IMG/VR virus record: IMGVR_UViG_3300020045_003191 | Span: 1 to 41,325 of that record | Origin: a virus | Taxonomy: Duplodnaviria > Caudoviricetes | Reading direction: 5' to 3' (one strand) | DNA length: 41,325 nt | Shown: piece after piece, positions 1 through 41,325 of the stretch | Position numbering within the stretch: position 1 is the first letter of the stretch | Layout of the letters: each line of letters opens with the position of its first letter | The notes under the pieces: generated by a model | Seen by the model: the letters and a program-made list of their open reading frames with translations, nothing else | Database searches by the model: none | Told to the model about the DNA's origin: nothing | Program-made: the position numbers and the translations under genes

Positions 1-4
1 CAGG

Positions 5-211
5 GTGCTGGATTTTGATAGTGGCTGGGGCAGAGTGAAAACTTACAAACTCTCTGATACCCCGTATTATGACGAGGATTGCATTCACGAGGTTTACATG
101 ATAAATAGGGAGAATAGATTAGTTCCGATTAGGTCATACCCTGTAAAGATAATACTCATATCCGACACAGGGTATTTATACATCCCCATGAGTAGATTGA
201 AGGCATTGTAA
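5..211 (+). CDS. C-terminal part of a hypothetical protein (5'-truncated); possible distant homologue of the 38105-38824 protein
   Basis: Frame open to the window edge; ends GYLYIPMSRLKAL vs DWYIPLECLEPA, and GRVKTYKLSD vs GKVVTFTKAD; same downstream context (hairpin, then GGGCTAAC). Confidence 0.55.
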   Translation: MLDFDSGWGRVKTYKLSDTPYYDEDCIHEVYMINRENRLVPIRSYPVKIILISDTGYLYIPMSRLKAL

Positions 212-212
212 A

Positions 213-238
213 CCCGCCCTCCTGTTGACGAGGGCGGG
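213..238. terminator. GC-rich hairpin between convergent units
   Basis: CCCGCCCTC-ctgttgac-GAGGGCGGG, 9-bp perfect stem just after the stop at 211. Confidence 0.6.
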
Positions 239-334
239 CTAACGGCTTGCGTTAGTTGCGGGAAACGGCGGGACGAGAAAAAGCCGTCAGTTTTGCCGAA
301 GCCCGTTTACCGTCAACTGCACGCTTTGTTGGGC
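237..334 (-). repeat. attC: attC site (98 bp)
   Basis: Minus strand GCCCAAC-AAAGC-GTGCAGTT-GAC...GC-AACTAAC-GCAAGCC-GTTAGCC gives R''/L''/L'/R' boxes with extrahelical bases. Confidence 0.88.
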
Positions 335-448
335 GGCTTCACAGATTGCAATGATACGATTGCATTCTTCAAACACTGTCTGTTTGTCACCTACGTTTGC
401 AAGCAACTTTATTGCAGATGCCCGCATAATTATTTCATCAATATCCAT
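287..448 (-). CDS. Cassette gene, 53-aa hypothetical protein (MDIDEIIMR...)
   Basis: ATG at 448 after AAGGAG; stop lies in the attC loop. Confidence 0.7.
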   Translation of the reverse strand: MDIDEIIMRASAIKLLANVGDKQTVFEECNRIIAICEAAQQSVQLTVNGLRQN

Positions 449-477
449 TTTGCTCCTTATGCCGTTGAGCGAGAGCC

Positions 478-602
478 GCCCAACGGATTGCGTTAGGCGC
501 GTGTGCGCCCGCAGAACGAACATATACGAGAACCATTGCCAAGCGTGATAGTGTAGTCTTTCGAGTGTGCCTTGCACACGTCGCCTGCACGCATTGTTAG
601 GT
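478..602 (-). repeat. attC: attC site (125 bp)
   Basis: Minus strand ACCTAAC-AATGC-GTGCAGGC-GAC-GTGTGC...GCACAC-GC-GCCTAAC-GCAATCC-GTTGGGC. Confidence 0.88.
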
Positions 603-738
603 GCGACCTGACCCACGCATAAAACGCTCGGATGTTTCCAGCTACTAAAGTTTTATGTATATCTGGTGTGTCATTCGACCACTTTAGTTTACGGATATAT
701 TCCTCTATCAATTCAAGATTTTCGTCAACTTGTGTCAT
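493..738 (-). CDS. Cassette gene, 81-aa hypothetical protein with C-terminal CxxH...CxxC
   Basis: ATG at 738 after GGAGG; C-terminal ~35 aa encoded by the attC; stop is the TAA of the L' box. Confidence 0.7.
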   Translation of the reverse strand: MTQVDENLELIEEYIRKLKWSNDTPDIHKTLVAGNIRAFYAWVRSHLTMRAGDVCKAHSKDYTITLGNGSRICSFCGRTRA

Positions 739-751
739 TGTGCCTCCTAGC

Positions 752-880
752 ATCTAACGGCTGGCGTTACCCGCAAGTGGGCGGAACGCTGATAACCTGG
801 TTTGACGGGGCCAATTCCCCGGTGGGTAAAATTTCCGAAGCGGGAGAATCCCCACTTGTCGGGTGGACGCGATGTTCGGC
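752..880 (-). repeat. attC: attC site (129 bp)
   Basis: Minus strand GCCGAAC-ATCGC-GTCCACCC-GAC-AAGTGGG...CCCACTT-GC-GGGTAAC-GCCAGCC-GTTAGAT. Confidence 0.88.
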
Positions 881-1072
881 GGCTTCAAGCATGGCAATTT
901 CTTTTTTACTGTTAAGACACTTGCGATGCAAGAATATTTGGTATGGCTTGTCGTAAGTCTCTGCCATACCGTAAAGCCTGATTACGTTCTCGCCTTCAAT
1001 TCGCCTGCCGCACTCTTCGCAATATCGGACGCGGCGAGATTTTTTTATTATCCGAACTGATAATGTTGGCAT
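767..1072 (-). CDS. First cassette gene, 101-aa zinc-finger-like protein (CEEC...HRKC)
   Basis: ATG after AAGGAGAG; CxxC/HxxC motif; stop in the L' box of the attC. Confidence 0.75.
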   Translation of the reverse strand: MPTLSVRIIKKSRRVRYCEECGRRIEGENVIRLYGMAETYDKPYQIFLHRKCLNSKKEIAMLEAAEHRVHPTSGDSPASEILPTGELAPSNQVISVPPTCG

Positions 1073-1095
1073 AGTCTCTCCTTTGCGGACGTGCC

Positions 1096-1128
1096 GCCGA
1101 ACTATGATTTATACATTAGACTTATACA
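1096..1128 (-). other. attI: attI-like recombination site
   Basis: Minus strand TGTATAA-gtctaa-TGTATAAA-TCATA-G^TTCGGC; lone R core with no hairpin partner, TAAA-N5-GTT geometry as in class 1 attI1, short direct repeats. Confidence 0.65.
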
Positions 1129-1156
1129 ATTATAATCAATTACTATCAGATGTCAA
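1129..1156 (-). promoter_or_regulatory. Sigma70-type promoter facing the cassette array (Pc equivalent)
   Basis: TTGACA (1156-1151), 16 nt, TATAAT (1134-1129). Confidence 0.8.
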
Positions 1157-1442
1157 GTACTAATTTATTGTACCCGGCATCAATACACTGCTGACGCGTG
1201 ACGCCGCGCCGCTTCGCTTTTTCCTCTTGTGCTGGCGACCACGAGACCGTATAAGACCGCTTGCGCCATTCTTCTGACACACGCTTGCGTCGTAGCCATA
1301 AATGGACGCTTCCGTCAATGTTTATGGTGTACTCCCACTTCCGCCCGCAAGCGCGGCACGGGATGGAGCGCGCGCCAGTAGATATGATCTCGGCTCCGCA
1401 CCCGACGCCTTTTGGGTCACGGCATATCGTTTTTGTTTTCAT
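1146..1442 (-). CDS. 98-aa zinc-ribbon plus ribbon-helix-helix-like putative regulator
   Basis: C...C/CRAC motif, then SYTVSWSPAQEEKAKRRGVTRQQCI; ATG overlaps the upstream stop. Confidence 0.5.
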   Translation of the reverse strand: MKTKTICRDPKGVGCGAEIISTGARSIPCRACGRKWEYTINIDGSVHLWLRRKRVSEEWRKRSYTVSWSPAQEEKAKRRGVTRQQCIDAGYNKLVLDI

Positions 1443-1834
1443 TCGCACTCGCTTTCGCCGCCGATAGCCTGCCCGCATATAAACCTTGCACCATCCCCCG
1501 GCGGTGTGATCTGGACAAAGCCATTCTCGACTACGCCGTAAATCATAACTGTGTCACCGGGACAGACATATCCGACGCGGTTGTCGCCAATTTCAGGCGC
1601 GGATCTGATGTGCCAACAGGCAGAACCGATCTCGCCAATTACCACCATTTCGCGGGGGTATGGGTCGGAGGTCGGTTTTACCGTTTGCGATTGAATTTGA
1701 GGCTGAATTTTGGCAGATTCAACGGTTTTTTCAGCGGTTGGCAAAGCCTGAATGGCGGCATTAGACACGCCGCAAGCGATTTGCGCCAGTACTAATATTG
1801 TCAACGTAATGAGTATGATTGTAAACTTATTCAT
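1439..1834 (-). CDS. Secreted/lipoprotein with SH3b-like domain
   Basis: Signal peptide with IAC-G lipobox, P/T-rich linker, WHIRSAP...VGYVCPGDTVMI...NGFVQI. Confidence 0.65.
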   Translation of the reverse strand: MNKFTIILITLTILVLAQIACGVSNAAIQALPTAEKTVESAKIQPQIQSQTVKPTSDPYPREMVVIGEIGSACWHIRSAPEIGDNRVGYVCPGDTVMIYGVVENGFVQITPPGDGARFICGQAIGGESECE

Positions 1835-2043
1835 TTCGTCTCACTCTCTGCCAACGCTTGCGCGGCGTTGGCTGTGTCTATAAGCCTGACAACGTTCCCC
1901 GTCTGTGACCTTATCGCTTTAGCGTTGGCAATCCCAAACCAGACACGCCCGGTCTTTTTATCATTGCAAATAATGAGTTGACCGTTCATTGCCAACGCTT
2001 GCAGTCCTGTCCAACTGACTGCCAACGCTTGTTCCCTTGTCAT
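1831..2043 (-). CDS. Hypothetical protein (MTREQALAVS...)
   Basis: ATG at 2043 after GGGAGAA; stop overlaps the next start. Confidence 0.5.
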   Translation of the reverse strand: MTREQALAVSWTGLQALAMNGQLIICNDKKTGRVWFGIANAKAIRSQTGNVVRLIDTANAAQALAESETK

Positions 2044-2345
2044 TTCTCCCTGCCAACGCTTCGCTTCCGTTGGCTGTAGCGTTGGCAATGTCGAAGAGGG
2101 GCTTAAGTTCGCTGTACTGTTGCTTCCGCTGTCCTTCGCTTTTTGCACCGACATACCAGACCGCCTTTCGTTCCTTGTTTCTCTCTCGCCAACTAATGCC
2201 GCGCAACATACCGTACTTGTTTCTTCGTGGCTCTAAGCGTGTTGGCTGTTCAAATATAGCGTTGGCTGTGTCTATTATCTCTATGTCGTTACTGAGTGCC
2301 AACGCTTGCGGTATCTCTGCCAACGCTTGCGCGGCGTTGGCTGTG
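1845..2345. repeat. Cluster of GCCAACGC motifs in both orientations, bounded by a 32-bp direct repeat
   Basis: TGCCAACGCTT at 1849, 1990, 2020, 2051, 2297, 2318; GCGTTGGC at 1865, 1922, 2079, 2259, 2334; 1845-1876 identical to 2314-2345. Confidence 0.9.
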
Positions 2346-2410
2346 CCACTTTCCGCCGCCGCCGCCTCCCGTACCAGCGGAGGCAGAGCGGCTAGGAAGG
2401 GTGGTTTACG
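1961..2410 (-). CDS. Basic hypothetical ORF, probably a -1 frameshift extension of the upstream membrane protein
   Basis: Frame open 2410-1961 with no upstream ATG/RBS; overlaps the end of 2392-3141 in the -1 frame. Confidence 0.45.
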   Translation of the reverse strand, partial: RKPPFLAALPPLVREAAAAESGTANAAQALAEIPQALALSNDIEIIDTANAIFEQPTRLEPRRNKYGMLRGISWRERNKERKAVWYVGAKSEGQRKQQYSELKPLFDIANATANGSEALAGRNDKGTSVGSQLDRTASVGNERSTHYLQ

Positions 2411-3141
2411 TCACGATCTGCGAGCTTCGCCTGTTCGGTATCTTGCGGAAATGCGCCAGCGGGTCGGGCTGTAAACTGTTGCGGCGGTTGACGCTTTTGT
2501 ACACGCTCTGTTGGCTTTGCCTGCTTATCGCCTCTCAAAATGCGGATGATATTTTCGACTTCATCAACACCATATTTGCTTTCAAGCGAACTGATAACAG
2601 ACAACAAATCGTTCCCGCTTTCCAGTAATTGCGTGGCTACCTGTGCGTTCAACTCTTGGTCAAGCATTTTTGACATTGCCTGTTTCTTATGGCGACGACG
2701 CGCTACGTCTGGGTCATTGTAAAAATAAAGCATCCCAACGACGGTATGTAAACCCGTCAGAATAACAACCGACCCCAAGAGGAAGTCAGCCCACGTTCCT
2801 TGAAAACCAAGAAAATCAGCCACACCTAAAAAGATAGACGTGGCGAAGGCGATACCCGCCATAACAAGAGATACCTTGCGCCAATTCTCTGTAGTGGAAT
2901 TGTACTGCCATGCAATCTCCCAAATCAGGAACGGGATAGCACACGCCGCCGACGCCGACAAAGCCTTCCACCATGAAAGGGTGAGACCATAAACCACATC
3001 GAAGGCGCGCACGTCTGCAATGATAACCATTAGATTCGCAAACACCGCCATGATAAGCGGGGCATTACTTACAACGTTTCGTTCAAACCACCCTTCCTCA
3101 TTCTGCGACTGCAATAAATCACTTACTTTTTTTTGTGTCAT
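2392..3141 (-). CDS. Four-transmembrane membrane protein with cytoplasmic helical tail
   Basis: Four hydrophobic segments; ATG at 3141 after GAGG. Confidence 0.7.
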   Translation of the reverse strand: MTQKKVSDLLQSQNEEGWFERNVVSNAPLIMAVFANLMVIIADVRAFDVVYGLTLSWWKALSASAACAIPFLIWEIAWQYNSTTENWRKVSLVMAGIAFATSIFLGVADFLGFQGTWADFLLGSVVILTGLHTVVGMLYFYNDPDVARRRHKKQAMSKMLDQELNAQVATQLLESGNDLLSVISSLESKYGVDEVENIIRILRGDKQAKPTERVQKRQPPQQFTARPAGAFPQDTEQAKLADRDVNHPS

Positions 3142-3146
3142 TTTAT

Positions 3147-3365
3147 TTACCTCTTCCTTTTCGGGATTGGAATTTCCCAATATTTATACATCGCTCTTCC
3201 GTACTTGTGTGGGTCGTAAGGCAACCATACACCATCGCGCTTTCGATAAAACATATCTGCGTTCTCGATCTTTACTATTGTTACCCAAAGAAACAATACA
3301 GCACCAACAACAACACCAACCAAAAAGAAAACAATGTAAATCACTTCAGCCCCCAGTTCTCGCAA
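3147..3365 (-). CDS. Small single-pass membrane protein
   Basis: Hydrophobic stretch VIYIVFFLVGVVVGAVLFLWV; packed in operon. Confidence 0.5.
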   Translation of the reverse strand: MRELGAEVIYIVFFLVGVVVGAVLFLWVTIVKIENADMFYRKRDGVWLPYDPHKYGRAMYKYWEIPIPKRKR

Positions 3366-3565
3366 ATGTTATTCCAGCGTTCGCTCATAGTAACTCCTCT
3401 TTCGTATGTGTCAACCGCACTATTCAACGGGGCGGGGGCGTCTACGATCTGCCAAAGGTTGTAACCGATATGCAGTATCGAACGTATAACATTGCCCGGC
3501 GCGCTTGCGCCGTCTGTCCGCTTTGCGGCTTCGTAGTAGTTGCGGGCGTGGAATGGGTCGCTCAT
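3341..3565 (-). CDS. Hypothetical protein
   Basis: ATG start, operon packing. Confidence 0.4.
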   Translation of the reverse strand: MSDPFHARNYYEAAKRTDGASAPGNVIRSILHIGYNLWQIVDAPAPLNSAVDTYERGVTMSERWNNICENWGLK

Positions 3566-3648
3566 GTTATCCTGTCAAAACGTACAGGGCGTAACCGACC
3601 ATTATACAAAAAAGAACTATTCCAAAACAATTCAAAAAGTCTTTCATG

Positions 3649-3939
3649 TTATGCCTCTTGCTTTCCGTGTATCCTGTTATGCTCTTCACGCGTAACGGGT
3701 TGCAGGTCTGATAACCGCTCCCGTCCCGTGATAAACCACTTACCAATCACAGGGACAAAATGATACCATTGCGGCTTGCCTATCCGTGCGTAGGTCAAGT
3801 GATGAATGTCGACTCTGCCAGTTACGCCGTGTTGTTTCTTGACCTTCAAGCGCAGGCGATACCAATAGGGCGAGCGCATATAGATGCGATCTTTCCAGAA
3901 CTTGTAAAGCCGGGGCGGGAGGTAGAGATAGTCAGTCAA
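3649..3939 (-). CDS. Small HNH endonuclease-like protein
   Basis: YMRSPYW...DIHHLTY...ERLSDLQPVTREEHNRIH. Confidence 0.7.
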   Translation of the reverse strand: MTDYLYLPPRLYKFWKDRIYMRSPYWYRLRLKVKKQHGVTGRVDIHHLTYARIGKPQWYHFVPVIGKWFITGRERLSDLQPVTREEHNRIHGKQEA

Positions 3940-4238
3940 TTTATGCGCCTCTCATTGATTACGTCCGCCATTTCTTCCGGCGTCTCAATGACATAAAAAT
4001 CAATCCCGCCCGCTTTACACTCTGCCTGCAACGTCAATTCATCTGATGTTAATTTCCTGTCAGACGGACGTTGACTCGGATTCTTGACCTCAACAAAAAA
4101 CATGGGAAAATCCTTGACTAAAATATCCGCGCCGTCGCCCTCTCGCAATAGAATGTATCCAATACCCGCACGTGATAACACTGCTGTGATTAGCGGCTCA
4201 TTCATGTCCCTGTGTCCTACTGCAAAACGACTTGGCAT
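3936..4238 (-). CDS. VRR-NUC / PD-(D/E)XK nuclease (resolvase-like)
   Basis: RDxNE...GADILV...FVEVKNP...KLTSDE pattern. Confidence 0.75.
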   Translation of the reverse strand: MPSRFAVGHRDMNEPLITAVLSRAGIGYILLREGDGADILVKDFPMFFVEVKNPSQRPSDRKLTSDELTLQAECKAGGIDFYVIETPEEMADVINERRIN

Positions 4239-4263
4239 TGTTTCATCCTGTCCGGGCGGTATG

Positions 4264-4569
4264 TCATGGCTTGCGCTCCAGTAACTTTGCGTATGCCTTG
4301 AGTTTCGCCGTAAACTCAAAAAACTTTTGGGCATCATCTCCACTCACCCAAATATTCGCAATTCCATTGTTTACAGCGTTCACAATAAATTGACCGTCCG
4401 CTTCAATCGCCTGCAGGCGGGCGAGGTTTCTTTTTAGGGTGACTATATCTATAATACGATTCTTCCCAAAGTCAAATAATTCCTCCCATGAGGATTCGTT
4501 TTTTGGAAAATCATCCTCTACTTCGGTTCCTGCTACAAGGTCATCTATATATTTATAAAATGCGCTCAT
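4264..4569 (-). CDS. Hypothetical protein
   Basis: ATG overlapping the upstream stop. Confidence 0.55.
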   Translation of the reverse strand: MSAFYKYIDDLVAGTEVEDDFPKNESSWEELFDFGKNRIIDIVTLKRNLARLQAIEADGQFIVNAVNNGIANIWVSGDDAQKFFEFTAKLKAYAKLLERKP

Positions 4570-4763
4570 CCTTGCCTCATTACCATCTGATTGACCTGCT
4601 CATTCGTGAGCAGGTTCATATCCACGTACCGCGGGCGGGGCTTCGTGTCCCGCCATAACTGGATAAAGCCTAACAGCCAGAACGCGATCATCAATGCGGC
4701 GAAGGGGGAGGGAGGGGTCATGTTATAACATCCTATATCTGTACTGCCTACCAACCCGCTCAC
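4566..4763 (-). CDS. Small membrane protein (start may be the internal MTPP)
   Basis: FAALMIAFWLLGFI hydrophobic helix. Confidence 0.45.
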   Translation of the reverse strand: MSGLVGSTDIGCYNMTPPSPFAALMIAFWLLGFIQLWRDTKPRPRYVDMNLLTNEQVNQMVMRQG

Positions 4764-4956
4764 GCTTCGCCTTGCCTTGTTTGACTAATTCATCCAGCCA
4801 AATTTTTACAGTAGAGCGACCTACACGCCCCGCCCAATAATCGTACAAATCGAACGTTGGATAGGGCGTCATCTTTTCCTGCTCTGTTTTCCATTTGTTA
4901 TATGCTTCGTCTAAAGTCATGGTATAAGATATACCATTAACTGTACTGCCCGTCAA
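4723..4956 (-). CDS. Small winged-helix DNA-binding protein
   Basis: GRSTVKIWLDELVKQGKAKRERVGRQYRY wHTH pattern. Confidence 0.6.
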   Translation of the reverse strand: MTGSTVNGISYTMTLDEAYNKWKTEQEKMTPYPTFDLYDYWAGRVGRSTVKIWLDELVKQGKAKRERVGRQYRYRML

Positions 4957-5162
4957 GGTCTGTAATTTACCAATAACACCCTCTGCCCGTCCACAACGTC
5001 ACTTGTGATAAAACCCTTATCCTTCAACCGTCGCAATATCGCCTCGACGTTGTAGCCGAGTTTTCTTTCGATAGCCATGCGTCCGGGGTTGTTTTTGTAC
5101 CTGTCCTGGAATTGACAGATATATTCCAGTACTTCACGCTCACGCGGTTTGAGGGGAATCAC
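4953..5162 (-). CDS. LexA-N-terminal-like winged-helix protein
   Basis: LKPREREVLEYICQF...P...IERKLG...LRRLKDKGFI. Confidence 0.65.
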   Translation of the reverse strand: MIPLKPREREVLEYICQFQDRYKNNPGRMAIERKLGYNVEAILRRLKDKGFITSDVVDGQRVLLVNYRP

Positions 5163-5313
5163 CCCACCTCTTCCCCGCCGTGCGCGGGTTCGCTGTCTGC
5201 TATCAGTTTCAGGCACACCGGACAGGTGACGGCTTCCTTCACGTTGGTGATACTCATCCAGTCCAGTGCGCCGCACATGACGGTAATCTCTCTCATGCTG
5301 TTGGTGTAGTGGG

Positions 5314-5865
5314 TCATTTCATTGCCTCTATAACGGATTTCAACGCCGCTCTCATTCTGTTTGTCAATCTGTTTTGATATTCGTATTCATCCGATAACAT
5401 AGACTCGGCTTGTCTACTGATACGGTCACAGTCATGTAAGAAAAAATCAACATCCAATTCCTGCCCGCTGTCTGCAAATTTCAACACGCCAGCGATGGAT
5501 GGGTTCCAGCCTTTCGATATGCAGTTGTCAAAATAGGCGTTTACTTTTTCCTGTTCAACTTGCAATTCCTTGACGCGCCGATTCCATTGCATCTTGGTAA
5601 ATCCATAATCAAGCAAGGTAACACGCGTGTTACCTTGCCCCCCGTGCTGGATTTCAGGCAGTATCAATTCTGTTGTCTTGCGCCGCGCCAGCAGGTATAT
5701 GCGAGTTGCAATAACCATAGTCTCATAATCATGTTGTTCTTTTGCGTAGGCTATTGCGGCGGCTGATATTGCTTCGACTGCCTGAGTCTCTTGTGGCGTG
5801 CCTGCGTTCGTCAGTTTGTTTTCGATGTAGCTGATGGGTAGGATGTTGGATTGTGTCATCTCCAT
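5314..5865 (-). CDS. Hypothetical protein
   Basis: 183-aa ORF in the operon. Confidence 0.6.
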   Translation of the reverse strand: MEMTQSNILPISYIENKLTNAGTPQETQAVEAISAAAIAYAKEQHDYETMVIATRIYLLARRKTTELILPEIQHGGQGNTRVTLLDYGFTKMQWNRRVKELQVEQEKVNAYFDNCISKGWNPSIAGVLKFADSGQELDVDFFLHDCDRISRQAESMLSDEYEYQNRLTNRMRAALKSVIEAMK

Positions 5866-6086
5866 GCCGCCAATTCTGCCTCACGGCTGTATTCTGCCAG
5901 TACGATCTCCGCTATTTCATCGTCGCTGTATTCTGTGTTCGGACTGGCTCTGTAGTAATCATCATGCTTGCCAAAGTATGATGTGATGTAGAACGGACGG
6001 TTATCGGGATAGTCACGACAAAGTTCGTATGTTATTTTTCGCCAACCATAACGGCGGGCTAGTGTTTCAATCTTGAATTTGGTCAT
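5856..6086 (-). CDS. Hypothetical protein
   Basis: ATG ORF overlapping the next start. Confidence 0.5.
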   Translation of the reverse strand: MTKFKIETLARRYGWRKITYELCRDYPDNRPFYITSYFGKHDDYYRASPNTEYSDDEIAEIVLAEYSREAELAAWR

Positions 6087-6139
6087 GGGTTATATCCATT
6101 CTGTCGGGTCTGTTGGTTCCGGCTCTGGCAGTGGGTGGG

Positions 6140-6667
6140 TCATTTTATCCTCAGTTCGGGTGCGATAAAAGGAACGCCTATAAGATTGAAAACATCCTGT
6201 TCTTCGGGCGTTTCAACAACATGATTGTTGCTCCAAATTGCGCCGCCTTCAACACGGTAATTAGACGGCATCAAGCCTCCATATTTGCGCGACGTAACAA
6301 GTCTATGACTGAAATCAGCAGAGCCAGTCCGTATCATAAACTGTATACCCCATTGTGCGGGAGGTGTGATGATAAACAAATCAAGAGTCAATCCTTCCTC
6401 AAGTTCAATCTGCTTATATTTATGCCCGCCCTTGACTGGCTTCCCATACTTAGACCAATCCACCGAATCAAGCATGTGATTTTCGCTTATCGTTCCAAAC
6501 ATGTCTGTCTCGAATTTAGGAATGGCTACAAGTTCAATATCTCCCACCTCCGGTTTTAGCCTTCTTAAACTTCCTGCTATTTCAATTCTTTGACAAAAAG
6601 GCGCAAGCCTTTCAATAACGCTCTTGGCAATATTCCACGCTTCTGCGTGATAGAGTTTGCGTTTCAT
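6140..6667 (-). CDS. Minimal family X DNA polymerase / nucleotidyltransferase (palm plus C-terminal domain)
   Basis: AGSLRR...GDIELV, third acidic residue in LDLF, RTGSADF, EEQDVFNLIGVPFIAPELR. Confidence 0.85.
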   Translation of the reverse strand: MKRKLYHAEAWNIAKSVIERLAPFCQRIEIAGSLRRLKPEVGDIELVAIPKFETDMFGTISENHMLDSVDWSKYGKPVKGGHKYKQIELEEGLTLDLFIITPPAQWGIQFMIRTGSADFSHRLVTSRKYGGLMPSNYRVEGGAIWSNNHVVETPEEQDVFNLIGVPFIAPELRIK

Positions 6668-7389
6668 CCCGCCCCCTTCGCTTGCAGGGCGACTTTGGCG
6701 GCTTGATAAACCCAGAGGGGTATATCAGTATCACCCGCTGTTTGTCTGCCCGCTATAGTTTTTGTAAACTTTTCCATCGCGGCGACCCGCTGTTTGAGTC
6801 TGATAATCGCATCTGGTATCGCGGTAGTGTCTGTCCCGCTCACATCCATTCCCAACGCATTCACACAGGCAAGGAATACAGAACCATCGCGGGCAAGCAT
6901 AATCTTGTCATGTTCGCCATCGCCCATTATCAAACCATCATAAAATCTCAGGTTCGATTGTGCCGCGTCCCGCTCCGCCTCCAGTGCGGTGATGCGCTGT
7001 TGCAAAGAAATAATTTCCCTCTCAAGTTTTTCTTCGCGTTCCATATTCCCGTATAAATTTTTACCTAATATGCCCATCTCATTTCGCAGGGCGGCTTCAA
7101 TATCCTCACGCGTCCGCCAATAGTAGTCATGCGCCTCCGCCTGTGATGTATCACATCGAAACGCAACGTCCGCACGCGCTAGTAATTTTTCAAGCGCGGT
7201 GACGCGGTGTTGCAGGGTGTCGTAATACTCCTCTCGTATCACCACCACACCCTCCTCACCATACAATTCTTCGCCGTCCAGTAATTTAGCGATGGATGAT
7301 ATTTGTCCAGCTCGCAGGGCGTCAATCTGTTCCTGATAACCTTGCTTCAATGCCTGTACTGTCTCATCTTGCCACGGTTGACCTTTCAT
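6664..7389 (-). CDS. Coiled-coil hypothetical protein with repeated LQxRxTALE motif
   Basis: LQHRVTALE, LQQRITALE, LKQRVAAME. Confidence 0.6.
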   Translation of the reverse strand: MKGQPWQDETVQALKQGYQEQIDALRAGQISSIAKLLDGEELYGEEGVVVIREEYYDTLQHRVTALEKLLARADVAFRCDTSQAEAHDYYWRTREDIEAALRNEMGILGKNLYGNMEREEKLEREIISLQQRITALEAERDAAQSNLRFYDGLIMGDGEHDKIMLARDGSVFLACVNALGMDVSGTDTTAIPDAIIRLKQRVAAMEKFTKTIAGRQTAGDTDIPLWVYQAAKVALQAKGAG

Positions 7390-7745
7390 CTTATGTTCCT
7401 TTCTCTAGATAGTCTTTCAAATATACTTTGATGAGTTAATCCGTATTCCTTTGACAATTTATAAACCGCCTCTCCATTAGAATATTCGCCGTACCGCTTT
7501 GCATCACTTTCGCACCGCGCCGCCATTGCAGGGCGTCCCGCTTTTGCGAAGTCCTCCGCCAGTACGTGCCACTCAAAAGCATAGCGCACCATGTTTTCGA
7601 TATTGCTTGTGTCAACGAGTTTGTAATACCGTTCCATCAATTCATCACGATAGGGTAAGCCGTCAACGGGTGTAAGTCCTACGTGCCGCCGTAACCACTC
7701 GCGGCGTTGTTCCTTTGCTTGCATAATTTCAATGTCTGTATTCAT
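7386..7745 (-). CDS. Hypothetical protein
   Basis: Overlapping start/stop with both neighbours. Confidence 0.55.
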   Translation of the reverse strand: MNTDIEIMQAKEQRREWLRRHVGLTPVDGLPYRDELMERYYKLVDTSNIENMVRYAFEWHVLAEDFAKAGRPAMAARCESDAKRYGEYSNGEAVYKLSKEYGLTHQSIFERLSRERNIR

Positions 7746-8338
7746 CGTTTCATTCCTTCCGATAATTGTTTGATTGAATTGCTTGTATTGTTTTCAATAA
7801 AGCGGGTTACATCTGGCAGTCTTGAATTTTGTTTTAGATAGCTTTGCAGTTCGATCTCATAGGCTTTCATAAAAACATTGCGTTCGTAACTTTCAGAGTC
7901 CCAATCAGGGAAGCGGGGAAATCCAAGCATAATCGCGACCTTACGCACTAAAGGATGCGACCATTCATACGGTTTTTCGTATATGATTACCCTGCCATCT
8001 TCGGTGTATTCCACAGGGTCGCTTGTCCAAGTTGTTTTCTCGGAAGTAGGGACGTGCATCAATTCTCCCCATGCCTCCAATGCAGACGGGATACCCTGTA
8101 CCTGTCTGAGAATATCTTGCGCCGCGCCGCGTATCTCTCCAACACTCGGAGCGAACGCCCGCCCACTTTCAGCACACGTTTGCAGTACGGCGGATTTCAA
8201 AAGGTCGGATGGTAAGTCGCCCAAAAACGCAAGGTAGGCGTCGGCTGTACTCACGTCGCCAGATTGAACCATCTTGAAATTTGGGTAGGCTACCGTGATG
8301 AGTCCGAGTATTTCGAGTATGTCTTTTTTCGTCGCCAT
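7742..8338 (-). CDS. Replicative helicase loader/inhibitor (SPP1 G39P-like)
   Basis: AYPNF...LGDLP...AV...FAPSVGEIR, directly downstream of the initiator. Confidence 0.7.
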   Translation of the reverse strand: MATKKDILEILGLITVAYPNFKMVQSGDVSTADAYLAFLGDLPSDLLKSAVLQTCAESGRAFAPSVGEIRGAAQDILRQVQGIPSALEAWGELMHVPTSEKTTWTSDPVEYTEDGRVIIYEKPYEWSHPLVRKVAIMLGFPRFPDWDSESYERNVFMKAYEIELQSYLKQNSRLPDVTRFIENNTSNSIKQLSEGMKR

Positions 8339-8340
8339 GA

Positions 8341-9171
8341 TTAACCTTTTTCTGCGAACGCTTGAAGTATGGAAAGATTGTTATTGAAGTTTTGGTTTTG
8401 TGGTTTCCATGTACCATTTTGCGGTATCTGTCCACTCTCAGCCCATTCAAGCCAAGCCAAATTTATAGGCTTATATCCCTTTGCCGTCCAAGCCTTGAAA
8501 AAGTGCAATAGATCGTCACGGGTAACAGCCCTGCCCAAACGCCATTCAACCTTTTTCACACTCGCTACAACGTCCTCAAAATTGACTTTGGGAGGGTATC
8601 GGTTTGTGACTTCCCTGAATAGTTTCACTTCGTCGGGGGTGGTGGGGGTCGGCTTTGCCGCCTCTTTTTCTTTTAGTTTCTTAATTGGTTTCTTAATACT
8701 TTCTTCATGTGACTCTCTGTCATAGCGGGTATGACTCTCTGTCATAGCACTATGACTCTGTGTCACACCTGCCTCAACGCTAACCCTAATCCTTATCTTG
8801 AAAGTATCAGCGTAAATATGGGGTCTATTTCTCAATTCCGGGGTCGTATCGAATAAATAACCACCCTGACAAAGTTCTTCCATGTGTCTGATTATCGTTC
8901 TGTCTGACATCCCAAGCCCCGCTCCGATCTTGCCAATCGCCGCCCTGCATACGCCGTCCGCCATTTGGCAGTACCGCCAAACCCTGCCCCATACCAACGC
9001 TGTAATGTACCCGTATTCTTTGCATAACACATCTGGGGCGGGCGTGAAACCGCTCATCACAGACACAAACTCGTTTGGCGGAACCGGGTCACCGTTGTAT
9101 CCCTTGCCCAACATTTGCAAGGCTTCCTCTGCCTCCGTGATGTAGTCGGCTTTCTCTTCGTCTGTCTGCAT
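8341..9171 (-). CDS. Phage replication initiator with winged HTH
   Basis: LGMSDRTIIRHMEELCQGGYL helix-turn-helix; internal iterons; ATG at 9171 after GGAG. Confidence 0.75.
   Translation of the reverse strand: MQTDEEKADYITEAEEALQMLGKGYNGDPVPPNEFVSVMSGFTPAPDVLCKEYGYITALVWGRVWRYCQMADGVCRAAIGKIGAGLGMSDRTIIRHMEELCQGGYLFDTTPELRNRPHIYADTFKIRIRVSVEAGVTQSHSAMTESHTRYDRESHEESIKKPIKKLKEKEAAKPTPTTPDEVKLFREVTNRYPPKVNFEDVVASVKKVEWRLGRAVTRDDLLHFFKAWTAKGYKPINLAWLEWAESGQIPQNGTWKPQNQNFNNNLSILQAFAEKG
8664..8765. promoter_or_regulatory. Putative replication origin: three iterons plus AT-rich tract
   Basis: TGACTCT(C/G)TGTCA at 8710, 8732, 8753, next to a T-rich run at 8664-8706 inside the initiator gene. Confidence 0.7.
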
Positions 9172-9400
9172 TGTATTCTCCAATAGAGTTAAAAAAATAA
9201 CCTGCTTTGGAGTATCCTGCACCTTGTCACAATTCCCAGAAATCAAGGGAAAGGTAGCAAGATACACCAAAAAAGGTTATCAGTGAAATCTTATCGGGTC
9301 GTGACTCCCGTCGTGCTTGTGCTTTCGCACTCAATTGAACTTACTCACTTATTATACTCACTCCTCCACAAATTGCAAGAGGCAAATCACCGCTGGATTG

Positions 9401-9646
9401 TCAAGATATAAAATCAGGAACCCGCATATAAGCCCACGCTGTAACCTCTTCGGTGGGTATGTCGTTTTCCTCCGACCCATCCCAGAATTGACCGTCAGAA
9501 TACCCGCCAATGTACAATGTCTCAGAGACAAGAATAAACAACATTCTGTTCCCTGTTGGCTTGTACCCGCTTCGTATGTCATTGAAGAAGTATTGAATCT
9601 TTATGGGTGGGTATTTCTTGGCTTGCAATTCTTCTTTTTTCATCAT
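9401..9646 (-). CDS. Hypothetical protein (DUF551-like C-terminus)
   Basis: Ends EVTAWAYMRVP; AAAGGA RBS. Confidence 0.5.
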   Translation of the reverse strand: MMKKEELQAKKYPPIKIQYFFNDIRSGYKPTGNRMLFILVSETLYIGGYSDGQFWDGSEENDIPTEEVTAWAYMRVPDFIS

Positions 9647-9698
9647 TCATCCTTTCGTGTCAAGTACCAATATTGCGCCCGTCCAGGGGCGGCGGGGG

Positions 9699-10010
9699 TT
9701 AGGGTTTGTATAAAGCAATCAGACTTTTCAATTCTGGTTTATGATCGTTTTCTATCTGTTGCTTTAGCCCGTTGATTTTGTTTTCCACCTTCAACACCAA
9801 CCAACGAACAGCATCGTTTTTATCTTCGCTAACAAAGCGGTCATCGGTAACAATAACTCTGCCTGAGCGCGGTAGAAAAATCATACCGAACAATTCACGG
9901 AAGGAACTCTTGTCCGTGCATTTATAACTTTTCCCGGAACACTCGCCCTCGAATTCCGCAAGGCTTGCTGAATATCTATATTCTGCTAAGTAGTATTTCA
10001 TCTCATTCAC
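9699..10010 (-). CDS. Hypothetical protein
   Basis: ORF in the leftward operon. Confidence 0.55.
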   Translation of the reverse strand: MNEMKYYLAEYRYSASLAEFEGECSGKSYKCTDKSSFRELFGMIFLPRSGRVIVTDDRFVSEDKNDAVRWLVLKVENKINGLKQQIENDHKPELKSLIALYKP

Positions 10011-10067
10011 CTTTCCACGCCTCCGCCTCTGTCTGCGAAGCGGCGCGTGCGTTTCGGTCTGTTGTTG

Positions 10068-10382
10068 TCATTGCGGCTCCTGTTTCTTCCATTTTGTTTC
10101 ATCAAACCATAAAAGATGTTTATATATTGCGTGTTCATCTTTTTGGTACGAATCGCACTCATTCACAAAATCAAGCGTTCCGTCTGTGTTTGGGGAGTCC
10201 GGTTCCACAATCATTTCATACTCACCATGCTTATAATTCAACAGTTTACACGTAATTGCATAATGACCCATAAAACCATCTTCGGTATAAAGCCCAGAGT
10301 TTACACAATCCGCACAAATAAACTCTTTTGATGTTATTGGTAAATCATTTTGATGGATTGCTTTTGTCGAAAATATAGGCAT
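10068..10382 (-). CDS. Hypothetical Cys-containing protein
   Basis: CADC...C...C; AAAGGA RBS. Confidence 0.55.
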   Translation of the reverse strand: MPIFSTKAIHQNDLPITSKEFICADCVNSGLYTEDGFMGHYAITCKLLNYKHGEYEMIVEPDSPNTDGTLDFVNECDSYQKDEHAIYKHLLWFDETKWKKQEPQ

Positions 10383-10574
10383 CGTCTCATTCCTTTCGAC
10401 AGGGGGCGGGCGCATAAGTGATCCGTTCGCCGTTGCTACCCGTCCCCGTGTCTATAAGTTTCGCCCGCCGCTTCAATGGCATTTCAGTTCCTTGGGTAGG
10501 GATTTGCACCCATTGTCCGCCGTGTAAGCCGACGATGACCGCTTGACGATTTCCGCGTCCTAGCCCTACGCCTT

Positions 10575-11069
10575 TTACGCTCCAAGGTTTCTTTTCAAAT
10601 AATATGCGGCTCGTTCGATTCTGTCAATATTGTCTTTGAAAAATCCTAATCCAGCGTTGCAGTTAGAACAAAGCAAACCTCTTACTGTTCCAGTTTTGTG
10701 GTCGTGATCTACGAATAGTTTTCCGTAATACTCTCCACAAATAAGGCATGTCCCGTTATTTTCTGCGTACATCTTATCGTAATTTTCTTGCGTTATTCCA
10801 TATTCTTTAATAAAGTATCTATTTCTTGCTTCTGCCTTATGCGTATTGTGATATTTTTTTAGCGTGTCGTAATACTTACTAACTCCTTTTATTTTACTTA
10901 AATAATACAGCTTCGCGCATGTCTTGCATATTGATTTTTTTCCATACTTACCAGCCGGGTTACTGGAGTATTCGTTTAGTGATTTTGTTTTCAAACATTT
11001 TCCGCATTTTTTTGTGGTTTCCACGTGTTTATTCCTTAAAATAAAGTTACGATCTATTCTGATCTCCAC
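10575..11069 (-). CDS. Endonuclease VII-family HNH (homing-type) nuclease
   Basis: CLIC...VDHDHKTGTVRGLLCSNCNAGLG; visibly AT-rich. Confidence 0.9.
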   Translation of the reverse strand: MEIRIDRNFILRNKHVETTKKCGKCLKTKSLNEYSSNPAGKYGKKSICKTCAKLYYLSKIKGVSKYYDTLKKYHNTHKAEARNRYFIKEYGITQENYDKMYAENNGTCLICGEYYGKLFVDHDHKTGTVRGLLCSNCNAGLGFFKDNIDRIERAAYYLKRNLGA

Positions 11070-11266
11070 AAATCAGCAGGAGACAATCCCATTGCATTAC
11101 ATAAAATACTAATGGTTTCAACCCTAACCTGAGTGGGGCGGTTTGCCAACTTATACAAAGCCTGCTTTGACAACCTTCCAACAAAGAAGCGATTGTACAA
11201 GTGACTAACATTCTTTATTTTCAAGTCTCGCATTACGTCATCAAGGGCGAAGTAATATTTTTTCAT
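11054..11266 (-). CDS. Cro/CI-type HTH regulator (70 aa), probably leaderless
   Basis: LSKQALYKLAN...VRVETISILCNAMGLSPADLW; ATG 7 nt after the -10 box. Confidence 0.8.
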   Translation of the reverse strand: MKKYYFALDDVMRDLKIKNVSHLYNRFFVGRLSKQALYKLANRPTQVRVETISILCNAMGLSPADLWRSE

Positions 11267-11273
11267 AATACAG

Positions 11274-11342
11274 ATTATATGCAGAATTGTTATTTTGTCA
11301 AGGGTAATTGACCCTTGACAGTTATCACGTTTTGCATATAAT
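11274..11342. promoter_or_regulatory. Back-to-back consensus promoters (genetic switch)
   Basis: Leftward TTGACA 11301-11296 / TATAAT 11279-11274; rightward TTGACA 11315-11320 / TATAAT 11337-11342; central palindrome TGTCAAGGGT-N5-ACCCTTGACA. Confidence 0.85.
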
Positions 11343-11380
11343 AAGAGACATTGAACAGCAAACAACAACAGGAGCCAGAC

Positions 11381-11602
11381 ATGAACCAATCAATTACAAA
11401 CCACTTGAAATTAGTAGATGAGCTTCCGTCTTATTCTGACATGCACGAAATCTTGGAACGTCTCAAGGATAAGGTCTCAGGCTCCGAACAACACAAGATC
11501 GTAAACATCATGACGGTGCTTGAGCAGTCCGCCAAACTTATCACAACGGACGGACAAGATAAAGACGACGCCGAAGAACAGCTTAACGAAGTTCTTCGAT
11601 AG
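11381..11602 (+). CDS. Hypothetical protein, first gene of the rightward unit
   Basis: AGGAG RBS, ATG at 11381. Confidence 0.65.
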   Translation: MNQSITNHLKLVDELPSYSDMHEILERLKDKVSGSEQHKIVNIMTVLEQSAKLITTDGQDKDDAEEQLNEVLR

Positions 11603-11684
11603 AAATCCCCAACCCGGACGGCGGAGTTGACTAGGTCAAACCTAGCCTCCGCCATGACCCGGACTATGACAGAATGGAGCAATA

Positions 11685-11861
11685 ATGACCAAAACCCCCA
11701 ACCCCATCGGCATCGAACACCAACAGCCCGCGACAGACGACCAAAGCTGGAATCAGCCGCCGTCACTGCTGGCGACGTGGATATTGACACTCGTTTACTT
11801 GGGCATCGGCGCGGCGGTTGGATGGGTTGCGATCAATGTAGCGTTATGGATTGGAGGATGA
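11685..11861 (+). CDS. 58-aa membrane protein (below the ORF-track cutoff)
   Basis: GGAG RBS; LLATWILTLVYLGIGAAVGWVAINVALW helix. Confidence 0.5.
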   Translation: MTKTPNPIGIEHQQPATDDQSWNQPPSLLATWILTLVYLGIGAAVGWVAINVALWIGG

Positions 11862-11863
11862 AA

Positions 11864-12079
11864 ATGAACGGATACACTGAAAGTGACGCAAAGGTAAACG
11901 CCCGCATGGAACGGCGCGCCATGTTGAATCAAATGGCACTGGCTGAATTATGGGCGGCGGAGCAACAGAGAGTTAATGCCGTAGCACGCGAAGCGGTACA
12001 ATCTACCAATGACCCGCAAATCGTGAAAGGTGTTTCATCGCCGGAATGGTTCGCCGCACAAAAGGAGCGTGAATACTAG
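11864..12079 (+). CDS. Hypothetical protein (MNGYTESD...)
   Basis: GGAGG RBS. Confidence 0.55.
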   Translation: MNGYTESDAKVNARMERRAMLNQMALAELWAAEQQRVNAVAREAVQSTNDPQIVKGVSSPEWFAAQKEREY

Positions 12080-12142
12080 GATATAATTCAATCACCTATA
12101 GCAACCTTTACACAATCAAACAAGTAGACACAAGGAGAAAAA

Positions 12143-13033
12143 ATGAGTTGGACACCGGAAGAAATTGAGGAAGACCGAAAGTATCTCGCAAGCCTAACAC
12201 CCGAAAAATATGCAAAGGTTATGAAGGAACGCGAGGCGGCGCACGCTAAAGAATTGGCTGTTTATGATGAGAATAAGGCGGGACTTGCACAGGTGAAAGC
12301 CTATGCGGAAATGGAAGAAGTGAAAAAGCGTTTTATTAATTTGCTTGGTGATCGTGACGGGCAGGCATACGTTGAAAGTGTTGTTATCGCCGTTTCAGGT
12401 GATGAGCAACTTCAACAATGCACACCAAAGTCAATTATGATTTCAGCCATGCGCGCCGCCTCATTGAAGTTGAGCGTAGACAAAAGCATGAAGCAGGCTC
12501 ATCTTGTCAAGTTCGGAAAAGAAGCTACTTTGATCGTAGACTATCACGGACTTTTGCAGTTGTCCGTAAATACTGGCTACTACAAAATCGCCCCAAATGT
12601 ATTTGAGGTATACGAGGGCGAAGAAATAAAAATGGAGCGTTTCAGCGGTAAGGTTGAGATCGTTGGCGAAAAGACAGGTGATACTGTGATAGGATGGTGC
12701 GGCTATTTCAAAGCCAATAACGGGACAGAACGCTGGCTATACATGACGAACGAAGAGTGCGACGCTCATGGAAAGAAATACAACCCCGGTGGCTTTAGCT
12801 CATCTAAGTCTGCATGGAATACAGACCGCGCAAAGATGCGAAGAAAAACAGTGCTTCGTCAGTTGATTTCAATGTGGGGTAACTTTTCTCCGCAAGTAAA
12901 AAACGTCATTTTTCAAGACGAACCTTCCATTGATGCGGAGTTTGAAGAAATGCCGAATGACGAAAACCTTACTGTACCTATAAAGGAAAAGCGCACGCCG
13001 CAAGAATTAATCAAAGAAATGACGGGAGCATAA
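12143..13033 (+). CDS. recT: RecT/Red-beta single-strand annealing recombinase
   Basis: LQQCTPKSI...AASLKL...DYHGLLQL...VYEGE...MRRKTVLRQL. Confidence 0.9.
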   Translation: MSWTPEEIEEDRKYLASLTPEKYAKVMKEREAAHAKELAVYDENKAGLAQVKAYAEMEEVKKRFINLLGDRDGQAYVESVVIAVSGDEQLQQCTPKSIMISAMRAASLKLSVDKSMKQAHLVKFGKEATLIVDYHGLLQLSVNTGYYKIAPNVFEVYEGEEIKMERFSGKVEIVGEKTGDTVIGWCGYFKANNGTERWLYMTNEECDAHGKKYNPGGFSSSKSAWNTDRAKMRRKTVLRQLISMWGNFSPQVKNVIFQDEPSIDAEFEEMPNDENLTVPIKEKRTPQELIKEMTGA

Positions 13034-13036
13034 CCA

Positions 13037-13444
13037 ATGAACAAAATAACAATCATCGGTAATCTTGGGAAAGCACCGGAAATGCGCTACACCCCAAGCG
13101 GGCAGGCTGTTACATCCTTTCCTGTTGCATCCAATAGCCAGTACAAAACTCAGAGCGGCGAAGTCGTAAAAGAGACAACGTGGTTCCGCGTCTCTGCATG
13201 GGGAAAGCAGGCAGAGATATGCAACGAGTACCTTAAGAAGGGCGCAAAGGTTTATTTGGAGGGCGTTATGTCCGCCGATAAGTCAACAGGTGCGCCGCGT
13301 ATCTGGACAGATAAAGACGGCTCTGCTCATACCGGTTTTGAAGTACGCTTGAATCATGTGGAGTTCTTATCGCCACGCGTTGAATCGGGTACAGGAGAGG
13401 CGCAAGAGTCACCCGTTAATCAAGAGGACGGCGTTCCTTTTTAG
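13037..13444 (+). CDS. ssb: Single-stranded DNA-binding protein
   Basis: NKITIIGNLGKAPEMRYTPSG...TTWFRVSAWGKQAE, acidic tail ending VPF. Confidence 0.97.
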   Translation: MNKITIIGNLGKAPEMRYTPSGQAVTSFPVASNSQYKTQSGEVVKETTWFRVSAWGKQAEICNEYLKKGAKVYLEGVMSADKSTGAPRIWTDKDGSAHTGFEVRLNHVEFLSPRVESGTGEAQESPVNQEDGVPF

Positions 13445-13598
13445 TCACCCAACCCCCACCGCCGCCTGAGTGTGACAGGCGCGCGGTACAGGTAGAATCC
13501 ATGTACAAGTACAAATTGCTGTTTTTTATGTTGGGCTAAAAATGGTATAATGAATCAACCGGGCGGCGTTCGCCCGGAATAAGATAGGAGAAATAATA

Positions 13599-13898
13599 AT
13601 GTCAGTAGAACAGATTACAGTCATTCTTGGTACTGCGCTTTCATTGCTTGTTGCATACGTTCCGGGCTTCAATGCGTGGTTCGATGCGCTTGCGTCACAA
13701 TCAAAAGCATTATTCATGCTTGCGGGCGCGTTCGTCTGGGTCGCCCTTGTGTTCGCCGTCTCATGCGCGGGATACTCGCCCTACGGCGTCGTCTGTACCC
13801 TCACCGATGCAGTAAGCCTTCTTCAGCTCGTGATCGCCTTCGCCATTGCGAATCAAGCCACCTACTTCTTGGCAGTACGTCCGTACAAGTCTAAGTAA
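13599..13898 (+). CDS. Three-TM holin-like membrane protein
   Basis: Three hydrophobic helices, basic C-terminus, own TGnTATAAT promoter and terminator. Confidence 0.55.
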   Translation: MSVEQITVILGTALSLLVAYVPGFNAWFDALASQSKALFMLAGAFVWVALVFAVSCAGYSPYGVVCTLTDAVSLLQLVIAFAIANQATYFLAVRPYKSK

Positions 13899-13965
13899 AC
13901 AACGCATCCCCGCTGGATGCTTGTCGTGAGTCTCCTCCTTTGTTATCCTGCTGAGATGCAGGGCG

Positions 13966-13995
13966 AATCCCCGTCGTTTGGCGGGGATTTTGTTG
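13966..13995 (+). terminator. Intrinsic terminator
   Basis: AATCCCCGTC-gttt-GGCGGGGATT followed by TTGTT. Confidence 0.65.
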
Positions 13996-14017
13996 TAAAT
14001 TGGCTGTCTGTTTACCC

Positions 14018-14046
14018 TTGACAGTTTATATAAACCACGATAGAAT
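14018..14046 (+). promoter_or_regulatory. Sigma70-type promoter
   Basis: TTGACA-17 nt-TAGAAT. Confidence 0.7.
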
Positions 14047-14085
14047 ACCATCATTGAACAGTAAACAAACAAAAGGAGCCACGAA

Positions 14086-14319
14086 ATGAATAAAACATTC
14101 ACAGTAACGAAGATTGACAAGCACGAAAAAGAAGCACAGGTTCACATGGTTTCCGACAAAGGCGATACTCTGCGATTTTATGCGGCAGAGCAAGCATGGA
14201 CTTTTCGCTCATTCAGAACTGGAAGAATCAGCATGAAGCAACTAGAAAAGATTATTGACCAGTGGTACATGTTTGATAATCAATGTAATGTAAAGATCGG
14301 CGACATGGTGACAGTATGA
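14086..14319 (+). CDS. Hypothetical protein
   Basis: Strong RBS; stop overlaps the next start. Confidence 0.65.
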   Translation: MNKTFTVTKIDKHEKEAQVHMVSDKGDTLRFYAAEQAWTFRSFRTGRISMKQLEKIIDQWYMFDNQCNVKIGDMVTV

Positions 14320-14939
14320 AAATCTTGGTTGCCTGTGAGGAAAGCCAAGTTGTTACGATTGCATTTAGAGCTTTAGGGCACGAAGCGTATTCATGTGACC
14401 TTTTACCGTGTAGCGGCGATCATCCTGAATGGCACTTACAACGGGATGTTAGACCGCTATTGCGAGAGTATTGGGACATGGTCATTGCTCATCCAACATG
14501 CAAGTATTTGACAAATAGCGGAGTTTGTCATTTGTATATTGGCAAACGAAAAGAGAACGGCATTTATCAGCCACGATGGGACAACGTGCGCGAAGGCGCG
14601 GAGTTTTTCAATCTGTTTTTGAACCTTCCGCACATCCCAAAAGTTGCTATTGAAAATCCAATCATGCACCCATATGCAAGAGAAATTATCAAGGTTCCGT
14701 ACACGCAAATAATTCAGCCGTGGATGTTTGGACACATGGAGAGCAAAGCTACTTGTTTATGGTTAAAGGGTTTGCCGGAACTTGAAGAAACTGACAATGT
14801 ATTCGAGCAAATGATGAGATTACCTGATAATCAAAGACAACGATTACACTATCTACCACCTAGTCCCAACAGGGAGCGCGAAAGAAGTAAAACATTTTTA
14901 GGAATTGGAAAGGCAATGGCAGAACAATGGACAAGATAA
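14316..14939 (+). CDS. Phage-type DNA cytosine methyltransferase
   Basis: ILVACEES...AYSCDL...WDMVIAHPTC...IENP...IQPWMFGH...KATCLWL...MAEQW. Confidence 0.8.
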   Translation: MKILVACEESQVVTIAFRALGHEAYSCDLLPCSGDHPEWHLQRDVRPLLREYWDMVIAHPTCKYLTNSGVCHLYIGKRKENGIYQPRWDNVREGAEFFNLFLNLPHIPKVAIENPIMHPYAREIIKVPYTQIIQPWMFGHMESKATCLWLKGLPELEETDNVFEQMMRLPDNQRQRLHYLPPSPNRERERSKTFLGIGKAMAEQWTR

Positions 14940-15103
14940 AAAAAGTCTCAAAAAAAGTAAAGCCCCGCAAGGACATAAACCGGGATGGGCAGTCAAACCG
15001 CGCGGCGCAATTGAACGCCAAAGCACAGGCAAAAGGCTGGACGGGTATCAGCGAGTATTTGACGGCGGTAATCAACGATAAATCCGGGATACCGGAAAAG
15101 TAA
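14927..15103 (+). CDS. 58-aa basic ribbon-helix-helix-like protein (below the ORF-track cutoff)
   Basis: LNAKAQAKGWTGISEYLTAVI; overlaps the methyltransferase stop. Confidence 0.45.
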   Translation: MDKIKKVSKKVKPRKDINRDGQSNRAAQLNAKAQAKGWTGISEYLTAVINDKSGIPEK

Positions 15104-15124
15104 ACAAACAAAAGGAGCAACGAA

Positions 15125-15313
15125 ATGAAATTTGATAATCAAATTCGCGCCATCCAATACGCAATGAAAGAATTACAGCGTGAGCGTATCAAGGCAGTTG
15201 AGGCAAAGAATCAAGAATGGATTAATGATGTTGACCAATATCTTTTTGACCTTATCCGCGCCGTCGAAACTATTCAAGCCATGAAAGCCTTGTCAAAGGT
15301 AATCGCTAATTGA
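15125..15313 (+). CDS. Hypothetical helical protein
   Basis: Strong RBS. Confidence 0.6.
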   Translation: MKFDNQIRAIQYAMKELQRERIKAVEAKNQEWINDVDQYLFDLIRAVETIQAMKALSKVIAN

Positions 15314-15330
15314 TAAAACGGCAATCAATG

Positions 15331-15362
15331 GTAAAAACTACGTCGCTTGACGTAGTTTTTAC
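15331..15362. terminator. Bidirectional intrinsic terminator
   Basis: GTAAAAACTACGTC-gctt-GACGTAGTTTTTAC, perfect 14-bp stem. Confidence 0.75.
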
Positions 15363-15520
15363 GTCCGCACGGTTGCGGAAAATGTTACATTTTAGCCATG
15401 CAAAAAAAAAAGACTTGTGGTAAAAATATCATACAACCGCAAACCTTCCAGACTTAAGCGGGTCATTATCCTAGCACATAGCAACTGAGGCAAGGCGGTT
15501 GTTTTTATGGAGAGAGGAAC

Positions 15521-15808
15521 ATGGTACAACACCCATCGCAGATCACACAAGACCTATTCGATGAACTCCAAAAGAAAAATGACAAGTTATTGAGCAAAAA
15601 GGGATTACCGGAATTTAACCGAATCGTTCTGGAAAACCAAACGCTTATGAACATGGTTATTATGAGCGATCATTTACGGGTAGAAGAGATGTATCCATAT
15701 TTCAAGCAGGCAGAAAAAGAATCGAACCGCTGGGAGCCGCGTATATGGGACATCATAAAATCAATCGCCCTGTTACTTGTGGGTGTTGCGATTGCGTCAT
15801 TAAAATAG
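15521..15808 (+). CDS. Small protein with C-terminal membrane anchor
   Basis: Ends IIKSIALLLVGVAIASLK; GAGG RBS. Confidence 0.6.
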   Translation: MVQHPSQITQDLFDELQKKNDKLLSKKGLPEFNRIVLENQTLMNMVIMSDHLRVEEMYPYFKQAEKESNRWEPRIWDIIKSIALLLVGVAIASLK

Positions 15809-15855
15809 TGTAACCAAAAGCGGGGCGATGGCGTCATGGTCTAAACGGAGGCAGA

Positions 15856-16599
15856 TTGCAAAATTGCGATATATGCGGAAAGCGAATGTGGCGAGCGTCG
15901 GCATACTGGACAGATAACCGCCGCTGGTCGCAATGCCGAAACTGTGCGTCATGGCAATTGGAGGTTCCACCGCAAGCCATGAAATTACCTCCCAAGATTT
16001 TATATCTTGATATTGAAGTAGCCCTGATGAAGGTGTATACATACGACCTGTATGTACCCTCCAAGAGACTACGACCTGCTCAGATAGACACGAGAAAATA
16101 TATAATATGCTGGGCGGCGGCATGGTTGAATGGAGAGAATAAAATAGACGGGGGAATACTATCAGACGTAATCACACAACGGGAAACAAAAACACAGAAC
16201 GACAAAAGGGTATGTCAGTCCATCTTTGACTTAATGAATGAGGCTGATTTTATCGTAGGGCATAATAGCGATTCGTTCGACTTGAAAGTATTACGCTGGC
16301 GTTTTCTAAAACACGGCATGGGATTCCCCATCGTGAATAAAACCTTTGACACGTTCAAACTAGCGGGCAAATATACCCGCCCCGAATCAAGAGGACTTGA
16401 GGACTTGTCACTGCAACTAGGCGGGCGTGCAAAGATGGGATTGGACGAACACGAATGGCGTGAGATCGTTGAACAGGGTACGCCGCGCCTATTGGCGAAG
16501 GCTGATAAGTATTGCCGCGGGGATGTGCGGGAAGGCGTACGGGTGTTCAAATATTATGCGGACGCGGTAACATCGGCGGGGGGCAGATTATACCGTTAA
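15856..16599 (+). CDS. DEDD/RNase H-like 3'-5' exonuclease with N-terminal zinc ribbon
   Basis: LYLDIE, IVGHNSDSFD, YCRGDV (Exo I-III); CDIC...CRNC. Confidence 0.85.
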   Translation: MQNCDICGKRMWRASAYWTDNRRWSQCRNCASWQLEVPPQAMKLPPKILYLDIEVALMKVYTYDLYVPSKRLRPAQIDTRKYIICWAAAWLNGENKIDGGILSDVITQRETKTQNDKRVCQSIFDLMNEADFIVGHNSDSFDLKVLRWRFLKHGMGFPIVNKTFDTFKLAGKYTRPESRGLEDLSLQLGGRAKMGLDEHEWREIVEQGTPRLLAKADKYCRGDVREGVRVFKYYADAVTSAGGRLYR

Positions 16600-16617
16600 T
16601 AATGATATAATGCCCGT

Positions 16618-16968
16618 ATGAAGTCTATCCGCTTCCGTGTGTACTTCAACCGCCGCAAACAGTGGTTTGATGTGTTTGTATCAGACAACGCCCGTAGGTT
16701 TATGGCGCGCGATAAATGTTATGCCTATTACCAGCCCGCAAGAGACAGGCGCGCTCGTAAGGGGTTATTCGGTGAGATACACCTATCACGCATGGGTAAC
16801 GGGTTGGTGGCGCATGAATTGTTACACCTACTGATTGACTGGGTACAGTCCGGGCGCGGCGGTGTTATCAATGCCCGTAATGAGGAGAGAATTGTCATCA
16901 TGTTTGGGGAGATGGTGAGGAACTTTTGGCGGTTGTATTATGCAGAGGAAAAGAAGATAACGATATGA
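16618..16968 (+). CDS. Small HExxH metallopeptidase-like protein
   Basis: VAHELLH...NEE. Confidence 0.6.
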   Translation: MKSIRFRVYFNRRKQWFDVFVSDNARRFMARDKCYAYYQPARDRRARKGLFGEIHLSRMGNGLVAHELLHLLIDWVQSGRGGVINARNEERIVIMFGEMVRNFWRLYYAEEKKITI

Positions 16969-16986
16969 CGTGGCAGTAAATTAATA

Positions 16987-17538
16987 ATGGACGAAGTAAT
17001 CCTTAAGCCACTTTCAAAGAAGCACCAAAGAGTACTCAATGAGTACTTATTATGTTTTAATCAGACAAGAGCATATTTGAAGGTTTATCCGAAAATAACC
17101 TACGATTCTGCCAGACAATCATCGGCTAGATTGTTTGCAGATGTCAACTTTTCCGCCCATGTAGTCGCGCGATTGGAAGAGGCGCAAATGAGTGCCGATG
17201 AAGCGTTGAAACTAACCGCCGATATTGCACGCGGCGATGTGGCAAAGTTGATGGATGTATCCAGTGTCGGATTCAACCTTGACATGAGCAAGGCGCAAGA
17301 ATTAGGGTTGACGGGTCTTATAAAAAAGGTAAAACAAAAGACAACCATCTATCAGGCGAAAAAGGAAAGCGAAGAGGATAGGGAGGTAACGGAATTAGAG
17401 ATTGAATTATACGACCGTCAAGCCGCTTTGCGCGACATTCTAAAAATACACGGTAAGTTTGTGGAAATTGTAAAAGGCACGGGCGAGAATGGCGAGATCA
17501 TTATACGTAACATCGGAGTAAACACGGATAAGCTATGA
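16987..17538 (+). CDS. terS: Terminase small subunit
   Basis: LNEYL...NQTRAY...ARQSSARL; IELYDRQAAL...IHGKF; precedes terL. Confidence 0.88.
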   Translation: MDEVILKPLSKKHQRVLNEYLLCFNQTRAYLKVYPKITYDSARQSSARLFADVNFSAHVVARLEEAQMSADEALKLTADIARGDVAKLMDVSSVGFNLDMSKAQELGLTGLIKKVKQKTTIYQAKKESEEDREVTELEIELYDRQAALRDILKIHGKFVEIVKGTGENGEIIIRNIGVNTDKL

Positions 17539-18812
17539 CTTATGTTATCCAGCATACGACCGACCCAAAGATAGCGGACTATATTCCCTACGGCGGGAAC
17601 GAGGAGTTCATGTACTCGCATGAGCCGGAAGTTATCGCAGAGGGCGCGGCGGAAACGGGTAAGACATTGGCGGCTTGCTGGAAGTCGCATTTGCTTTTAA
17701 GCAAGTACGCTGGCGCGCAAGGTGCGCTACTACGCAAGACACAGACAAGCGTATATGGTTCGGTCATTCAGACATACGAGCGAGTAATAAAGGGTTCGCC
17801 CGTTACCAAGTACGGCGGCGAAAAGCCTGAGAAGTACACCTATCCCAACGGCTCAATCCTTTGGGTGGGTGGGATGGATAATAAAGACCGCGTGCTATCA
17901 TCGGAGCGTGATTTTATACAGACGTGCCAAACGGAAGAGTTCAGCCTGGATGATTGGGAATATCTGACAACCCGTACAACGGGACGTAGTGCGGTGGTAC
18001 GCTATCCGCAAATATTCGGTGACTGCAATCCCGGCGGCTCAAAACATTGGATACGACGAAGGAACAGCGATGGACATTTGAAGTTGATTCATACCGTCCA
18101 TAAAGACAACCCGACTTTGTGGGATGGTAGCAACTGGACAGTACAGGGCGAGCGCACATTGTCCCGCCTCTCTGCCTTATCAGGCATACGGCGCAAGCGG
18201 TTATTTGATGGGATATGGGCAACCGCTGAGGGCGCGGTATACGATATGTTTGATAGTGCCGTACACGTCAAGCAACGTGACCCGGCTGATATGAAGCAAT
18301 GGTACTTGGCGGTTGACGAAGGATACACAAACCCGGCTGTAATCCTGTTGATTGGAGAGGATGCGGACGGACGGCGGCATGTGTTTCAGGAATACTATGA
18401 GCGCGGCAAATTGCAAAGCGCGGTTGTAGCTGTAGCATTGGGCTTTTGCGAGTGGGTCGTAACTACTACAGGGTTATCAGTTTCACTTGCGGCGGTTGAC
18501 GCGGCGGCGGCTGGGTTGGTTGCTGAATTGGTTGACGCTGGCGTTCCTGCGATTGGCGCAAAGGGGCGGGTACTGGACGGCATACAGCGTATGCAGGACA
18601 GACTCAAGGTACAATCAGACGGACTACCTAGAGAATCAATTGACCCGTCATGTGTAAATCATATCAACGAGTATGAGTCATACGTGTGGAAGAAAACAAA
18701 CGCAACAGGGATTGCGAAGGACGAACCGCAAAAAGAGGACGATCACTCTATGGACGCGCGGCGATACTTGGAGGACGCATTAGGGGATGCGCCTACATGG
18801 TCATTTATATAG
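17535..18812 (+). CDS. terL: Terminase large subunit (PBSX-like)
   Basis: Walker A GAAETGKT, DCNPG, DEGYTNP, DDHSMDARRY. Confidence 0.95.
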   Translation: MTYVIQHTTDPKIADYIPYGGNEEFMYSHEPEVIAEGAAETGKTLAACWKSHLLLSKYAGAQGALLRKTQTSVYGSVIQTYERVIKGSPVTKYGGEKPEKYTYPNGSILWVGGMDNKDRVLSSERDFIQTCQTEEFSLDDWEYLTTRTTGRSAVVRYPQIFGDCNPGGSKHWIRRRNSDGHLKLIHTVHKDNPTLWDGSNWTVQGERTLSRLSALSGIRRKRLFDGIWATAEGAVYDMFDSAVHVKQRDPADMKQWYLAVDEGYTNPAVILLIGEDADGRRHVFQEYYERGKLQSAVVAVALGFCEWVVTTTGLSVSLAAVDAAAAGLVAELVDAGVPAIGAKGRVLDGIQRMQDRLKVQSDGLPRESIDPSCVNHINEYESYVWKKTNATGIAKDEPQKEDDHSMDARRYLEDALGDAPTWSFI

Positions 18813-18822
18813 TGAGGTAATC

Positions 18823-20961
18823 ATGCAGACAAGATTTGTAATGACAGACGGCGCAAAATCGGTAGGGATGCTATCCAGCAACGACCCGTCTATTTGGAAC
18901 TTCTTTTCAGGCGCGCCGCAATCATCGAAGGTTGTTTTATATTCCTACGTTGCCGCGGTGTATCGTGCCTATAATCTATTTGCTGATACCGTTGGTTCTT
19001 TGCCGTTTGCGCTGTATAGCCTGAATGGTAAAGACGAATACGACTCATCTGAGAACTGGGAAAACAAAGTTGGCTTTTTACCCAACCCCTCCGAACTATG
19101 GCGGCTGGATACCCTGTCATATATTGACAGTAACACGGTATACAATTTGCGGACATCGGATGTAATAGGATACAAAACGAAGGGCTTATACTTTGCCGTG
19201 CCTACCACGTTTTACCCGGTAACGAACGCAAGCGGGCAGTTGGACTATATCGAAAGGCGGGTAAATGGTTCGCCTGAAAGATACGAGACAGATGATAAAC
19301 GACTTGTCCGCATGTGGCGCAAAGATCATACTACAGAGGTACTCCCATCCCCTAACACCATCGCACAGGCAATCCAGCATTCAGCGGAGCAGGTGTTATA
19401 TACTGACTCATGGATAACGCACTACTACCAGCGCGGCGGTATCAAGCCCACGCTCATCGCCATGAAAGGACTGGTACAAAAGGAAAAGGGAGAGGAAGCC
19501 GAAAAGACATTTACTCAATGGTTGCGCGGACTGGGTAAATACTTCGGGAACATAGCCAAGATATACAACGCTGAGACAATGGACATCAAAGCGTTTGGCG
19601 ATGGCGTGGCAGAGTTGAAGGATAACGGGGTGTATAGGCAGGCGCTGGAGAATATAGCAATCGGCGCGGGCTTGCCATTGTCCCTGTTGTTATCCAATAG
19701 TGCGAACTATGCAACCGCCTCCACAGAGGAAAGGCAGTGGTACAAAAACACCATTACGCCCTTTAGTCGCTGGCTGGCGTATGGATATAATGAGCAGGTG
19801 TTTCACCCGATGGGGTTACACCTAAAATATAACATGGCGACAATGGACAGCCAACAGGAAGAGGACGCACAGAACGCGGCAACGGCAAAAGTTATCAATG
19901 ACCTGCTGTTACAATGTCCCACGTATGAACTATTCGAGGCGATTTCTAAAAGCTATGTTGAAGTCAGTGACGAATTATTAGTTGCCGCAAAGCAATACTA
20001 CACAGACAAGGCGAAGCAAGCCGCGCCCGTTGTTGTCAATACGCAACCCGATACCGCACAACCGAAGCCGGGAACAGAGACAGAGGAAATACCTGTTGGC
20101 ACTGAAAAGAATGACACAAAGGCTATTGGAGAAAATGATACAAGTGCCATGATTGCCTTGCGAATTCCCGACGTAATTAGGGCGGAGATAAAAGAAAAGT
20201 ACCCGTTTGTGGACAGTGAGACTCTAAGTGATTTACATATTACACTTGCGCATCTTGGCGATAATCGAACGATAGACAAATTGGACGTTGTAAGGGCTGT
20301 CTCTGAAATGGGTAAATATCAATTCCCCATAAAGGGAAAGTTACAGGGGCTGGCGCGCTTTGCTAATGGGCGGGACGTTGACCCGCTTGTAATGACATTC
20401 GATAGCCCACAGATGCCCGGTGTGTATAGTGTGTTGTGTAGCTTCTTGGATAGTTATCACATCCCTTATCATAAAGAGCACGGCTTCATTCCGCACATGA
20501 CGCTTGCCTACATACCAAAAGACGCCGAAATGCCCATTGATAGTATAGAGCCAATTGAGATTAACTTCTCTGATATTTATTATGTAGATAGTAATGTTTG
20601 GTATTCTGTTCAATTGGTTGGGTATGAAAACAAAAATACCAAATGGACACCCTCACTGGATGAGCTGGACGAACTGCGAATCTGGCGTGAGGTTGCTTTA
20701 CGCCGTCACAAAAAGGGCGAGAGCCTGGACTTTGAATATCAGCCACATCATGGCGGACTGCCTGAAAGTGTGACGGCTGATATAAAGGCGCGGCTGATAG
20801 ATGCGGTGGATAATGATACAATCAAGGCGGTGTTTGTTGTTAATCAATCGGTTGTAAAAGATAAGCCAAAACCAGACACAGACATAAAATCACTGGCAAA
20901 CGCTATTAATAAATATGCGGACGTGTTGAATAAAACAAAACAGTTAACGGCTACGACGTGA
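18823..20961 (+). CDS. Portal protein with a fused 2H-phosphoesterase domain
   Basis: Follows terL; YYQRGG, SANYATA portal motifs; HITL and HMTL motifs at 20236 and 20494. Confidence 0.85.
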   Translation: MQTRFVMTDGAKSVGMLSSNDPSIWNFFSGAPQSSKVVLYSYVAAVYRAYNLFADTVGSLPFALYSLNGKDEYDSSENWENKVGFLPNPSELWRLDTLSYIDSNTVYNLRTSDVIGYKTKGLYFAVPTTFYPVTNASGQLDYIERRVNGSPERYETDDKRLVRMWRKDHTTEVLPSPNTIAQAIQHSAEQVLYTDSWITHYYQRGGIKPTLIAMKGLVQKEKGEEAEKTFTQWLRGLGKYFGNIAKIYNAETMDIKAFGDGVAELKDNGVYRQALENIAIGAGLPLSLLLSNSANYATASTEERQWYKNTITPFSRWLAYGYNEQVFHPMGLHLKYNMATMDSQQEEDAQNAATAKVINDLLLQCPTYELFEAISKSYVEVSDELLVAAKQYYTDKAKQAAPVVVNTQPDTAQPKPGTETEEIPVGTEKNDTKAIGENDTSAMIALRIPDVIRAEIKEKYPFVDSETLSDLHITLAHLGDNRTIDKLDVVRAVSEMGKYQFPIKGKLQGLARFANGRDVDPLVMTFDSPQMPGVYSVLCSFLDSYHIPYHKEHGFIPHMTLAYIPKDAEMPIDSIEPIEINFSDIYYVDSNVWYSVQLVGYENKNTKWTPSLDELDELRIWREVALRRHKKGESLDFEYQPHHGGLPESVTADIKARLIDAVDNDTIKAVFVVNQSVVKDKPKPDTDIKSLANAINKYADVLNKTKQLTATT

Positions 20962-21659
20962 ACACAAATATTATCCGCTCTCTTGTAAAGAATATCCCCG
21001 AACTTATGCCGCATTTAACGGACAAGGTGCGTTGGATATTCCACGCACAAGGCGGAGAGTATAAGACATACGATTACTTTTTGAACAATCTTACCCGGCT
21101 TATACAATCAGTGTATGACGGCAACTTAGGCGGCGGCTTTATAGATACTATGGCAAACCTGATAAGCGGGCAATTAACACAAGCATTTGAACAGGCGTGG
21201 AGCGACGAAGAGGGCGAAGGCGGACTACCTGATTATCTATCATCCGCGCTTGAGGATATGATACTCGGACAGTACGATCATGTAGACCAGTTTTATCGCG
21301 ACATTGTAGACGCACGGGTAGACCAAACACCCATTGACCCACTACTCGCCCGCGCTCCATTATGGGCGCAAAGATGGATAGAGGCATATAATCAGGCGGT
21401 TGCTTTGATTACAACAGAGAATGGTGGTAATCTTATATGGCAATTAGGAGAGACAGAGCAACACTGTGCCTCTTGTTCTACCTTGAACGGGATTGTAGCG
21501 CGTGCGTCCGAGTGGGAAGAGTTGGGAGTACGCCCGCAAGGCGCGCCGAATGCGTTGCTTGAATGCGACGGCTGGCATTGTGACTGCTCGCTCTCTGCTA
21601 CAGACAAGAGGCGAAGCCCGAAGGCTTATGAGAGTATAATGAATGCGGTGAATAAATAA
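20958..21659 (+). CDS. Head morphogenesis (MuF/gp7-like) protein
   Basis: W...HCASCSTLNG...CDGWHCDCSL; position after the portal. Confidence 0.7.
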   Translation: MNTNIIRSLVKNIPELMPHLTDKVRWIFHAQGGEYKTYDYFLNNLTRLIQSVYDGNLGGGFIDTMANLISGQLTQAFEQAWSDEEGEGGLPDYLSSALEDMILGQYDHVDQFYRDIVDARVDQTPIDPLLARAPLWAQRWIEAYNQAVALITTENGGNLIWQLGETEQHCASCSTLNGIVARASEWEELGVRPQGAPNALLECDGWHCDCSLSATDKRRSPKAYESIMNAVNK

Positions 21660-22135
21660 TGCCTGTTCAATTATCAATACACACGGTTGGCGCGGATTTG
21701 GTACGTAAAGGGCTGGAGGATATTGACGCGCAAATCCCACAGATCGGAAGGCAGAGAATATATGATGCGCTTGTGCGTGCGCGTACCCGCTTGCGTGCGC
21801 CTGTGTCCAGACCGTCACATCCTATCCATTGGGACAGTGAGAGACAGCGGCGGGCGTTCTTTGCTAGTGATGGATTTGGGCGCGGTATCCCGTCACGGCG
21901 GACAGGGCGTTATCAAAGAGGTTGGGAGTTGGTGCGCTTGGGCAATGGATACCGCATGGAGAACGCCGCCGATCATGCTAAATATCTGGGCGGTAGTTAT
22001 GAGGGCGGCGGGCAGTCCAGTATTCACGCCTCACGCTATCCGTTATTTCAGCAGGTGGTAGAGGATGAGATACAAGAGTTACCACCCGAAATTGAACAGT
22101 ACATCACATATTACGCGAGAAATAGAGGTTTTTGA
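21659..22135 (+). CDS. Putative HK97 gp10-like virion morphogenesis protein
   Basis: RRTGRYQRGW...ENAADHAKYL pattern; position. Confidence 0.5.
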   Translation: MPVQLSIHTVGADLVRKGLEDIDAQIPQIGRQRIYDALVRARTRLRAPVSRPSHPIHWDSERQRRAFFASDGFGRGIPSRRTGRYQRGWELVRLGNGYRMENAADHAKYLGGSYEGGGQSSIHASRYPLFQQVVEDEIQELPPEIEQYITYYARNRGF

Positions 22136-22389
22136 TGTTTTATGCTATCTCAACATCACCCGATACTGTGATTGTTTATCGTTGGTCAACCGAACTTCCA
22201 ACACAAGAGGGGTGGTATTGGTGTAAAAATACGAGATATACATTATCCCCTGTTGCTGTTTTTCATGTTGTTAATAGCCATGATGGTTTACGCATTGCAT
22301 TTGATGACAAAAGTTTATTGTTATCAGAGCAGAATTTTATCACCCACTGGCTCGGTGTGATTCCTGTACCAGACTTGCCAGATTTATGA
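22132..22389 (+). CDS. Hypothetical protein (moron-like)
   Basis: WSTELPTQEGWYW...THWLG.IP.P; AT-rich. Confidence 0.5.
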   Translation: MMFYAISTSPDTVIVYRWSTELPTQEGWYWCKNTRYTLSPVAVFHVVNSHDGLRIAFDDKSLLLSEQNFITHWLGVIPVPDLPDL

Positions 22390-22471
22390 TACAATGTAAA
22401 AAATAAATAATAACTAGGCGAGCGGCATAACCGCAACCGATGTTATAAATCAGCCACATTAGAATCTAAGA

Positions 22472-22520
22472 CGCTGAGTTGCCCTGAATGTATCAGGCGC
22501 AATTCGGCGTCTTTTTGTTT
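22472..22520 (+). terminator. Long hairpin with U-tract upstream of the endonuclease/capsid genes
   Basis: AGACGCTGAGTTGC-CCTGA...TCAGG-CGCAATTCGGCGTCT-TTTTGTTT. Confidence 0.55.
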
Positions 22521-22529
22521 GAGGTGAGT

Positions 22530-23201
22530 ATGCTGAATACTGGAATATATGAAATAAGAAATATAAAAACCAATGATTTCTATATTGGTAGTGCTTCCAG
22601 CTTGAAGGACAGGAAAAGGCAACATTTTACGGCACTGAGATTAGGAGACCATCACAATACGCATTTACAAAACTCGTACAACAAACATGGTTTGAATAGT
22701 TTTGTTTTCAAGATACTGACCTATTGCAATAAAGATATGCTTATTTATTTTGAACAAAGATTTATTGACTTCATGAAGCCAACGTATAACAAGAGGCTCG
22801 TAGCTGAAAGCAACATAGGAATAAAGCGGTCTGATGAAGCCCGTAAGAATATTAGTGAAGCACATAAAGGGATTAAGTATTTACTTTCAGACGAAAGGCG
22901 TAAGGAATTACGGGACAGTATGCTTGGAAATGTTTTTGCAAAAGCAATTATTTACACGGACGAATTAAGAGAAAAGAAACGTTTGTCAATGCTAGGTAAG
23001 AATAAAGGGAAGATACCAACTGATGAAACGAGAAAGAAGTGGAGTGATATTAGAAAAGGTAAAAAACAATCTGAAATCACAAAGCAAAAAAGAAGTATTT
23101 CTATGACCGGCAAGAAGTACTCAGAAGAAACAAGGAAAAAGATGAGCGAAGCAAAAAAGAAATTCTATGCAATACTTCGCGGAGAAATAAAAGATGAGTG
23201 A
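22530..23201 (+). CDS. GIY-YIG homing endonuclease with NUMOD3-type repeats
   Basis: GIYEIRN...FYIGSA...R...H; SEETRKKMSEAKK-type repeats; AT-rich. Confidence 0.93.
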   Translation: MLNTGIYEIRNIKTNDFYIGSASSLKDRKRQHFTALRLGDHHNTHLQNSYNKHGLNSFVFKILTYCNKDMLIYFEQRFIDFMKPTYNKRLVAESNIGIKRSDEARKNISEAHKGIKYLLSDERRKELRDSMLGNVFAKAIIYTDELREKKRLSMLGKNKGKIPTDETRKKWSDIRKGKKQSEITKQKRSISMTGKKYSEETRKKMSEAKKKFYAILRGEIKDE

Positions 23202-25116
23202 AGAAATTAAGGTTGGCGCAAGGCATAACTCTTTGGATACGAACTCTTTACAAACAGCACACGATGCCATAGTGTCTGCTGGCGCAACGTGTATCCCTGC
23301 AAAATTTGTTAATTACAGTGTCGAGAATGGTGCAATTTGCAAAGATGGAAAGGCGTTAGAGCCTGATGAAATCATGGTGTTTTTGGGTAGCGAAGTCAAG
23401 GCGTTGGGTGACGGGAAGGTAGCCGGGTTATTGGTACGTCATTCAACACAGACCGACCCGGATTTGACTGATGATTACTTCGATGCAAAGACAGAGATAT
23501 ATCACGCTGACACTTTGCCCGTTTTGTATCAACACGGCATGGATAAGCAATTCGGTAAACGGGTCATCGGCACAGCCAAAGCGAAACGCGATGAGGTAGG
23601 GGTATGGCTCGAGGCACAACTTAACTTGCGTGATGATTATGAAAAAGCGTTATACGCGTTGGCTGAAAAGGGAAAGCTCGGATGGTCAAGCGGTGCGGTA
23701 TCTCATTTGGTAGAGCGTGAATTATCGGATAACGGCAAAGCCTACCACATCAAATCATGGTTTATCGGTGAGGCGAGTTTGACACCCACGCCCGCCGAAC
23801 CAAGAAACATGGTGTCACTGAAATCATGGATAACACCCGAAGCGGTAATCACCGATAAGAGTGATGAAGTAGTACAAACTAAAACAGGAGAAAATATTAT
23901 GGACAAAGATGAAATGAAGGCTTTGTTTGACGAACAGAAAACGGCAATCACCGAACTCGTTAAAACAGAAGCCGAATCCGCCGCACAAAAAGCGGTTGAT
24001 AATGTTCTGGACAAACTGCCAGAAGTCAAAGCCAAGATGAACGCAACTGTACAGGTGGTTGAAGCCGCCGAAGATCGCCCGTTCAAATCATTGGGCGAAC
24101 AATTGATAGCCGTTGCAAACGCAACGAAGAATGGTCAAATCCATGACCGCATCCGCGGCTTGAAAGCATACGAGACGAAAGCCGCTCTCGGAAGCAACGA
24201 AGCGATTCCGTCGCAGGGCGAGTTCCTTTTGGAACCCACCATCACGCAAACGCTGTTGCAGAATATTCACGAGCAGGGCGTATTTACACAGGATGTACAA
24301 AAACTTCCTGTCGGACCAAACTCAAATAGCGGTTGGATTCCCGGTGTTGATGAAACCTCCCGCGCCGCTGGCTCGCGCTGGGGCGGGGTGCGTGGTTATC
24401 ACGCCGCCGAAGCCGCAAGCATGACAGCCTCACAGCCGAAGTTCCGCAAAATTAACTGGGAGCTTCATAAGACCTACGTTTTGCAATATGCCAGTGATGA
24501 ACTGCTGAATGACGTTGGTTTGATGAACGCCATTATCCAGAAATCCAGCATGGAGGAACTTGACTTCCTTGCGAACTATGATGCACTCTTGGGTATCGGT
24601 GGAGATCGCCCGGTCGGTGTACTGCTTTCCAGCGCGTTGATTTCAATTTCACGCGCGGCAACGACTGCCATTGCTCATGCTGACATTGTGGGCATGTGGG
24701 CGCGTATGCTCCCCCGCTCAAAGGCAAAGGCGAAGTGGTACATCTCATCCGATGTACACGCACAGCTTGACCAATTGACCTTTACCAGCGGCTCGACTGG
24801 AATCCTCTCGCCCTATATTGGCTATGGTCAAGATGGTGTGATGCGGATTTATGGTCGCCCTGTTGTAGAGACCGAGTTTAACCCCGCTTTGGGTACATTG
24901 GGCGACATCCTGCTCGCGGATATGTCCGAATACCTGTGGTGGGAAAAGAACGCCGTGGAAGCCGCGTCGAGTATTCACGTTCAATTCTTGACCGACCAGA
25001 CCGCGTTCCGTTACGTGTATCGCAACGACGGACAAACCGCGCTGGCGTCCGCAATCACCCCCGCCAATGGCGGAGCCACACAAAGCCCGTTCGTCGCCTT
25101 GCTCGCGACCACCTAA
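23194..25116 (+). CDS. Prohead protease in frame with HK97-fold major capsid protein (internal start at 23899)
   Basis: PVLYQHG, GWSSG, EASLTPTPAEPR; capsid motifs SDELLND, IYGRPVV, FLTDQTAFR...RNDG. Confidence 0.9.
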   Translation: MSEEIKVGARHNSLDTNSLQTAHDAIVSAGATCIPAKFVNYSVENGAICKDGKALEPDEIMVFLGSEVKALGDGKVAGLLVRHSTQTDPDLTDDYFDAKTEIYHADTLPVLYQHGMDKQFGKRVIGTAKAKRDEVGVWLEAQLNLRDDYEKALYALAEKGKLGWSSGAVSHLVERELSDNGKAYHIKSWFIGEASLTPTPAEPRNMVSLKSWITPEAVITDKSDEVVQTKTGENIMDKDEMKALFDEQKTAITELVKTEAESAAQKAVDNVLDKLPEVKAKMNATVQVVEAAEDRPFKSLGEQLIAVANATKNGQIHDRIRGLKAYETKAALGSNEAIPSQGEFLLEPTITQTLLQNIHEQGVFTQDVQKLPVGPNSNSGWIPGVDETSRAAGSRWGGVRGYHAAEAASMTASQPKFRKINWELHKTYVLQYASDELLNDVGLMNAIIQKSSMEELDFLANYDALLGIGGDRPVGVLLSSALISISRAATTAIAHADIVGMWARMLPRSKAKAKWYISSDVHAQLDQLTFTSGSTGILSPYIGYGQDGVMRIYGRPVVETEFNPALGTLGDILLADMSEYLWWEKNAVEAASSIHVQFLTDQTAFRYVYRNDGQTALASAITPANGGATQSPFVALLATT

Positions 25117-25130
25117 TAGGAGAGTGAAAA

Positions 25131-25631
25131 ATGCCTAAATTAAACATGGCTGAGGAAATCCAAGTAGTCCCCGTTTTGACGGTTGCTGATATTGTGGCAA
25201 CTGCTACGGTGACGAAATACGTTAACACTGGCAAAGTTGGTTCAGGGCAACTTGAAATCGAAATCAACTTTGGAGCAATTGCATCCACCGATTCAACTGG
25301 TGAAGTGGTTGTTACCGTTGAGGCTAACGATGTGAATGATACATCCTCATCGGACAACAACGAAGGCGCAATTGCTGGATACTATCGTCTGTCCGCCGCT
25401 GTTGGTACTGACACGATGGGCGCGTTGACAGCGTTCACATCTTCGGGTGTGGCGGTTATCAATACCAGCGACAACACAACGCTTTTGCTTTACGTTGACC
25501 CGGCAATCGCCGCAAAGAAATTTGTCCGCGCGGTGATTACTCCGACGGCTGAGATCACGTCAACTCTGGTTAATGCGGTTGCCCGCTTTATTCCACGCAA
25601 GGCGCAAGCCTCGCAGAGTTCGTCAACCTAG
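25131..25631 (+). CDS. Putative capsid decoration/cement protein
   Basis: Follows the capsid gene; beta-rich; KFVRAVIT. Confidence 0.55.
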   Translation: MPKLNMAEEIQVVPVLTVADIVATATVTKYVNTGKVGSGQLEIEINFGAIASTDSTGEVVVTVEANDVNDTSSSDNNEGAIAGYYRLSAAVGTDTMGALTAFTSSGVAVINTSDNTTLLLYVDPAIAAKKFVRAVITPTAEITSTLVNAVARFIPRKAQASQSSST

Positions 25632-25642
25632 TAACATAATAA

Positions 25643-25669
25643 CCCCGCCCTGTGTTTAGCAGGGCGGGG
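25643..25669 (+). terminator. Hairpin after the head genes
   Basis: CCCCGCCCTG-tgtttag-CAGGGCGGGG. Confidence 0.6.
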
Positions 25670-25674
25670 GGAAA

Positions 25675-26313
25675 GTGTATCCAGTGGCAAACGATTACAC
25701 AAGTTCAACCGATGCTTTTGGCGATATGTCAGAGGGTAACTATACATCCTCAGACTATCCACAAATGGCGTCTTTTGTAACCGCCGCCTCGCGTCTCGTT
25801 GATTTAGAAATGGGGCGTTGGGATGGATTTTTCTATCCCACAACAGACAGCGCGGTACTGTACTATGACGGCACGGGCGAAGCAGAGCAACCTATTGATG
25901 AATTTGTATCCATTAGTGAGGTTGCAGTATCAGAGCAAGGCTCGCTAACGTCAACCGATTACACTGCGTGGACATTGAACACGGATTACCTAGTCAAGCC
26001 ATACAACTACGCCACAAAGCTAAAGCCAATAAACTGCCTTGCACTCGTGGATTATAACGGGACGAAGGGCGCATTTTATGGCTATCAAAAGGCTGTTCGT
26101 GTGACGGGTATCCCCGGTTACTCTGCAACCATCCCCGACGTTATTGCACTCGCAACCCGTATGCAGGCAGTTCGCTATTTCATGCGGGCGAAGCAGGGCT
26201 ATCAGGATACGGGTGTACAAGCGGACATGGGCGGCATGACCATTAAGGGCAAGTTGGAACTTGACCCCGACATAAAGGCTTTACTCTATCCGCTGAAATT
26301 GGAGTTGGGATAA
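25675..26313 (+). CDS. Head-tail adaptor (gp6/gp15-like)
   Basis: AASRLVD...GR; VRVTG..GY..IPDVI..A; LDPDIKALL. Confidence 0.8.
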   Translation: MYPVANDYTSSTDAFGDMSEGNYTSSDYPQMASFVTAASRLVDLEMGRWDGFFYPTTDSAVLYYDGTGEAEQPIDEFVSISEVAVSEQGSLTSTDYTAWTLNTDYLVKPYNYATKLKPINCLALVDYNGTKGAFYGYQKAVRVTGIPGYSATIPDVIALATRMQAVRYFMRAKQGYQDTGVQADMGGMTIKGKLELDPDIKALLYPLKLELG

Positions 26314-26750
26314 TGGCTGATGAAGTTGCCAATGCGGTAGCGCGTGTTCAGGACATCGTACAGGCTGTCACGTCTGTTACTTTCAAATCATTCCCTGATT
26401 ACCCTATCGAGAATGCAGACCCATTCCCCATGAGTGTAGCCTACATGAGCGGCGGCGCATTCATGGCGACCAACGCCACAACAACACTTCTATTCCCTAT
26501 TATTCGTGCGGAGTTCCATTTTAGCCGCGTGAATTTGAAGCGTGTTTATCAAGATATTTACAACGTCGCGATTGAATTTTCTCGCAGATTGGCAGGCGAC
26601 CCGACATTAAATGCAACTGTTCAAACCATTGTAGCAACAGGCGACCAGCCGCTAACCTTTACCACACGCCCTTTCAATTGGGGTACGGTGCAAAGCGAAG
26701 CATTGATTTTTGAAATACCTATCAAACTAATGAAAGCACCTTTGACATGA
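26313..26750 (+). CDS. Tail completion/terminator protein
   Basis: Size, position, DPTLNATV motif. Confidence 0.6.
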   Translation: MADEVANAVARVQDIVQAVTSVTFKSFPDYPIENADPFPMSVAYMSGGAFMATNATTTLLFPIIRAEFHFSRVNLKRVYQDIYNVAIEFSRRLAGDPTLNATVQTIVATGDQPLTFTTRPFNWGTVQSEALIFEIPIKLMKAPLT

Positions 26751-27886
26751 AAAATACCGTTGCCATTGTAGGTTCACATCCCCGCACGCGTGGCGAGTTC
26801 GATTTTCAGCGAACCGACTGCGATGTTTGGGTATTCAATGAAGCTATCTCGAATAACTCATTACCGCGTGCCGATGCTGTATTCCAGATGCACGAAGAAG
26901 CGATTTGGCGCAATCCCGCCAACCGCAACGACCCGAAACATTATGACTGGTTACGATCACAAATGGCGGTGGATGTGTATATGCAGGAAGTGTACCCAGA
27001 CGTGATTCGCTCTGTCCGCTTCCCGTTGGAAGAAATACAGGAGCGTTTTCATATCTCCTACTTTACTTCATCGGTTGCGTACGCGCTCGCGCTCGCGTGC
27101 GTACGCGGGTACAAGCGTGTTGAATTGTACGGCGTGGAAATGGAGACGAACACAGAATACCAATATCAGCGGGACGGTGTGACGTTCTGGATTGGTGTTG
27201 CGTTGGGATGCGGGATGGAAGTAGACGCACACGTAAGCATGTTTGAGCAACCATTATACGGCTATCAGGGTGAGGTTACTGTACCTTACGAAAGGTTTGA
27301 AAGCAGAATTGCAGAACTTCGCCCGAAGCTGGAGCAAATGTCAATCGAATACCGCGCCGGTATGGGTATTATCCAAAACGCTTTCAATCTGTTTATCAAT
27401 GACGGCTCGGCTGAAAACGAAGGTAATCTATATGCCATTGTACAAAAGCAGTGCGGACTCGGTGAGGCAATGGGCATGATTGACGGTGCGTTGCAGGAAA
27501 ATGAAAAGTACAAAGGAAAAGCGGACAAGATGCGTGAGGTTGCTGGCGACTATTTATTTAGCCGTCAAGAGTTTGAGAGTAGCGCAAAGAACCTGACAGA
27601 CCGCGCCGCTAAAGCACATGAAGAGTTTATATCTCACGGTACGGTACTCGGAGTTATCCACGACAATATCAAACGTTCCGCAAAGCAAAGCCCGAAGCGG
27701 TTGAAGCTGGCGCATGAGTACATAAAGCAACTGGATACCTATTTCAAGAAATCAAATCAGGCGTCCATTTATAGGGGTGCGAGTAACGAGAATTACTCAT
27801 ACATGGGCTGGCTGGACAAGCACATTCGCGCGGCAGGCGGTGCAAAGTCAGAGGCGGTCTTGTTGGAGGCGTTGCAAAATGCTTAA
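26747..27886 (+). CDS. Sugar/acyl transferase-like protein (sialyltransferase/MptE-like fold) with helical C-terminus
   Basis: VAIVGS...DVWVFN...TSSVAYALALA...GYKRVELYGVEM. Confidence 0.6.
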   Translation: MKNTVAIVGSHPRTRGEFDFQRTDCDVWVFNEAISNNSLPRADAVFQMHEEAIWRNPANRNDPKHYDWLRSQMAVDVYMQEVYPDVIRSVRFPLEEIQERFHISYFTSSVAYALALACVRGYKRVELYGVEMETNTEYQYQRDGVTFWIGVALGCGMEVDAHVSMFEQPLYGYQGEVTVPYERFESRIAELRPKLEQMSIEYRAGMGIIQNAFNLFINDGSAENEGNLYAIVQKQCGLGEAMGMIDGALQENEKYKGKADKMREVAGDYLFSRQEFESSAKNLTDRAAKAHEEFISHGTVLGVIHDNIKRSAKQSPKRLKLAHEYIKQLDTYFKKSNQASIYRGASNENYSYMGWLDKHIRAAGGAKSEAVLLEALQNA

Positions 27887-28382
27887 CTGGTTTGCTCCCT
27901 CAAAGCCCGCTGATTTGAAGCCTGTACCGTGGCTATCTCAAAATGCGACAAGTTATTTTGAGACTGTCCTGTCTCCTAATATGGAAGTATTGGAGTTTGG
28001 TTCGGGCGGGTCTACCTTGTGGTTATCAGAGCGCGTCAAGTATGTAACGTCCGTTGAGAATGATTACCAATGGATGAAAGAAGTCAAAGCACAGGCAGGC
28101 AATAACGTCCTTATGCTTATGGACTTAAGTTATATCTCGCGCAAGAGACAATTTGATATGGTGTTTATTGACGGCGAACCGGTTGGGTTAAGGGCTGATT
28201 GGATTCAAGCCGCGCCCTTTTTGGTGTGTAAGGACGGATGGGTAGTATTGGATAATGCCAATCGCCCCGAATACGCTTTGGAGCGTGAGGGCTTGTCCCA
28301 TCACGCAGACCTTATCCAGACCGTGAACGGTAACAGCGGTGGGACGCGTTATCTGGTAACTGAGTTTTGGAGGGTGCGATAA
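27879..28382 (+). CDS. Class I SAM-dependent methyltransferase
   Basis: VLEFGSGGST, VTSVEND, FDMVFIDG, VVLDN. Confidence 0.88.
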   Translation: MLNWFAPSKPADLKPVPWLSQNATSYFETVLSPNMEVLEFGSGGSTLWLSERVKYVTSVENDYQWMKEVKAQAGNNVLMLMDLSYISRKRQFDMVFIDGEPVGLRADWIQAAPFLVCKDGWVVLDNANRPEYALEREGLSHHADLIQTVNGNSGGTRYLVTEFWRVR

Positions 28383-29227
28383 TGCCACGCGTCGGACAGA
28401 ACCCCAACAAAGCCGCGCTGGGTGACGGTGCGTTGAATGTCCCTGTTCAATTGGCGGTAATCACACACCTACCCAACAGAACAACCGCCTATCATTCACA
28501 GAGGCTTGAGGTTGTTAAGGCGTGCCTTACCACCATGAGAATGTATGCAGGTGTTGACCATAACTTTATCGTATGGGATAACGGCTCATGCAGGGCATTG
28601 ACGGACTGGCTACAGTACGAGTTTATTCCTGATATTTTGGTACTCTCTCCAAACATCGGAAAAAACTCCGCCCGATATGCGCTTGTCAATATGTGCAATC
28701 CAAAATCAATCTTTTGTTATTCAGATGATGACATGCTGTTTTTTCCGAATTGGTTACAGCCGCAAATAGATTTACTCAAACACTTCCCCAACGTCGCAAG
28801 CGTGAGCGGGTATCCCGTCCGAACTGCCTTTCGGTGGGGCGTTACGAATACCTTGAAATGGTCAAACGCAAACGGCAAGGTAACATCCGGCAAACTCATG
28901 CCCCAAGAGTGGGAGGATGATTTTGCCGTATCGCTTGGACGTGATGTTAATTGGCACGCGGGCTATACAAAGGATGATATTGATTATCAGGTAGAGTACA
29001 AGGGCGTGAGTGCTTATTGTACGTCTCATCACTGCCAGTTTATCGGACGCGCTGGATTATTGTCAAAGATTATCAAACCCGACGGTATGGCAATGGCAGG
29101 CGAACGTGAGTTTGATGTAGCGATGGATGAAGCAGGCTTACGCCTGTCTACAACACAAAGATTGTGCCGTCATATGGGTAATGTGATGGATGAAAAAATA
29201 AAAAGTGAATTAATGCAATTTGCATAA
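28382..29227 (+). CDS. Glycosyltransferase family 2 (GT-A)
   Basis: IVWDNGS, NIGK..AR, YSDDD (DxD). Confidence 0.85.
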   Translation: MPRVGQNPNKAALGDGALNVPVQLAVITHLPNRTTAYHSQRLEVVKACLTTMRMYAGVDHNFIVWDNGSCRALTDWLQYEFIPDILVLSPNIGKNSARYALVNMCNPKSIFCYSDDDMLFFPNWLQPQIDLLKHFPNVASVSGYPVRTAFRWGVTNTLKWSNANGKVTSGKLMPQEWEDDFAVSLGRDVNWHAGYTKDDIDYQVEYKGVSAYCTSHHCQFIGRAGLLSKIIKPDGMAMAGEREFDVAMDEAGLRLSTTQRLCRHMGNVMDEKIKSELMQFA

Positions 29228-29240
29228 TAGGAGATAAATT

Positions 29241-30272
29241 ATGGCTACTGGTGTTAATGCCCTAGAGAAAACATTGATTGGACAAGAGACAGCCGCGGGA
29301 ACGGCGGTGACTTGTACCACAAATTGGCGCGGGGTTGGCAAGGGAAAGAACCGCGCACAGGTTGTATTTCCTCCCGAAAGGATTGGAAAGGTTGGAGGCA
29401 CAACCCGCAAGTACATCCCGGCTACAGGTGGAGAGGTTACGTTGGAAGGTGACGCAACCTTTCAACAACTCCCCTACATAAAGCAAGCGGGTATTTACAC
29501 AACCGTCCCGACTACGGACGCGTCGAGCGCGCTTATCTGGACGTGGAATGTTCAATACAATTCCACAGACCCGCTTTCATCTTCCGACCTGACTACCCTC
29601 ACAATTGAGACGGGTGACAACATCAACGTTGATAAGCACGCTTATTGTTTCGTTCGTGAGTACACCGAATCAGGCAAGCAGGGCGAAGGCTTGCAGGTAT
29701 CGGCTACCCTTCAATCGCGCGCGCCGTCCACATCCTCCGCGTTTTCAACGGTGGGTGATACCGACTTATACCCCGATCCTCAAACCATTCTTGCGTCTAT
29801 GGTCACTCTGTCCATTGATGACGCAACAGGAACGCCCGGCACAACGGCGGTAACTGAAACATATTTAGCGCACACTCTCAAACATACTACGGGCTGGGTC
29901 GCTACAGAGGCGCGTGATGGTCGCCTTGACTTTTCAAGTATCAAGCATATTGACGATGAGATCATGCTTGACTTGACGTTTGAACATAGCACAGCGGCGG
30001 AGACTGAGAAGGCGGCATGGCTGGCAGGGACAGAGCGCGTTATCCGTCTGCATTTTGCGGGGTCTGCTTTAACTACCACGTCGGGAGGGACGTATGATAC
30101 TTTCGCCTATCGTATGACGCTATACGGAACATGGATGACGTTTGGCTCGGAAGGTCTGGAAGAACAGAACGGCGACAATATTTATAAGGGTACATTCCGA
30201 TGTGCCTATTCCAGCGCGGGCAACGCCAAAGCCACGTTTGTGATTGTCAATGAAACAACGGCTTTGCCGTAG
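29241..30272 (+). CDS. Major tail (tube) protein
   Basis: IGQETAAGTAV N-terminus, Thr-rich, ends VNETTALP; precedes chaperone and TMP. Confidence 0.75.
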   Translation: MATGVNALEKTLIGQETAAGTAVTCTTNWRGVGKGKNRAQVVFPPERIGKVGGTTRKYIPATGGEVTLEGDATFQQLPYIKQAGIYTTVPTTDASSALIWTWNVQYNSTDPLSSSDLTTLTIETGDNINVDKHAYCFVREYTESGKQGEGLQVSATLQSRAPSTSSAFSTVGDTDLYPDPQTILASMVTLSIDDATGTPGTTAVTETYLAHTLKHTTGWVATEARDGRLDFSSIKHIDDEIMLDLTFEHSTAAETEKAAWLAGTERVIRLHFAGSALTTTSGGTYDTFAYRMTLYGTWMTFGSEGLEEQNGDNIYKGTFRCAYSSAGNAKATFVIVNETTALP

Positions 30273-30284
30273 AAAAGCGGAGAG

Positions 30285-30635
30285 ATGCTTAAATTTAGTA
30301 TTACATCGGATAGGTTTGCGGAGGCTTGCAATATTCTTGAATATGTAAGCGTCCAGAATGGTAATAAAAATATCGCCCTCAGTGTCATTCATCGTTTTTT
30401 GGTAGACAAGGACGGTGAGTATGTAGTCAAGATTATTCTTGACGAAGAGGGCGATATACAAAAGCTAGAGAATGACACAGACGCGCGCATTATGATGACC
30501 GCCATTACCCCACAACGTTCAGAAAAGCTGATTAATCAGCTTGTGGAGGCGGCGAAGGCAATCGTAAACCCTCCGAAAGGCGGGGACTCGAACAAGCCTA
30601 TCTTAGCGGAGTCAGAAAAGCCCCCGGCTGGATAG
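30285..30635 (+). CDS. Tail assembly chaperone; predicted -1 frameshift product extends to 30784
   Basis: Between tail tube and TMP; -1 frame open 30563-30784 from CGTAAACCCT. Confidence 0.7.
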   Translation: MLKFSITSDRFAEACNILEYVSVQNGNKNIALSVIHRFLVDKDGEYVVKIILDEEGDIQKLENDTDARIMMTAITPQRSEKLINQLVEAAKAIVNPPKGGDSNKPILAESEKPPAG

Positions 30636-30783
30636 TGTATAGCGAGTTTGCCGCCGCACAATTTACGCCCGTATGGAAAATATTTGGCGGGTCGAAAACG
30701 TTATGGTATGCCCGCCATGAAGCAATACGCACGGCTGAAATAAAGCGCGCTGATAAGATAAAAAGAGACATGGAGAAAAGATA

Positions 30784-32865
30784 ATGCCCGCTCGCGTACA
30801 GATCGTAGTCGAAACAAAAGACGTGTCATCTGGAATTTTGCGCGGCATTACCGGGCAGTTCGGGCAGTTGGGTTCTGTTGTAGAGGAGATGACCGCCAAG
30901 AACGTTAATTGGGGGAATGTCGCACAACAGGCAACCACGCTTGTTATCGAAGGCTTGAAACAATCCTACGCCGCCGCACAGGAATACAGTCAGAGCGTGC
31001 GTGATTTGAGTCTGATAACACAGACCGGGGCGGAGCAAACGTCCCGCTTTTTGCAGGTGTTGGATGATTACCAATTAACCGCCGATGACGCGACCGCCGC
31101 AAGCAAGGCACTCAAAGAAAATGGATTAGTCCCAACGATTGACACGCTCGCGGATTTGGCAGACCAATATCAATCCATAAAAGACCCCGCTGAAAAATTG
31201 GTATTTATTCAGGAGAATTTGGGCAGGGGCGGAGCAAAGTGGATTAACGTACTCAATCAACAAAGTGACGCACTTAGAAATCAAGCGGCAAATGTAGACC
31301 AGAATCTTATATTGACCGATGAAATGATAAGAAAAATGGAGCTTGCCCGCTTGGCTGGCGATGCTTGGGCGGATACGTGGCAGGGTATTCAAGTACAGGT
31401 GGGGGCGGCAATGGGGAGCATTGTAGCCGATATGGAAGATACAAAAACGGCGGCGGCAGAAGAGAGGCGTGAATTAGAGGATACAGCTAAAAGTTTAGGA
31501 ATGACTGTTGATGGATTTTTAGATTATTCTCTCGCGCTGGATGCGTCCGGGCGGGCGCAAAATAATCTAATTGCACAACAGGAAAAAACAGATTGGGCGG
31601 CGCAAGAAAAAGGAATAACAGATACAGCGGACGCCGCTAAAGACCTAGCCGTAAGCATTCAAGAGATTGATTATAAAGCCCTTATACAGGGAATCCAAAG
31701 CACACAAAGCGAGATGGATAACTACGCCAAAAAGAATCAAGAGATTGCAGAGAGTGAGCAGGTATCCATTGCTAAAAAAGCGGAACTGCTCGCGTCGATT
31801 GAAAAGCTAAAATCACAGGGCTATCAGGAAGCCGGGCAGACCATTCAGGACGTACGCGAAAATATAAAAGCGGTTGATGCTGAATTGGAAAATAACAAAA
31901 AGACACTGGCAGAGAATGAGGCGGCTCATAAAAAATGGGCGGCGCAAACCATCTTTGCCTTTGCACAAGCCCGCGCCGCCGCCGATGGAAGTATCACAGA
32001 GGGAGAGGGTAAGGTACTGATTGAGATGGGGCAACAGTTGGGATTGTTTGACGAACAAACTGCGAAGGCAATGGAAGGCGTCAACAAAGCGTTTGAAAAT
32101 GTGGACACAGAGAATGCGGAGGAGTCTATAACGGCGGTTAAGTCTGCTTTGGAGGCGTTGACCGGGCAACCGTGGACGGTGTTTGTACAGGGTGTCTATT
32201 CGGTGACGGGAAGCACAAGCGTGGGAACGAACTGTTTTATAGAGAATACAAAAATCCTTATGCGGGATTATGTGTTCAAAAATATTCAGGATGTAGAACC
32301 GGGTGATTATGTCATATCGTATGAAGTGGAAACGGGTATGTTGAAAGAGGCAAAGGTAGCCGAAAAGATTACCCACGACAAAAGCGAAGTCAAGGACGGC
32401 TATTTACTTATTAATTACCACCTGGGCGTTACGCGTGAACATCCATTAAAGACGCCCGACGGGTGGAAGTATGCCGGTGATTTGAACGCGGGCGATACAT
32501 TGATTACACCGGAAGGGACTATAAAAGTATTCTCCATTCTTGAAATAAAGGATAATGTCACGGTATACAATTTGCATATTGATGACGAAGATCACAACTT
32601 CTTTGCAAACGGGATACTGGTACATAATGTAATTCCAAAAGCGGCACAAGGCGGGCAGGTGTACGCAGGCAAGCCCACGCTTGTAGGAGAGGCGGGGCAG
32701 GAAGTATTTGTACCACCTTCCAACGGGCGTATATTGAGCAACGCTGAAAGCCTTCATGCCATGACCATCGCAAACGGCGGAGGCGGAGGCAGTAACTATT
32801 TTTATGGTAATGTCACTCTCCAAATTGGAGATGATGACGCAAGCGGATTAATGAGCGTGAGATAA
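30784..32865 (+). CDS. Tape measure protein containing a Hint domain
   Basis: Ala/Gln-rich helical body; C-terminal A.GG.V...LVGEAGQEVFVP motif. Confidence 0.85.
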   Translation: MPARVQIVVETKDVSSGILRGITGQFGQLGSVVEEMTAKNVNWGNVAQQATTLVIEGLKQSYAAAQEYSQSVRDLSLITQTGAEQTSRFLQVLDDYQLTADDATAASKALKENGLVPTIDTLADLADQYQSIKDPAEKLVFIQENLGRGGAKWINVLNQQSDALRNQAANVDQNLILTDEMIRKMELARLAGDAWADTWQGIQVQVGAAMGSIVADMEDTKTAAAEERRELEDTAKSLGMTVDGFLDYSLALDASGRAQNNLIAQQEKTDWAAQEKGITDTADAAKDLAVSIQEIDYKALIQGIQSTQSEMDNYAKKNQEIAESEQVSIAKKAELLASIEKLKSQGYQEAGQTIQDVRENIKAVDAELENNKKTLAENEAAHKKWAAQTIFAFAQARAAADGSITEGEGKVLIEMGQQLGLFDEQTAKAMEGVNKAFENVDTENAEESITAVKSALEALTGQPWTVFVQGVYSVTGSTSVGTNCFIENTKILMRDYVFKNIQDVEPGDYVISYEVETGMLKEAKVAEKITHDKSEVKDGYLLINYHLGVTREHPLKTPDGWKYAGDLNAGDTLITPEGTIKVFSILEIKDNVTVYNLHIDDEDHNFFANGILVHNVIPKAAQGGQVYAGKPTLVGEAGQEVFVPPSNGRILSNAESLHAMTIANGGGGGSNYFYGNVTLQIGDDDASGLMSVR
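32233..32628 (+). other. 132-aa Hint (intein-like) domain with no endonuclease; +1 residue is Val
   Basis: CFIENTKI...IQDVEPGD...VTREHPL...VYNL...HNFFANGILVHN/V. Confidence 0.9.
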
Positions 32866-32866
32866 C

Positions 32867-34894
32867 ATGATACTTCATCCATATTCCATTGAAGATCGTT
32901 ATGGTACGGTCACGGTAATAGGTAGCACCGATTCGACGCTAAATTGGGAGTCAACTGATTACAATGCCAAGTTTCCACGCGCCGCCGCAAATCTGCAAAT
33001 GGAAACCAACGCGTCGTATATCAAGCGTGCCGGGGCTGTTCCTGTCTATTCAGGCAAGGATTACAAACCGCATACGATGGTACTGGAAATTATTTGTAAA
33101 CACGATACACAAACGCTATTCAGCACCCTTAACCAGCTATTCGACACAAAGGACGAAACGCCGCGCCAGTTAATTTGCATTGACGTTGAAAACAGCGACA
33201 AGCAGTATTATATTTATGTCACCCCCACGAAGGTTTTAGGCGGGCATGATGGGACAATGGTCACGGTCACACTGGCAATAGATGACCCTGTATGGCAGAG
33301 TGTTTCCTATAACTCGCAGACGTTCGGGATTGCTACTGCTACCGATTCCACAAGCGTGACAGTAAACGGGAATGATGAAAGCTATCCTATATTTGAAGTG
33401 ACACCCACTTCCCAAACGTCAACCGATTACCGCTATTCAGTTTACTTGCAGGTACTTCCCACTTCTACCGACCCGTGGAATAACCGCCGTATCAACATCA
33501 CGGGCGATACGTCAACCACATGGGATACCGCCGCGCTTGTTACGGCTGTAAAGATGCAAGCGGACATGGATGATTTTGCCGTGTTGCAGGATGGGGTTTT
33601 TGTTGACTTTTGGCTATCAGGCGCAAACACAACTGATACAAAGGTTAACGTGGTTGCAGACATGCCGCCCGTTTATAACATGACGTTGGGTACTGCTTTG
33701 GCGTCTACCGATACCATCACGACCGTATCCTTGACGGTGAATAACGCCAACAAAAAAGCAATCAAGCAGTTGCCTAACGAGGGCAGAATTATCATTGACA
33801 CATCTTTGGGCAGTACGGACTCAGAGGAGTTTGTTTACACGGCTAAAACGGTTACGACCACAGAGCTATCTTTTACCATAAACTCGCGCGCTGTACGCGG
33901 GACAGTTGCCCTTAATCATTCAGTTGGTCACAACGTCCGATTCCTCCCTTATGACTTTACGCTTGTATACGGTAAAGCCTCCGCAACCGCGCCCGAAATA
34001 GATGATACTTATAAACCGATTTCATCCCTTGCGGATAATAACTCGACCTTTACCTATACACAATTTTATAACGTAGCCGCCACGCGTGCGGGTATATGGA
34101 AGCCCGAAGTCACGCGCGTATCAAATCCGCAATTGACAAACTCAGGCTATTACACATCCACAAACGACGCGGGAGACACAGACCCCGCCTCCGCGATGGG
34201 CGTGCGTGCGGAGAGCTACGAATCAAACGGCGTTTGGAATGCAGACACAATTACCATACTTTGGAAAAACTATTTCCCTGAAATTGTATCCAGTGTTTCG
34301 GCGTCTGGTTATCAAATCCAAACGGTAGCAGGCAGACCGTCCTTTAAGTTGCAGTCAAGCCCAGATGACCAGACATGGGCGACGCTCGCCACAGTAGCCG
34401 CGCAATCAGCAACGGATTATTCGACCTGGACGGCGTGGACTATTTCATCCTCTGATTTGACCATCCCCACGGGCACAACTTATTTACGCTTTATACAGAA
34501 CGGGTCAATCACAGGCTCTACCGATAATTACGCCCGCGTAAGTGTTGAAGCGGTGACGGTTGCAATTACCAATAATCCCCATGTAATGATACGTGCGGAG
34601 GCGGCAAACGTACAGGCGAATTTTAAGATTGTCAATTCCACAACGGGCGATTATTTTATAATCAATTTTCCAATGGCAACCAGTGAGACACTTTATATTG
34701 ACACAAATCCAGACTTTCCAACCGTGACCTATAAGGGCAAAGTGGTTAATGGGTGTATAAAATTATCCACTGTTCGTTCCAAGTGGCTGGTACTTAGACC
34801 GGGTACAAATACAATAGGATTTGAAACCCAGAAAAGCGATGTAGACCCAATGAATATCGTTATAAAGTTTAAAGACAGGGCGAACTTTTTCTAA
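32867..34894 (+). CDS. Distal tail/baseplate protein with inserted domains
   Basis: Follows TMP; DPVW, VNGNDESYP, WLVLRPGTNTI Dit-like motifs. Confidence 0.7.
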   Translation: MILHPYSIEDRYGTVTVIGSTDSTLNWESTDYNAKFPRAAANLQMETNASYIKRAGAVPVYSGKDYKPHTMVLEIICKHDTQTLFSTLNQLFDTKDETPRQLICIDVENSDKQYYIYVTPTKVLGGHDGTMVTVTLAIDDPVWQSVSYNSQTFGIATATDSTSVTVNGNDESYPIFEVTPTSQTSTDYRYSVYLQVLPTSTDPWNNRRINITGDTSTTWDTAALVTAVKMQADMDDFAVLQDGVFVDFWLSGANTTDTKVNVVADMPPVYNMTLGTALASTDTITTVSLTVNNANKKAIKQLPNEGRIIIDTSLGSTDSEEFVYTAKTVTTTELSFTINSRAVRGTVALNHSVGHNVRFLPYDFTLVYGKASATAPEIDDTYKPISSLADNNSTFTYTQFYNVAATRAGIWKPEVTRVSNPQLTNSGYYTSTNDAGDTDPASAMGVRAESYESNGVWNADTITILWKNYFPEIVSSVSASGYQIQTVAGRPSFKLQSSPDDQTWATLATVAAQSATDYSTWTAWTISSSDLTIPTGTTYLRFIQNGSITGSTDNYARVSVEAVTVAITNNPHVMIRAEAANVQANFKIVNSTTGDYFIINFPMATSETLYIDTNPDFPTVTYKGKVVNGCIKLSTVRSKWLVLRPGTNTIGFETQKSDVDPMNIVIKFKDRANFF

Positions 34895-35952
34895 TGTGGC
34901 TCTCCACCTCCTCATTCCCGAAGGATCGGGTGCGCGTTTTTGATAGAAGCGGTATCCCTATCGCAGAGTTTAACGCGGCTGTTGAACGCTCATGGGTATT
35001 GAACGACGAAGGGCGGGCGCAATTTACCTACCCGTCACGCAAAACGCAGATCGTTAATCCGAAGGTACTAAACTTTGGGAACTGGCTATTGATTGAAAAC
35101 AACCTGTTACCTGATTGGGTGGGAGTGATTGACACGCCGCAGGAATGGGATACCCGCTCTGTTACCGTATCAGCCTATTCACCGGAACACGTTTTCAGTT
35201 TTCGGCGCGGTCCCGTGGAAGAGACCATAAAAGGTTCTGCGGGTTCGATATTTGGCAAGCTGATAAATAAAGTCAATCAGGCAGAGGCGACCATTTTGCA
35301 GGTTGGGTCATTGTGGACGGGCGGCGAACAGCGCGAAGAGACTCTTAACCCCATCCTGCTTAGTGAGAGTTTGCGGAGAATACGGGAACGAAGTCTGGAA
35401 GAATACGAGTTTATCCCGCAGATTGACAAAAACGAACGCTTGCGGGTGATTGGTAATTGGTCGCAAAAAATAGGACGTGATACATCCATACTGTTACATG
35501 AAGGCAAGGGCGGCGGGAATGTCGAGGCGGTGGGGCGTATCATGGTTGTAGACGGCACGATTGTAAATGACCTGCTGGGGTATGGCGAAGGCGAAACGTG
35601 GAAGTCGAAGCCGATGTTTACCGCCAAAGATAAACAGAGTATCGGCAAATACGGGCTTAGGCAGGGGTCGGAGGAGTTTGAGAATTCGACTCAAGCCTCT
35701 ATACAAAGTAATACCATAAAAAAGTTGCAGGAATATGAAAACATCCCCAACACATTCAGGCTAAACGCTTTGAATTTGGGTGCTACGTGGAAGTATATTC
35801 GCATGGGTAATACCTTGACGCTACGCTTTCAAAACATCGGCTTTGGTAATACGGGTATCGGATATGAGACGGTAGTTAGAATCGTTGGCATGGTGTATGA
35901 GCCGAACAGTAAAAACAAAGTAGAGTTGACAGTATCAGAGGTGACAGTATGA
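34894..35952 (+). CDS. Minor tail / baseplate hub protein
   Basis: Position; SIGKYGLR, IRMGNTL..RIVG motifs. Confidence 0.65.
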   Translation: MWLSTSSFPKDRVRVFDRSGIPIAEFNAAVERSWVLNDEGRAQFTYPSRKTQIVNPKVLNFGNWLLIENNLLPDWVGVIDTPQEWDTRSVTVSAYSPEHVFSFRRGPVEETIKGSAGSIFGKLINKVNQAEATILQVGSLWTGGEQREETLNPILLSESLRRIRERSLEEYEFIPQIDKNERLRVIGNWSQKIGRDTSILLHEGKGGGNVEAVGRIMVVDGTIVNDLLGYGEGETWKSKPMFTAKDKQSIGKYGLRQGSEEFENSTQASIQSNTIKKLQEYENIPNTFRLNALNLGATWKYIRMGNTLTLRFQNIGFGNTGIGYETVVRIVGMVYEPNSKNKVELTVSEVTV

Positions 35953-37079
35953 GCAGTTTTGTAAGGCAACCATTAGAGCAAAAATTAAATAGACAGAATA
36001 TGATTTCCCGTATCAAGCGGCTGGAATCCAAGACGGGCGCGCGCGCGAGTGCGAGCGTGAACGACTTGGGCGAGATAGCGGACAAGATCAGCGCGGCTAA
36101 ATTCTACGCGGTGGATGTGGATAAGAACGTAGTCCGAATGATTATGTCGGGTGAATCTCTTATAGGCTTGATTGGCGTTGATGCTCATTTGGCGGGTATG
36201 GCGGATGATGGGACGGTTCAATTTTATGTAGACGCCGCGACGGGAAAAATATATTGGGGAAGCGGTGCGGGTGTGTTGGATTCAGATGGTATGTCTATAA
36301 ATATAGATAATTATGATGACACTACAAATCCAAACGCAATACGATTTTTATCGAGTGGGACAGAAGCGTCAAGAATAGTAGCATGGCAAAACACCGGGAC
36401 GCTTAATAATTATGCCGCTACAACCGTTAATCATATAACTGGTCTGTCGAGTAACTATCGTATAGATGTGTACGGCTCAAGTACAGATGGTGCGGCAATT
36501 AACATGAATGCTCAGGGAGTATATCAACATCTCTTGAAGATCGACGCCTCCCTGGCTGGTATAAAAATATCAAGAATTACTCTCAACGGAGGTCCCATTG
36601 CAAAAATTGGCGGCATTATATTCGACCACTACGCCAACGTCGGGAACGTTGGGACGGGTGAGGATGATTTATATTCTGACACTCTAGACGCTGATACCTT
36701 TGTGGCGGACGGTGACAAGGTAACCGCCTCCTACATGGTCACGATGGTAGCGCACGCAACAGCCACGCGTCGAATTAGGATATACTTGGGCGGTACATCC
36801 ATATATGACACAGCCGCTATCACCATTGCGGGCGGGCTTGGGTATTGTGGTATTAATGTCGAGATGATTCGGGAAAGTTCTACAGTCGTTCGATGTTCGG
36901 TCACAGCGAGCGGATATAGAATGTCCGCAACTGTACCCGCGCTTTATACAAGAGTTACGGGTTTGACGCTGACTAACACAAACATACTAAAGATTACAGG
37001 CGAGGCGGCAGGGGTGGGCGCGGCAACAGATGACCTTATCGCACGCACTGGAACGGTGTACTGGTATCCGGCGGCATGA
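35949..37079 (+). CDS. Tail fibre / receptor-binding protein
   Basis: N-terminal coil RIKRLES, then Gly/Thr-rich beta body; last tail gene. Confidence 0.6.
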   Translation: MSSFVRQPLEQKLNRQNMISRIKRLESKTGARASASVNDLGEIADKISAAKFYAVDVDKNVVRMIMSGESLIGLIGVDAHLAGMADDGTVQFYVDAATGKIYWGSGAGVLDSDGMSINIDNYDDTTNPNAIRFLSSGTEASRIVAWQNTGTLNNYAATTVNHITGLSSNYRIDVYGSSTDGAAINMNAQGVYQHLLKIDASLAGIKISRITLNGGPIAKIGGIIFDHYANVGNVGTGEDDLYSDTLDADTFVADGDKVTASYMVTMVAHATATRRIRIYLGGTSIYDTAAITIAGGLGYCGINVEMIRESSTVVRCSVTASGYRMSATVPALYTRVTGLTLTNTNILKITGEAAGVGAATDDLIARTGTVYWYPAA

Positions 37080-37089
37080 TAGGAGTGGT

Positions 37090-38112
37090 ATGAACTTCAC
37101 AGACGGAAACGTAATCGGCGCGGATGTATCTCTGTATCAGGATGATAACGGGACACTCCAACGCATAGACTTTACCAAGATGGTTGGACAGGGTGCGTCC
37201 TTCGTCATTGTGCGCGCCGGGCAGAACGCTTGGGTTGACCCTGACTTTGCCTACAATTGGGCGAACGCAAAAGCGGCGGGATTACCGCGCGGTTCGTATT
37301 GGTTTTATGACTCACGCTATCCCCCGCTCGCACAGGCGGAGCTATTTGCGGGACTGTTCGCAACCGATAAGCCTGAATTGGAATTGTGGCTTGACTTGGA
37401 AGAGGCATACGGCGGGAGTTATGCGGGGTGGAAGAACTGGAAAATATTCTTGACCCGATTGCATGAGTTATTGCCATCCGTAAAGATTGGAATTTATACC
37501 GGGTACTATTACTTTACTGGCAAGATACCCGCGTCAGAGTATCCATTCTTTTCTGCATTTGGTTTATGGATCGCCTGGTACACGTCAAATCCCGCTAATG
37601 TGTCAATCCCGGTCCCGTGGACAAACTGCCTGTATTGGCAATGGGGTACGCCCTCTTGGGGCTTGGCTTGGGGGTGCGAGAGTATTGAAATTGATATGAA
37701 TAAATTCAACGGCACCGCGGCGGAGTTTTCCGCACGTTACGGAATCGGAGGAGGTACAGACCCCATGCCCACAGACAAATATTATCTCGTTACGGTTGAC
37801 GCCCTGAATGTACGGGACGCCTTGACTGGTGGCAATCCGATATTCACAATACAACTCAATGACGTTGTACACTCCGTTGAAAATGGCACGGATGGAAACA
37901 TCGTCCGCCACAAGATAGATAAGTTGTATAAAGCTGGCGTATTGACACCCTTCGACGTCACATCCCCAACGGGTCAATATTGGGCGGCTGAAAAGAACAC
38001 GTCAACCGGTAATGTGTTTATGGTGGAAACGAGCGACCCGAATCCGCCGCAAAAGGTATTGACACACACAATCAAAGTATTCGATGACGGGAGCATTGTT
38101 ATAGATGGCTAG
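37090..38112 (+). CDS. Endolysin, GH25 muramidase with SH3-like C-terminal region
   Basis: GADVSLYQ, WLDLEE, IYT, LWIAWY, WQW, IDMN; LNVR SH3b motif; AGGAG RBS. Confidence 0.92.
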   Translation: MNFTDGNVIGADVSLYQDDNGTLQRIDFTKMVGQGASFVIVRAGQNAWVDPDFAYNWANAKAAGLPRGSYWFYDSRYPPLAQAELFAGLFATDKPELELWLDLEEAYGGSYAGWKNWKIFLTRLHELLPSVKIGIYTGYYYFTGKIPASEYPFFSAFGLWIAWYTSNPANVSIPVPWTNCLYWQWGTPSWGLAWGCESIEIDMNKFNGTAAEFSARYGIGGGTDPMPTDKYYLVTVDALNVRDALTGGNPIFTIQLNDVVHSVENGTDGNIVRHKIDKLYKAGVLTPFDVTSPTGQYWAAEKNTSTGNVFMVETSDPNPPQKVLTHTIKVFDDGSIVIDG

Positions 38113-38824
38113 TCTACTGCGTACAGTAAAAGTGTTCAACGATGGGAGTATTGAGGTAGAAGCGGCGCAAGTACCTCCCCCCTCTTACCGCGTCCGCAAG
38201 TGGGGCGATCCCATCATGGCGAAGGAATATAACTGCGACGTGAACGTGATAAAAACAACGAACTTTCAGCGCGTCTGTATGTATGTCCCTCTCACGAGTA
38301 CATGGTCGGTTGTGGAAAATCATGTTGTACTGGGGCGCGCTGAGATGAATGCGCTGATAAACATACAAACAAAGTGGGGGAAACACACCTCTGACACGTT
38401 CGATCAAATGATGAATTGGCTGGTGTTCGATGGTGAGGCGACCCGTCCATATTGGGGCGGCAAATGGAAAACGGCTACGCTGTTCAAAACGGGTACGATG
38501 TTATGGGGCGGGCAATTGGTACAAATCGGCGAGCGTAAAACATTCCTGACGGCTACGCCGGGGAATACCAAAAAGAGACAGATTGAGATGGGCAAGGTTG
38601 TCACGTTTACAAAGGCGGATTTAGCGAAGCTGATAGCCGGGACCATCACCCCGCAATCACATCCCCACCTGATACCGCAATGTAGTGCGGCGGGTGGTAA
38701 CAACGTATTCAATCCAACGCCGCGCGGCAATACAATGTTCTCGCCTATCTGGGGCGGTGAGTGGGCAAAGGTGAATATGGCAAGGGATTGGTATATCCCG
38801 CTGGAATGTCTGGAGCCTGCATAA
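38105..38824 (+). CDS. Lysis-module accessory protein sharing a terminal peptide with the endolysin
   Basis: N-terminal TVKVFNDGSIEV matches endolysin C-terminal TIKVFDDGSIVI. Confidence 0.65.
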   Translation: MASLLRTVKVFNDGSIEVEAAQVPPPSYRVRKWGDPIMAKEYNCDVNVIKTTNFQRVCMYVPLTSTWSVVENHVVLGRAEMNALINIQTKWGKHTSDTFDQMMNWLVFDGEATRPYWGGKWKTATLFKTGTMLWGGQLVQIGERKTFLTATPGNTKKRQIEMGKVVTFTKADLAKLIAGTITPQSHPHLIPQCSAAGGNNVFNPTPRGNTMFSPIWGGEWAKVNMARDWYIPLECLEPA

Positions 38825-38831
38825 TATAAAA

Positions 38832-38861
38832 CTCCCACTGTCCATTTTGCAACAGCGGGAG
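38832..38861. terminator. Hairpin between the late operon and the convergent cassette array
   Basis: AAAA-CTCCCACTGT...ACAGCGGGAG; the U-tract reads on the minus strand. Confidence 0.55.
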
Positions 38862-38903
38862 GAGACGGCGTTACCTAATCCGTATACCGTTTATTATTTG
38901 CCG

Positions 38904-39032
38904 GGCTAACGGCTGGCGTTAGTGGCAGTGGGGCGGGCTGGGAAAATGCCAGAGAGCCGCACCAACTACCAGACGCGAACCAACTAAATCAGCGGGGAGA
39001 ATCCCCACTGTCCACTGCACGCGGTGTTAGCC
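38904..39032 (-). repeat. attC: attC site (129 bp)
   Basis: Minus strand GGCTAAC-ACCGC-GTGCAGTG-GAC-AGTGGGG...CCCCACT-GC-CACTAAC-GCCAGCC-GTTAGCC. Confidence 0.88.
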
Positions 39033-39291
39033 CGCGTTTTCGTTCGGCAATCTTTTTCAGCAATTCACCAGCAATCAATTCATCATCATTTCCAAATAGA
39101 TTGTCTGGCGCGGTCTTGATAAGTGCAATCGCCTGAATTGCTTTTGTTTCTGCGGCTTCTAAAACTTGCTTGCGCCGTTCTGGATTTTGGAAAAACTCCA
39201 CTGCTGACGCAATGCCGCCGCCTGATGGTATTGCTTCACGAGCGATAAATTGAGTAATCAATTTTGTGACATTTGTTCCGTATTTGCTCAT
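38989..39291 (-). CDS. Cassette gene, 100-aa hypothetical protein (MSKYGTN...)
   Basis: AAGGAGAG RBS; stop inside the attC. Confidence 0.75.
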   Translation of the reverse strand: MSKYGTNVTKLITQFIAREAIPSGGGIASAVEFFQNPERRKQVLEAAETKAIQAIALIKTAPDNLFGNDDELIAGELLKKIAERKRGLTPRAVDSGDSPR

Positions 39292-39314
39292 GGCTCTCCT
39301 TTTGCAAAGAAGCG

Positions 39315-39425
39315 GGCTAACGGTTTGCGTTACCCGCAAGGGCGAGAACGCAAGACCATGAATTTATTAGAATGGAATATCGTTTTCAGACTCGTTGCCC
39401 TTGTCGGGTGCACGCTTTGTTAGGC
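39315..39425 (-). repeat. attC: attC site (111 bp)
   Basis: Minus strand GCCTAAC-AAAGC-GTGCACCC-GAC-AAGGGC...GCCCTT-GC-GGGTAAC-GCAAACC-GTTAGCC. Confidence 0.88.
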
Positions 39426-39615
39426 GGTGTACTATTGACCAAAACCACGACATGACATCTGAATAAACCTGATAGGCTTTCACCTTACGGTATGACCAAC
39501 ACCTATCATATAAGAGATACCCATATTCGCAACAGTTGACGGCAACGGCTTGCTGACCTACGCCAATATCAACATATTCAAACGGATGTAAATCACAAAA
39601 CGGACATTTTTCCAT
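39367..39615 (-). CDS. Cassette gene, 82-aa Cys-rich protein (MEKCPFC...DIPF)
   Basis: GAAAGG RBS; stop in the attC loop; also in frame with the upstream cassette gene. Confidence 0.65.
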   Translation of the reverse strand: MEKCPFCDLHPFEYVDIGVGQQAVAVNCCEYGYLLYDRCWSYRKVKAYQVYSDVMSWFWSIVHRLTKRAPDKGNESENDIPF

Positions 39616-40050
39616 GATGAACCTTTCACGCGGCGAAGCCGCCCAACGGTTTGCGTTACCCGCGTGGGGCACGCGAACCTGTCCAATTATTGCCCAGCCT
39701 GCCCCACGTCGGGTGCACGCTGTGTTAGACCCCGTAAGAGCCTCACGATAAAGAGACCTTACTTCATCTTCCGAAGCGACAATATCTGTGGATGGATACA
39801 ATCCATTGTTTGAGCTTTCCCATCCAGTACCTTCGAGGTTTTCATAATCAATGTGTTCCAATCGCGCCATGAGCGAACCATCACAATCTTTGTCGTAGCC
39901 AGTTATGCGGAATGCAAGCAAAACGATTGTTCCAACTGGCTCAGGCTCAATGGGATCGCGGCGAATAGTTGAAAAATTATCTGGAAAGCCTGGCATTGAT
40001 TCCATTCTGAAATTTTCTTCTTCGGCTGTTATTTCTCTGACTGTTCTCAT
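39367..40050 (-). CDS. Cassette gene (MRTVREIT...) reading through its attC into the next cassette gene; 227-aa fusion
   Basis: AAGGAG RBS before 40050; no in-frame stop across attC 39641-39730. Confidence 0.65.
   Translation of the reverse strand: MRTVREITAEEENFRMESMPGFPDNFSTIRRDPIEPEPVGTIVLLAFRITGYDKDCDGSLMARLEHIDYENLEGTGWESSNNGLYPSTDIVASEDEVRSLYREALTGSNTACTRRGAGWAIIGQVRVPHAGNANRWAASPRERFIMEKCPFCDLHPFEYVDIGVGQQAVAVNCCEYGYLLYDRCWSYRKVKAYQVYSDVMSWFWSIVHRLTKRAPDKGNESENDIPF
39641..39730 (-). repeat. attC: attC site (90 bp)
   Basis: Minus strand GTCTAAC-ACAGC-GTGCACCC-GAC-GTGGGGC...GCCCCAC-GC-GGGTAAC-GCAAACC-GTTGGGC. Confidence 0.88.
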
Positions 40051-40069
40051 AAGGCTCCTTTGCTTAGGG

Positions 40070-40203
40070 GTCTAACGGCCAAGCGTTACCGGATTGTGGC
40101 TGCGGATGTAGTATCCGCCCCTTTGACGGTGACGCCATCGGCTGACATATTAGCCGGTGAAACGGGACCGCCCGCCACAATTCCGGTGGACGCAATGTTG
40201 GCT
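40070..40203 (-). repeat. attC: attC site (134 bp)
   Basis: Minus strand AGCCAAC-ATTGC-GTCCACCG-GA-ATTGTGGC...GCCACAAT-CCGGTAAC-GCTTGGCC-GTTAGAC. Confidence 0.85.
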
Positions 40204-40475
40204 TGCGCTTCTGCGGGCGTGATGTGATGCTGACGATAATAAGCGTGCCATTCGCGGGAGGGCCAGAAATATCCGCCGTCGTAAATGTAAATTGGATTGG
40301 CGGGGTTGAACGGATAGGCGCTGTAAGTTGCACGGTCTGGATACCCTGGGGCCGAAACGCCACAACGCTGAAATCCGCCGATGTATTTATTATCCAGGCC
40401 GCACAACGAAATCCAAACTTCGGATTTTTCGTAATCGTCTGGCGAGGTGCATTTCTTTGCGGGGAAGTGTTCCAT
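40086..40475 (-). CDS. Cassette gene, 129-aa hypothetical protein (MEHFPAKK...)
   Basis: GGAG RBS; stop is the TAA in the L' box. Confidence 0.7.
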   Translation of the reverse strand: MEHFPAKKCTSPDDYEKSEVWISLCGLDNKYIGGFQRCGVSAPGYPDRATYSAYPFNPANPIYIYDGGYFWPSREWHAYYRQHHITPAEAQANIASTGIVAGGPVSPANMSADGVTVKGADTTSAATIR

Positions 40476-41325
40476 ATTTCTCCAATAGCAAGCCAACGGA
40501 TTGCGTTACCGGCGAAAAGCCGAGAACCAACCAAGCAAACGGGATAAGATATTTCGAGCGGACAAAGCCGCTTTGACGGCTGCTGGCTTTTCGTCCGGTG
40601 GACGCGGTGTTAGGTGGCGTGCAGAACGGCCCGCACTCAACCCCGCGTAATTTCTGAGAGAGTTCTTTGCCGAGGAAGTTTAGCCCTGGCAGTTCATCGA
40701 GGAAATATTTCCGGCAGATGTGATAATTCAACTCTCTTTCTATCGTGGCGATTTTCCAAAAGTTCTCTGGAAAATATGTAAAAACTTTTAGCCAGTAAGC
40801 AATTGATTTAGATTTCACGCACCCTAAACAATTGTTATTTGGAAAGCCAAGATAATAAAGTTCTGGCAATCGAATACCAGCAGATTCGAGAATGGTTAGA
40901 CAATCGCGCTTTGTTATGCCAAGTTCGATGAGCGGCCAAAGTAAATACAAATCTGGATTGTCTCTTTCAAAATCTTTTGCCCGGCGAGTTTCCCCGGCAT
41001 GATAACCAAAGACATGGTAATCAGATGGCTCTTGCCAGAGTTCACGCACGCGCCGCTTTAGTTCATGCGTGCATGGTGCAAAACCCTTACCGACAATAAA
41101 TCTCTTTTTCCTGAAAACATCATAAATATCTTTGTACTCGCTGGAATAGAGTTGCAGAATTGGTACGTTTGTCCATTCTGATATTTGATTTTGAAAGCGG
41201 AGATTATCGGGCGATTCGGTTGAAAGAGTGCTGGCACAATTAACCGCTATCACGTTTTGATAATTCGCGGCGGCATATTTCAAGGCGATCGCTGACGCAG
41301 CGCCATTTGAAAACCAAACCACCAC
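40390..41325 (-). CDS. PAPS-reductase-family (PP-loop) protein, 5'-truncated cassette gene reading through its attC
   Basis: VVWFSNGAASA PP-loop, APCTHELK, GFPNNNCLGCVK, VECGPFC. Confidence 0.8.
   Translation of the reverse strand: MVVWFSNGAASAIALKYAAANYQNVIAVNCASTLSTESPDNLRFQNQISEWTNVPILQLYSSEYKDIYDVFRKKRFIVGKGFAPCTHELKRRVRELWQEPSDYHVFGYHAGETRRAKDFERDNPDLYLLWPLIELGITKRDCLTILESAGIRLPELYYLGFPNNNCLGCVKSKSIAYWLKVFTYFPENFWKIATIERELNYHICRKYFLDELPGLNFLGKELSQKLRGVECGPFCTPPNTASTGRKASSRQSGFVRSKYLIPFAWLVLGFSPVTQSVGLLLEKYGTLPRKEMHLARRLRKIRSLDFVVRPG
40491..40615 (-). repeat. attC: attC site (125 bp)
   Basis: Minus strand ACCTAAC-ACCGC-GTCCACCG-GAC-GAAAAGCC...GGCTTTTC-GC-CGGTAAC-GCAATCC-GTTGGCT. Confidence 0.88.

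What the first reader, a model, noticed from the sequence alone, without database searches (positions are those of the whole stretch)
5..38910. The whole phage lies between two equivalent attC crossover points: possible integration via integron recombination
Seen: both arrays end identically on the plus strand: a rightward gene ending YIPxxxL, a hairpin, then CGGGCTAAC-GGCT(T/G)GCGTTAG (235-255 and 38902-38922). The two genes look remotely homologous (GRVKTYKLSD/GKVVTFTKAD; YIPMSRL/YIPLECL) with no obvious DNA-level match. The interval between the crossover Gs at 243 and 38910 (about 38.7 kb) contains a full phage gene set with a repressor switch but no integrase. Inference: recombination between these two G^TT sites would release a circular phage with three cassettes, leaving a second related element with its own lysis-end gene and five or more cassettes. 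This could be a phage-phage cointegrate or tandem prophages formed by IntI, meaning lysogeny through integron sites. The exact shared sequence at the junctions is only about 13 bp, short for a k-mer assembly chimera, but misassembly or a single phage with two arrays is not excluded.
Basis: inference. Interest (0 to 1): 0.8.

Follow-up and report, generated by a model that had tools for sequence, protein, structure and literature searches.

The report
Integron phage with foreign lysis end
A phage that likely infects Anaerolineales bacteria carries a host-type integron docking site and eight cassette recombination sites but no integrase, and one site runs into what is likely the lysis-region end of another phage, which would point to integron-made exchange between phages rather than insertion of the whole phage into a host integron.

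Summary
The anatomy is real: eight minus-strand attC sites (three left, five right), a full phage gene set between G243 and G38910, and no tyrosine or serine recombinase found. New here: a promoter and an exact Anaerolineales-type attI core (G1102) head the left cassettes. The pairing of 243 with 38910 is not supported. The shared 13 bp is ordinary (5 of 28 site pairs in the window reach it). Both flanks look like phage cargo, not a host array. In a low-depth independent run, the phage end and the 38910 site each have other partners, which look like the two ends of one extra cassette, so the right array is probably this phage's own. Best reading: one circular phage with one attI-headed array, opened by assembly inside the array, where attC 243 runs into another phage's lysis end, likely joined by host IntI. 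An assembly chimera and a true two-phage cointegrate remain open. Lysogeny in a host integron has no support here. Phage attC arrays are published (Qi 2023), and this scan found Anaerolineales-type phage arrays before on other DNA.

The parts
2..211 (+). 3' end (69 codons) of a 173-195 aa phage protein family that in relatives lies in the lysis region; likely from a second phage
   Evidence: 11 homologs, 64-77% identical; gene neighbours in L344-L348, G003, G020
213..238 (.). Terminator-like hairpin abutting the left array end
   Evidence: fold of 205-260, z -4.5 and -5.3
237..334 (-). attC of cassette L3; crossover G at 243
243..483 (-). Cassette L3 (53-aa ORF reading into its attC)
484..757 (-). 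Cassette L2 with attC 478-602
758..1101 (-). Cassette L1 (101-aa ORF reading through attC 752-880)
1100..1115 (-). attI core, crossover G at 1102; matches the attI core beside intI in three Anaerolineales genomes
   Evidence: the only exact match in the window
1129..1156 (-). 12/12 sigma-70 consensus promoter directly upstream of attI (predicted cassette promoter)
1146..11266 (-). Leftward operon: Cro/C1-type HTH (11266-11054), endonuclease VII, replication initiator, helicase loader, small genes, SH3-type gene; reads towards attI
11273..11343 (.). Two divergent consensus promoters
12143..38824 (+). Rightward operon: RecT, SSB, methyltransferase, exonuclease, terminase, portal, protease-capsid, tail genes, GH25 lysin (37030-38112), terminal gene
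38105..38824 (+). 239-aa lysin-adjacent protein of a family with 175 representatives and no Pfam/PHROG name
38832..38861 (.). Terminator-like hairpin
38858..38909 (.). Decayed attC-like stretch plus a 19-bp relic between a GTT/AAC triplet (38889-38891) and G38910; run X1 diverges from the window right after this triplet
   Evidence: sequence; the reading as a relic is inference
38904..39032 (-). attC of cassette R1; crossover G at 38910
   Evidence: z -3.0
38910..39320 (-). Cassette R1 (100-aa ORF)
   Evidence: 38902-39278 found 100% identical in X1
39321..40496 (-). Cassettes R2, R3, R4 (crossover Gs 39321, 39647, 40076); R2 ORF matches phrog_24508
40497..41325 (-). Cassette R5, phage-type PAPS-reductase-like gene cut by the contig end about 20 codons short of its start; attC 40491-40615
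   Evidence: phrog_424; 46% homolog is a cassette in circular phage G049

Best explanation
The contig is likely one nearly complete, probably circular Anaerolineales phage with a single attI-headed cassette array that the assembly likely opened in the middle, and at attC 243 the array runs into what is likely another phage's lysis end, most likely joined there by the host's integron integrase. Shown: promoter, host-type attI, eight attC-bounded cassettes in the usual orientation, no recombinase gene found. Inferred: host IntI acts in trans, inserting cassettes at G1102 and shuffling them at attC sites; the order would be attI, L1-L3, a captured lysis-end piece in reverse orientation, a gap, R5-R1, phage end; the captured piece would be what is left of an attC x attC crossover between two co-infecting phages. 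On this reading 38910 is the phage's native array end, not a cointegration junction.
For: attI core identical at 15 of 15 specified bases to host cores. Only one attI for eight same-strand attC. One gap explains both contig ends: about 105-125 codons are missing on the left and about 20 on the right; CheckV 99%. Contigs of these phages break in arrays: 11 of 37 have an attC within 1 kb of an end against about 4.6 expected, and G024 is opened inside its one array. Arrays converging on the lysis end are common in relatives (G003, G018, G020, G026, G032). In X1 the phage end and attC 38910 lie at like depth (3.2, 2.3) with other partners; the two new ends carry matching cassette start and end motifs, which own ends do in 110 of 141 cassettes and mismatched pairs in 3% (for this end motif 9 of 10 against 13 of 141). 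The left gene's family lies in lysis regions and was followed by no attC in 5 of 5 close loci.
Against: No read or contig closes the circle or links the two X1 ends; the X1 pieces are short and at 2-3x depth, and the motif argument is only about tenfold. None of 30 relative records (12 only partly fetched) shows two lysis ends or a lysis-end piece inside an array, so the arrangement has no precedent among them. A join at G^TT is expected whether it is biological or an assembly path through a shared cassette, so its position does not discriminate. No intI is in the window and no host is linked directly. Relatives with two separate attI-headed arrays exist (G017, G049), so a second attI beyond 41325 is possible.
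Confidence: 0.5

Rival explanations
1. Assembly chimera: the left 242 bp (perhaps with some left cassettes) come from a second phage in the same sample that shares a cassette or core sequence, and the assembler switched genomes there.
For: The foreign part is only 242 bp and at a contig end. Arrays are breakpoints. Cassette R1 occurs 100% identical with another neighbour in X1. The protein sequences checked were each seen on this one contig only (6 of 6 found).
Against: The 13-bp match is too short to cause a switch by itself, so a whole shared cassette (241-344 bp) or core is needed. If the phage's own continuation existed at its depth it should have been preferred (inference). No near-identical copy of any window cassette was found in the relatives fetched.
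Confidence: 0.22
2. One reading: a true cointegrate in which the phage circle was inserted by IntI attC x attC recombination into the array of a whole second phage or prophage, with partner sites 243 and 38910 or 243 and a site further right.
For: Both flanks are phage-type; two lysis-type ends on one contig; all sites are co-oriented; phage attC sites recombine with IntI1 in E. coli assays, and a Vibrio prophage is bounded by two attC sites (Qi 2023, PMC9892861).
Against: No special identity between 243 and 38910. X1 shows neither predicted junction at 38910. Two independent assembly breaks close to the junctions are needed. An 80-kb dimer could not be packaged whole (inference). Excision needs both attC folded at once and fell with length up to 3 kb for some site pairs (Loot 2017, PMC5371416, passages); 38.7 kb was not tested there.
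Confidence: 0.2
3. One phage that natively has two arrays, each with its own attI, and a second lysis-type gene between them; no foreign join at 243.
For: Two attI-headed arrays in 2 circular relatives, G017 and G049. The two terminal proteins may be distant paralogs.
Against: In G017 and G049 the two arrays face opposite ways, and each of the 13 records with a GH25 hit had only one.
Confidence: 0.06
4. Lysogeny through a host integron: the phage is a giant cassette in the host's chromosomal array.
For: 7 of 9 circular relatives have neither a tyrosine nor a serine recombinase, so how they persist is open; their sites are host-type.
Against: Flank cassettes are small and read through attC like phage cassettes (6 of 6; phage 28 of 40; host 2 of 72). 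No terminase in 158 host attC loci, 40 of them 5 kb or longer with a full attC. No attC in 7 stretches around MAG phage genes, and 2 of the 4 with a terminase hit have a tyrosine recombinase beside it. No CI-type repressor found.
Confidence: 0.02

Closest known systems
Phage-borne CALINs and integrons (Qi, Rajabal, Ghaly, Tetu, Gillings 2023, PMC9892861; parts 1-4 of 7 read, supplement searched by term)
   Same: attC-bounded small cassettes in a phage without intI; a terminator-like element with two inverted GTT motifs at the array border (TJE1); a CALIN with its own attI (Shewanella prophage M16-3).
   Different: Anaerolineales-type sites (no Chloroflexota term in that paper's supplement); cassette genes read through attC; an array end joined to a second phage's lysis-region gene is not described in the parts read.
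Vibrio anguillarum prophage Va_90-11-286_p16 (Qi 2023; Castillo 2019, PMC6893619, passages)
   Same: A roughly 41-kb phage whose ends coincide with two attC sites; IntI-driven excision was suggested.
   Different: It lies in the host chromosomal integron, has a 68-bp perfect direct repeat and carries its own intI. Here the repeat is a generic 13 bp, there is no intI and both flanks are phage-type.
Sedentary chromosomal integrons of Anaerolineales (loci L370-L373)
   Same: Same attC family and the same 16-base attI core.
   Different: Host cassettes are larger (median 820 bp) and stop before attC; host intI is divergent from the array, whereas the phage-borne intI in relatives is co-oriented with attI at its 3' end.
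IMEX elements such as CTXphi that integrate with host XerCD (recalled, no call)
   Same: The idea of an integrase-less phage using a host recombinase and a folded single-stranded site.
   Different: No evidence here of insertion in a host chromosome; different enzyme and site.

Membership tests
CALIN / integrase-less integron array | Two or more co-oriented attC with R'', L'', L', R' boxes and a folding bottom strand | tested here: met
   8 sites, about -19 to -30 kcal/mol; z against shuffles -3.0 for 38903-39033 but only -1.5 for 236-336
CALIN / integrase-less integron array | Cassette start complementary to its own R'' end | tested here: met
   5 of 7 complete cassettes exact over 9 bases; L2 and R2 differ
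CALIN / integrase-less integron array | No intI nearby | tested here: met
   No PF00589 match in six frames; the contig is open at both ends
Complete integron | intI gene | tested here: not met
   present in 6 of 50 relative records
Complete integron | attI and cassette promoter | tested here: met
   (sequence match only)
Complete integron | IntI-catalysed recombination at these sites | not testable with these tools
   Indirect only: partners differ in X1 at GTT/AAC triplets
Prophage integrated at integron sites (p16-like) | Both flanks are host chromosome or host array | tested here: not met
Prophage integrated at integron sites (p16-like) | Distinctive direct repeat or hybrid sites marking the two ends | tested here: not met
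   13 bp is at background level
Prophage integrated at integron sites (p16-like) | Excised circle or empty site seen in reads | tested here: inconclusive
   Only run X1 was served; neither junction seen in its low-depth contigs
Temperate phage | Integrase or partition system and CI-type repressor | tested here: not met
   small ORFs under 60 aa and the missing segment were not scanned by family
Phage-phage cointegrate | Both flanks continue into one second phage genome | not testable with these tools
   The window is the whole contig

The most novel reading that the evidence does not exclude
Host integron integrase fuses whole genomes of co-infecting Anaerolineales phages at their attC arrays, and this contig is such a fusion or its resolved product; integrase-less phages of this group could use the same reaction to lodge in a resident prophage's array and persist without an integrase of their own.
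Probability: 0.3. Interest if true: 0.8.

Novelty: new variant of a known kind. Interest (0 to 1): 0.45.

Why it matters
If the join at 243 is real, integron sites on phages do more than swap single cassettes: they would let a host enzyme splice unrelated phage genomes at a fixed place with no homology, a defined route to phage mosaicism. The relatives add a testable pattern: many Anaerolineales-type phages carry host-type attI and arrays, 6 of 50 records carry their own intI, and 7 of 9 circular records have no integrase found. One unclosed contig cannot establish fusion or lysogeny, so the score is moderate.

Tried and rejected
Rfam: no match. tRNA: none. Terminal repeat of the contig: none of 10-199 bp. 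Close relatives of the terminal gene in viral contigs with the single protein: none; 4 loci with the alignment, none beside an attC. Left family in viral contigs: one weak hit not examined further and none. INPHARED phages: no match to the terminal protein. ESM Atlas: nothing usable for either family. AlphaFold: right protein confident (pLDDT 94.7), left family poor (54.9); Foldseek in viral structures gave no hit at E<=0.001 for either, so folds did not settle homology. Motifs from the two X1 loose ends: 0 matches in viral contigs. GH25 across 401 Anaerolineales genomes was no prophage marker (189 of 401). Capsid protein: 3 of 401; terminase family: 8 of 401. The left end was never laid on X1, and parts of 21400-41325 without cover in X1 say nothing. 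Reverse-oriented cassettes, reported for other phages in this scan, were rejected here: extra bases and attI position give the usual orientation. A hairpin after an internal attC in G049 proved to be an ordinary cassette leader, not a buried array end. Literature: no paper with integron + phage genome + attC + Chloroflex; searches listed no title or abstract start on IntI-made phage-phage fusion or lysogeny beyond Qi 2023; subscription journals are not covered.
Full report
Scope. The window is a whole contig of 41,325 bp, a linear virus record with CheckV 99% and no terminal repeat.

Anatomy. Eight attC sites lie on the minus strand with crossover Gs at 243, 484, 758 and 38910, 39321, 39647, 40076, 40497. 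Cassette starts match their own ends. The left cassettes are headed by a 12/12 sigma-70 consensus promoter at 1156-1129 and an attI core at 1115-1100, crossover G1102, which matches the core beside intI in three Anaerolineales genomes and occurs exactly once in the window. Among the 80 genome loci listed for the attC half-site, every locus with two or more matches is Anaerolineae, so the host is likely an Anaerolineales bacterium (inference). Between the arrays is a full siphovirus-like gene set. No tyrosine recombinase, resolvase or serine recombinase was found. The 'switch' is two divergent promoters and one 70-aa HTH leading the replication operon, not a shown lysogeny switch.

Are 243 and 38910 a special pair? 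No. They share 13 bp across the crossover, but so do 5 of 28 pairs in the window, and 37% of random pairs among 302 attC sites share 13 or more; the downstream 9-mer is the second commonest (25 of 302). A cassette-like start plus a hairpin after the last attC is the usual array end in relatives (G017, G024, G032, G016). Pairing 243 with any right-hand attC gives a circle of 38,667 to 40,254 bp.

What are the flanks? The right array is phage cargo. Cassette ORFs run more than 25 nt into attC in 6 of 6 window cassettes scored, 28 of 40 in phage records and 2 of 72 in host loci; median lengths are 368, 484 and 820 bp. Its PAPS-reductase-like gene has a 46% homolog as a cassette in circular phage G049. 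The left gene belongs to a family of 173-195 aa found in phage lysis regions: behind a lysin-like ORF in L345 and L346 (read by eye), behind GH25 in G003 and G020, and followed by no attC in 5 of 5 close loci. The right gene's family (175 representatives) also follows a lysin in L340-L343. The families may be remote homologs (27.5%, E=0.00065), but an HMM test did not beat controls and folds did not help. So the contig holds two lysis-type ends, which none of 30 relative records showed (12 fetched only in part; each of 13 with a GH25 hit had one).

Independent sample. X1 holds pieces 99-100% identical to 37975-38246, 38644-38891, 38902-39032 and 39024-39278 at depth 2-4. The phage-end piece leaves the window right after the GTT triplet at 38889-38891, into a motif typical of a cassette border. 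The attC 38910 piece continues, on the minus strand, into a different cassette start with a ribosome-binding site and ATG, not into the left gene. The two new ends carry complementary start and end motifs. Own ends match exactly in 110 of 141 cassettes, mismatched pairs in 3%; for this end motif 9 of 10 against a background of 13 of 141. The simplest reading is one extra cassette between R1 and the phage end, so that the right array is this phage's own.

Relatives. The half-site scan gave 140 viral loci. Of 50 records chosen for attC content and length, 17 have a tyrosine recombinase match, 6 pass the integron-integrase cut-off (two confirmed) and 3 of the 49 searched have a serine recombinase. 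Seven of 9 records with terminal repeats have neither kind. In the intI carriers the gene is co-oriented with the array and attI lies at its 3' end. Arrays often sit at contig ends (11 of 37 within 1 kb, about 4.6 expected), and G024 is opened inside its single array. Two attI-headed arrays occur in G017 and G049, facing opposite ways. In hosts, 8 of 401 Anaerolineales genomes hit a terminase family; 7 stretches fetched from 6 genomes had no attC, and 2 of the 4 with a terminase hit have a tyrosine recombinase beside it. None of 158 host attC loci had a terminase.

Mechanism. Shown: promoter, attI, cassettes, no integrase, two lysis-type ends, variable partners at GTT/AAC triplets in X1. Inferred: host IntI acts in trans; the genome is a circle opened at one gap holding about 105-125 codons of the left gene and about 20 of the PAPS gene; the left piece came from another phage by an attC x attC crossover and a later second event. 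I give this 0.5, an assembly chimera 0.22, a whole two-phage cointegrate 0.2, two native arrays 0.06, lysogeny in a host integron 0.02. The position of the join at G^TT cannot separate biology from an assembly path, since a second phage's native end also begins there.

Comparison. Qi et al. 2023 (PMC9892861; parts 1-4 of 7 read; supplement searched by term) report 17 CALINs and 4 integrase-bearing cases in 10,705 phages, show that phage attC sites recombine with IntI1, and describe prophage Va_90-11-286_p16 bounded by two attC sites with a 68-bp repeat; Castillo et al. 2019 (PMC6893619, passages) induced and sequenced it. Loot et al. 2017 (PMC5371416, passages) state that excision needs simultaneous folding of both sites and fell with length up to 3 kb for some pairs. 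IMEX elements are recalled, not checked. Earlier notes of this scan describe Anaerolineales-type phage arrays on other DNA. The array is thus a new variant of a known kind; the foreign lysis end is the unusual part and is unproven.

Noticed in passing
G005, G012, G027, G034, G041, G045 (e.g. L334:13317-14378): Six phage records carry a full integron integrase co-oriented with the array, with attI at the 3' end of intI, unlike the divergent host layout; G034 is circular and also has a second tyrosine integrase.
   Followed up: partly
G002, G006, G017, G043, G047, G048, G049: Seven of nine attC-bearing records with terminal repeats have neither a tyrosine nor a serine recombinase match; how they persist is open.
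   Followed up: partly
window 767-1072, 38989-39291, 39367-40050, 40086-40475, 40390-41325 (minus): Cassette ORFs read through their own attC; R3 continues in frame into the R2 ORF (227 aa) and R5 runs 311 aa past its attC.
   Followed up: partly
window 38858-38910: Two inverted GTT/AAC motifs 22 bp apart with decayed attC-like halves beside the terminator, reminiscent of the inverted GTT pair at the TJE1 CALIN border in Qi 2023.
   Followed up: partly
window 18787-20961: Portal protein fused to a 2'-5' RNA ligase-like (2H) domain.
   Followed up: no
window 30784-32865: Probable tape-measure protein with a C-terminal HINT domain (PF07591).
   Followed up: no
window 22488-23201: GIY-YIG/NUMOD3 homing endonuclease directly before the protease-capsid gene.
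   Followed up: no
window 27777-29227: Methyltransferase-like and GT2 glycosyltransferase genes among the tail genes.
   Followed up: no
window 1845-2350: Several imperfect repeats of a GCCAACGC...GCGTTGGC palindrome, including a 32-nt exact pair at 1845 and 2314; unexplained.
   Followed up: no
L013:13337-17495 (G003): Between two attC clusters lies an operon with a B12-binding radical SAM gene and a weak type IV CRISPR Csf3 match below the cut-off.
   Followed up: partly
window 38105-38824: The lysin-adjacent protein folds confidently (pLDDT 94.7) with no viral structural match; family members also occur as C-terminal domains of 850-1400 aa proteins.
   Followed up: partly

Follow-up and report, generated by a model that had tools for sequence, protein, structure and literature searches.

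A host-type attI-like site, a promoter and attC cassette arrays on a tailed phage contig without an integrase gene

Integron integrases (IntI) excise gene cassettes by attC x attC recombination and insert them by attC x attI recombination (Ghaly et al. 2021, PMC8618304). Can a phage draw on this chemistry when it carries the sites and not the enzyme? The question is raised by a viral contig of 41,325 nt, analysed here over its entire length (the window), on whose minus strand a promoter, an attI-like site and attC cassettes lie together. Integrase-less attC clusters in phages are, as such, already known. Such clusters (CALINs) were defined by Cury et al. 2016 (PMC4889954), together with the inverted integrases of the Treponema group, and Qi et al. 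2023 (PMC9892861) reported 17 CALINs and 3 complete integrons in 10,705 phage genomes, with phage attC sites that recombine with IntI1. The only CALIN headed by an attI in the body of that report belongs to Shewanella prophage M16-3, a prophage that also encodes an intI, and no Chloroflexota phage appears in its main text or in one of its supplements. The accessible part of a 2026 review cites Qi et al. as its sole source on phage integrons, and neither integrase-less phage arrays with an attI nor integrons of Chloroflexota phages came up in our literature search, which had subscription journals mostly outside it.

The window is linear, has no terminal repeat and is estimated by CheckV to be 99% complete. 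A scan of 64 ORFs identified terminase subunits, a portal, a major head protein, a Dit-like tail protein and an endolysin, as well as RecT, SSB and replication genes; the phage is a tailed one. Both contig ends cut genes. At the start, ORF 2..211 on the plus strand holds the C-terminal 69 codons of a protein of about 173 aa, its 5′ part (about 104 codons) being cut off, and at 41,325 a PAPS-reductase-like gene is interrupted. Circular joining of the ends was ruled out, since it completes neither cut gene. Also ruled out were a single locus from two strains made up of gene 2-211 and a 239-aa gene, which show no similarity, and a reading of gene 2-211 as the end of an intI; the encoded protein, from a family whose members measure about 173 aa, ends in a weakly SH3-like part. 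Reads were found in one run (X1), with a depth of 2-5, fragmentary coverage and zero reads across the contig ends; two short contigs that diverge at about 38,891-38,902, and three joints, are too weak to use. Elsewhere in the phage, the portal gene (18787-20961) has a fused C-terminal domain that matches PHROGs ‘RNA ligase’ families, the early right-hand operon contains a direct repeat of 35 bases (14056-14090 and 15095-15129, 94% identical), and a short palindromic repeat of the GCCAACGC type occurs in several copies within two overlapping ORFs at 1838-2350, with homologous ORFs in the phage genome G004.

attC sites and cassettes of the two arrays

Two detectors, a position matrix and a covariance model, were trained solely on attC sites from bacterial genomes, the training set of the covariance model comprising 46 sites from Anaerolineales/Chloroflexota records. 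In the structure of this set 97% of the cells are paired, against at most 42% when the alignment is slid, and 55 double-sided changes occur against 17 in shuffles, a count that related sequences within the set can inflate. The covariance model found exactly eight attC sites in the window, at 37-77 bits, with the next match at 12.7 bits, and for all eight assigned the bottom strand to the plus strand. The position matrix recovered seven of the eight, and none in each of 20 block shuffles.

A preliminary description of this DNA, made from its letters, had read three palindromes as the attC sites of three cassettes. This identification was borne out: the bottom strands of all three fold as attC, and the model trained on host sites scores them at 60-67 bits. 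Their number, however, was too low, because the window holds eight sites in total, the three already placed and five more at 38,904-40,615. The folded bottom strands show an R box, an unpaired spacer, an L box, an extrahelical G and a second extrahelical T, extrahelical bases having been proposed in the preliminary description as well; the preference by free energy is mixed, with just 4 of the 8 sites favouring the bottom strand. The features that define the class, namely inverted R′′/R′ and L′′/L′ boxes, an AAC/GTT core, an unpaired spacer and extrahelical bases, are all present, and on sequence and predicted fold the eight sites are attC of the Anaerolineales (Chloroflexota) type.

Array A comprises three cassettes on the minus strand. 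Cassette A1 (759..1102, 344 bp) contains ORF 1072-767, for a small Cys/His protein, and ends in an attC of 129 nt (752-880, 60 bits). It is followed by A2 (485..758, 274 bp; ORF 753-493), with an attC of 125 nt (478-602, 66 bits), and by A3 (244..484, 241 bp), whose ORF 448-287 (53 aa) ends within its attC of 98 nt (237-334, 67 bits). Between the array and a converging gene lies a G+C hairpin (208..243, inverted repeat I19, -23.1 kcal/mol), a likely terminator, which a terminator scan did not flag. The upstream neighbours of the array are small phage genes.

Array B, at 38,904-40,615, comprises five attC cassettes on the same strand. The first, B1 (40498..41325, attC 40491-40615, 58 bits), is cut by the contig end and encodes the PAPS-reductase-like protein (phrog_424, E 1.6e-35), a 46% identical homologue of which is carried within a cassette of the phage G009. 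The others are B2 (40077..40497, 421 bp; attC 40070-40203, 37.5 bits), B3 (39648..40076, 429 bp; attC 39641-39730, 71 bits), B4 (39322..39647, 326 bp; attC 39315-39425, 69.5 bits) and B5 (38911..39321, 411 bp; attC 38904-39032, 77 bits). A hairpin at 38831..38860, likely a second terminator, faces a converging lysis-region gene that ends at 38824. The head of array B is absent from the contig and lies beyond its end. Counted from the last crossover, both arrays terminate in the same eight bases. Array B had no match among GenBank phages.

The start of each of the 7 complete cassettes is complementary to its own R′′, with 10/10 bases in five (A1, A3, B2, B3 and B5) and 8/10 in two (A2 and B4). 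Averaged across 84 adjacent pairs, taken both from viral loci and from the window, the complement is 6.0 of 7 versus 3.8 when shuffled (maximum 4.23 in 2,000 shuffles), while the two ends of the same attC, taken as a control, reach 3.4 of 7. This complementarity indicates that the units were once circular cassettes. The preliminary description had the palindromes end these units; the genes do not stop ahead of them but read into or through attC: the TAA of L′ serves as the stop codon of A1 and A2, and in the wider family 71% of 241 cassette ORFs read into attC.

With three attC sites in array A and five in array B, each array exceeds the two or more that characterize a CALIN, and at array A, in contrast to a complete integron, no intI lies beside attI. 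Arrays A and B are CALIN-like, with a host-type attI-like head and a promoter, and are not a complete integron. They share with the phage CALINs described in the main account of Qi et al. (PMC9892861) a row of single-gene cassettes, each bounded by attC and all pointing the same way, in a tailed phage, here on a contig in which no intI was found. What sets the window apart is the host-type attI-like site and the promoter ahead of array A.

The promoter and head site of array A

Array A lies downstream of a perfect sigma-70-type promoter, TTGACA-N16-TATAAT, on the minus strand at 1129..1156. It agrees with the consensus at 12/12 bases, as the preliminary description had noted, and stands 27 nt upstream of the crossover. 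It is predicted to be the Pc of array A. This form is the usual promoter type of the phage: two more copies, overlapping and divergent, lie at 11,274-11,342, adjoining a Cro/CI-type HTH gene (11054-11389). The -35 box falls in the last codons of the upstream gene (1146..1478, minus strand), which had been described as a 98-aa regulator-like gene. That length is the one counted from the second ATG, and an ending of ribbon-helix-helix appearance can be recognised by eye, but from the first ATG the product has 110 aa with a zinc-ribbon-like start, and we found neither a family nor a homologue for it. It was ruled out as an integrase.

In class 1 integrons the geometry of attI1 is TAAA-N5-GTT. The head site of array A occupies 1096..1115 on the minus strand and reads TGTATAAATCATA followed by G^TT, with the crossover G at 1102. 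Its attI-like nature, proposed in the preliminary description, was supported by comparison with host integrons. The head shares 15 of 16 bases with the attI beside intI at the host locus L293; the heads of L294 and L365 are of the same type, and the IntIs of all three form one clade (support 100/99). A host attI matrix was built from 8 divergent array heads that R′′ complementarity confirmed among 35 host intI loci, many of whose contigs end too early. With this matrix position 1102 came first of all 1,464 GTT sites in the window, scoring 11.6 bits against 9.0 for the next, and it kept a lead of 0.03 bits when L293 was left out; a 16-head matrix chosen by eye gave rank 1 as well. In hosts, heads of precisely this type are rare, occurring at 3 of 35 intI loci. 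A pattern without GTTG starts gave 3 host matches, one of them 160 nt from intI, versus 6 for the reversed control, and no genome-wide enrichment in host genomes.

Among phages, the 15-nt core of the window head is unchanged in the head of the closed genome G015. We aligned 28 integrase-less phage heads, the window included, all found without the motif and excluding intI-linked heads, unresolved heads, the head of G020 and four found later. They have AA at -8/-7 (26/28 at each position) and TA at -2/-1 (27/28 at each), and their conservation reaches position -10 and beyond. A search with the resulting phage attI motif gave 33 viral matches, of which 8 loci were known before the search; 22 have cassettes behind them (20 with an attC within 2.6 kb, two by other tests) and 11 look like chance. 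Many phage heads sit behind a small gene, ribbon-helix-helix-like by eye, as in the window. Of 24 heads, only 3 have a near-consensus promoter at a distance of up to 200 nt, and most arrays are therefore probably transcribed as part of an operon, whereas array A of the window has a promoter of its own.

These heads bear on whether a dedicated platform exists at all. Instead, the first cassette might have been inserted at a secondary attG site, whose core is GWT, with the others stacking at attC, the head motif being a target preference. According to the preprint that describes it (bioRxiv 10.1101/2022.09.11.507474), attC x attG insertion is efficient and is a proposed source of small CALINs, and the upstream gene's TAG stop codon and the crossover overlap in 7 of the 28 heads. 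We regard this origin as very unlikely: whereas an attG site is defined by a short GWT consensus unrelated to attI, the window head belongs to a set conserved far beyond GWT and matches a host attI at 15 of 16 bases, as the best of 1,464 sites. It also has the sequence properties of an attI: it is not a hairpin, its R core is GTT, a degenerate L box precedes this core by 5 nt, and the whole resembles the attI of the host. The preprint’s attC x attG insertions, or SALINs, resemble the mode proposed for our locus in that IntI works in trans, at a site outside the integron that encodes it, and differ from it in their target, a 3-base GWT core rather than a conserved attI-like site.

The source of the integrase

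No tyrosine recombinase (PF00589) or serine recombinase (PF00239) matched anywhere in the contig. We consider it probable that array A is an integrase-less attI platform on which a host IntI, acting in trans, inserts, excises and reorders cassettes. By established integron chemistry, IntI would bind attC as a folded bottom strand and attI as double-stranded DNA, cutting at G^TT; since the cut falls there, new cassettes would enter at 1102, directly below the promoter. During infection an IntI supplied in trans, most likely by the host, would thereby place each new cassette under the promoter and older cassettes would be pushed toward the closing hairpin. A host-type attI and a promoter alone would then let the phage sample and express accessory genes via a host enzyme at almost no coding cost.

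The host is likely a member of the Anaerolineales, as judged only by the att sites. The attC pattern of the window occurred at 110 viral loci on about 89 contigs, and at no fewer than 125 loci in bacterial genomes, which among the 80 matches listed belong mostly to Anaerolineales/Chloroflexota; IntI exceeded the TIGR02249 cut-off in 99 of 301 Anaerolineales genomes. The arrays share their attC family with the sedentary chromosomal integrons of this order, and the head of array A shares its attI core with the L293/L294/L365 clade. In contrast to these, the window has no intI beside attI and its cargo is phage-type, and viral cassettes are much shorter, with genes reading into attC. The system is common, with integrase-bearing and integrase-less genomes both among the viral contigs; for scale, the account of Qi et al. 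gives 17 CALINs in 10,705 genomes (PMC9892861), versus about 89 contigs here by one strict pattern. It provides defined substrates in the form of a host IntI clade, phage IntIs and two attI types.

The absence of an integrase from 41 kb is in itself not conclusive, because the contig is linear, lacks a terminal repeat and breaks off within a gene on either side; arrays A and B each lie within 1.2 kb of an open end. The integrase-less state claimed in the preliminary description therefore stands for the contig and for the surroundings of the array A attI, but not for the missing head of array B. An intI of the phage’s own could lie in an unassembled gap between 41325 and 1, upstream of array B, and serve both arrays, for the head of array B, the start of B1 and about 104 codons of gene 2-211 are all missing. 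Related phages do encode such enzymes. A search with TIGR02249 over 50 of the 89 viral contigs, those of at least 25 kb, found IntI above the cut-off in 8 (two further were IntI-like, one fragment), and in the 6 whose heads were read out intI lies just upstream of the array head, co-oriented. The heads that accompany phage IntIs are, however, of a different, palindromic attI type, unlike that of the window, and an IntI-like gene (257 bits) accompanies a host-type head in just one of the fetched genomes, G010. Given also the CheckV completeness of 99%, we think an intI in the gap unlikely.

The integrase-less state is also seen in closed phage genomes. Among 15 genomes with this attC type, defined as closed by direct terminal repeats and 100% completeness, 8 have no tyrosine recombinase, 4 have one that is not IntI, and 3 have their own co-oriented IntI; head genes were confirmed in 7 of the 8 and in all 3 (3/3), respectively. 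The integrase-less state is thus real in this system. A ninth integrase-less closed genome, G361, was found via the attI motif.

The phage IntIs fall in phage-specific clades, with that of G010 on a long branch. In G008, G025, G027, G029, G033, G035, G038 and G044 the array is co-oriented with the phage IntI and the palindromic attI lies at the 3′ end of the gene; in G008 the gene is interrupted by a stop. In G010, which has three arrays, the divergent IntI-like recombinase (895-1875) lies between two of them, directly behind an attC. The GenBank entry Virus Rctr41k (KX853513.1; L367 4510-9931) contains a complete integron in which the IntI, annotated only as xerD, is co-oriented, with a palindromic attI and at least six attC of this family. 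G020 (14,700-15,014) has a decayed phage-type attI with one cassette, the end of the upstream gene resembles an IntI tail, and there is no intI in the genome; it is possibly an intermediate of integrase loss. Set against the inverted-integrase integrons as outlined in Cury et al. (PMC4889954), the IntIs here are phage-borne and phage-specific, and array A of the window has no upstream intI.

Since some phages of this system encode IntI, a co-infecting phage could also be the donor. The enzyme in trans might then come mainly from co-infecting or resident phages, and integrase-less phages would hitchhike in a phage-run cassette economy. The phage-specific clades agree with this, as do the short phage cassettes, rarely shared with hosts, and G020, with its decayed phage-type attI and no intI. 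The window head, however, fits host attI far better than it fits the heads linked to phage IntI, and a third of the sampled host genomes have intI; a mainly phage-borne supply is in our judgement improbable, and we keep to the host as the probable source.

Cassette cargo and movement

The cassette pools of phages and hosts differ markedly. The median cassette length is 243 nt in viruses (n=243) versus 609 nt in hosts (n=75; p about 1e-14), and only 6 of the 75 host cassettes match a viral one, these coming from three loci that could be prophage. A simple model of capture from host arrays would not lead one to expect so small an overlap. Within the range scanned of PHROGs, Pfam and NCBIfam, no family matched the seven small proteins of the window cassettes (all but that of B1), and the look-alikes of the A1 protein are viral hypothetical clusters. 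The largest clusters of viral cassette proteins are DNA methyltransferases, with 12 and 7 members; of 96 cluster representatives 16 have Pfam matches, 8 of them to DNA-modification families, some weak. DNA methyltransferases are likewise frequent cargo of the phage CALINs in the report of Qi et al. (PMC9892861), a likeness that concerns the wider family here. The cargo is probably a stock of small accessory genes and DNA-modifying genes kept on the phage side, which would be useful against host defences.

Observations that bear on cassette movement come from other phages. Among 260 viral cassettes, five sets (K0, K1, K2, K3/K4 and K5) recur in different phages beside different neighbours, at 81-100% identity; the other multi-member clusters represent near-identical or overlapping contigs, and none of the window cassettes recurs at the DNA level. 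Variable cassettes behind a shared head motif were also seen in other phages. For the window, protein scans with the 239-aa, 262-aa and 131-aa proteins and the 2-211 family yielded no close relative, the endolysin led to one distant locus with no attC seen, a structural protein had no match in 401 host-order genomes (0/401), and the exact promoter-attI pattern had none in metagenome contigs; in these collections, which may leave out very near records, no close relative turned up in which cassettes at this locus could be seen to change.

The block of attI and cassettes could accordingly be a frozen relic, taken once and since moved only by the homologous recombination of the phage. A RecT-like gene is present (12143-13033), turnover at this locus is seen in no relative, and 2 of the 7 complete cassettes show two mismatches in their start/R′′ complement. 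Yet all eight attC sites are intact, the cargo is phage-like rather than host-like, and single cassettes recur beside different neighbours in other phages. A relic is for these reasons an improbable explanation, and array A remains best read as a platform probably served by host IntI.

A broader proposal is more tentative. Anaerolineales phages may run an integron economy of their own, in which some encode phage-specific, co-oriented IntIs and many have only attI docking sites that parasitise the IntI of a host or helper, together circulating phage-specific, very short cassettes with genes fused to attC. We hold this to be possible, though on balance doubtful. If true, phages would be a place where new cassettes form from phage genes, making cassette origin testable. 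Integron cassettes are by now recognised as reservoirs of defences against phages (two papers on bioRxiv, 2024), and under the same proposal a defence-stockpiling machine of the host would become a counter-defence tool. More generally, the arrays bear on the reason for integrase-less attC clusters and on the origin of cassettes.

A further cassette was observed in the phage genome G003 (19617-24150; L304, L233). It appears to be a single unit of 4.4 kb, with a start/R′′ complement of 9/10, and contains an HTH gene, unknowns of 500 aa and 330 aa, a B12/radical-SAM gene and, by a match to TIGR03116 that stays below the cut-off (E 3e-20), a Csf3-like gene. It is possibly a type IV CRISPR-like effector module in the form of a cassette.

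Follow-up and report, generated by a model that had tools for sequence, protein, structure and literature searches.

The window analysed here, a 41,325-nucleotide virus record from IMG/VR, is a near-complete tailed phage (completeness 99%) with arrays of integron-type gene cassettes at both of its ends. We consider it probable that this phage, whose hosts are likely Anaerolineales, carries its cassette arrays together with an attI-like site and a promoter-like sequence and uses the integron integrase (IntI) of its host in trans. No tyrosine or serine recombinase was detected in the record (PF00589 and PF00239, each 0/1), which is linear and has genes cut at both ends; a phage without its own recombinase gene therefore likely relies on the integron enzyme of its bacterial host. 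The features of the window are:

2..211, plus strand: 3' part (69 aa) of a phage late-module gene of about 173 aa (homologs 173-195 aa), converging on the left array
213..238: G+C-rich hairpin just past the left array exit core, a putative terminator that is absent from the terminator scan list
243..483, minus strand: cassette A3, 241 bp; ORF 448-287 (53 aa) with its stop within the attC; attC 237-334
484..757, minus strand: cassette A2, 274 bp; ORF 738-493 (81 aa) with its stop in the attC L' box; attC 478-602
758..1101, minus strand: cassette A1, 344 bp; ORF 1072-767 (101 aa) with its stop in the attC L' box; attC 752-880
1093..1117, minus strand: attI-like entry site, GTATAAATCATA followed by GTT, predicted crossover point G 1102/T 1101; lacks the hairpin motif of an attC
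1129..1156, minus strand: promoter-like TTGACA-16-TATAAT, Pc-like, pointing into the left array; 12/12 match to the sigma-70 consensus, putative function
1103..38909: tailed phage body with genes for replication, RecT, SSB, methylase, terminase, portal, capsid, tail and endolysin (PHROGs, Pfam)
37030-38112: endolysin, within the phage body
38105-38824: post-endolysin ORF, within the phage body
38832..38861: hairpin separating the end of the late operon from the right array exit core (38910)
38910..39320, minus strand: cassette B4, 411 bp; ORF 39291-38989 (100 aa) with its stop within the attC; attC 38904-39032
39321..39646, minus strand: cassette B3, 326 bp; ORF 39615-39367 (82 aa), phrog_24508; attC 39315-39425
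39647..40075, minus strand: cassette B2, 429 bp; ORF from 40050 runs in frame across its entire attC (39641-39730) and continues into the B3 ORF
40076..40496, minus strand: cassette B1, 421 bp; ORF 40475-40086 (129 aa) with its stop in the attC L' box; attC 40070-40203
40497..41325, minus strand: cassette B0, truncated at the record end; PAPS-reductase-like gene reading through attC 40491-40615

The window contains eight attC motif pairs, in which R'' (AAC) and R' (GTT) cores enclose inner inverted L''/L' boxes and form a hairpin, and all eight sites retain the box motifs. A structural detector recovered seven of the eight and found none in 20 mononucleotide shuffles of the window. The eighth attC (R'' 40609, R' 40497) closes the cassette truncated at the record end. 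This anatomy is shared with canonical attC sites as described in the available text of Bouvier et al. 2009 (PMC2727003), including the R''-L''/L'-R' boxes, the unpaired central spacer, the extrahelical bases and the variable terminal structure; in the predicted folds of the circular forms, the bottom strand likewise has extrahelical bases and a central spacer that stays unpaired. Unlike the canonical sites, those of the window double as coding sequence for the C-terminus of the cassette protein, and ORFs reach the attC in all eight cassettes. No Pfam family was assigned to the cassette ORFs tried, and among them PHROGs names only B0 and places B3. The B0 gene, which in alignment with homologs lacks about 20 N-terminal residues, matches phrog_424 (E 1.6e-35) and PADLOC SspD (E 2.2e-8).

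The core that opens each cassette is complementary to the R'' core of its own attC, as an earlier note on this DNA had proposed from seven pairs. All seven are present on the minus strand at the coordinates given: 1102/874 (10/10), 758/596 (8/9), 484/328 (11/11), 39321/39026 (10/10), 39647/39419 (8/9), 40497/40197 (10/10) and 40076/39724, for which the count of 9/9 is corrected to 10/10. With the invariant GTT excluded, own cores match at 45 of 49 variable positions over the seven cassettes. Shuffled pairings match worse: all 5040 permutations of the seven cassettes average 28.0, and only two reach 45. The R' that comes next after each of the seven R'' in the linear array matches at 24 of 49 positions, so that the proposed preference for the own over the neighbouring core holds in total but is weak for R'' 39026 (own core 7/7, neighbouring core 38910 6/7). 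When the cassettes are circularised in silico and folded, the circular form is more stable than the linear attC in seven of seven cases; this is not independent evidence, because it follows from the same core complementarity. The rule extends to 115 internal cassettes in viral loci outside the window (9 duplicate loci and loci under 1500 bases excluded), where 623 positions match, while 5000 shuffles average 395 and peak at 439. Core complementarity is nevertheless an ordinary textbook signature, one that any integron array should show and that offers nothing new (core self-pairing of 9-11 nt is described for most cassettes in the available text of PMC2727003); the notable part is the presence of arrays inside a recombinase-less phage.

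The note's further suggestion, that the left array is entered at position 1102, is upheld by the core of this site, which matches R'' 874, by its lack of an attC motif, and by its likeness to host entry sites, which nothing else in the window resembles as closely. Among 1464 GTT sites it takes first place (12.2 bits, runner-up 7.4) with a matrix built from 11 host entry sites, of which only two have an intact adjoining intI; with a matrix from the two intI-adjoining sites it again ranks first (10.2 bits, next 6.4). The host entry sites next to intI in two loci (L145 and L214) resemble that of the window, although in both the intI is divergent from the array, whereas the window has none, and the upstream repeats seen at host attI are absent from the window. 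Immediately upstream of 1102 lies the only 12/12 promoter match on the minus strand in 1-1500. Compared with a complete integron, the window thus has a candidate attI at the array head, recognised by likeness to host entry sites, and a consensus Pc-like promoter upstream of it, while no intI adjoins either array. A motif-first search for such entry sites gave 18 viral matches, five of them followed by a matching attC, one truncated and 12 chance-like; no empty attI site was recognised among the 18.

The enzyme acting on this platform could come from elsewhere. Of 50 related viral records, six, including two complete circular ones, encode their own IntI above the cut-off, and alignment with host IntI shows that the phage enzymes retain the IntI-specific insertion; a co-infecting phage could therefore supply the integrase, as could a resident related phage or, the record being linear, an unsequenced part of the phage's own genome. 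We regard this as unlikely. Three of the four scored entry sites of intI-bearing phages fit the host matrix poorly (L316, L317 and L320, -11 to -16 bits; L318, 7.1) and are unlike that of the window, which resembles host sites; attI is reported (PMC2095811) to be recognised by no integrase other than its cognate one; and a completeness of 99% argues against an unsequenced gene.

The attC half-site pattern of the window recurs in 139 viral loci and in many Anaerolineales/Chloroflexota records. Several circular records without a tyrosine recombinase contain arrays internally (G007, G008, G018 (100%), G002 and G041), in one case between portal and head genes (G018), and in phage G004 arrays occupy a site flanked by SSB and a RusA-like gene and a site ahead of the holin. 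The sedentary chromosomal integrons and CALINs of Anaerolineales share with the phage the attC box motifs, a near-identical attI core region and the own-core rule, but their cassettes are longer (median 789 bp, versus 416 bp in phages) and their ORFs end at or before R'' in 66 of 67 cassettes. ORFs read into the attC in 45 of 63 viral cassettes, versus 1 of 67 host cassettes. No viral cassette protein (73 compared) matched any of 89 host cassette proteins, from about 13 genomes, at E 1e-5. The phage cassettes carry phage-type accessory genes and not host-array genes, and the cassette pool therefore likely circulates among phages.

The expectation that the same cassettes occur in other contexts is borne out for relatives but not for exact copies. 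Four viral cassette pairs are 83-93% identical in protein, and in the two pairs checked the neighbours differ; homologs of B2 without an attC occur in three other viral contigs. No exact copy of any window cassette was found in another context, the right array had no match among the GenBank phages searched, and no viral-contig relatives were confirmed for 2392-3180, protein P0001 or the PAPS-like protein. Assembled contigs from three runs of one study (the best with 0.12 of words) match the phage body and B4 over short, near-identical stretches and include numerous foreign attC-like fragments, but show no cassette circle junction, no join of the record ends and no allele switch. The elements are integron-type cassettes whose core complementarity fits insertion as circles but does not establish present mobility.

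The gene at 2..211 matches by profile the protein that follows the endolysin in phage G004 (E 5.6e-8), and its relatives have tail- and holin-like neighbours in L346; protein P0001 and ORF 38105-38824 show no similarity. Both ends of the window are phage late-operon ends, and the left and right arrays may therefore be two alleles of one locus, merged by assembly. The record shows neither a terminal repeat nor a clean circular join: its ends share no 12-mers, and no reading frame crosses the join. It could be argued that the record is a prophage that attI x attC recombination placed within a chromosomal array of the host, with the flanking cassettes belonging to the host: cassettes of one orientation flank the phage body on both sides, the body begins at an attC core (38910) and finishes at the attI-like site (1102), and it has a Cro/C1-type HTH gene (Pfam) and no integrase. 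The left array is, however, followed by a phage late-module gene and not by host chromosomal DNA (on the right, the record stops within a cassette), the cassettes resemble those of phages (they are short, are read into the attC and, for B2, have homologs in phages), and circular records hold such arrays internally. We consider this reading very unlikely, and for this record it is largely refuted.

CALINs and integrons in phage genomes have already been published (Qi, Rajabal, Ghaly, Tetu, Gillings 2023, PMC9892861), and with at least two attC, no intI nearby and a phage genome, the window belongs with those CALINs. It shares with them attC clusters without intI, one-gene cassettes in the same direction and DNA methylase cargo, and differs from those in the available text in its host-type attI-like site and consensus promoter, its phage-type cassette pool, its ORFs reading into attC and its many related contigs. 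In that text, an attI belonging to the CALIN is described for one Shewanella prophage, no Chloroflexota host is named for any of the 21 phages listed, and the CALINs of virulent phages, for which no attI or promoter is reported, are proposed to be accidental captures. The literature searched, mostly outside subscription journals, held nothing on Chloroflexota phage integrons or on phage borrowing of host IntI.

Alternatively, the arrays could be a frozen relic, left by a single past entry of cassettes or of a segment of a host array, through a recombination accident or attG-type secondary insertion, and now immobile. Illegitimate or homologous recombination is suggested for phage CALINs (PMC9892861, available text), IntI inserts cassettes at GWT sites, placing them away from intI in attG insertions and SALINs as here (Loot et al., 10.1101/2022.09.11.507474, available text), no integrase or circles were seen, and read-through of the attC could reflect domestication. 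However, the box motifs are intact in every attC and the cores are nearly unmutated; attG is described as needing only GWT and short motifs, whereas at 1102 host-attI likeness spans about 15 bases beside a dedicated promoter-like site; and the cargo is unmatched in the host set. We judge a relic to be quite improbable.

In the favoured reading, that of a phage platform served by the host enzyme, host integrase acting in trans would insert, excise and reorder the phage cassettes. A cassette would leave by attC x attC recombination, as a circle in which its two cores pair fully, and would re-enter between G and TT, either in the attI-like site or in another attC; entry at the former would place the newcomer to be expressed first from the promoter. 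More tentatively, and with rather more doubt than confidence, we propose that in Anaerolineales phages ordinary genes become cassettes when an attC replaces the stop codon at their 3' end, and that host integrase then reshuffles them at a copied host attI.

Integrons are regarded as bacterial devices, and have more recently been viewed as reservoirs of anti-phage genes. Should phages indeed maintain a docking site with a promoter and depend on the integrase of their host, the integron machinery would serve the phage side too, and methylase-type and PAPS-reductase-like cargo could counter host restriction. The placement of stops inside the attC in phages versus before it in hosts, together with cassette-free phage homologs, bears on the origin of cassettes; if the proposal is true, matched gene pairs with and without an attC (B2 and the PAPS-reductase-like gene) would make cassette creation directly testable.

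The arrays are carried on an IMG/VR virus genome (linear; completeness 99%) encoding replication proteins, RecT, SSB, a methylase, terminase, portal, capsid and tail proteins and an endolysin; neither a tyrosine recombinase nor a resolvase-type serine recombinase was found in the record. Its attC sites are distributed as follows:

attC sites, n = 8, minus strand: three at the left end, five at the right end

Related viral records also contain arrays. In G018 an array separates the portal from the head genes, and in G004 (terminase 56%, capsid 40% relative to the window) one array follows SSB and the other converges on the holin; the locus L072 has homologs of window genes with its array placed elsewhere. 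The arrays are most probably phage-borne rather than host flank.

Other features of the window include a repeated imperfect palindrome on GCCAACGC and GCGTTGGC (1836-2350), with several copies, two of them identical over 32 nt, inside coding sequence. A small protein contains a DNA polymerase beta thumb domain (6140-6667, minus strand), the portal protein carries a fused 2'-5' RNA ligase-like (2H phosphoesterase) domain (18787-20961, plus strand), and a large tail-region protein has a Hint domain close to its C-terminus (30784-32865, plus strand).

The earlier note had proposed that the start core (GTT, R') of each cassette is complementary to the end core (AAC, R'') of its own attC, and all seven pairs are present as described. 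With the invariant GTT left out, own cores match at 45 of 49 variable positions, a total reached by 2 of 5040 permuted pairings (mean 28.0), and the R' next after each R'' in the linear array agrees at only 24/49. In silico, all seven circularized cassettes are predicted to fold more stably than their linear forms, a consequence of the same core pairing. The rule is general, in that 115 internal cassettes of viral loci total 623 matches (shuffled mean 395, maximum 439), and most cassettes are reported to pair over an extended 9-11 nt at their cores (PMC2727003); the observation is therefore correct but, by itself, ordinary. The window cassettes are real and the own-core rule is textbook; no exact copy of these cassettes was found elsewhere.

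The proposal that cassettes enter the left array at 1102 was likewise supported: this core (GTATAAATCATA upstream, then GTT) pairs with the R'' at 874, the attC motif is absent, and the site ranks first among the 1464 GTT sites of the window against a matrix of 11 host entry sites (12.2 bits; runner-up, 7.4). It also ranks first with a matrix of just the two intI-adjacent host sites (L145 and L214, where intI is divergent), and host array entry sites closely resemble it. Upstream of the core, at a distance of 26 bases, is a promoter-like TTGACA-16-TATAAT match. As judged from sequence, 1102 is a real entry point. Viral entry candidates outside the attC-end class number 32, although several of these are missed attC ends; nine of the 32 score at least 8 bits (background, 0.14%), and two have a spacer one base shorter. 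No intI was found near 8 of the 11 host entry sites, and therefore attI-headed arrays without intI exist on host chromosomes too. Five Anaerolineales chromosomal arrays (L159, L180, L188, L197, L205) have a well-kept attI-like head and upstream repeats with no adjacent intI.

A phage integrase would be the alternative partner for this site. In a search of 50 of 80 long viral loci, IntI scored above the cut-off in six records, one with an internal stop; in a PF00589 search 3 of 14 records matched, and the circular records G007, G008, G018 (100%), G002 and G041 gave no match. In the six phage loci (L315-L320; records G006, G013, G030, G037, G046, G010) intI points the same way as the cassettes and a GTT core occurs 0-13 bases past its stop, whereas host intI in L145 and L214 is divergent from the array. 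Of four entry sites scored from intI-bearing phages, three agree poorly with the host matrix and one, that of L318, fits it at 7.1 bits; the window site is host-like. Because attI sites are reportedly specific for their own integrases (PMC2095811), a host IntI would be the likelier partner. In two of these phages the entry core is followed immediately by a common unit that is short, strongly paired and apparently devoid of genes, and the first gene comes after it (L316:2488-2570; in L319, the corresponding region past intI).

Traced by a 19-base half-site pattern, this attC type occurs in at least 139 viral and at least 180 genome loci. Anaerolineales and further Chloroflexota account for most of the 80 genome loci listed, and in some of them the array comprises 10-20 sites. 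The taxonomy of these loci suggests that the phage host is a member of this group.

At both record ends (1-243 and 38105-38910) a late operon terminates next to a hairpin and an exit core; the two exit cores are similar and start GTTAGCCCG. The left end is so assigned because its truncated ORF corresponds to the 3' portion of a 173-aa family, and the profile of that family matches the protein after the G004 endolysin. We lean towards a single variable locus, two alleles of which were joined by assembly across the phage body that they have in common. A genome with two arrays and about 0.5 kb missing is less probable, while two arrays per phage do occur (G004, G018); some other origin of the two-ended arrangement is improbable.

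The median cassette length is 416 bp for viral loci (n = 73) versus 789 bp in hosts (n = 89, about 13 genomes), and the proteins of the two sets gave no match at E 1e-5. When the count is limited to cassettes in which one forward ORF spans 60% or more, that ORF enters attC or extends beyond it in 45/63 viral versus 1/67 host cassettes; the subset with bodies of at least 500 bp (11/17 versus 0/62) matters because ORF choice is uncertain in short cassettes. In the window this holds for all eight, three ending at the L' box TAA, three inside the loop and two passing the whole site. The ORF of cassette B2 continues in frame through its attC into that of B3 (39367-40050, minus strand), a possible 227-aa fusion dependent on cassette order; B2 homologs (55-61%) in three viral contigs have a normal stop and no attC was found there. 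Close homologs of the PAPS-reductase-like protein keep the R''-encoded residues and then have differing tails, and distant ones stop just past the last cysteine. This cargo (40390-41325, minus strand) also gives a hit to the phosphorothioation protein SspD (E 2.2e-8), a hint that it may act in DNA modification. In class 1 arrays, expression of downstream genes can be boosted by translation that proceeds to and across attC (PMC11511950); such a gain is a possible reason for ORFs entering attC. Four viral cassette pairs are 83-93% identical in protein, with differing listed neighbours for two.

Qi et al. 2023 reported 17 CALINs (attC clusters without intI), three integrons and one In0 in 10,705 phage genomes, attI1 recombination for 5 of 6 phage attC sites tried, and one Shewanella prophage CALIN with its own attI; the hosts named in its tables include no Chloroflexota (PMC9892861). 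No paper on Chloroflexota phage integrons, or on phages borrowing host IntI, was found in the literature searched, whose coverage excludes most subscription journals. Phage CALINs themselves are already known; what is new here is a putative phage platform in which no integrase was found, together with a phage-type cassette pool.

Follow-up and report, generated by a model that had tools for sequence, protein, structure and literature searches.

The window, that is the whole stretch of 41,325 nucleotides analysed here, spans an entire phage record, a linear contig of 41 kb with a CheckV completeness of 99%. At its right-hand end the minus strand carries five genes with one attC site after each (array 2); near the left-hand end lies array 1, with three sites from that attC family. 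As originally predicted, array 2 runs off the window: since the window is the entire contig, the promoter, attI and any intI of this array are out of view. A search for a terminal repeat gave none and the record ends do not join, so that the 5' end of array 2 lies beyond the contig edge. No tyrosine recombinase was found in this linear record, which lacks the 5' end of array 2. Family matches identified a RecT and an SSB encoded by the phage. On the other side, array 2 is closed by an intrinsic-terminator-like hairpin at 38832..38861 (minus strand, 11 pairs, T tail). This terminator faces the lysin module, and in this respect the predicted convergence with the lysis genes stood; the adjoining gene (38105..38824, plus strand, 5 homologues), however, has no family match, and the GH25 endolysin (37030..38112, plus strand, assigned by family match) lies one gene beyond.

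Read inwards from the contig end, the five minus-strand attC sites are located at 40491..40615 (cassette 5; 125 bp, 68 bits in a covariance model), 40070..40203 (cassette 4; 134 bp with one additional base in the central spacer, 45 bits), 39641..39730 (cassette 3; 90 bp, 83 bits), 39315..39425 (cassette 2; 111 bp, 84 bits) and 38904..39032 (cassette 1; 129 bp, a host-like length, 78 bits, 76% identity to a site in the host-order genome G191). The covariance model was trained only on 35 sites of other genomes, in the alignment of which 92.5% of the cells were paired, with 137 double-sided changes versus 49 in shuffles. It detected exactly eight sites in the window, five in array 2 and three in array 1, all on the minus strand and at 45–84 bits; the next match reached 9 bits, as did the plus strand at most. 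A strict grammar scan recovered six of the eight sites and none in 10 shuffled genomes. The claim of five minus-strand sites of 90–134 bp belonging to the family of array 1 was thus confirmed by the covariance model. All five show inverted R''/R' and L''/L' boxes, the conserved AAC/GTT, short spacers and a foldable single strand. Both extrahelical bases (bottom-strand G and T) are kept throughout, visible on the top strand as an extra C in L'' and an extra A two bases on. Most bottom-strand folds exceeded shuffles in stability by no more than a modest margin (z −1.9 to −3.8). The claim that each site follows a gene led by a ribosome-binding site applied to the four genes with a visible Shine-Dalgarno sequence and ATG; the start of the fifth is missing.

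The truncated gene is that of cassette 5 (40614..41325, minus strand), which has lost about 19 N-terminal codons at the contig end and whose frame stays open through its attC as far as 40390. Its PAPS-reductase-family product (PHROG 424) aligned to PptA (PDB 21fy) over 209 residues with an E-value of 6.5e-45 and matched the SspD model weakly (E 1e-8). The homology extends over the catalytic domain with a PP-loop-type motif and a cysteine cluster, and the N-terminal loop and the cysteines are conserved. The protein resembles PptA and SspD and is a predicted sulfur-transfer enzyme; a literature search returned no paper on PptA function. The gene of cassette 4 (40086..40475, minus strand, 129 aa) had no family match in a homologue search limited to family libraries and fetched loci. 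It crosses its entire attC, the TAA of L' being its stop codon. Cassette 3 (39727..40050, minus strand) encodes a 108-aa core from a large conserved family, modelled as a small beta-barrel, and its frame passes in frame through the attC into cassette 2, giving a 227-aa ORF that ends at 39367. Cassette 2 (39367..39615, minus strand) encodes 82 aa with a CxxC...CC motif (phrog_24508) and an acidic, DIPF-ended tail encoded within its attC. Cassette 1 (38989..39291, minus strand) encodes a 100-aa protein of a family of 197, modelled with four helices, and its stop lies within its attC loop. The products of cassettes 1 and 3 were modelled with confidence (pLDDT 93 and 95); neither model gave a clear fold match, with best Z scores of 6.2 and 4.0 and no Foldseek match below E 0.001. 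Four of the five genes lack a functional assignment and had no match in PADLOC or NCBIfam.

The cargo had been described as zinc-finger-like proteins, a DIPF-tailed protein and a PAPS-reductase-like enzyme. The latter two were found, but a zinc-finger-like protein is clear only in cassette 2, which is the same protein that carries DIPF. That the two arrays share no gene was borne out for six cassette proteins of the window, between which BLAST gave no match; for the remaining two the comparison was visual. Cassettes 3 and 5 have distant relatives that are ordinary genes of phage type and carry no attC, those of cassette 5 lacking the family attC in 17 of 17 cases. Viral contigs scanned with single proteins (gene 38105, cassette 5 and P0003) gave no match, and a metagenome scan retrieved relatives at 40–47% only.

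The cassette borders show the signature expected of circular cassettes. In cassettes 4, 3 and 1 the first 10 bases are the exact reverse complement of the cassette's own far end, and in cassette 2 the match is 8/9. Among 103 viral cassettes the start matched R'' at 6/6 positions in 63 and the in-array R' in 11. Each of the four cassettes of array 2 that could be checked consists of one promoterless ORF and one attC with a start complementary to its own R'', as defines an integron gene cassette. From the last crossover point a 21-bp end piece (38889..38909) leads to a second, opposite-facing GTT triplet (38889-91), and a related strain differs at both borders. Near-identical short contigs from run X1 diverge right after the last R' into a different cassette start with ribosome-binding site and ATG, and diverge also at the opposite GTT; this evidence comprises three short contigs at a depth of 2–3 without physical linkage. 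The 38889 site was rejected both as an attI of host type and as the remnant of an attC: the motif is lacking and the covariance model is blank there. Cassettes 1, 3 and 5 have close homologues that finish in different attC-type tails, and one cassette is common to three viral contigs at 88–91% amino-acid identity.

At array 1 both an attI-like and a promoter-like site are visible. Its three attC sites (880-752, 602-478 and 334-237, within 237..880, minus strand) start at a host-type attI-like site at 1100..1114 (minus strand), with 16 bases identical to an attI that adjoins an intI of Anaerolineales and a crossover between 1102 and 1101. Upstream lies a promoter-like site at 1129..1156 (minus strand) of the form TTGACA-16-TATAAT that matches the consensus at 12/12 positions. 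The attI motif is that of the host. A single array split by linearisation of a circle was rejected, as the record has no terminal repeat. End-joining would place a stop 14 codons upstream, with no ATG and with residues unlike the N-terminus of homologues of 79–86% identity, and array 1 finishes with a hairpin and a convergent, 5'-open ORF (2..211, plus strand, no family match). Two arrays separated by a gap are therefore more likely. ORF 2-211 is not detectably similar to gene 38105 and was rejected as its homologue. None of the read sets checked covers either end of the array 2 break, and none crosses position 41325. Runs X2 and X3 showed few matches besides attC motifs, although X3 also matched 226 bases of the gene in cassette 5 at about 93%.

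The original prediction overlooked the reading frames that enter the attC sites. All five frames of array 2 do so, as do 128 of 146 viral sites overall, whereas host frames end ahead of the attC in 119 of 141 cases. In 94 of 116 viral sites the TAA of L' falls in the reading frame; the viral sites are of common ancestry, so that the binomial p-value of 6e-26 overstates their independence. CxxC is encoded in frame in 34 viral attC loops, against 6 in the other frames. A high CxxC count in reverse frames proved to be an artefact of the conserved boxes, which was gone when the loops alone were scored. The family-wide coding signal is weaker in array 2 than in array 1, because L' provides the stop for just one of its five frames, that of cassette 4, and a CxxC tail is found in none of its loops. 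The read-through of cassette 2 and the fusion of cassettes 3 and 2 could be accidents.

The attC family recurs in more than a hundred viral stretches, and the cassettes there differ from those of the host order. None of 103 viral cassettes matched any of 111 host cassettes, whereas 24 of the 103 had homologues among other viral cassettes, which bears on the question raised earlier of whether homologues occur in phages or in bacterial integrons. DNA methyltransferases were encoded by 16 of 96 viral cassettes and by 0 of 108 host cassettes. Viral cassettes are shorter (326–429 bp in array 2 against a host median of 761 bp), and host attC sites measure 130 ± 2 bp against 90–134 bp in array 2. These comparisons upheld the proposal of a phage-adapted cassette pool. 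The genes of array 2 have phage homologues, and neither its DNA nor its genes were present in the 401 host-order genomes searched. In two related phage records, G061 and G044, arrays occupy the same convergent position. Part of the cargo probably has an anti-defence role; within array 2 the only pointer is cassette 5, through PptA and SspD.

The attC pattern matched chiefly Anaerolineales/Chloroflexota records, and IntI scored above the cut-off in 8 of 11 such genomes. Because of the similarity of attC, attI and SSB (61–65%), the hosts of the phage are likely Anaerolineales bacteria; a capsid relative was present in only 2 of 401 host-order genomes. IntI was absent from 11 of 13 viral records with terminal repeats, and two of those (G022 and G029) have the host-type attI motif before attC. 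In the host genome G010, two of the three attI-proximal cassettes match viral cassettes at 82–94% nucleotide identity. A prophage integrated at this attI was rejected, as only three phage-type cassettes are present and are followed by host cassettes.

Taken together, we interpret the region, with a probability of about 0.7, as five consecutive cassettes of integron type carried by a tailed phage, likely a working array whose cassettes would be moved by IntI acting in trans, most likely that of the host. Circular cassettes would be inserted singly at an attI in the missing stretch, and transcription would start at a phage early promoter and halt at the terminator ahead of the late operon. Frames translated into the hairpin may gain exchangeable C-terminal tails, and ribosomes passing through it could lift the block that an attC hairpin imposes on translation further downstream. 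Some of the cargo, namely the PptA/SspD-like enzyme in array 2 and DNA methyltransferases pool-wide, may shield the DNA of the phage against restriction by the host.

Immediately upstream of cassette 5, the missing stretch might also hold a co-oriented intI with an attI at its 3' end, which would make array 2 a complete integron owned by the phage. IntI over the curated cut-off is indeed carried by 8 of 50 viral records with the same attC family. In the eight examined, intI is co-oriented with the cassettes and an attI-like GTT site lies at its stop codon; family attC sites follow downstream on the same strand at 20 of 24 chosen viral intI loci, and the profile matched the solved IntI4 at 1e-111. 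The IntI tree was a quick version, for which a motif filter had removed 21 of 88 loci, and we claim no donor direction from it. We nevertheless regard a phage-owned integron as unlikely: at 99% completeness there is scant room for 1 kb, the attI motif of array 1 is host-type and unlike those beside phage intI genes, and no IntI was found in G061, the nearest relative by capsid (a 41% fragment). That the cassettes are real but frozen, gained once, inherited as ordinary genes and exchanged by RecT-type recombination alone, with the read-through as a by-product of compaction, would agree with the lack of an integrase in a record that encodes RecT and SSB, with the modest z scores of most folds and with two frames that overrun their site, one of them fusing two cassettes. 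Such a relic is very unlikely given that R boxes, L boxes and the two extrahelical bases are preserved at each of the five sites, that start and end complementarity is intact, that the X1 contigs differ at the crossover triplets, and that L' stops and CxxC loops keep the frame across the family.

The least probable of the readings considered takes array 2 for host DNA, at the edge of a prophage in or beside a host chromosomal integron; the original prediction had named an ordinary host integron with typical bacterial cassettes as its refutation. Both the attC family and the attI motif are those of the host, cassette 1 has an attC that is host-like in length and in its 76% identity to a host site, G010 holds phage-type cassettes within a host array, and captures of such a kind have been published for Vibrio phages (PMC9892861). 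This reading is disfavoured by the variable attC lengths, the short cassettes and the five read-throughs out of five, set against the host values above, by the absence of the genes from the 401 genomes alongside their phage homologues, and by the placement of the arrays in G061 and G044. Array 2 likewise falls outside the sedentary chromosomal integrons of Anaerolineales, with their uniform attC sites of about 130 bp past the stop codon, host-type cargo and chromosomal context. These integrons share attC box sequences, polarity, attI motif and canonical gene direction with the family of array 2, but their attC sites lie mostly outside the gene, their cassettes are longer, their intI is divergent and none of 108 sampled cassettes encodes a DNA methyltransferase; proteins in common with the viral sample occur only in G010, which was found separately.

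As assembled, array 2 is a CALIN, having at least two clustered attC sites and no intI nearby. A survey of 10,705 genomes by Qi et al. 2023 counted 17 CALINs along with 3 complete integrons, which were host-type or class 1, and reported that phage attC sites were recombined by IntI1, proposing DNA methyltransferase cargo as counter-defence (PMC9892861). Those CALINs are likewise co-oriented attC cassette clusters in phages without intI. Its main text makes no mention of a family from Chloroflexota, of a phage promoter followed by a host-type attI, of co-oriented phage IntI clades, of a separate pool or of frames entering attC; its supplementary CALIN table may overlap. Our literature search for a report of the Anaerolineales-phage attC family found none, again with that supplementary table as a possible overlap. 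The synthetic attC sites that Nivina et al. 2020 (PMC7439510) built into coding sequence also combine attC and protein code in one DNA stretch, but those sites were engineered, whereas the phage overlap is natural, with a family-wide frame bias and CxxC enrichment. Compared with known PptA/SspD-like enzymes (PHROG 424), that of array 2 is cassette-borne and has no partner genes within the array.

A wider reading, which in our view has an even chance of being right, would have Anaerolineales phages run an integron economy of their own. Ordinary genes would become cassettes with a protein-coding attC, an integrase would shuffle counter-defence genes, and attC exchange would swap C-terminal modules such as zinc ribbons and a DIPF-ended mimic of the SSB tail. 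Some lineages would bring their own co-oriented IntI while others hijack that of the host via a copied attI, and phage cassettes would leak into the host integron. Integrons are seen as devices of bacteria and have lately been viewed as repositories of anti-phage genes, and arrays borne by phages are treated as rare captures. With a methyltransferase-rich pool of their own, phages appear to benefit from this machinery in the conflict as well, and the cassettes would provide a ready list of counter-defence candidates. Natural coding attC sites, together with sister genes with and without attC, make the origin of cassettes from ordinary genes testable, as well as whether integrons shuffle protein domains besides genes.

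IntI also inserts cassettes at non-att genome sites, described as attG and SALINs (Loot et al., bioRxiv 10.1101/2022.09.11.507474). The phage arrays differ from these in that the attI of array 1 is a true one of host type and in that both arrays are ordered rows, not lone insertions. It is possible that the joint at 38889-91 originated from an attG-type insertion.

Array 2 consists of five attC sites on the minus strand, at 40615-40491 (cassette 5, at the contig end), 40203-40070 (cassette 4), 39730-39641 (cassette 3), 39425-39315 (cassette 2) and 39032-38904 (cassette 1, beside the lysin module). The original prediction had placed them in the attC family of array 1, and a model built from 35 aligned sites of other genomes (20 host, 15 viral) recovered exactly these five and the three of array 1, all eight on the minus strand at 45-84 bits, with the best non-site match in the window at 9 bits. 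In the 35-site alignment the canonical attC pairing was present in 92.5% of cells, against 37% or less when slid, and double-sided changes numbered 137 vs 49 in shuffles. Every one of the five sites carried the extra C in L'' and an extra A behind it, and the genes therefore lie in the canonical direction. An RBS and an ATG were present in cassettes 4, 3, 2 and 1 (421, 429, 326 and 411 bp, respectively), so that the predicted RBS-led minus-strand gene before each site was found in these four, whereas the start of cassette 5 is missing. An 11-pair hairpin at 38861-38832, followed on the minus strand by a T tail, closes the array; it is one of 6 terminator-like matches, where 3.8 were expected. 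The predicted convergence with the lysis genes stood in part: the array faces the lysin, but a gene of unknown function comes before it. As assembled, array 2 is by definition a CALIN, an attC cluster without a nearby intI.

When a cassette integrates as a circle, its first bases are complementary to its far end. Such complementarity was found over 10/10 bases in cassettes 4, 3 and 1 and over 8/9 in cassette 2. Among 103 viral cassettes, six of them from the window, the start matched R'' at 6/6 bases in 63 and the in-array R' in only 11. In sequencing run X1, three short contigs cover 38644-39278 at a depth of 2-3 with 0-1 differences. One X1 contig leads from the cassette 1 attC into the beginning of another cassette, with an RBS and an ATG; a second runs from a frame that closes with an R''-like box into the terminator, the joint lying at GTT 38889-91. 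Two loose X1 ends, complementary over 11 bases, may be the two ends of one extra gene on contigs that are not linked. For cassettes 1, 3 and 5, close homologues carry different attC-type tails at their ends, and a single cassette, 88-91% identical in amino acids, recurs on three viral contigs.

All five array 2 frames enter their own attC. The cassette 4 frame terminates at the L' TAA, those of cassettes 2 and 1 stop within the attC loop and those of cassettes 3 and 5 end beyond the site. Cassettes 3 and 2 form a single 227-codon frame across attC (39367-40050). Family-wide, frames read into attC in 137/177 viral vs 9/141 host cases, and R'' was passed by 128 of the 146 entering frames in a dereplicated viral set. 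Across sites that are not independent, so that the p-value serves as an indication only, the L' TAA was in frame in 94/116 viral sites, with one third expected, and loop CxxC motifs numbered 34 in frame vs 6 in the other forward frames vs 1.7 in reverse; the five loops of array 2 contain no CxxC tail. According to a review (PMC8876359, citing Jacquier 2009), attC hairpins hinder ribosomes and lower downstream translation, and engineered coding attC sites were reported to recombine (PMC7439510). We propose that read-through of attC would relieve the hairpin block on downstream translation.

The cargo had been described as zinc-finger-like proteins, a DIPF-tailed protein and a PAPS-reductase-like enzyme, of phage-accessory rather than resistance type. 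The enzyme could be confirmed in cassette 5, a PHROG 424 member that matches PptA (PDB 21fy, E 6.5e-45), for which no paper was found, and weakly PADLOC SspD, and that has relatives in 72 phage records. That the enzyme takes part in a sulfur modification protecting DNA from restriction is a guess with roughly even chances. The CxxC...CC motif and the DIPF tail both belong to cassette 2, which narrows the first two descriptions to this one protein, with relatives in Pseudomonas phages. Its tail (39367-39393) ends in ENDIPF, five host SSB proteins end in EDDIPF, and tails from other 110-bp-type attC sites differ from it; that it mimics the host SSB tail is possible but less likely than not. The families of cassettes 1 and 3 comprise 197 and at least 350 proteins, and their confident structure models matched no known fold; cassette 4 gave no match. 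The cassettes matched no resistance gene or NCBIfam family.

Viral cassettes (103; median 533 bp, attC 119 +/- 16 bp) were compared with host cassettes (111; median 761 bp, attC 130 +/- 2 bp), some long 'cassettes' possibly being several with a site missed. BLAST returned viral-viral homologues for 24 queries among the 103 viral cassettes and viral-host homologues for none (103 vs 111 cassettes, host genome G010 being outside the sample). DNA methyltransferase families were found in 16/96 viral vs 0/108 host cassette proteins, leaving out the six window cassettes, one protein of <40 aa, one with X and two duplicates. These results support the proposed phage-adapted pool. Array 2 DNA gave a single match, one attC, in 401 host-order genomes, where the cassette 3 profile had no match in a search run without a positive control. 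Tested as a host chromosomal array, array 2 failed. Family attC sites were absent beside distant relatives of cassette 3 at 8/8 viral loci and of cassette 5 at 17/17 metagenome loci, the model check covering 12 of the loci. Cassettes 3 and 5 are therefore phage-type genes of the ordinary kind that became packaged as cassettes in the window's lineage. In the nearest relative by capsid, G061 (79%), the late operon is followed by two divergent arrays (L349:14244-17293), one of which converges on that operon in the same placement as array 2.

The pattern derived from the window attC sites matched 117 viral-contig stretches and at least 181 genome stretches, mostly with Anaerolineales, Anaerolineae or Chloroflexota titles among the matches listed. 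IntI above the TIGR02249 cut-off was present in 8/11 such genomes, and host intI genes run divergently to the array and are accompanied by a conserved attI motif. The window carries this motif at 1114-1100, with a 16-base identity to the attI beside an Anaerolineales intI (L292), behind a 12/12 sigma-70 promoter (1100-1156 with the motif, minus strand); a host-type motif also precedes attC at six other viral loci. The SSB of the phage shares 61-65% identity with the best SSB in each of five pattern-matched genomes. Capsid relatives were found in 2/401 genomes of the host order. From the likeness of attC, attI and SSB we infer that the host probably belongs to the Anaerolineales.

The window makes up the whole of record G000, a virus contig of 41,325 bp that is classed as linear and 99% complete; it has no terminal repeat, and no contig crossing 41325 was found in three sequencing runs. 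With the contig ends joined directly, the residues gained for cassette 5 were unrelated, a stop lay 14 codons up and an ATG was absent; three homologues of the cassette 5 protein (79-86% identity) have about 19 extra N-terminal residues. The missing start, as predicted from the cassette's own far end, would fit the VAE before the Met of the homologue P0003. At the end of array 1 there is a hairpin, and an ORF open at its 5' end converges on the array. Given the failed joining, the lack of a crossing contig and this closed end, the two minus-strand arrays probably lie close together on a circular map, with a gap hiding the array 2 promoter and attI.

G000 gave no tyrosine recombinase among 70 scanned ORFs or in a six-frame PF00589 search. 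IntI above cut-off was found in 8/50 viral records with family attC, and in 2 of the 13 family-carrying records with terminal repeats. In the 8 examined, phage intI is co-oriented with the array and has an attI-like site at its stop codon; its profile matches IntI4 (2a3v, 1e-111). Two complete records without IntI, G022 and G029, have the host-type attI motif before attC. In the host chromosomal integron of G010 (L442:3100-4800) the first three cassettes, adjoining attI, are of phage type, and two of them match viral-contig cassettes at 82-94% nucleotide identity, a C5 methyltransferase among them, which suggests that host IntI acts on phage cassettes. We favour an integrase supplied in trans for the G000 phage; an intI within the gap is a less likely alternative.

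A further viral IntI scan comprised 80 loci. A quick tree was made from 67 rows after a motif filter had dropped 21. In it, host IntI formed one clade and attI-ended phage IntIs two others (L359-L371, L385-L398), whose genes are co-oriented with their arrays and whose attI lies at the intI stop codon or overlaps it; one of these two groups near Anaerolineales IntI. Family attC lay downstream on the same strand at 20/24 loci chosen for the attI-at-stop layout. At L370:2950-3075 the intI stop codon is within the attC R'' box, which makes the integrase gene look like a cassette in its own right. Many IntI-like genes of viral contigs (L372-L384, L393 and L397-L438) have neither an attI-like stop site nor family attC close by.

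Qi et al. 2023 (PMC9892861) reported 17 CALINs in 10,705 phage genomes, methyltransferase cargo among them, and recombination of 5/6 phage attC sites by IntI1. Array 2 would work like those CALINs. In the open-access literature we found no report of a Chloroflexota phage system of wide occurrence that has a cassette pool to itself, a copied host attI, co-oriented phage IntI and coding attC.

G000 encodes terminase, portal, capsid, Dit, a GH25 endolysin, RecT, SSB and a replication initiator. The portal protein (18787-20961) carries a fused 2'-5' RNA ligase/2H phosphoesterase-like domain, and a tape-measure-like protein (30784-32865) has, close to the C-terminus, a Hint/intein-like domain. The head-tail module contains methyltransferase-like and GT2 glycosyltransferase genes (26747-29227), and a small PolX-like protein (6140-6667) matches the DNA polymerase beta thumb. 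A short-repeat cluster based on TGCCAACGCT lies within overlapping frames at 1836-2350 and is not attC by the model. Finally, each copy of a 35-bp direct repeat (14056-14090 and 15095-15129, 94%) ends in an RBS and an ATG with which a small gene starts.
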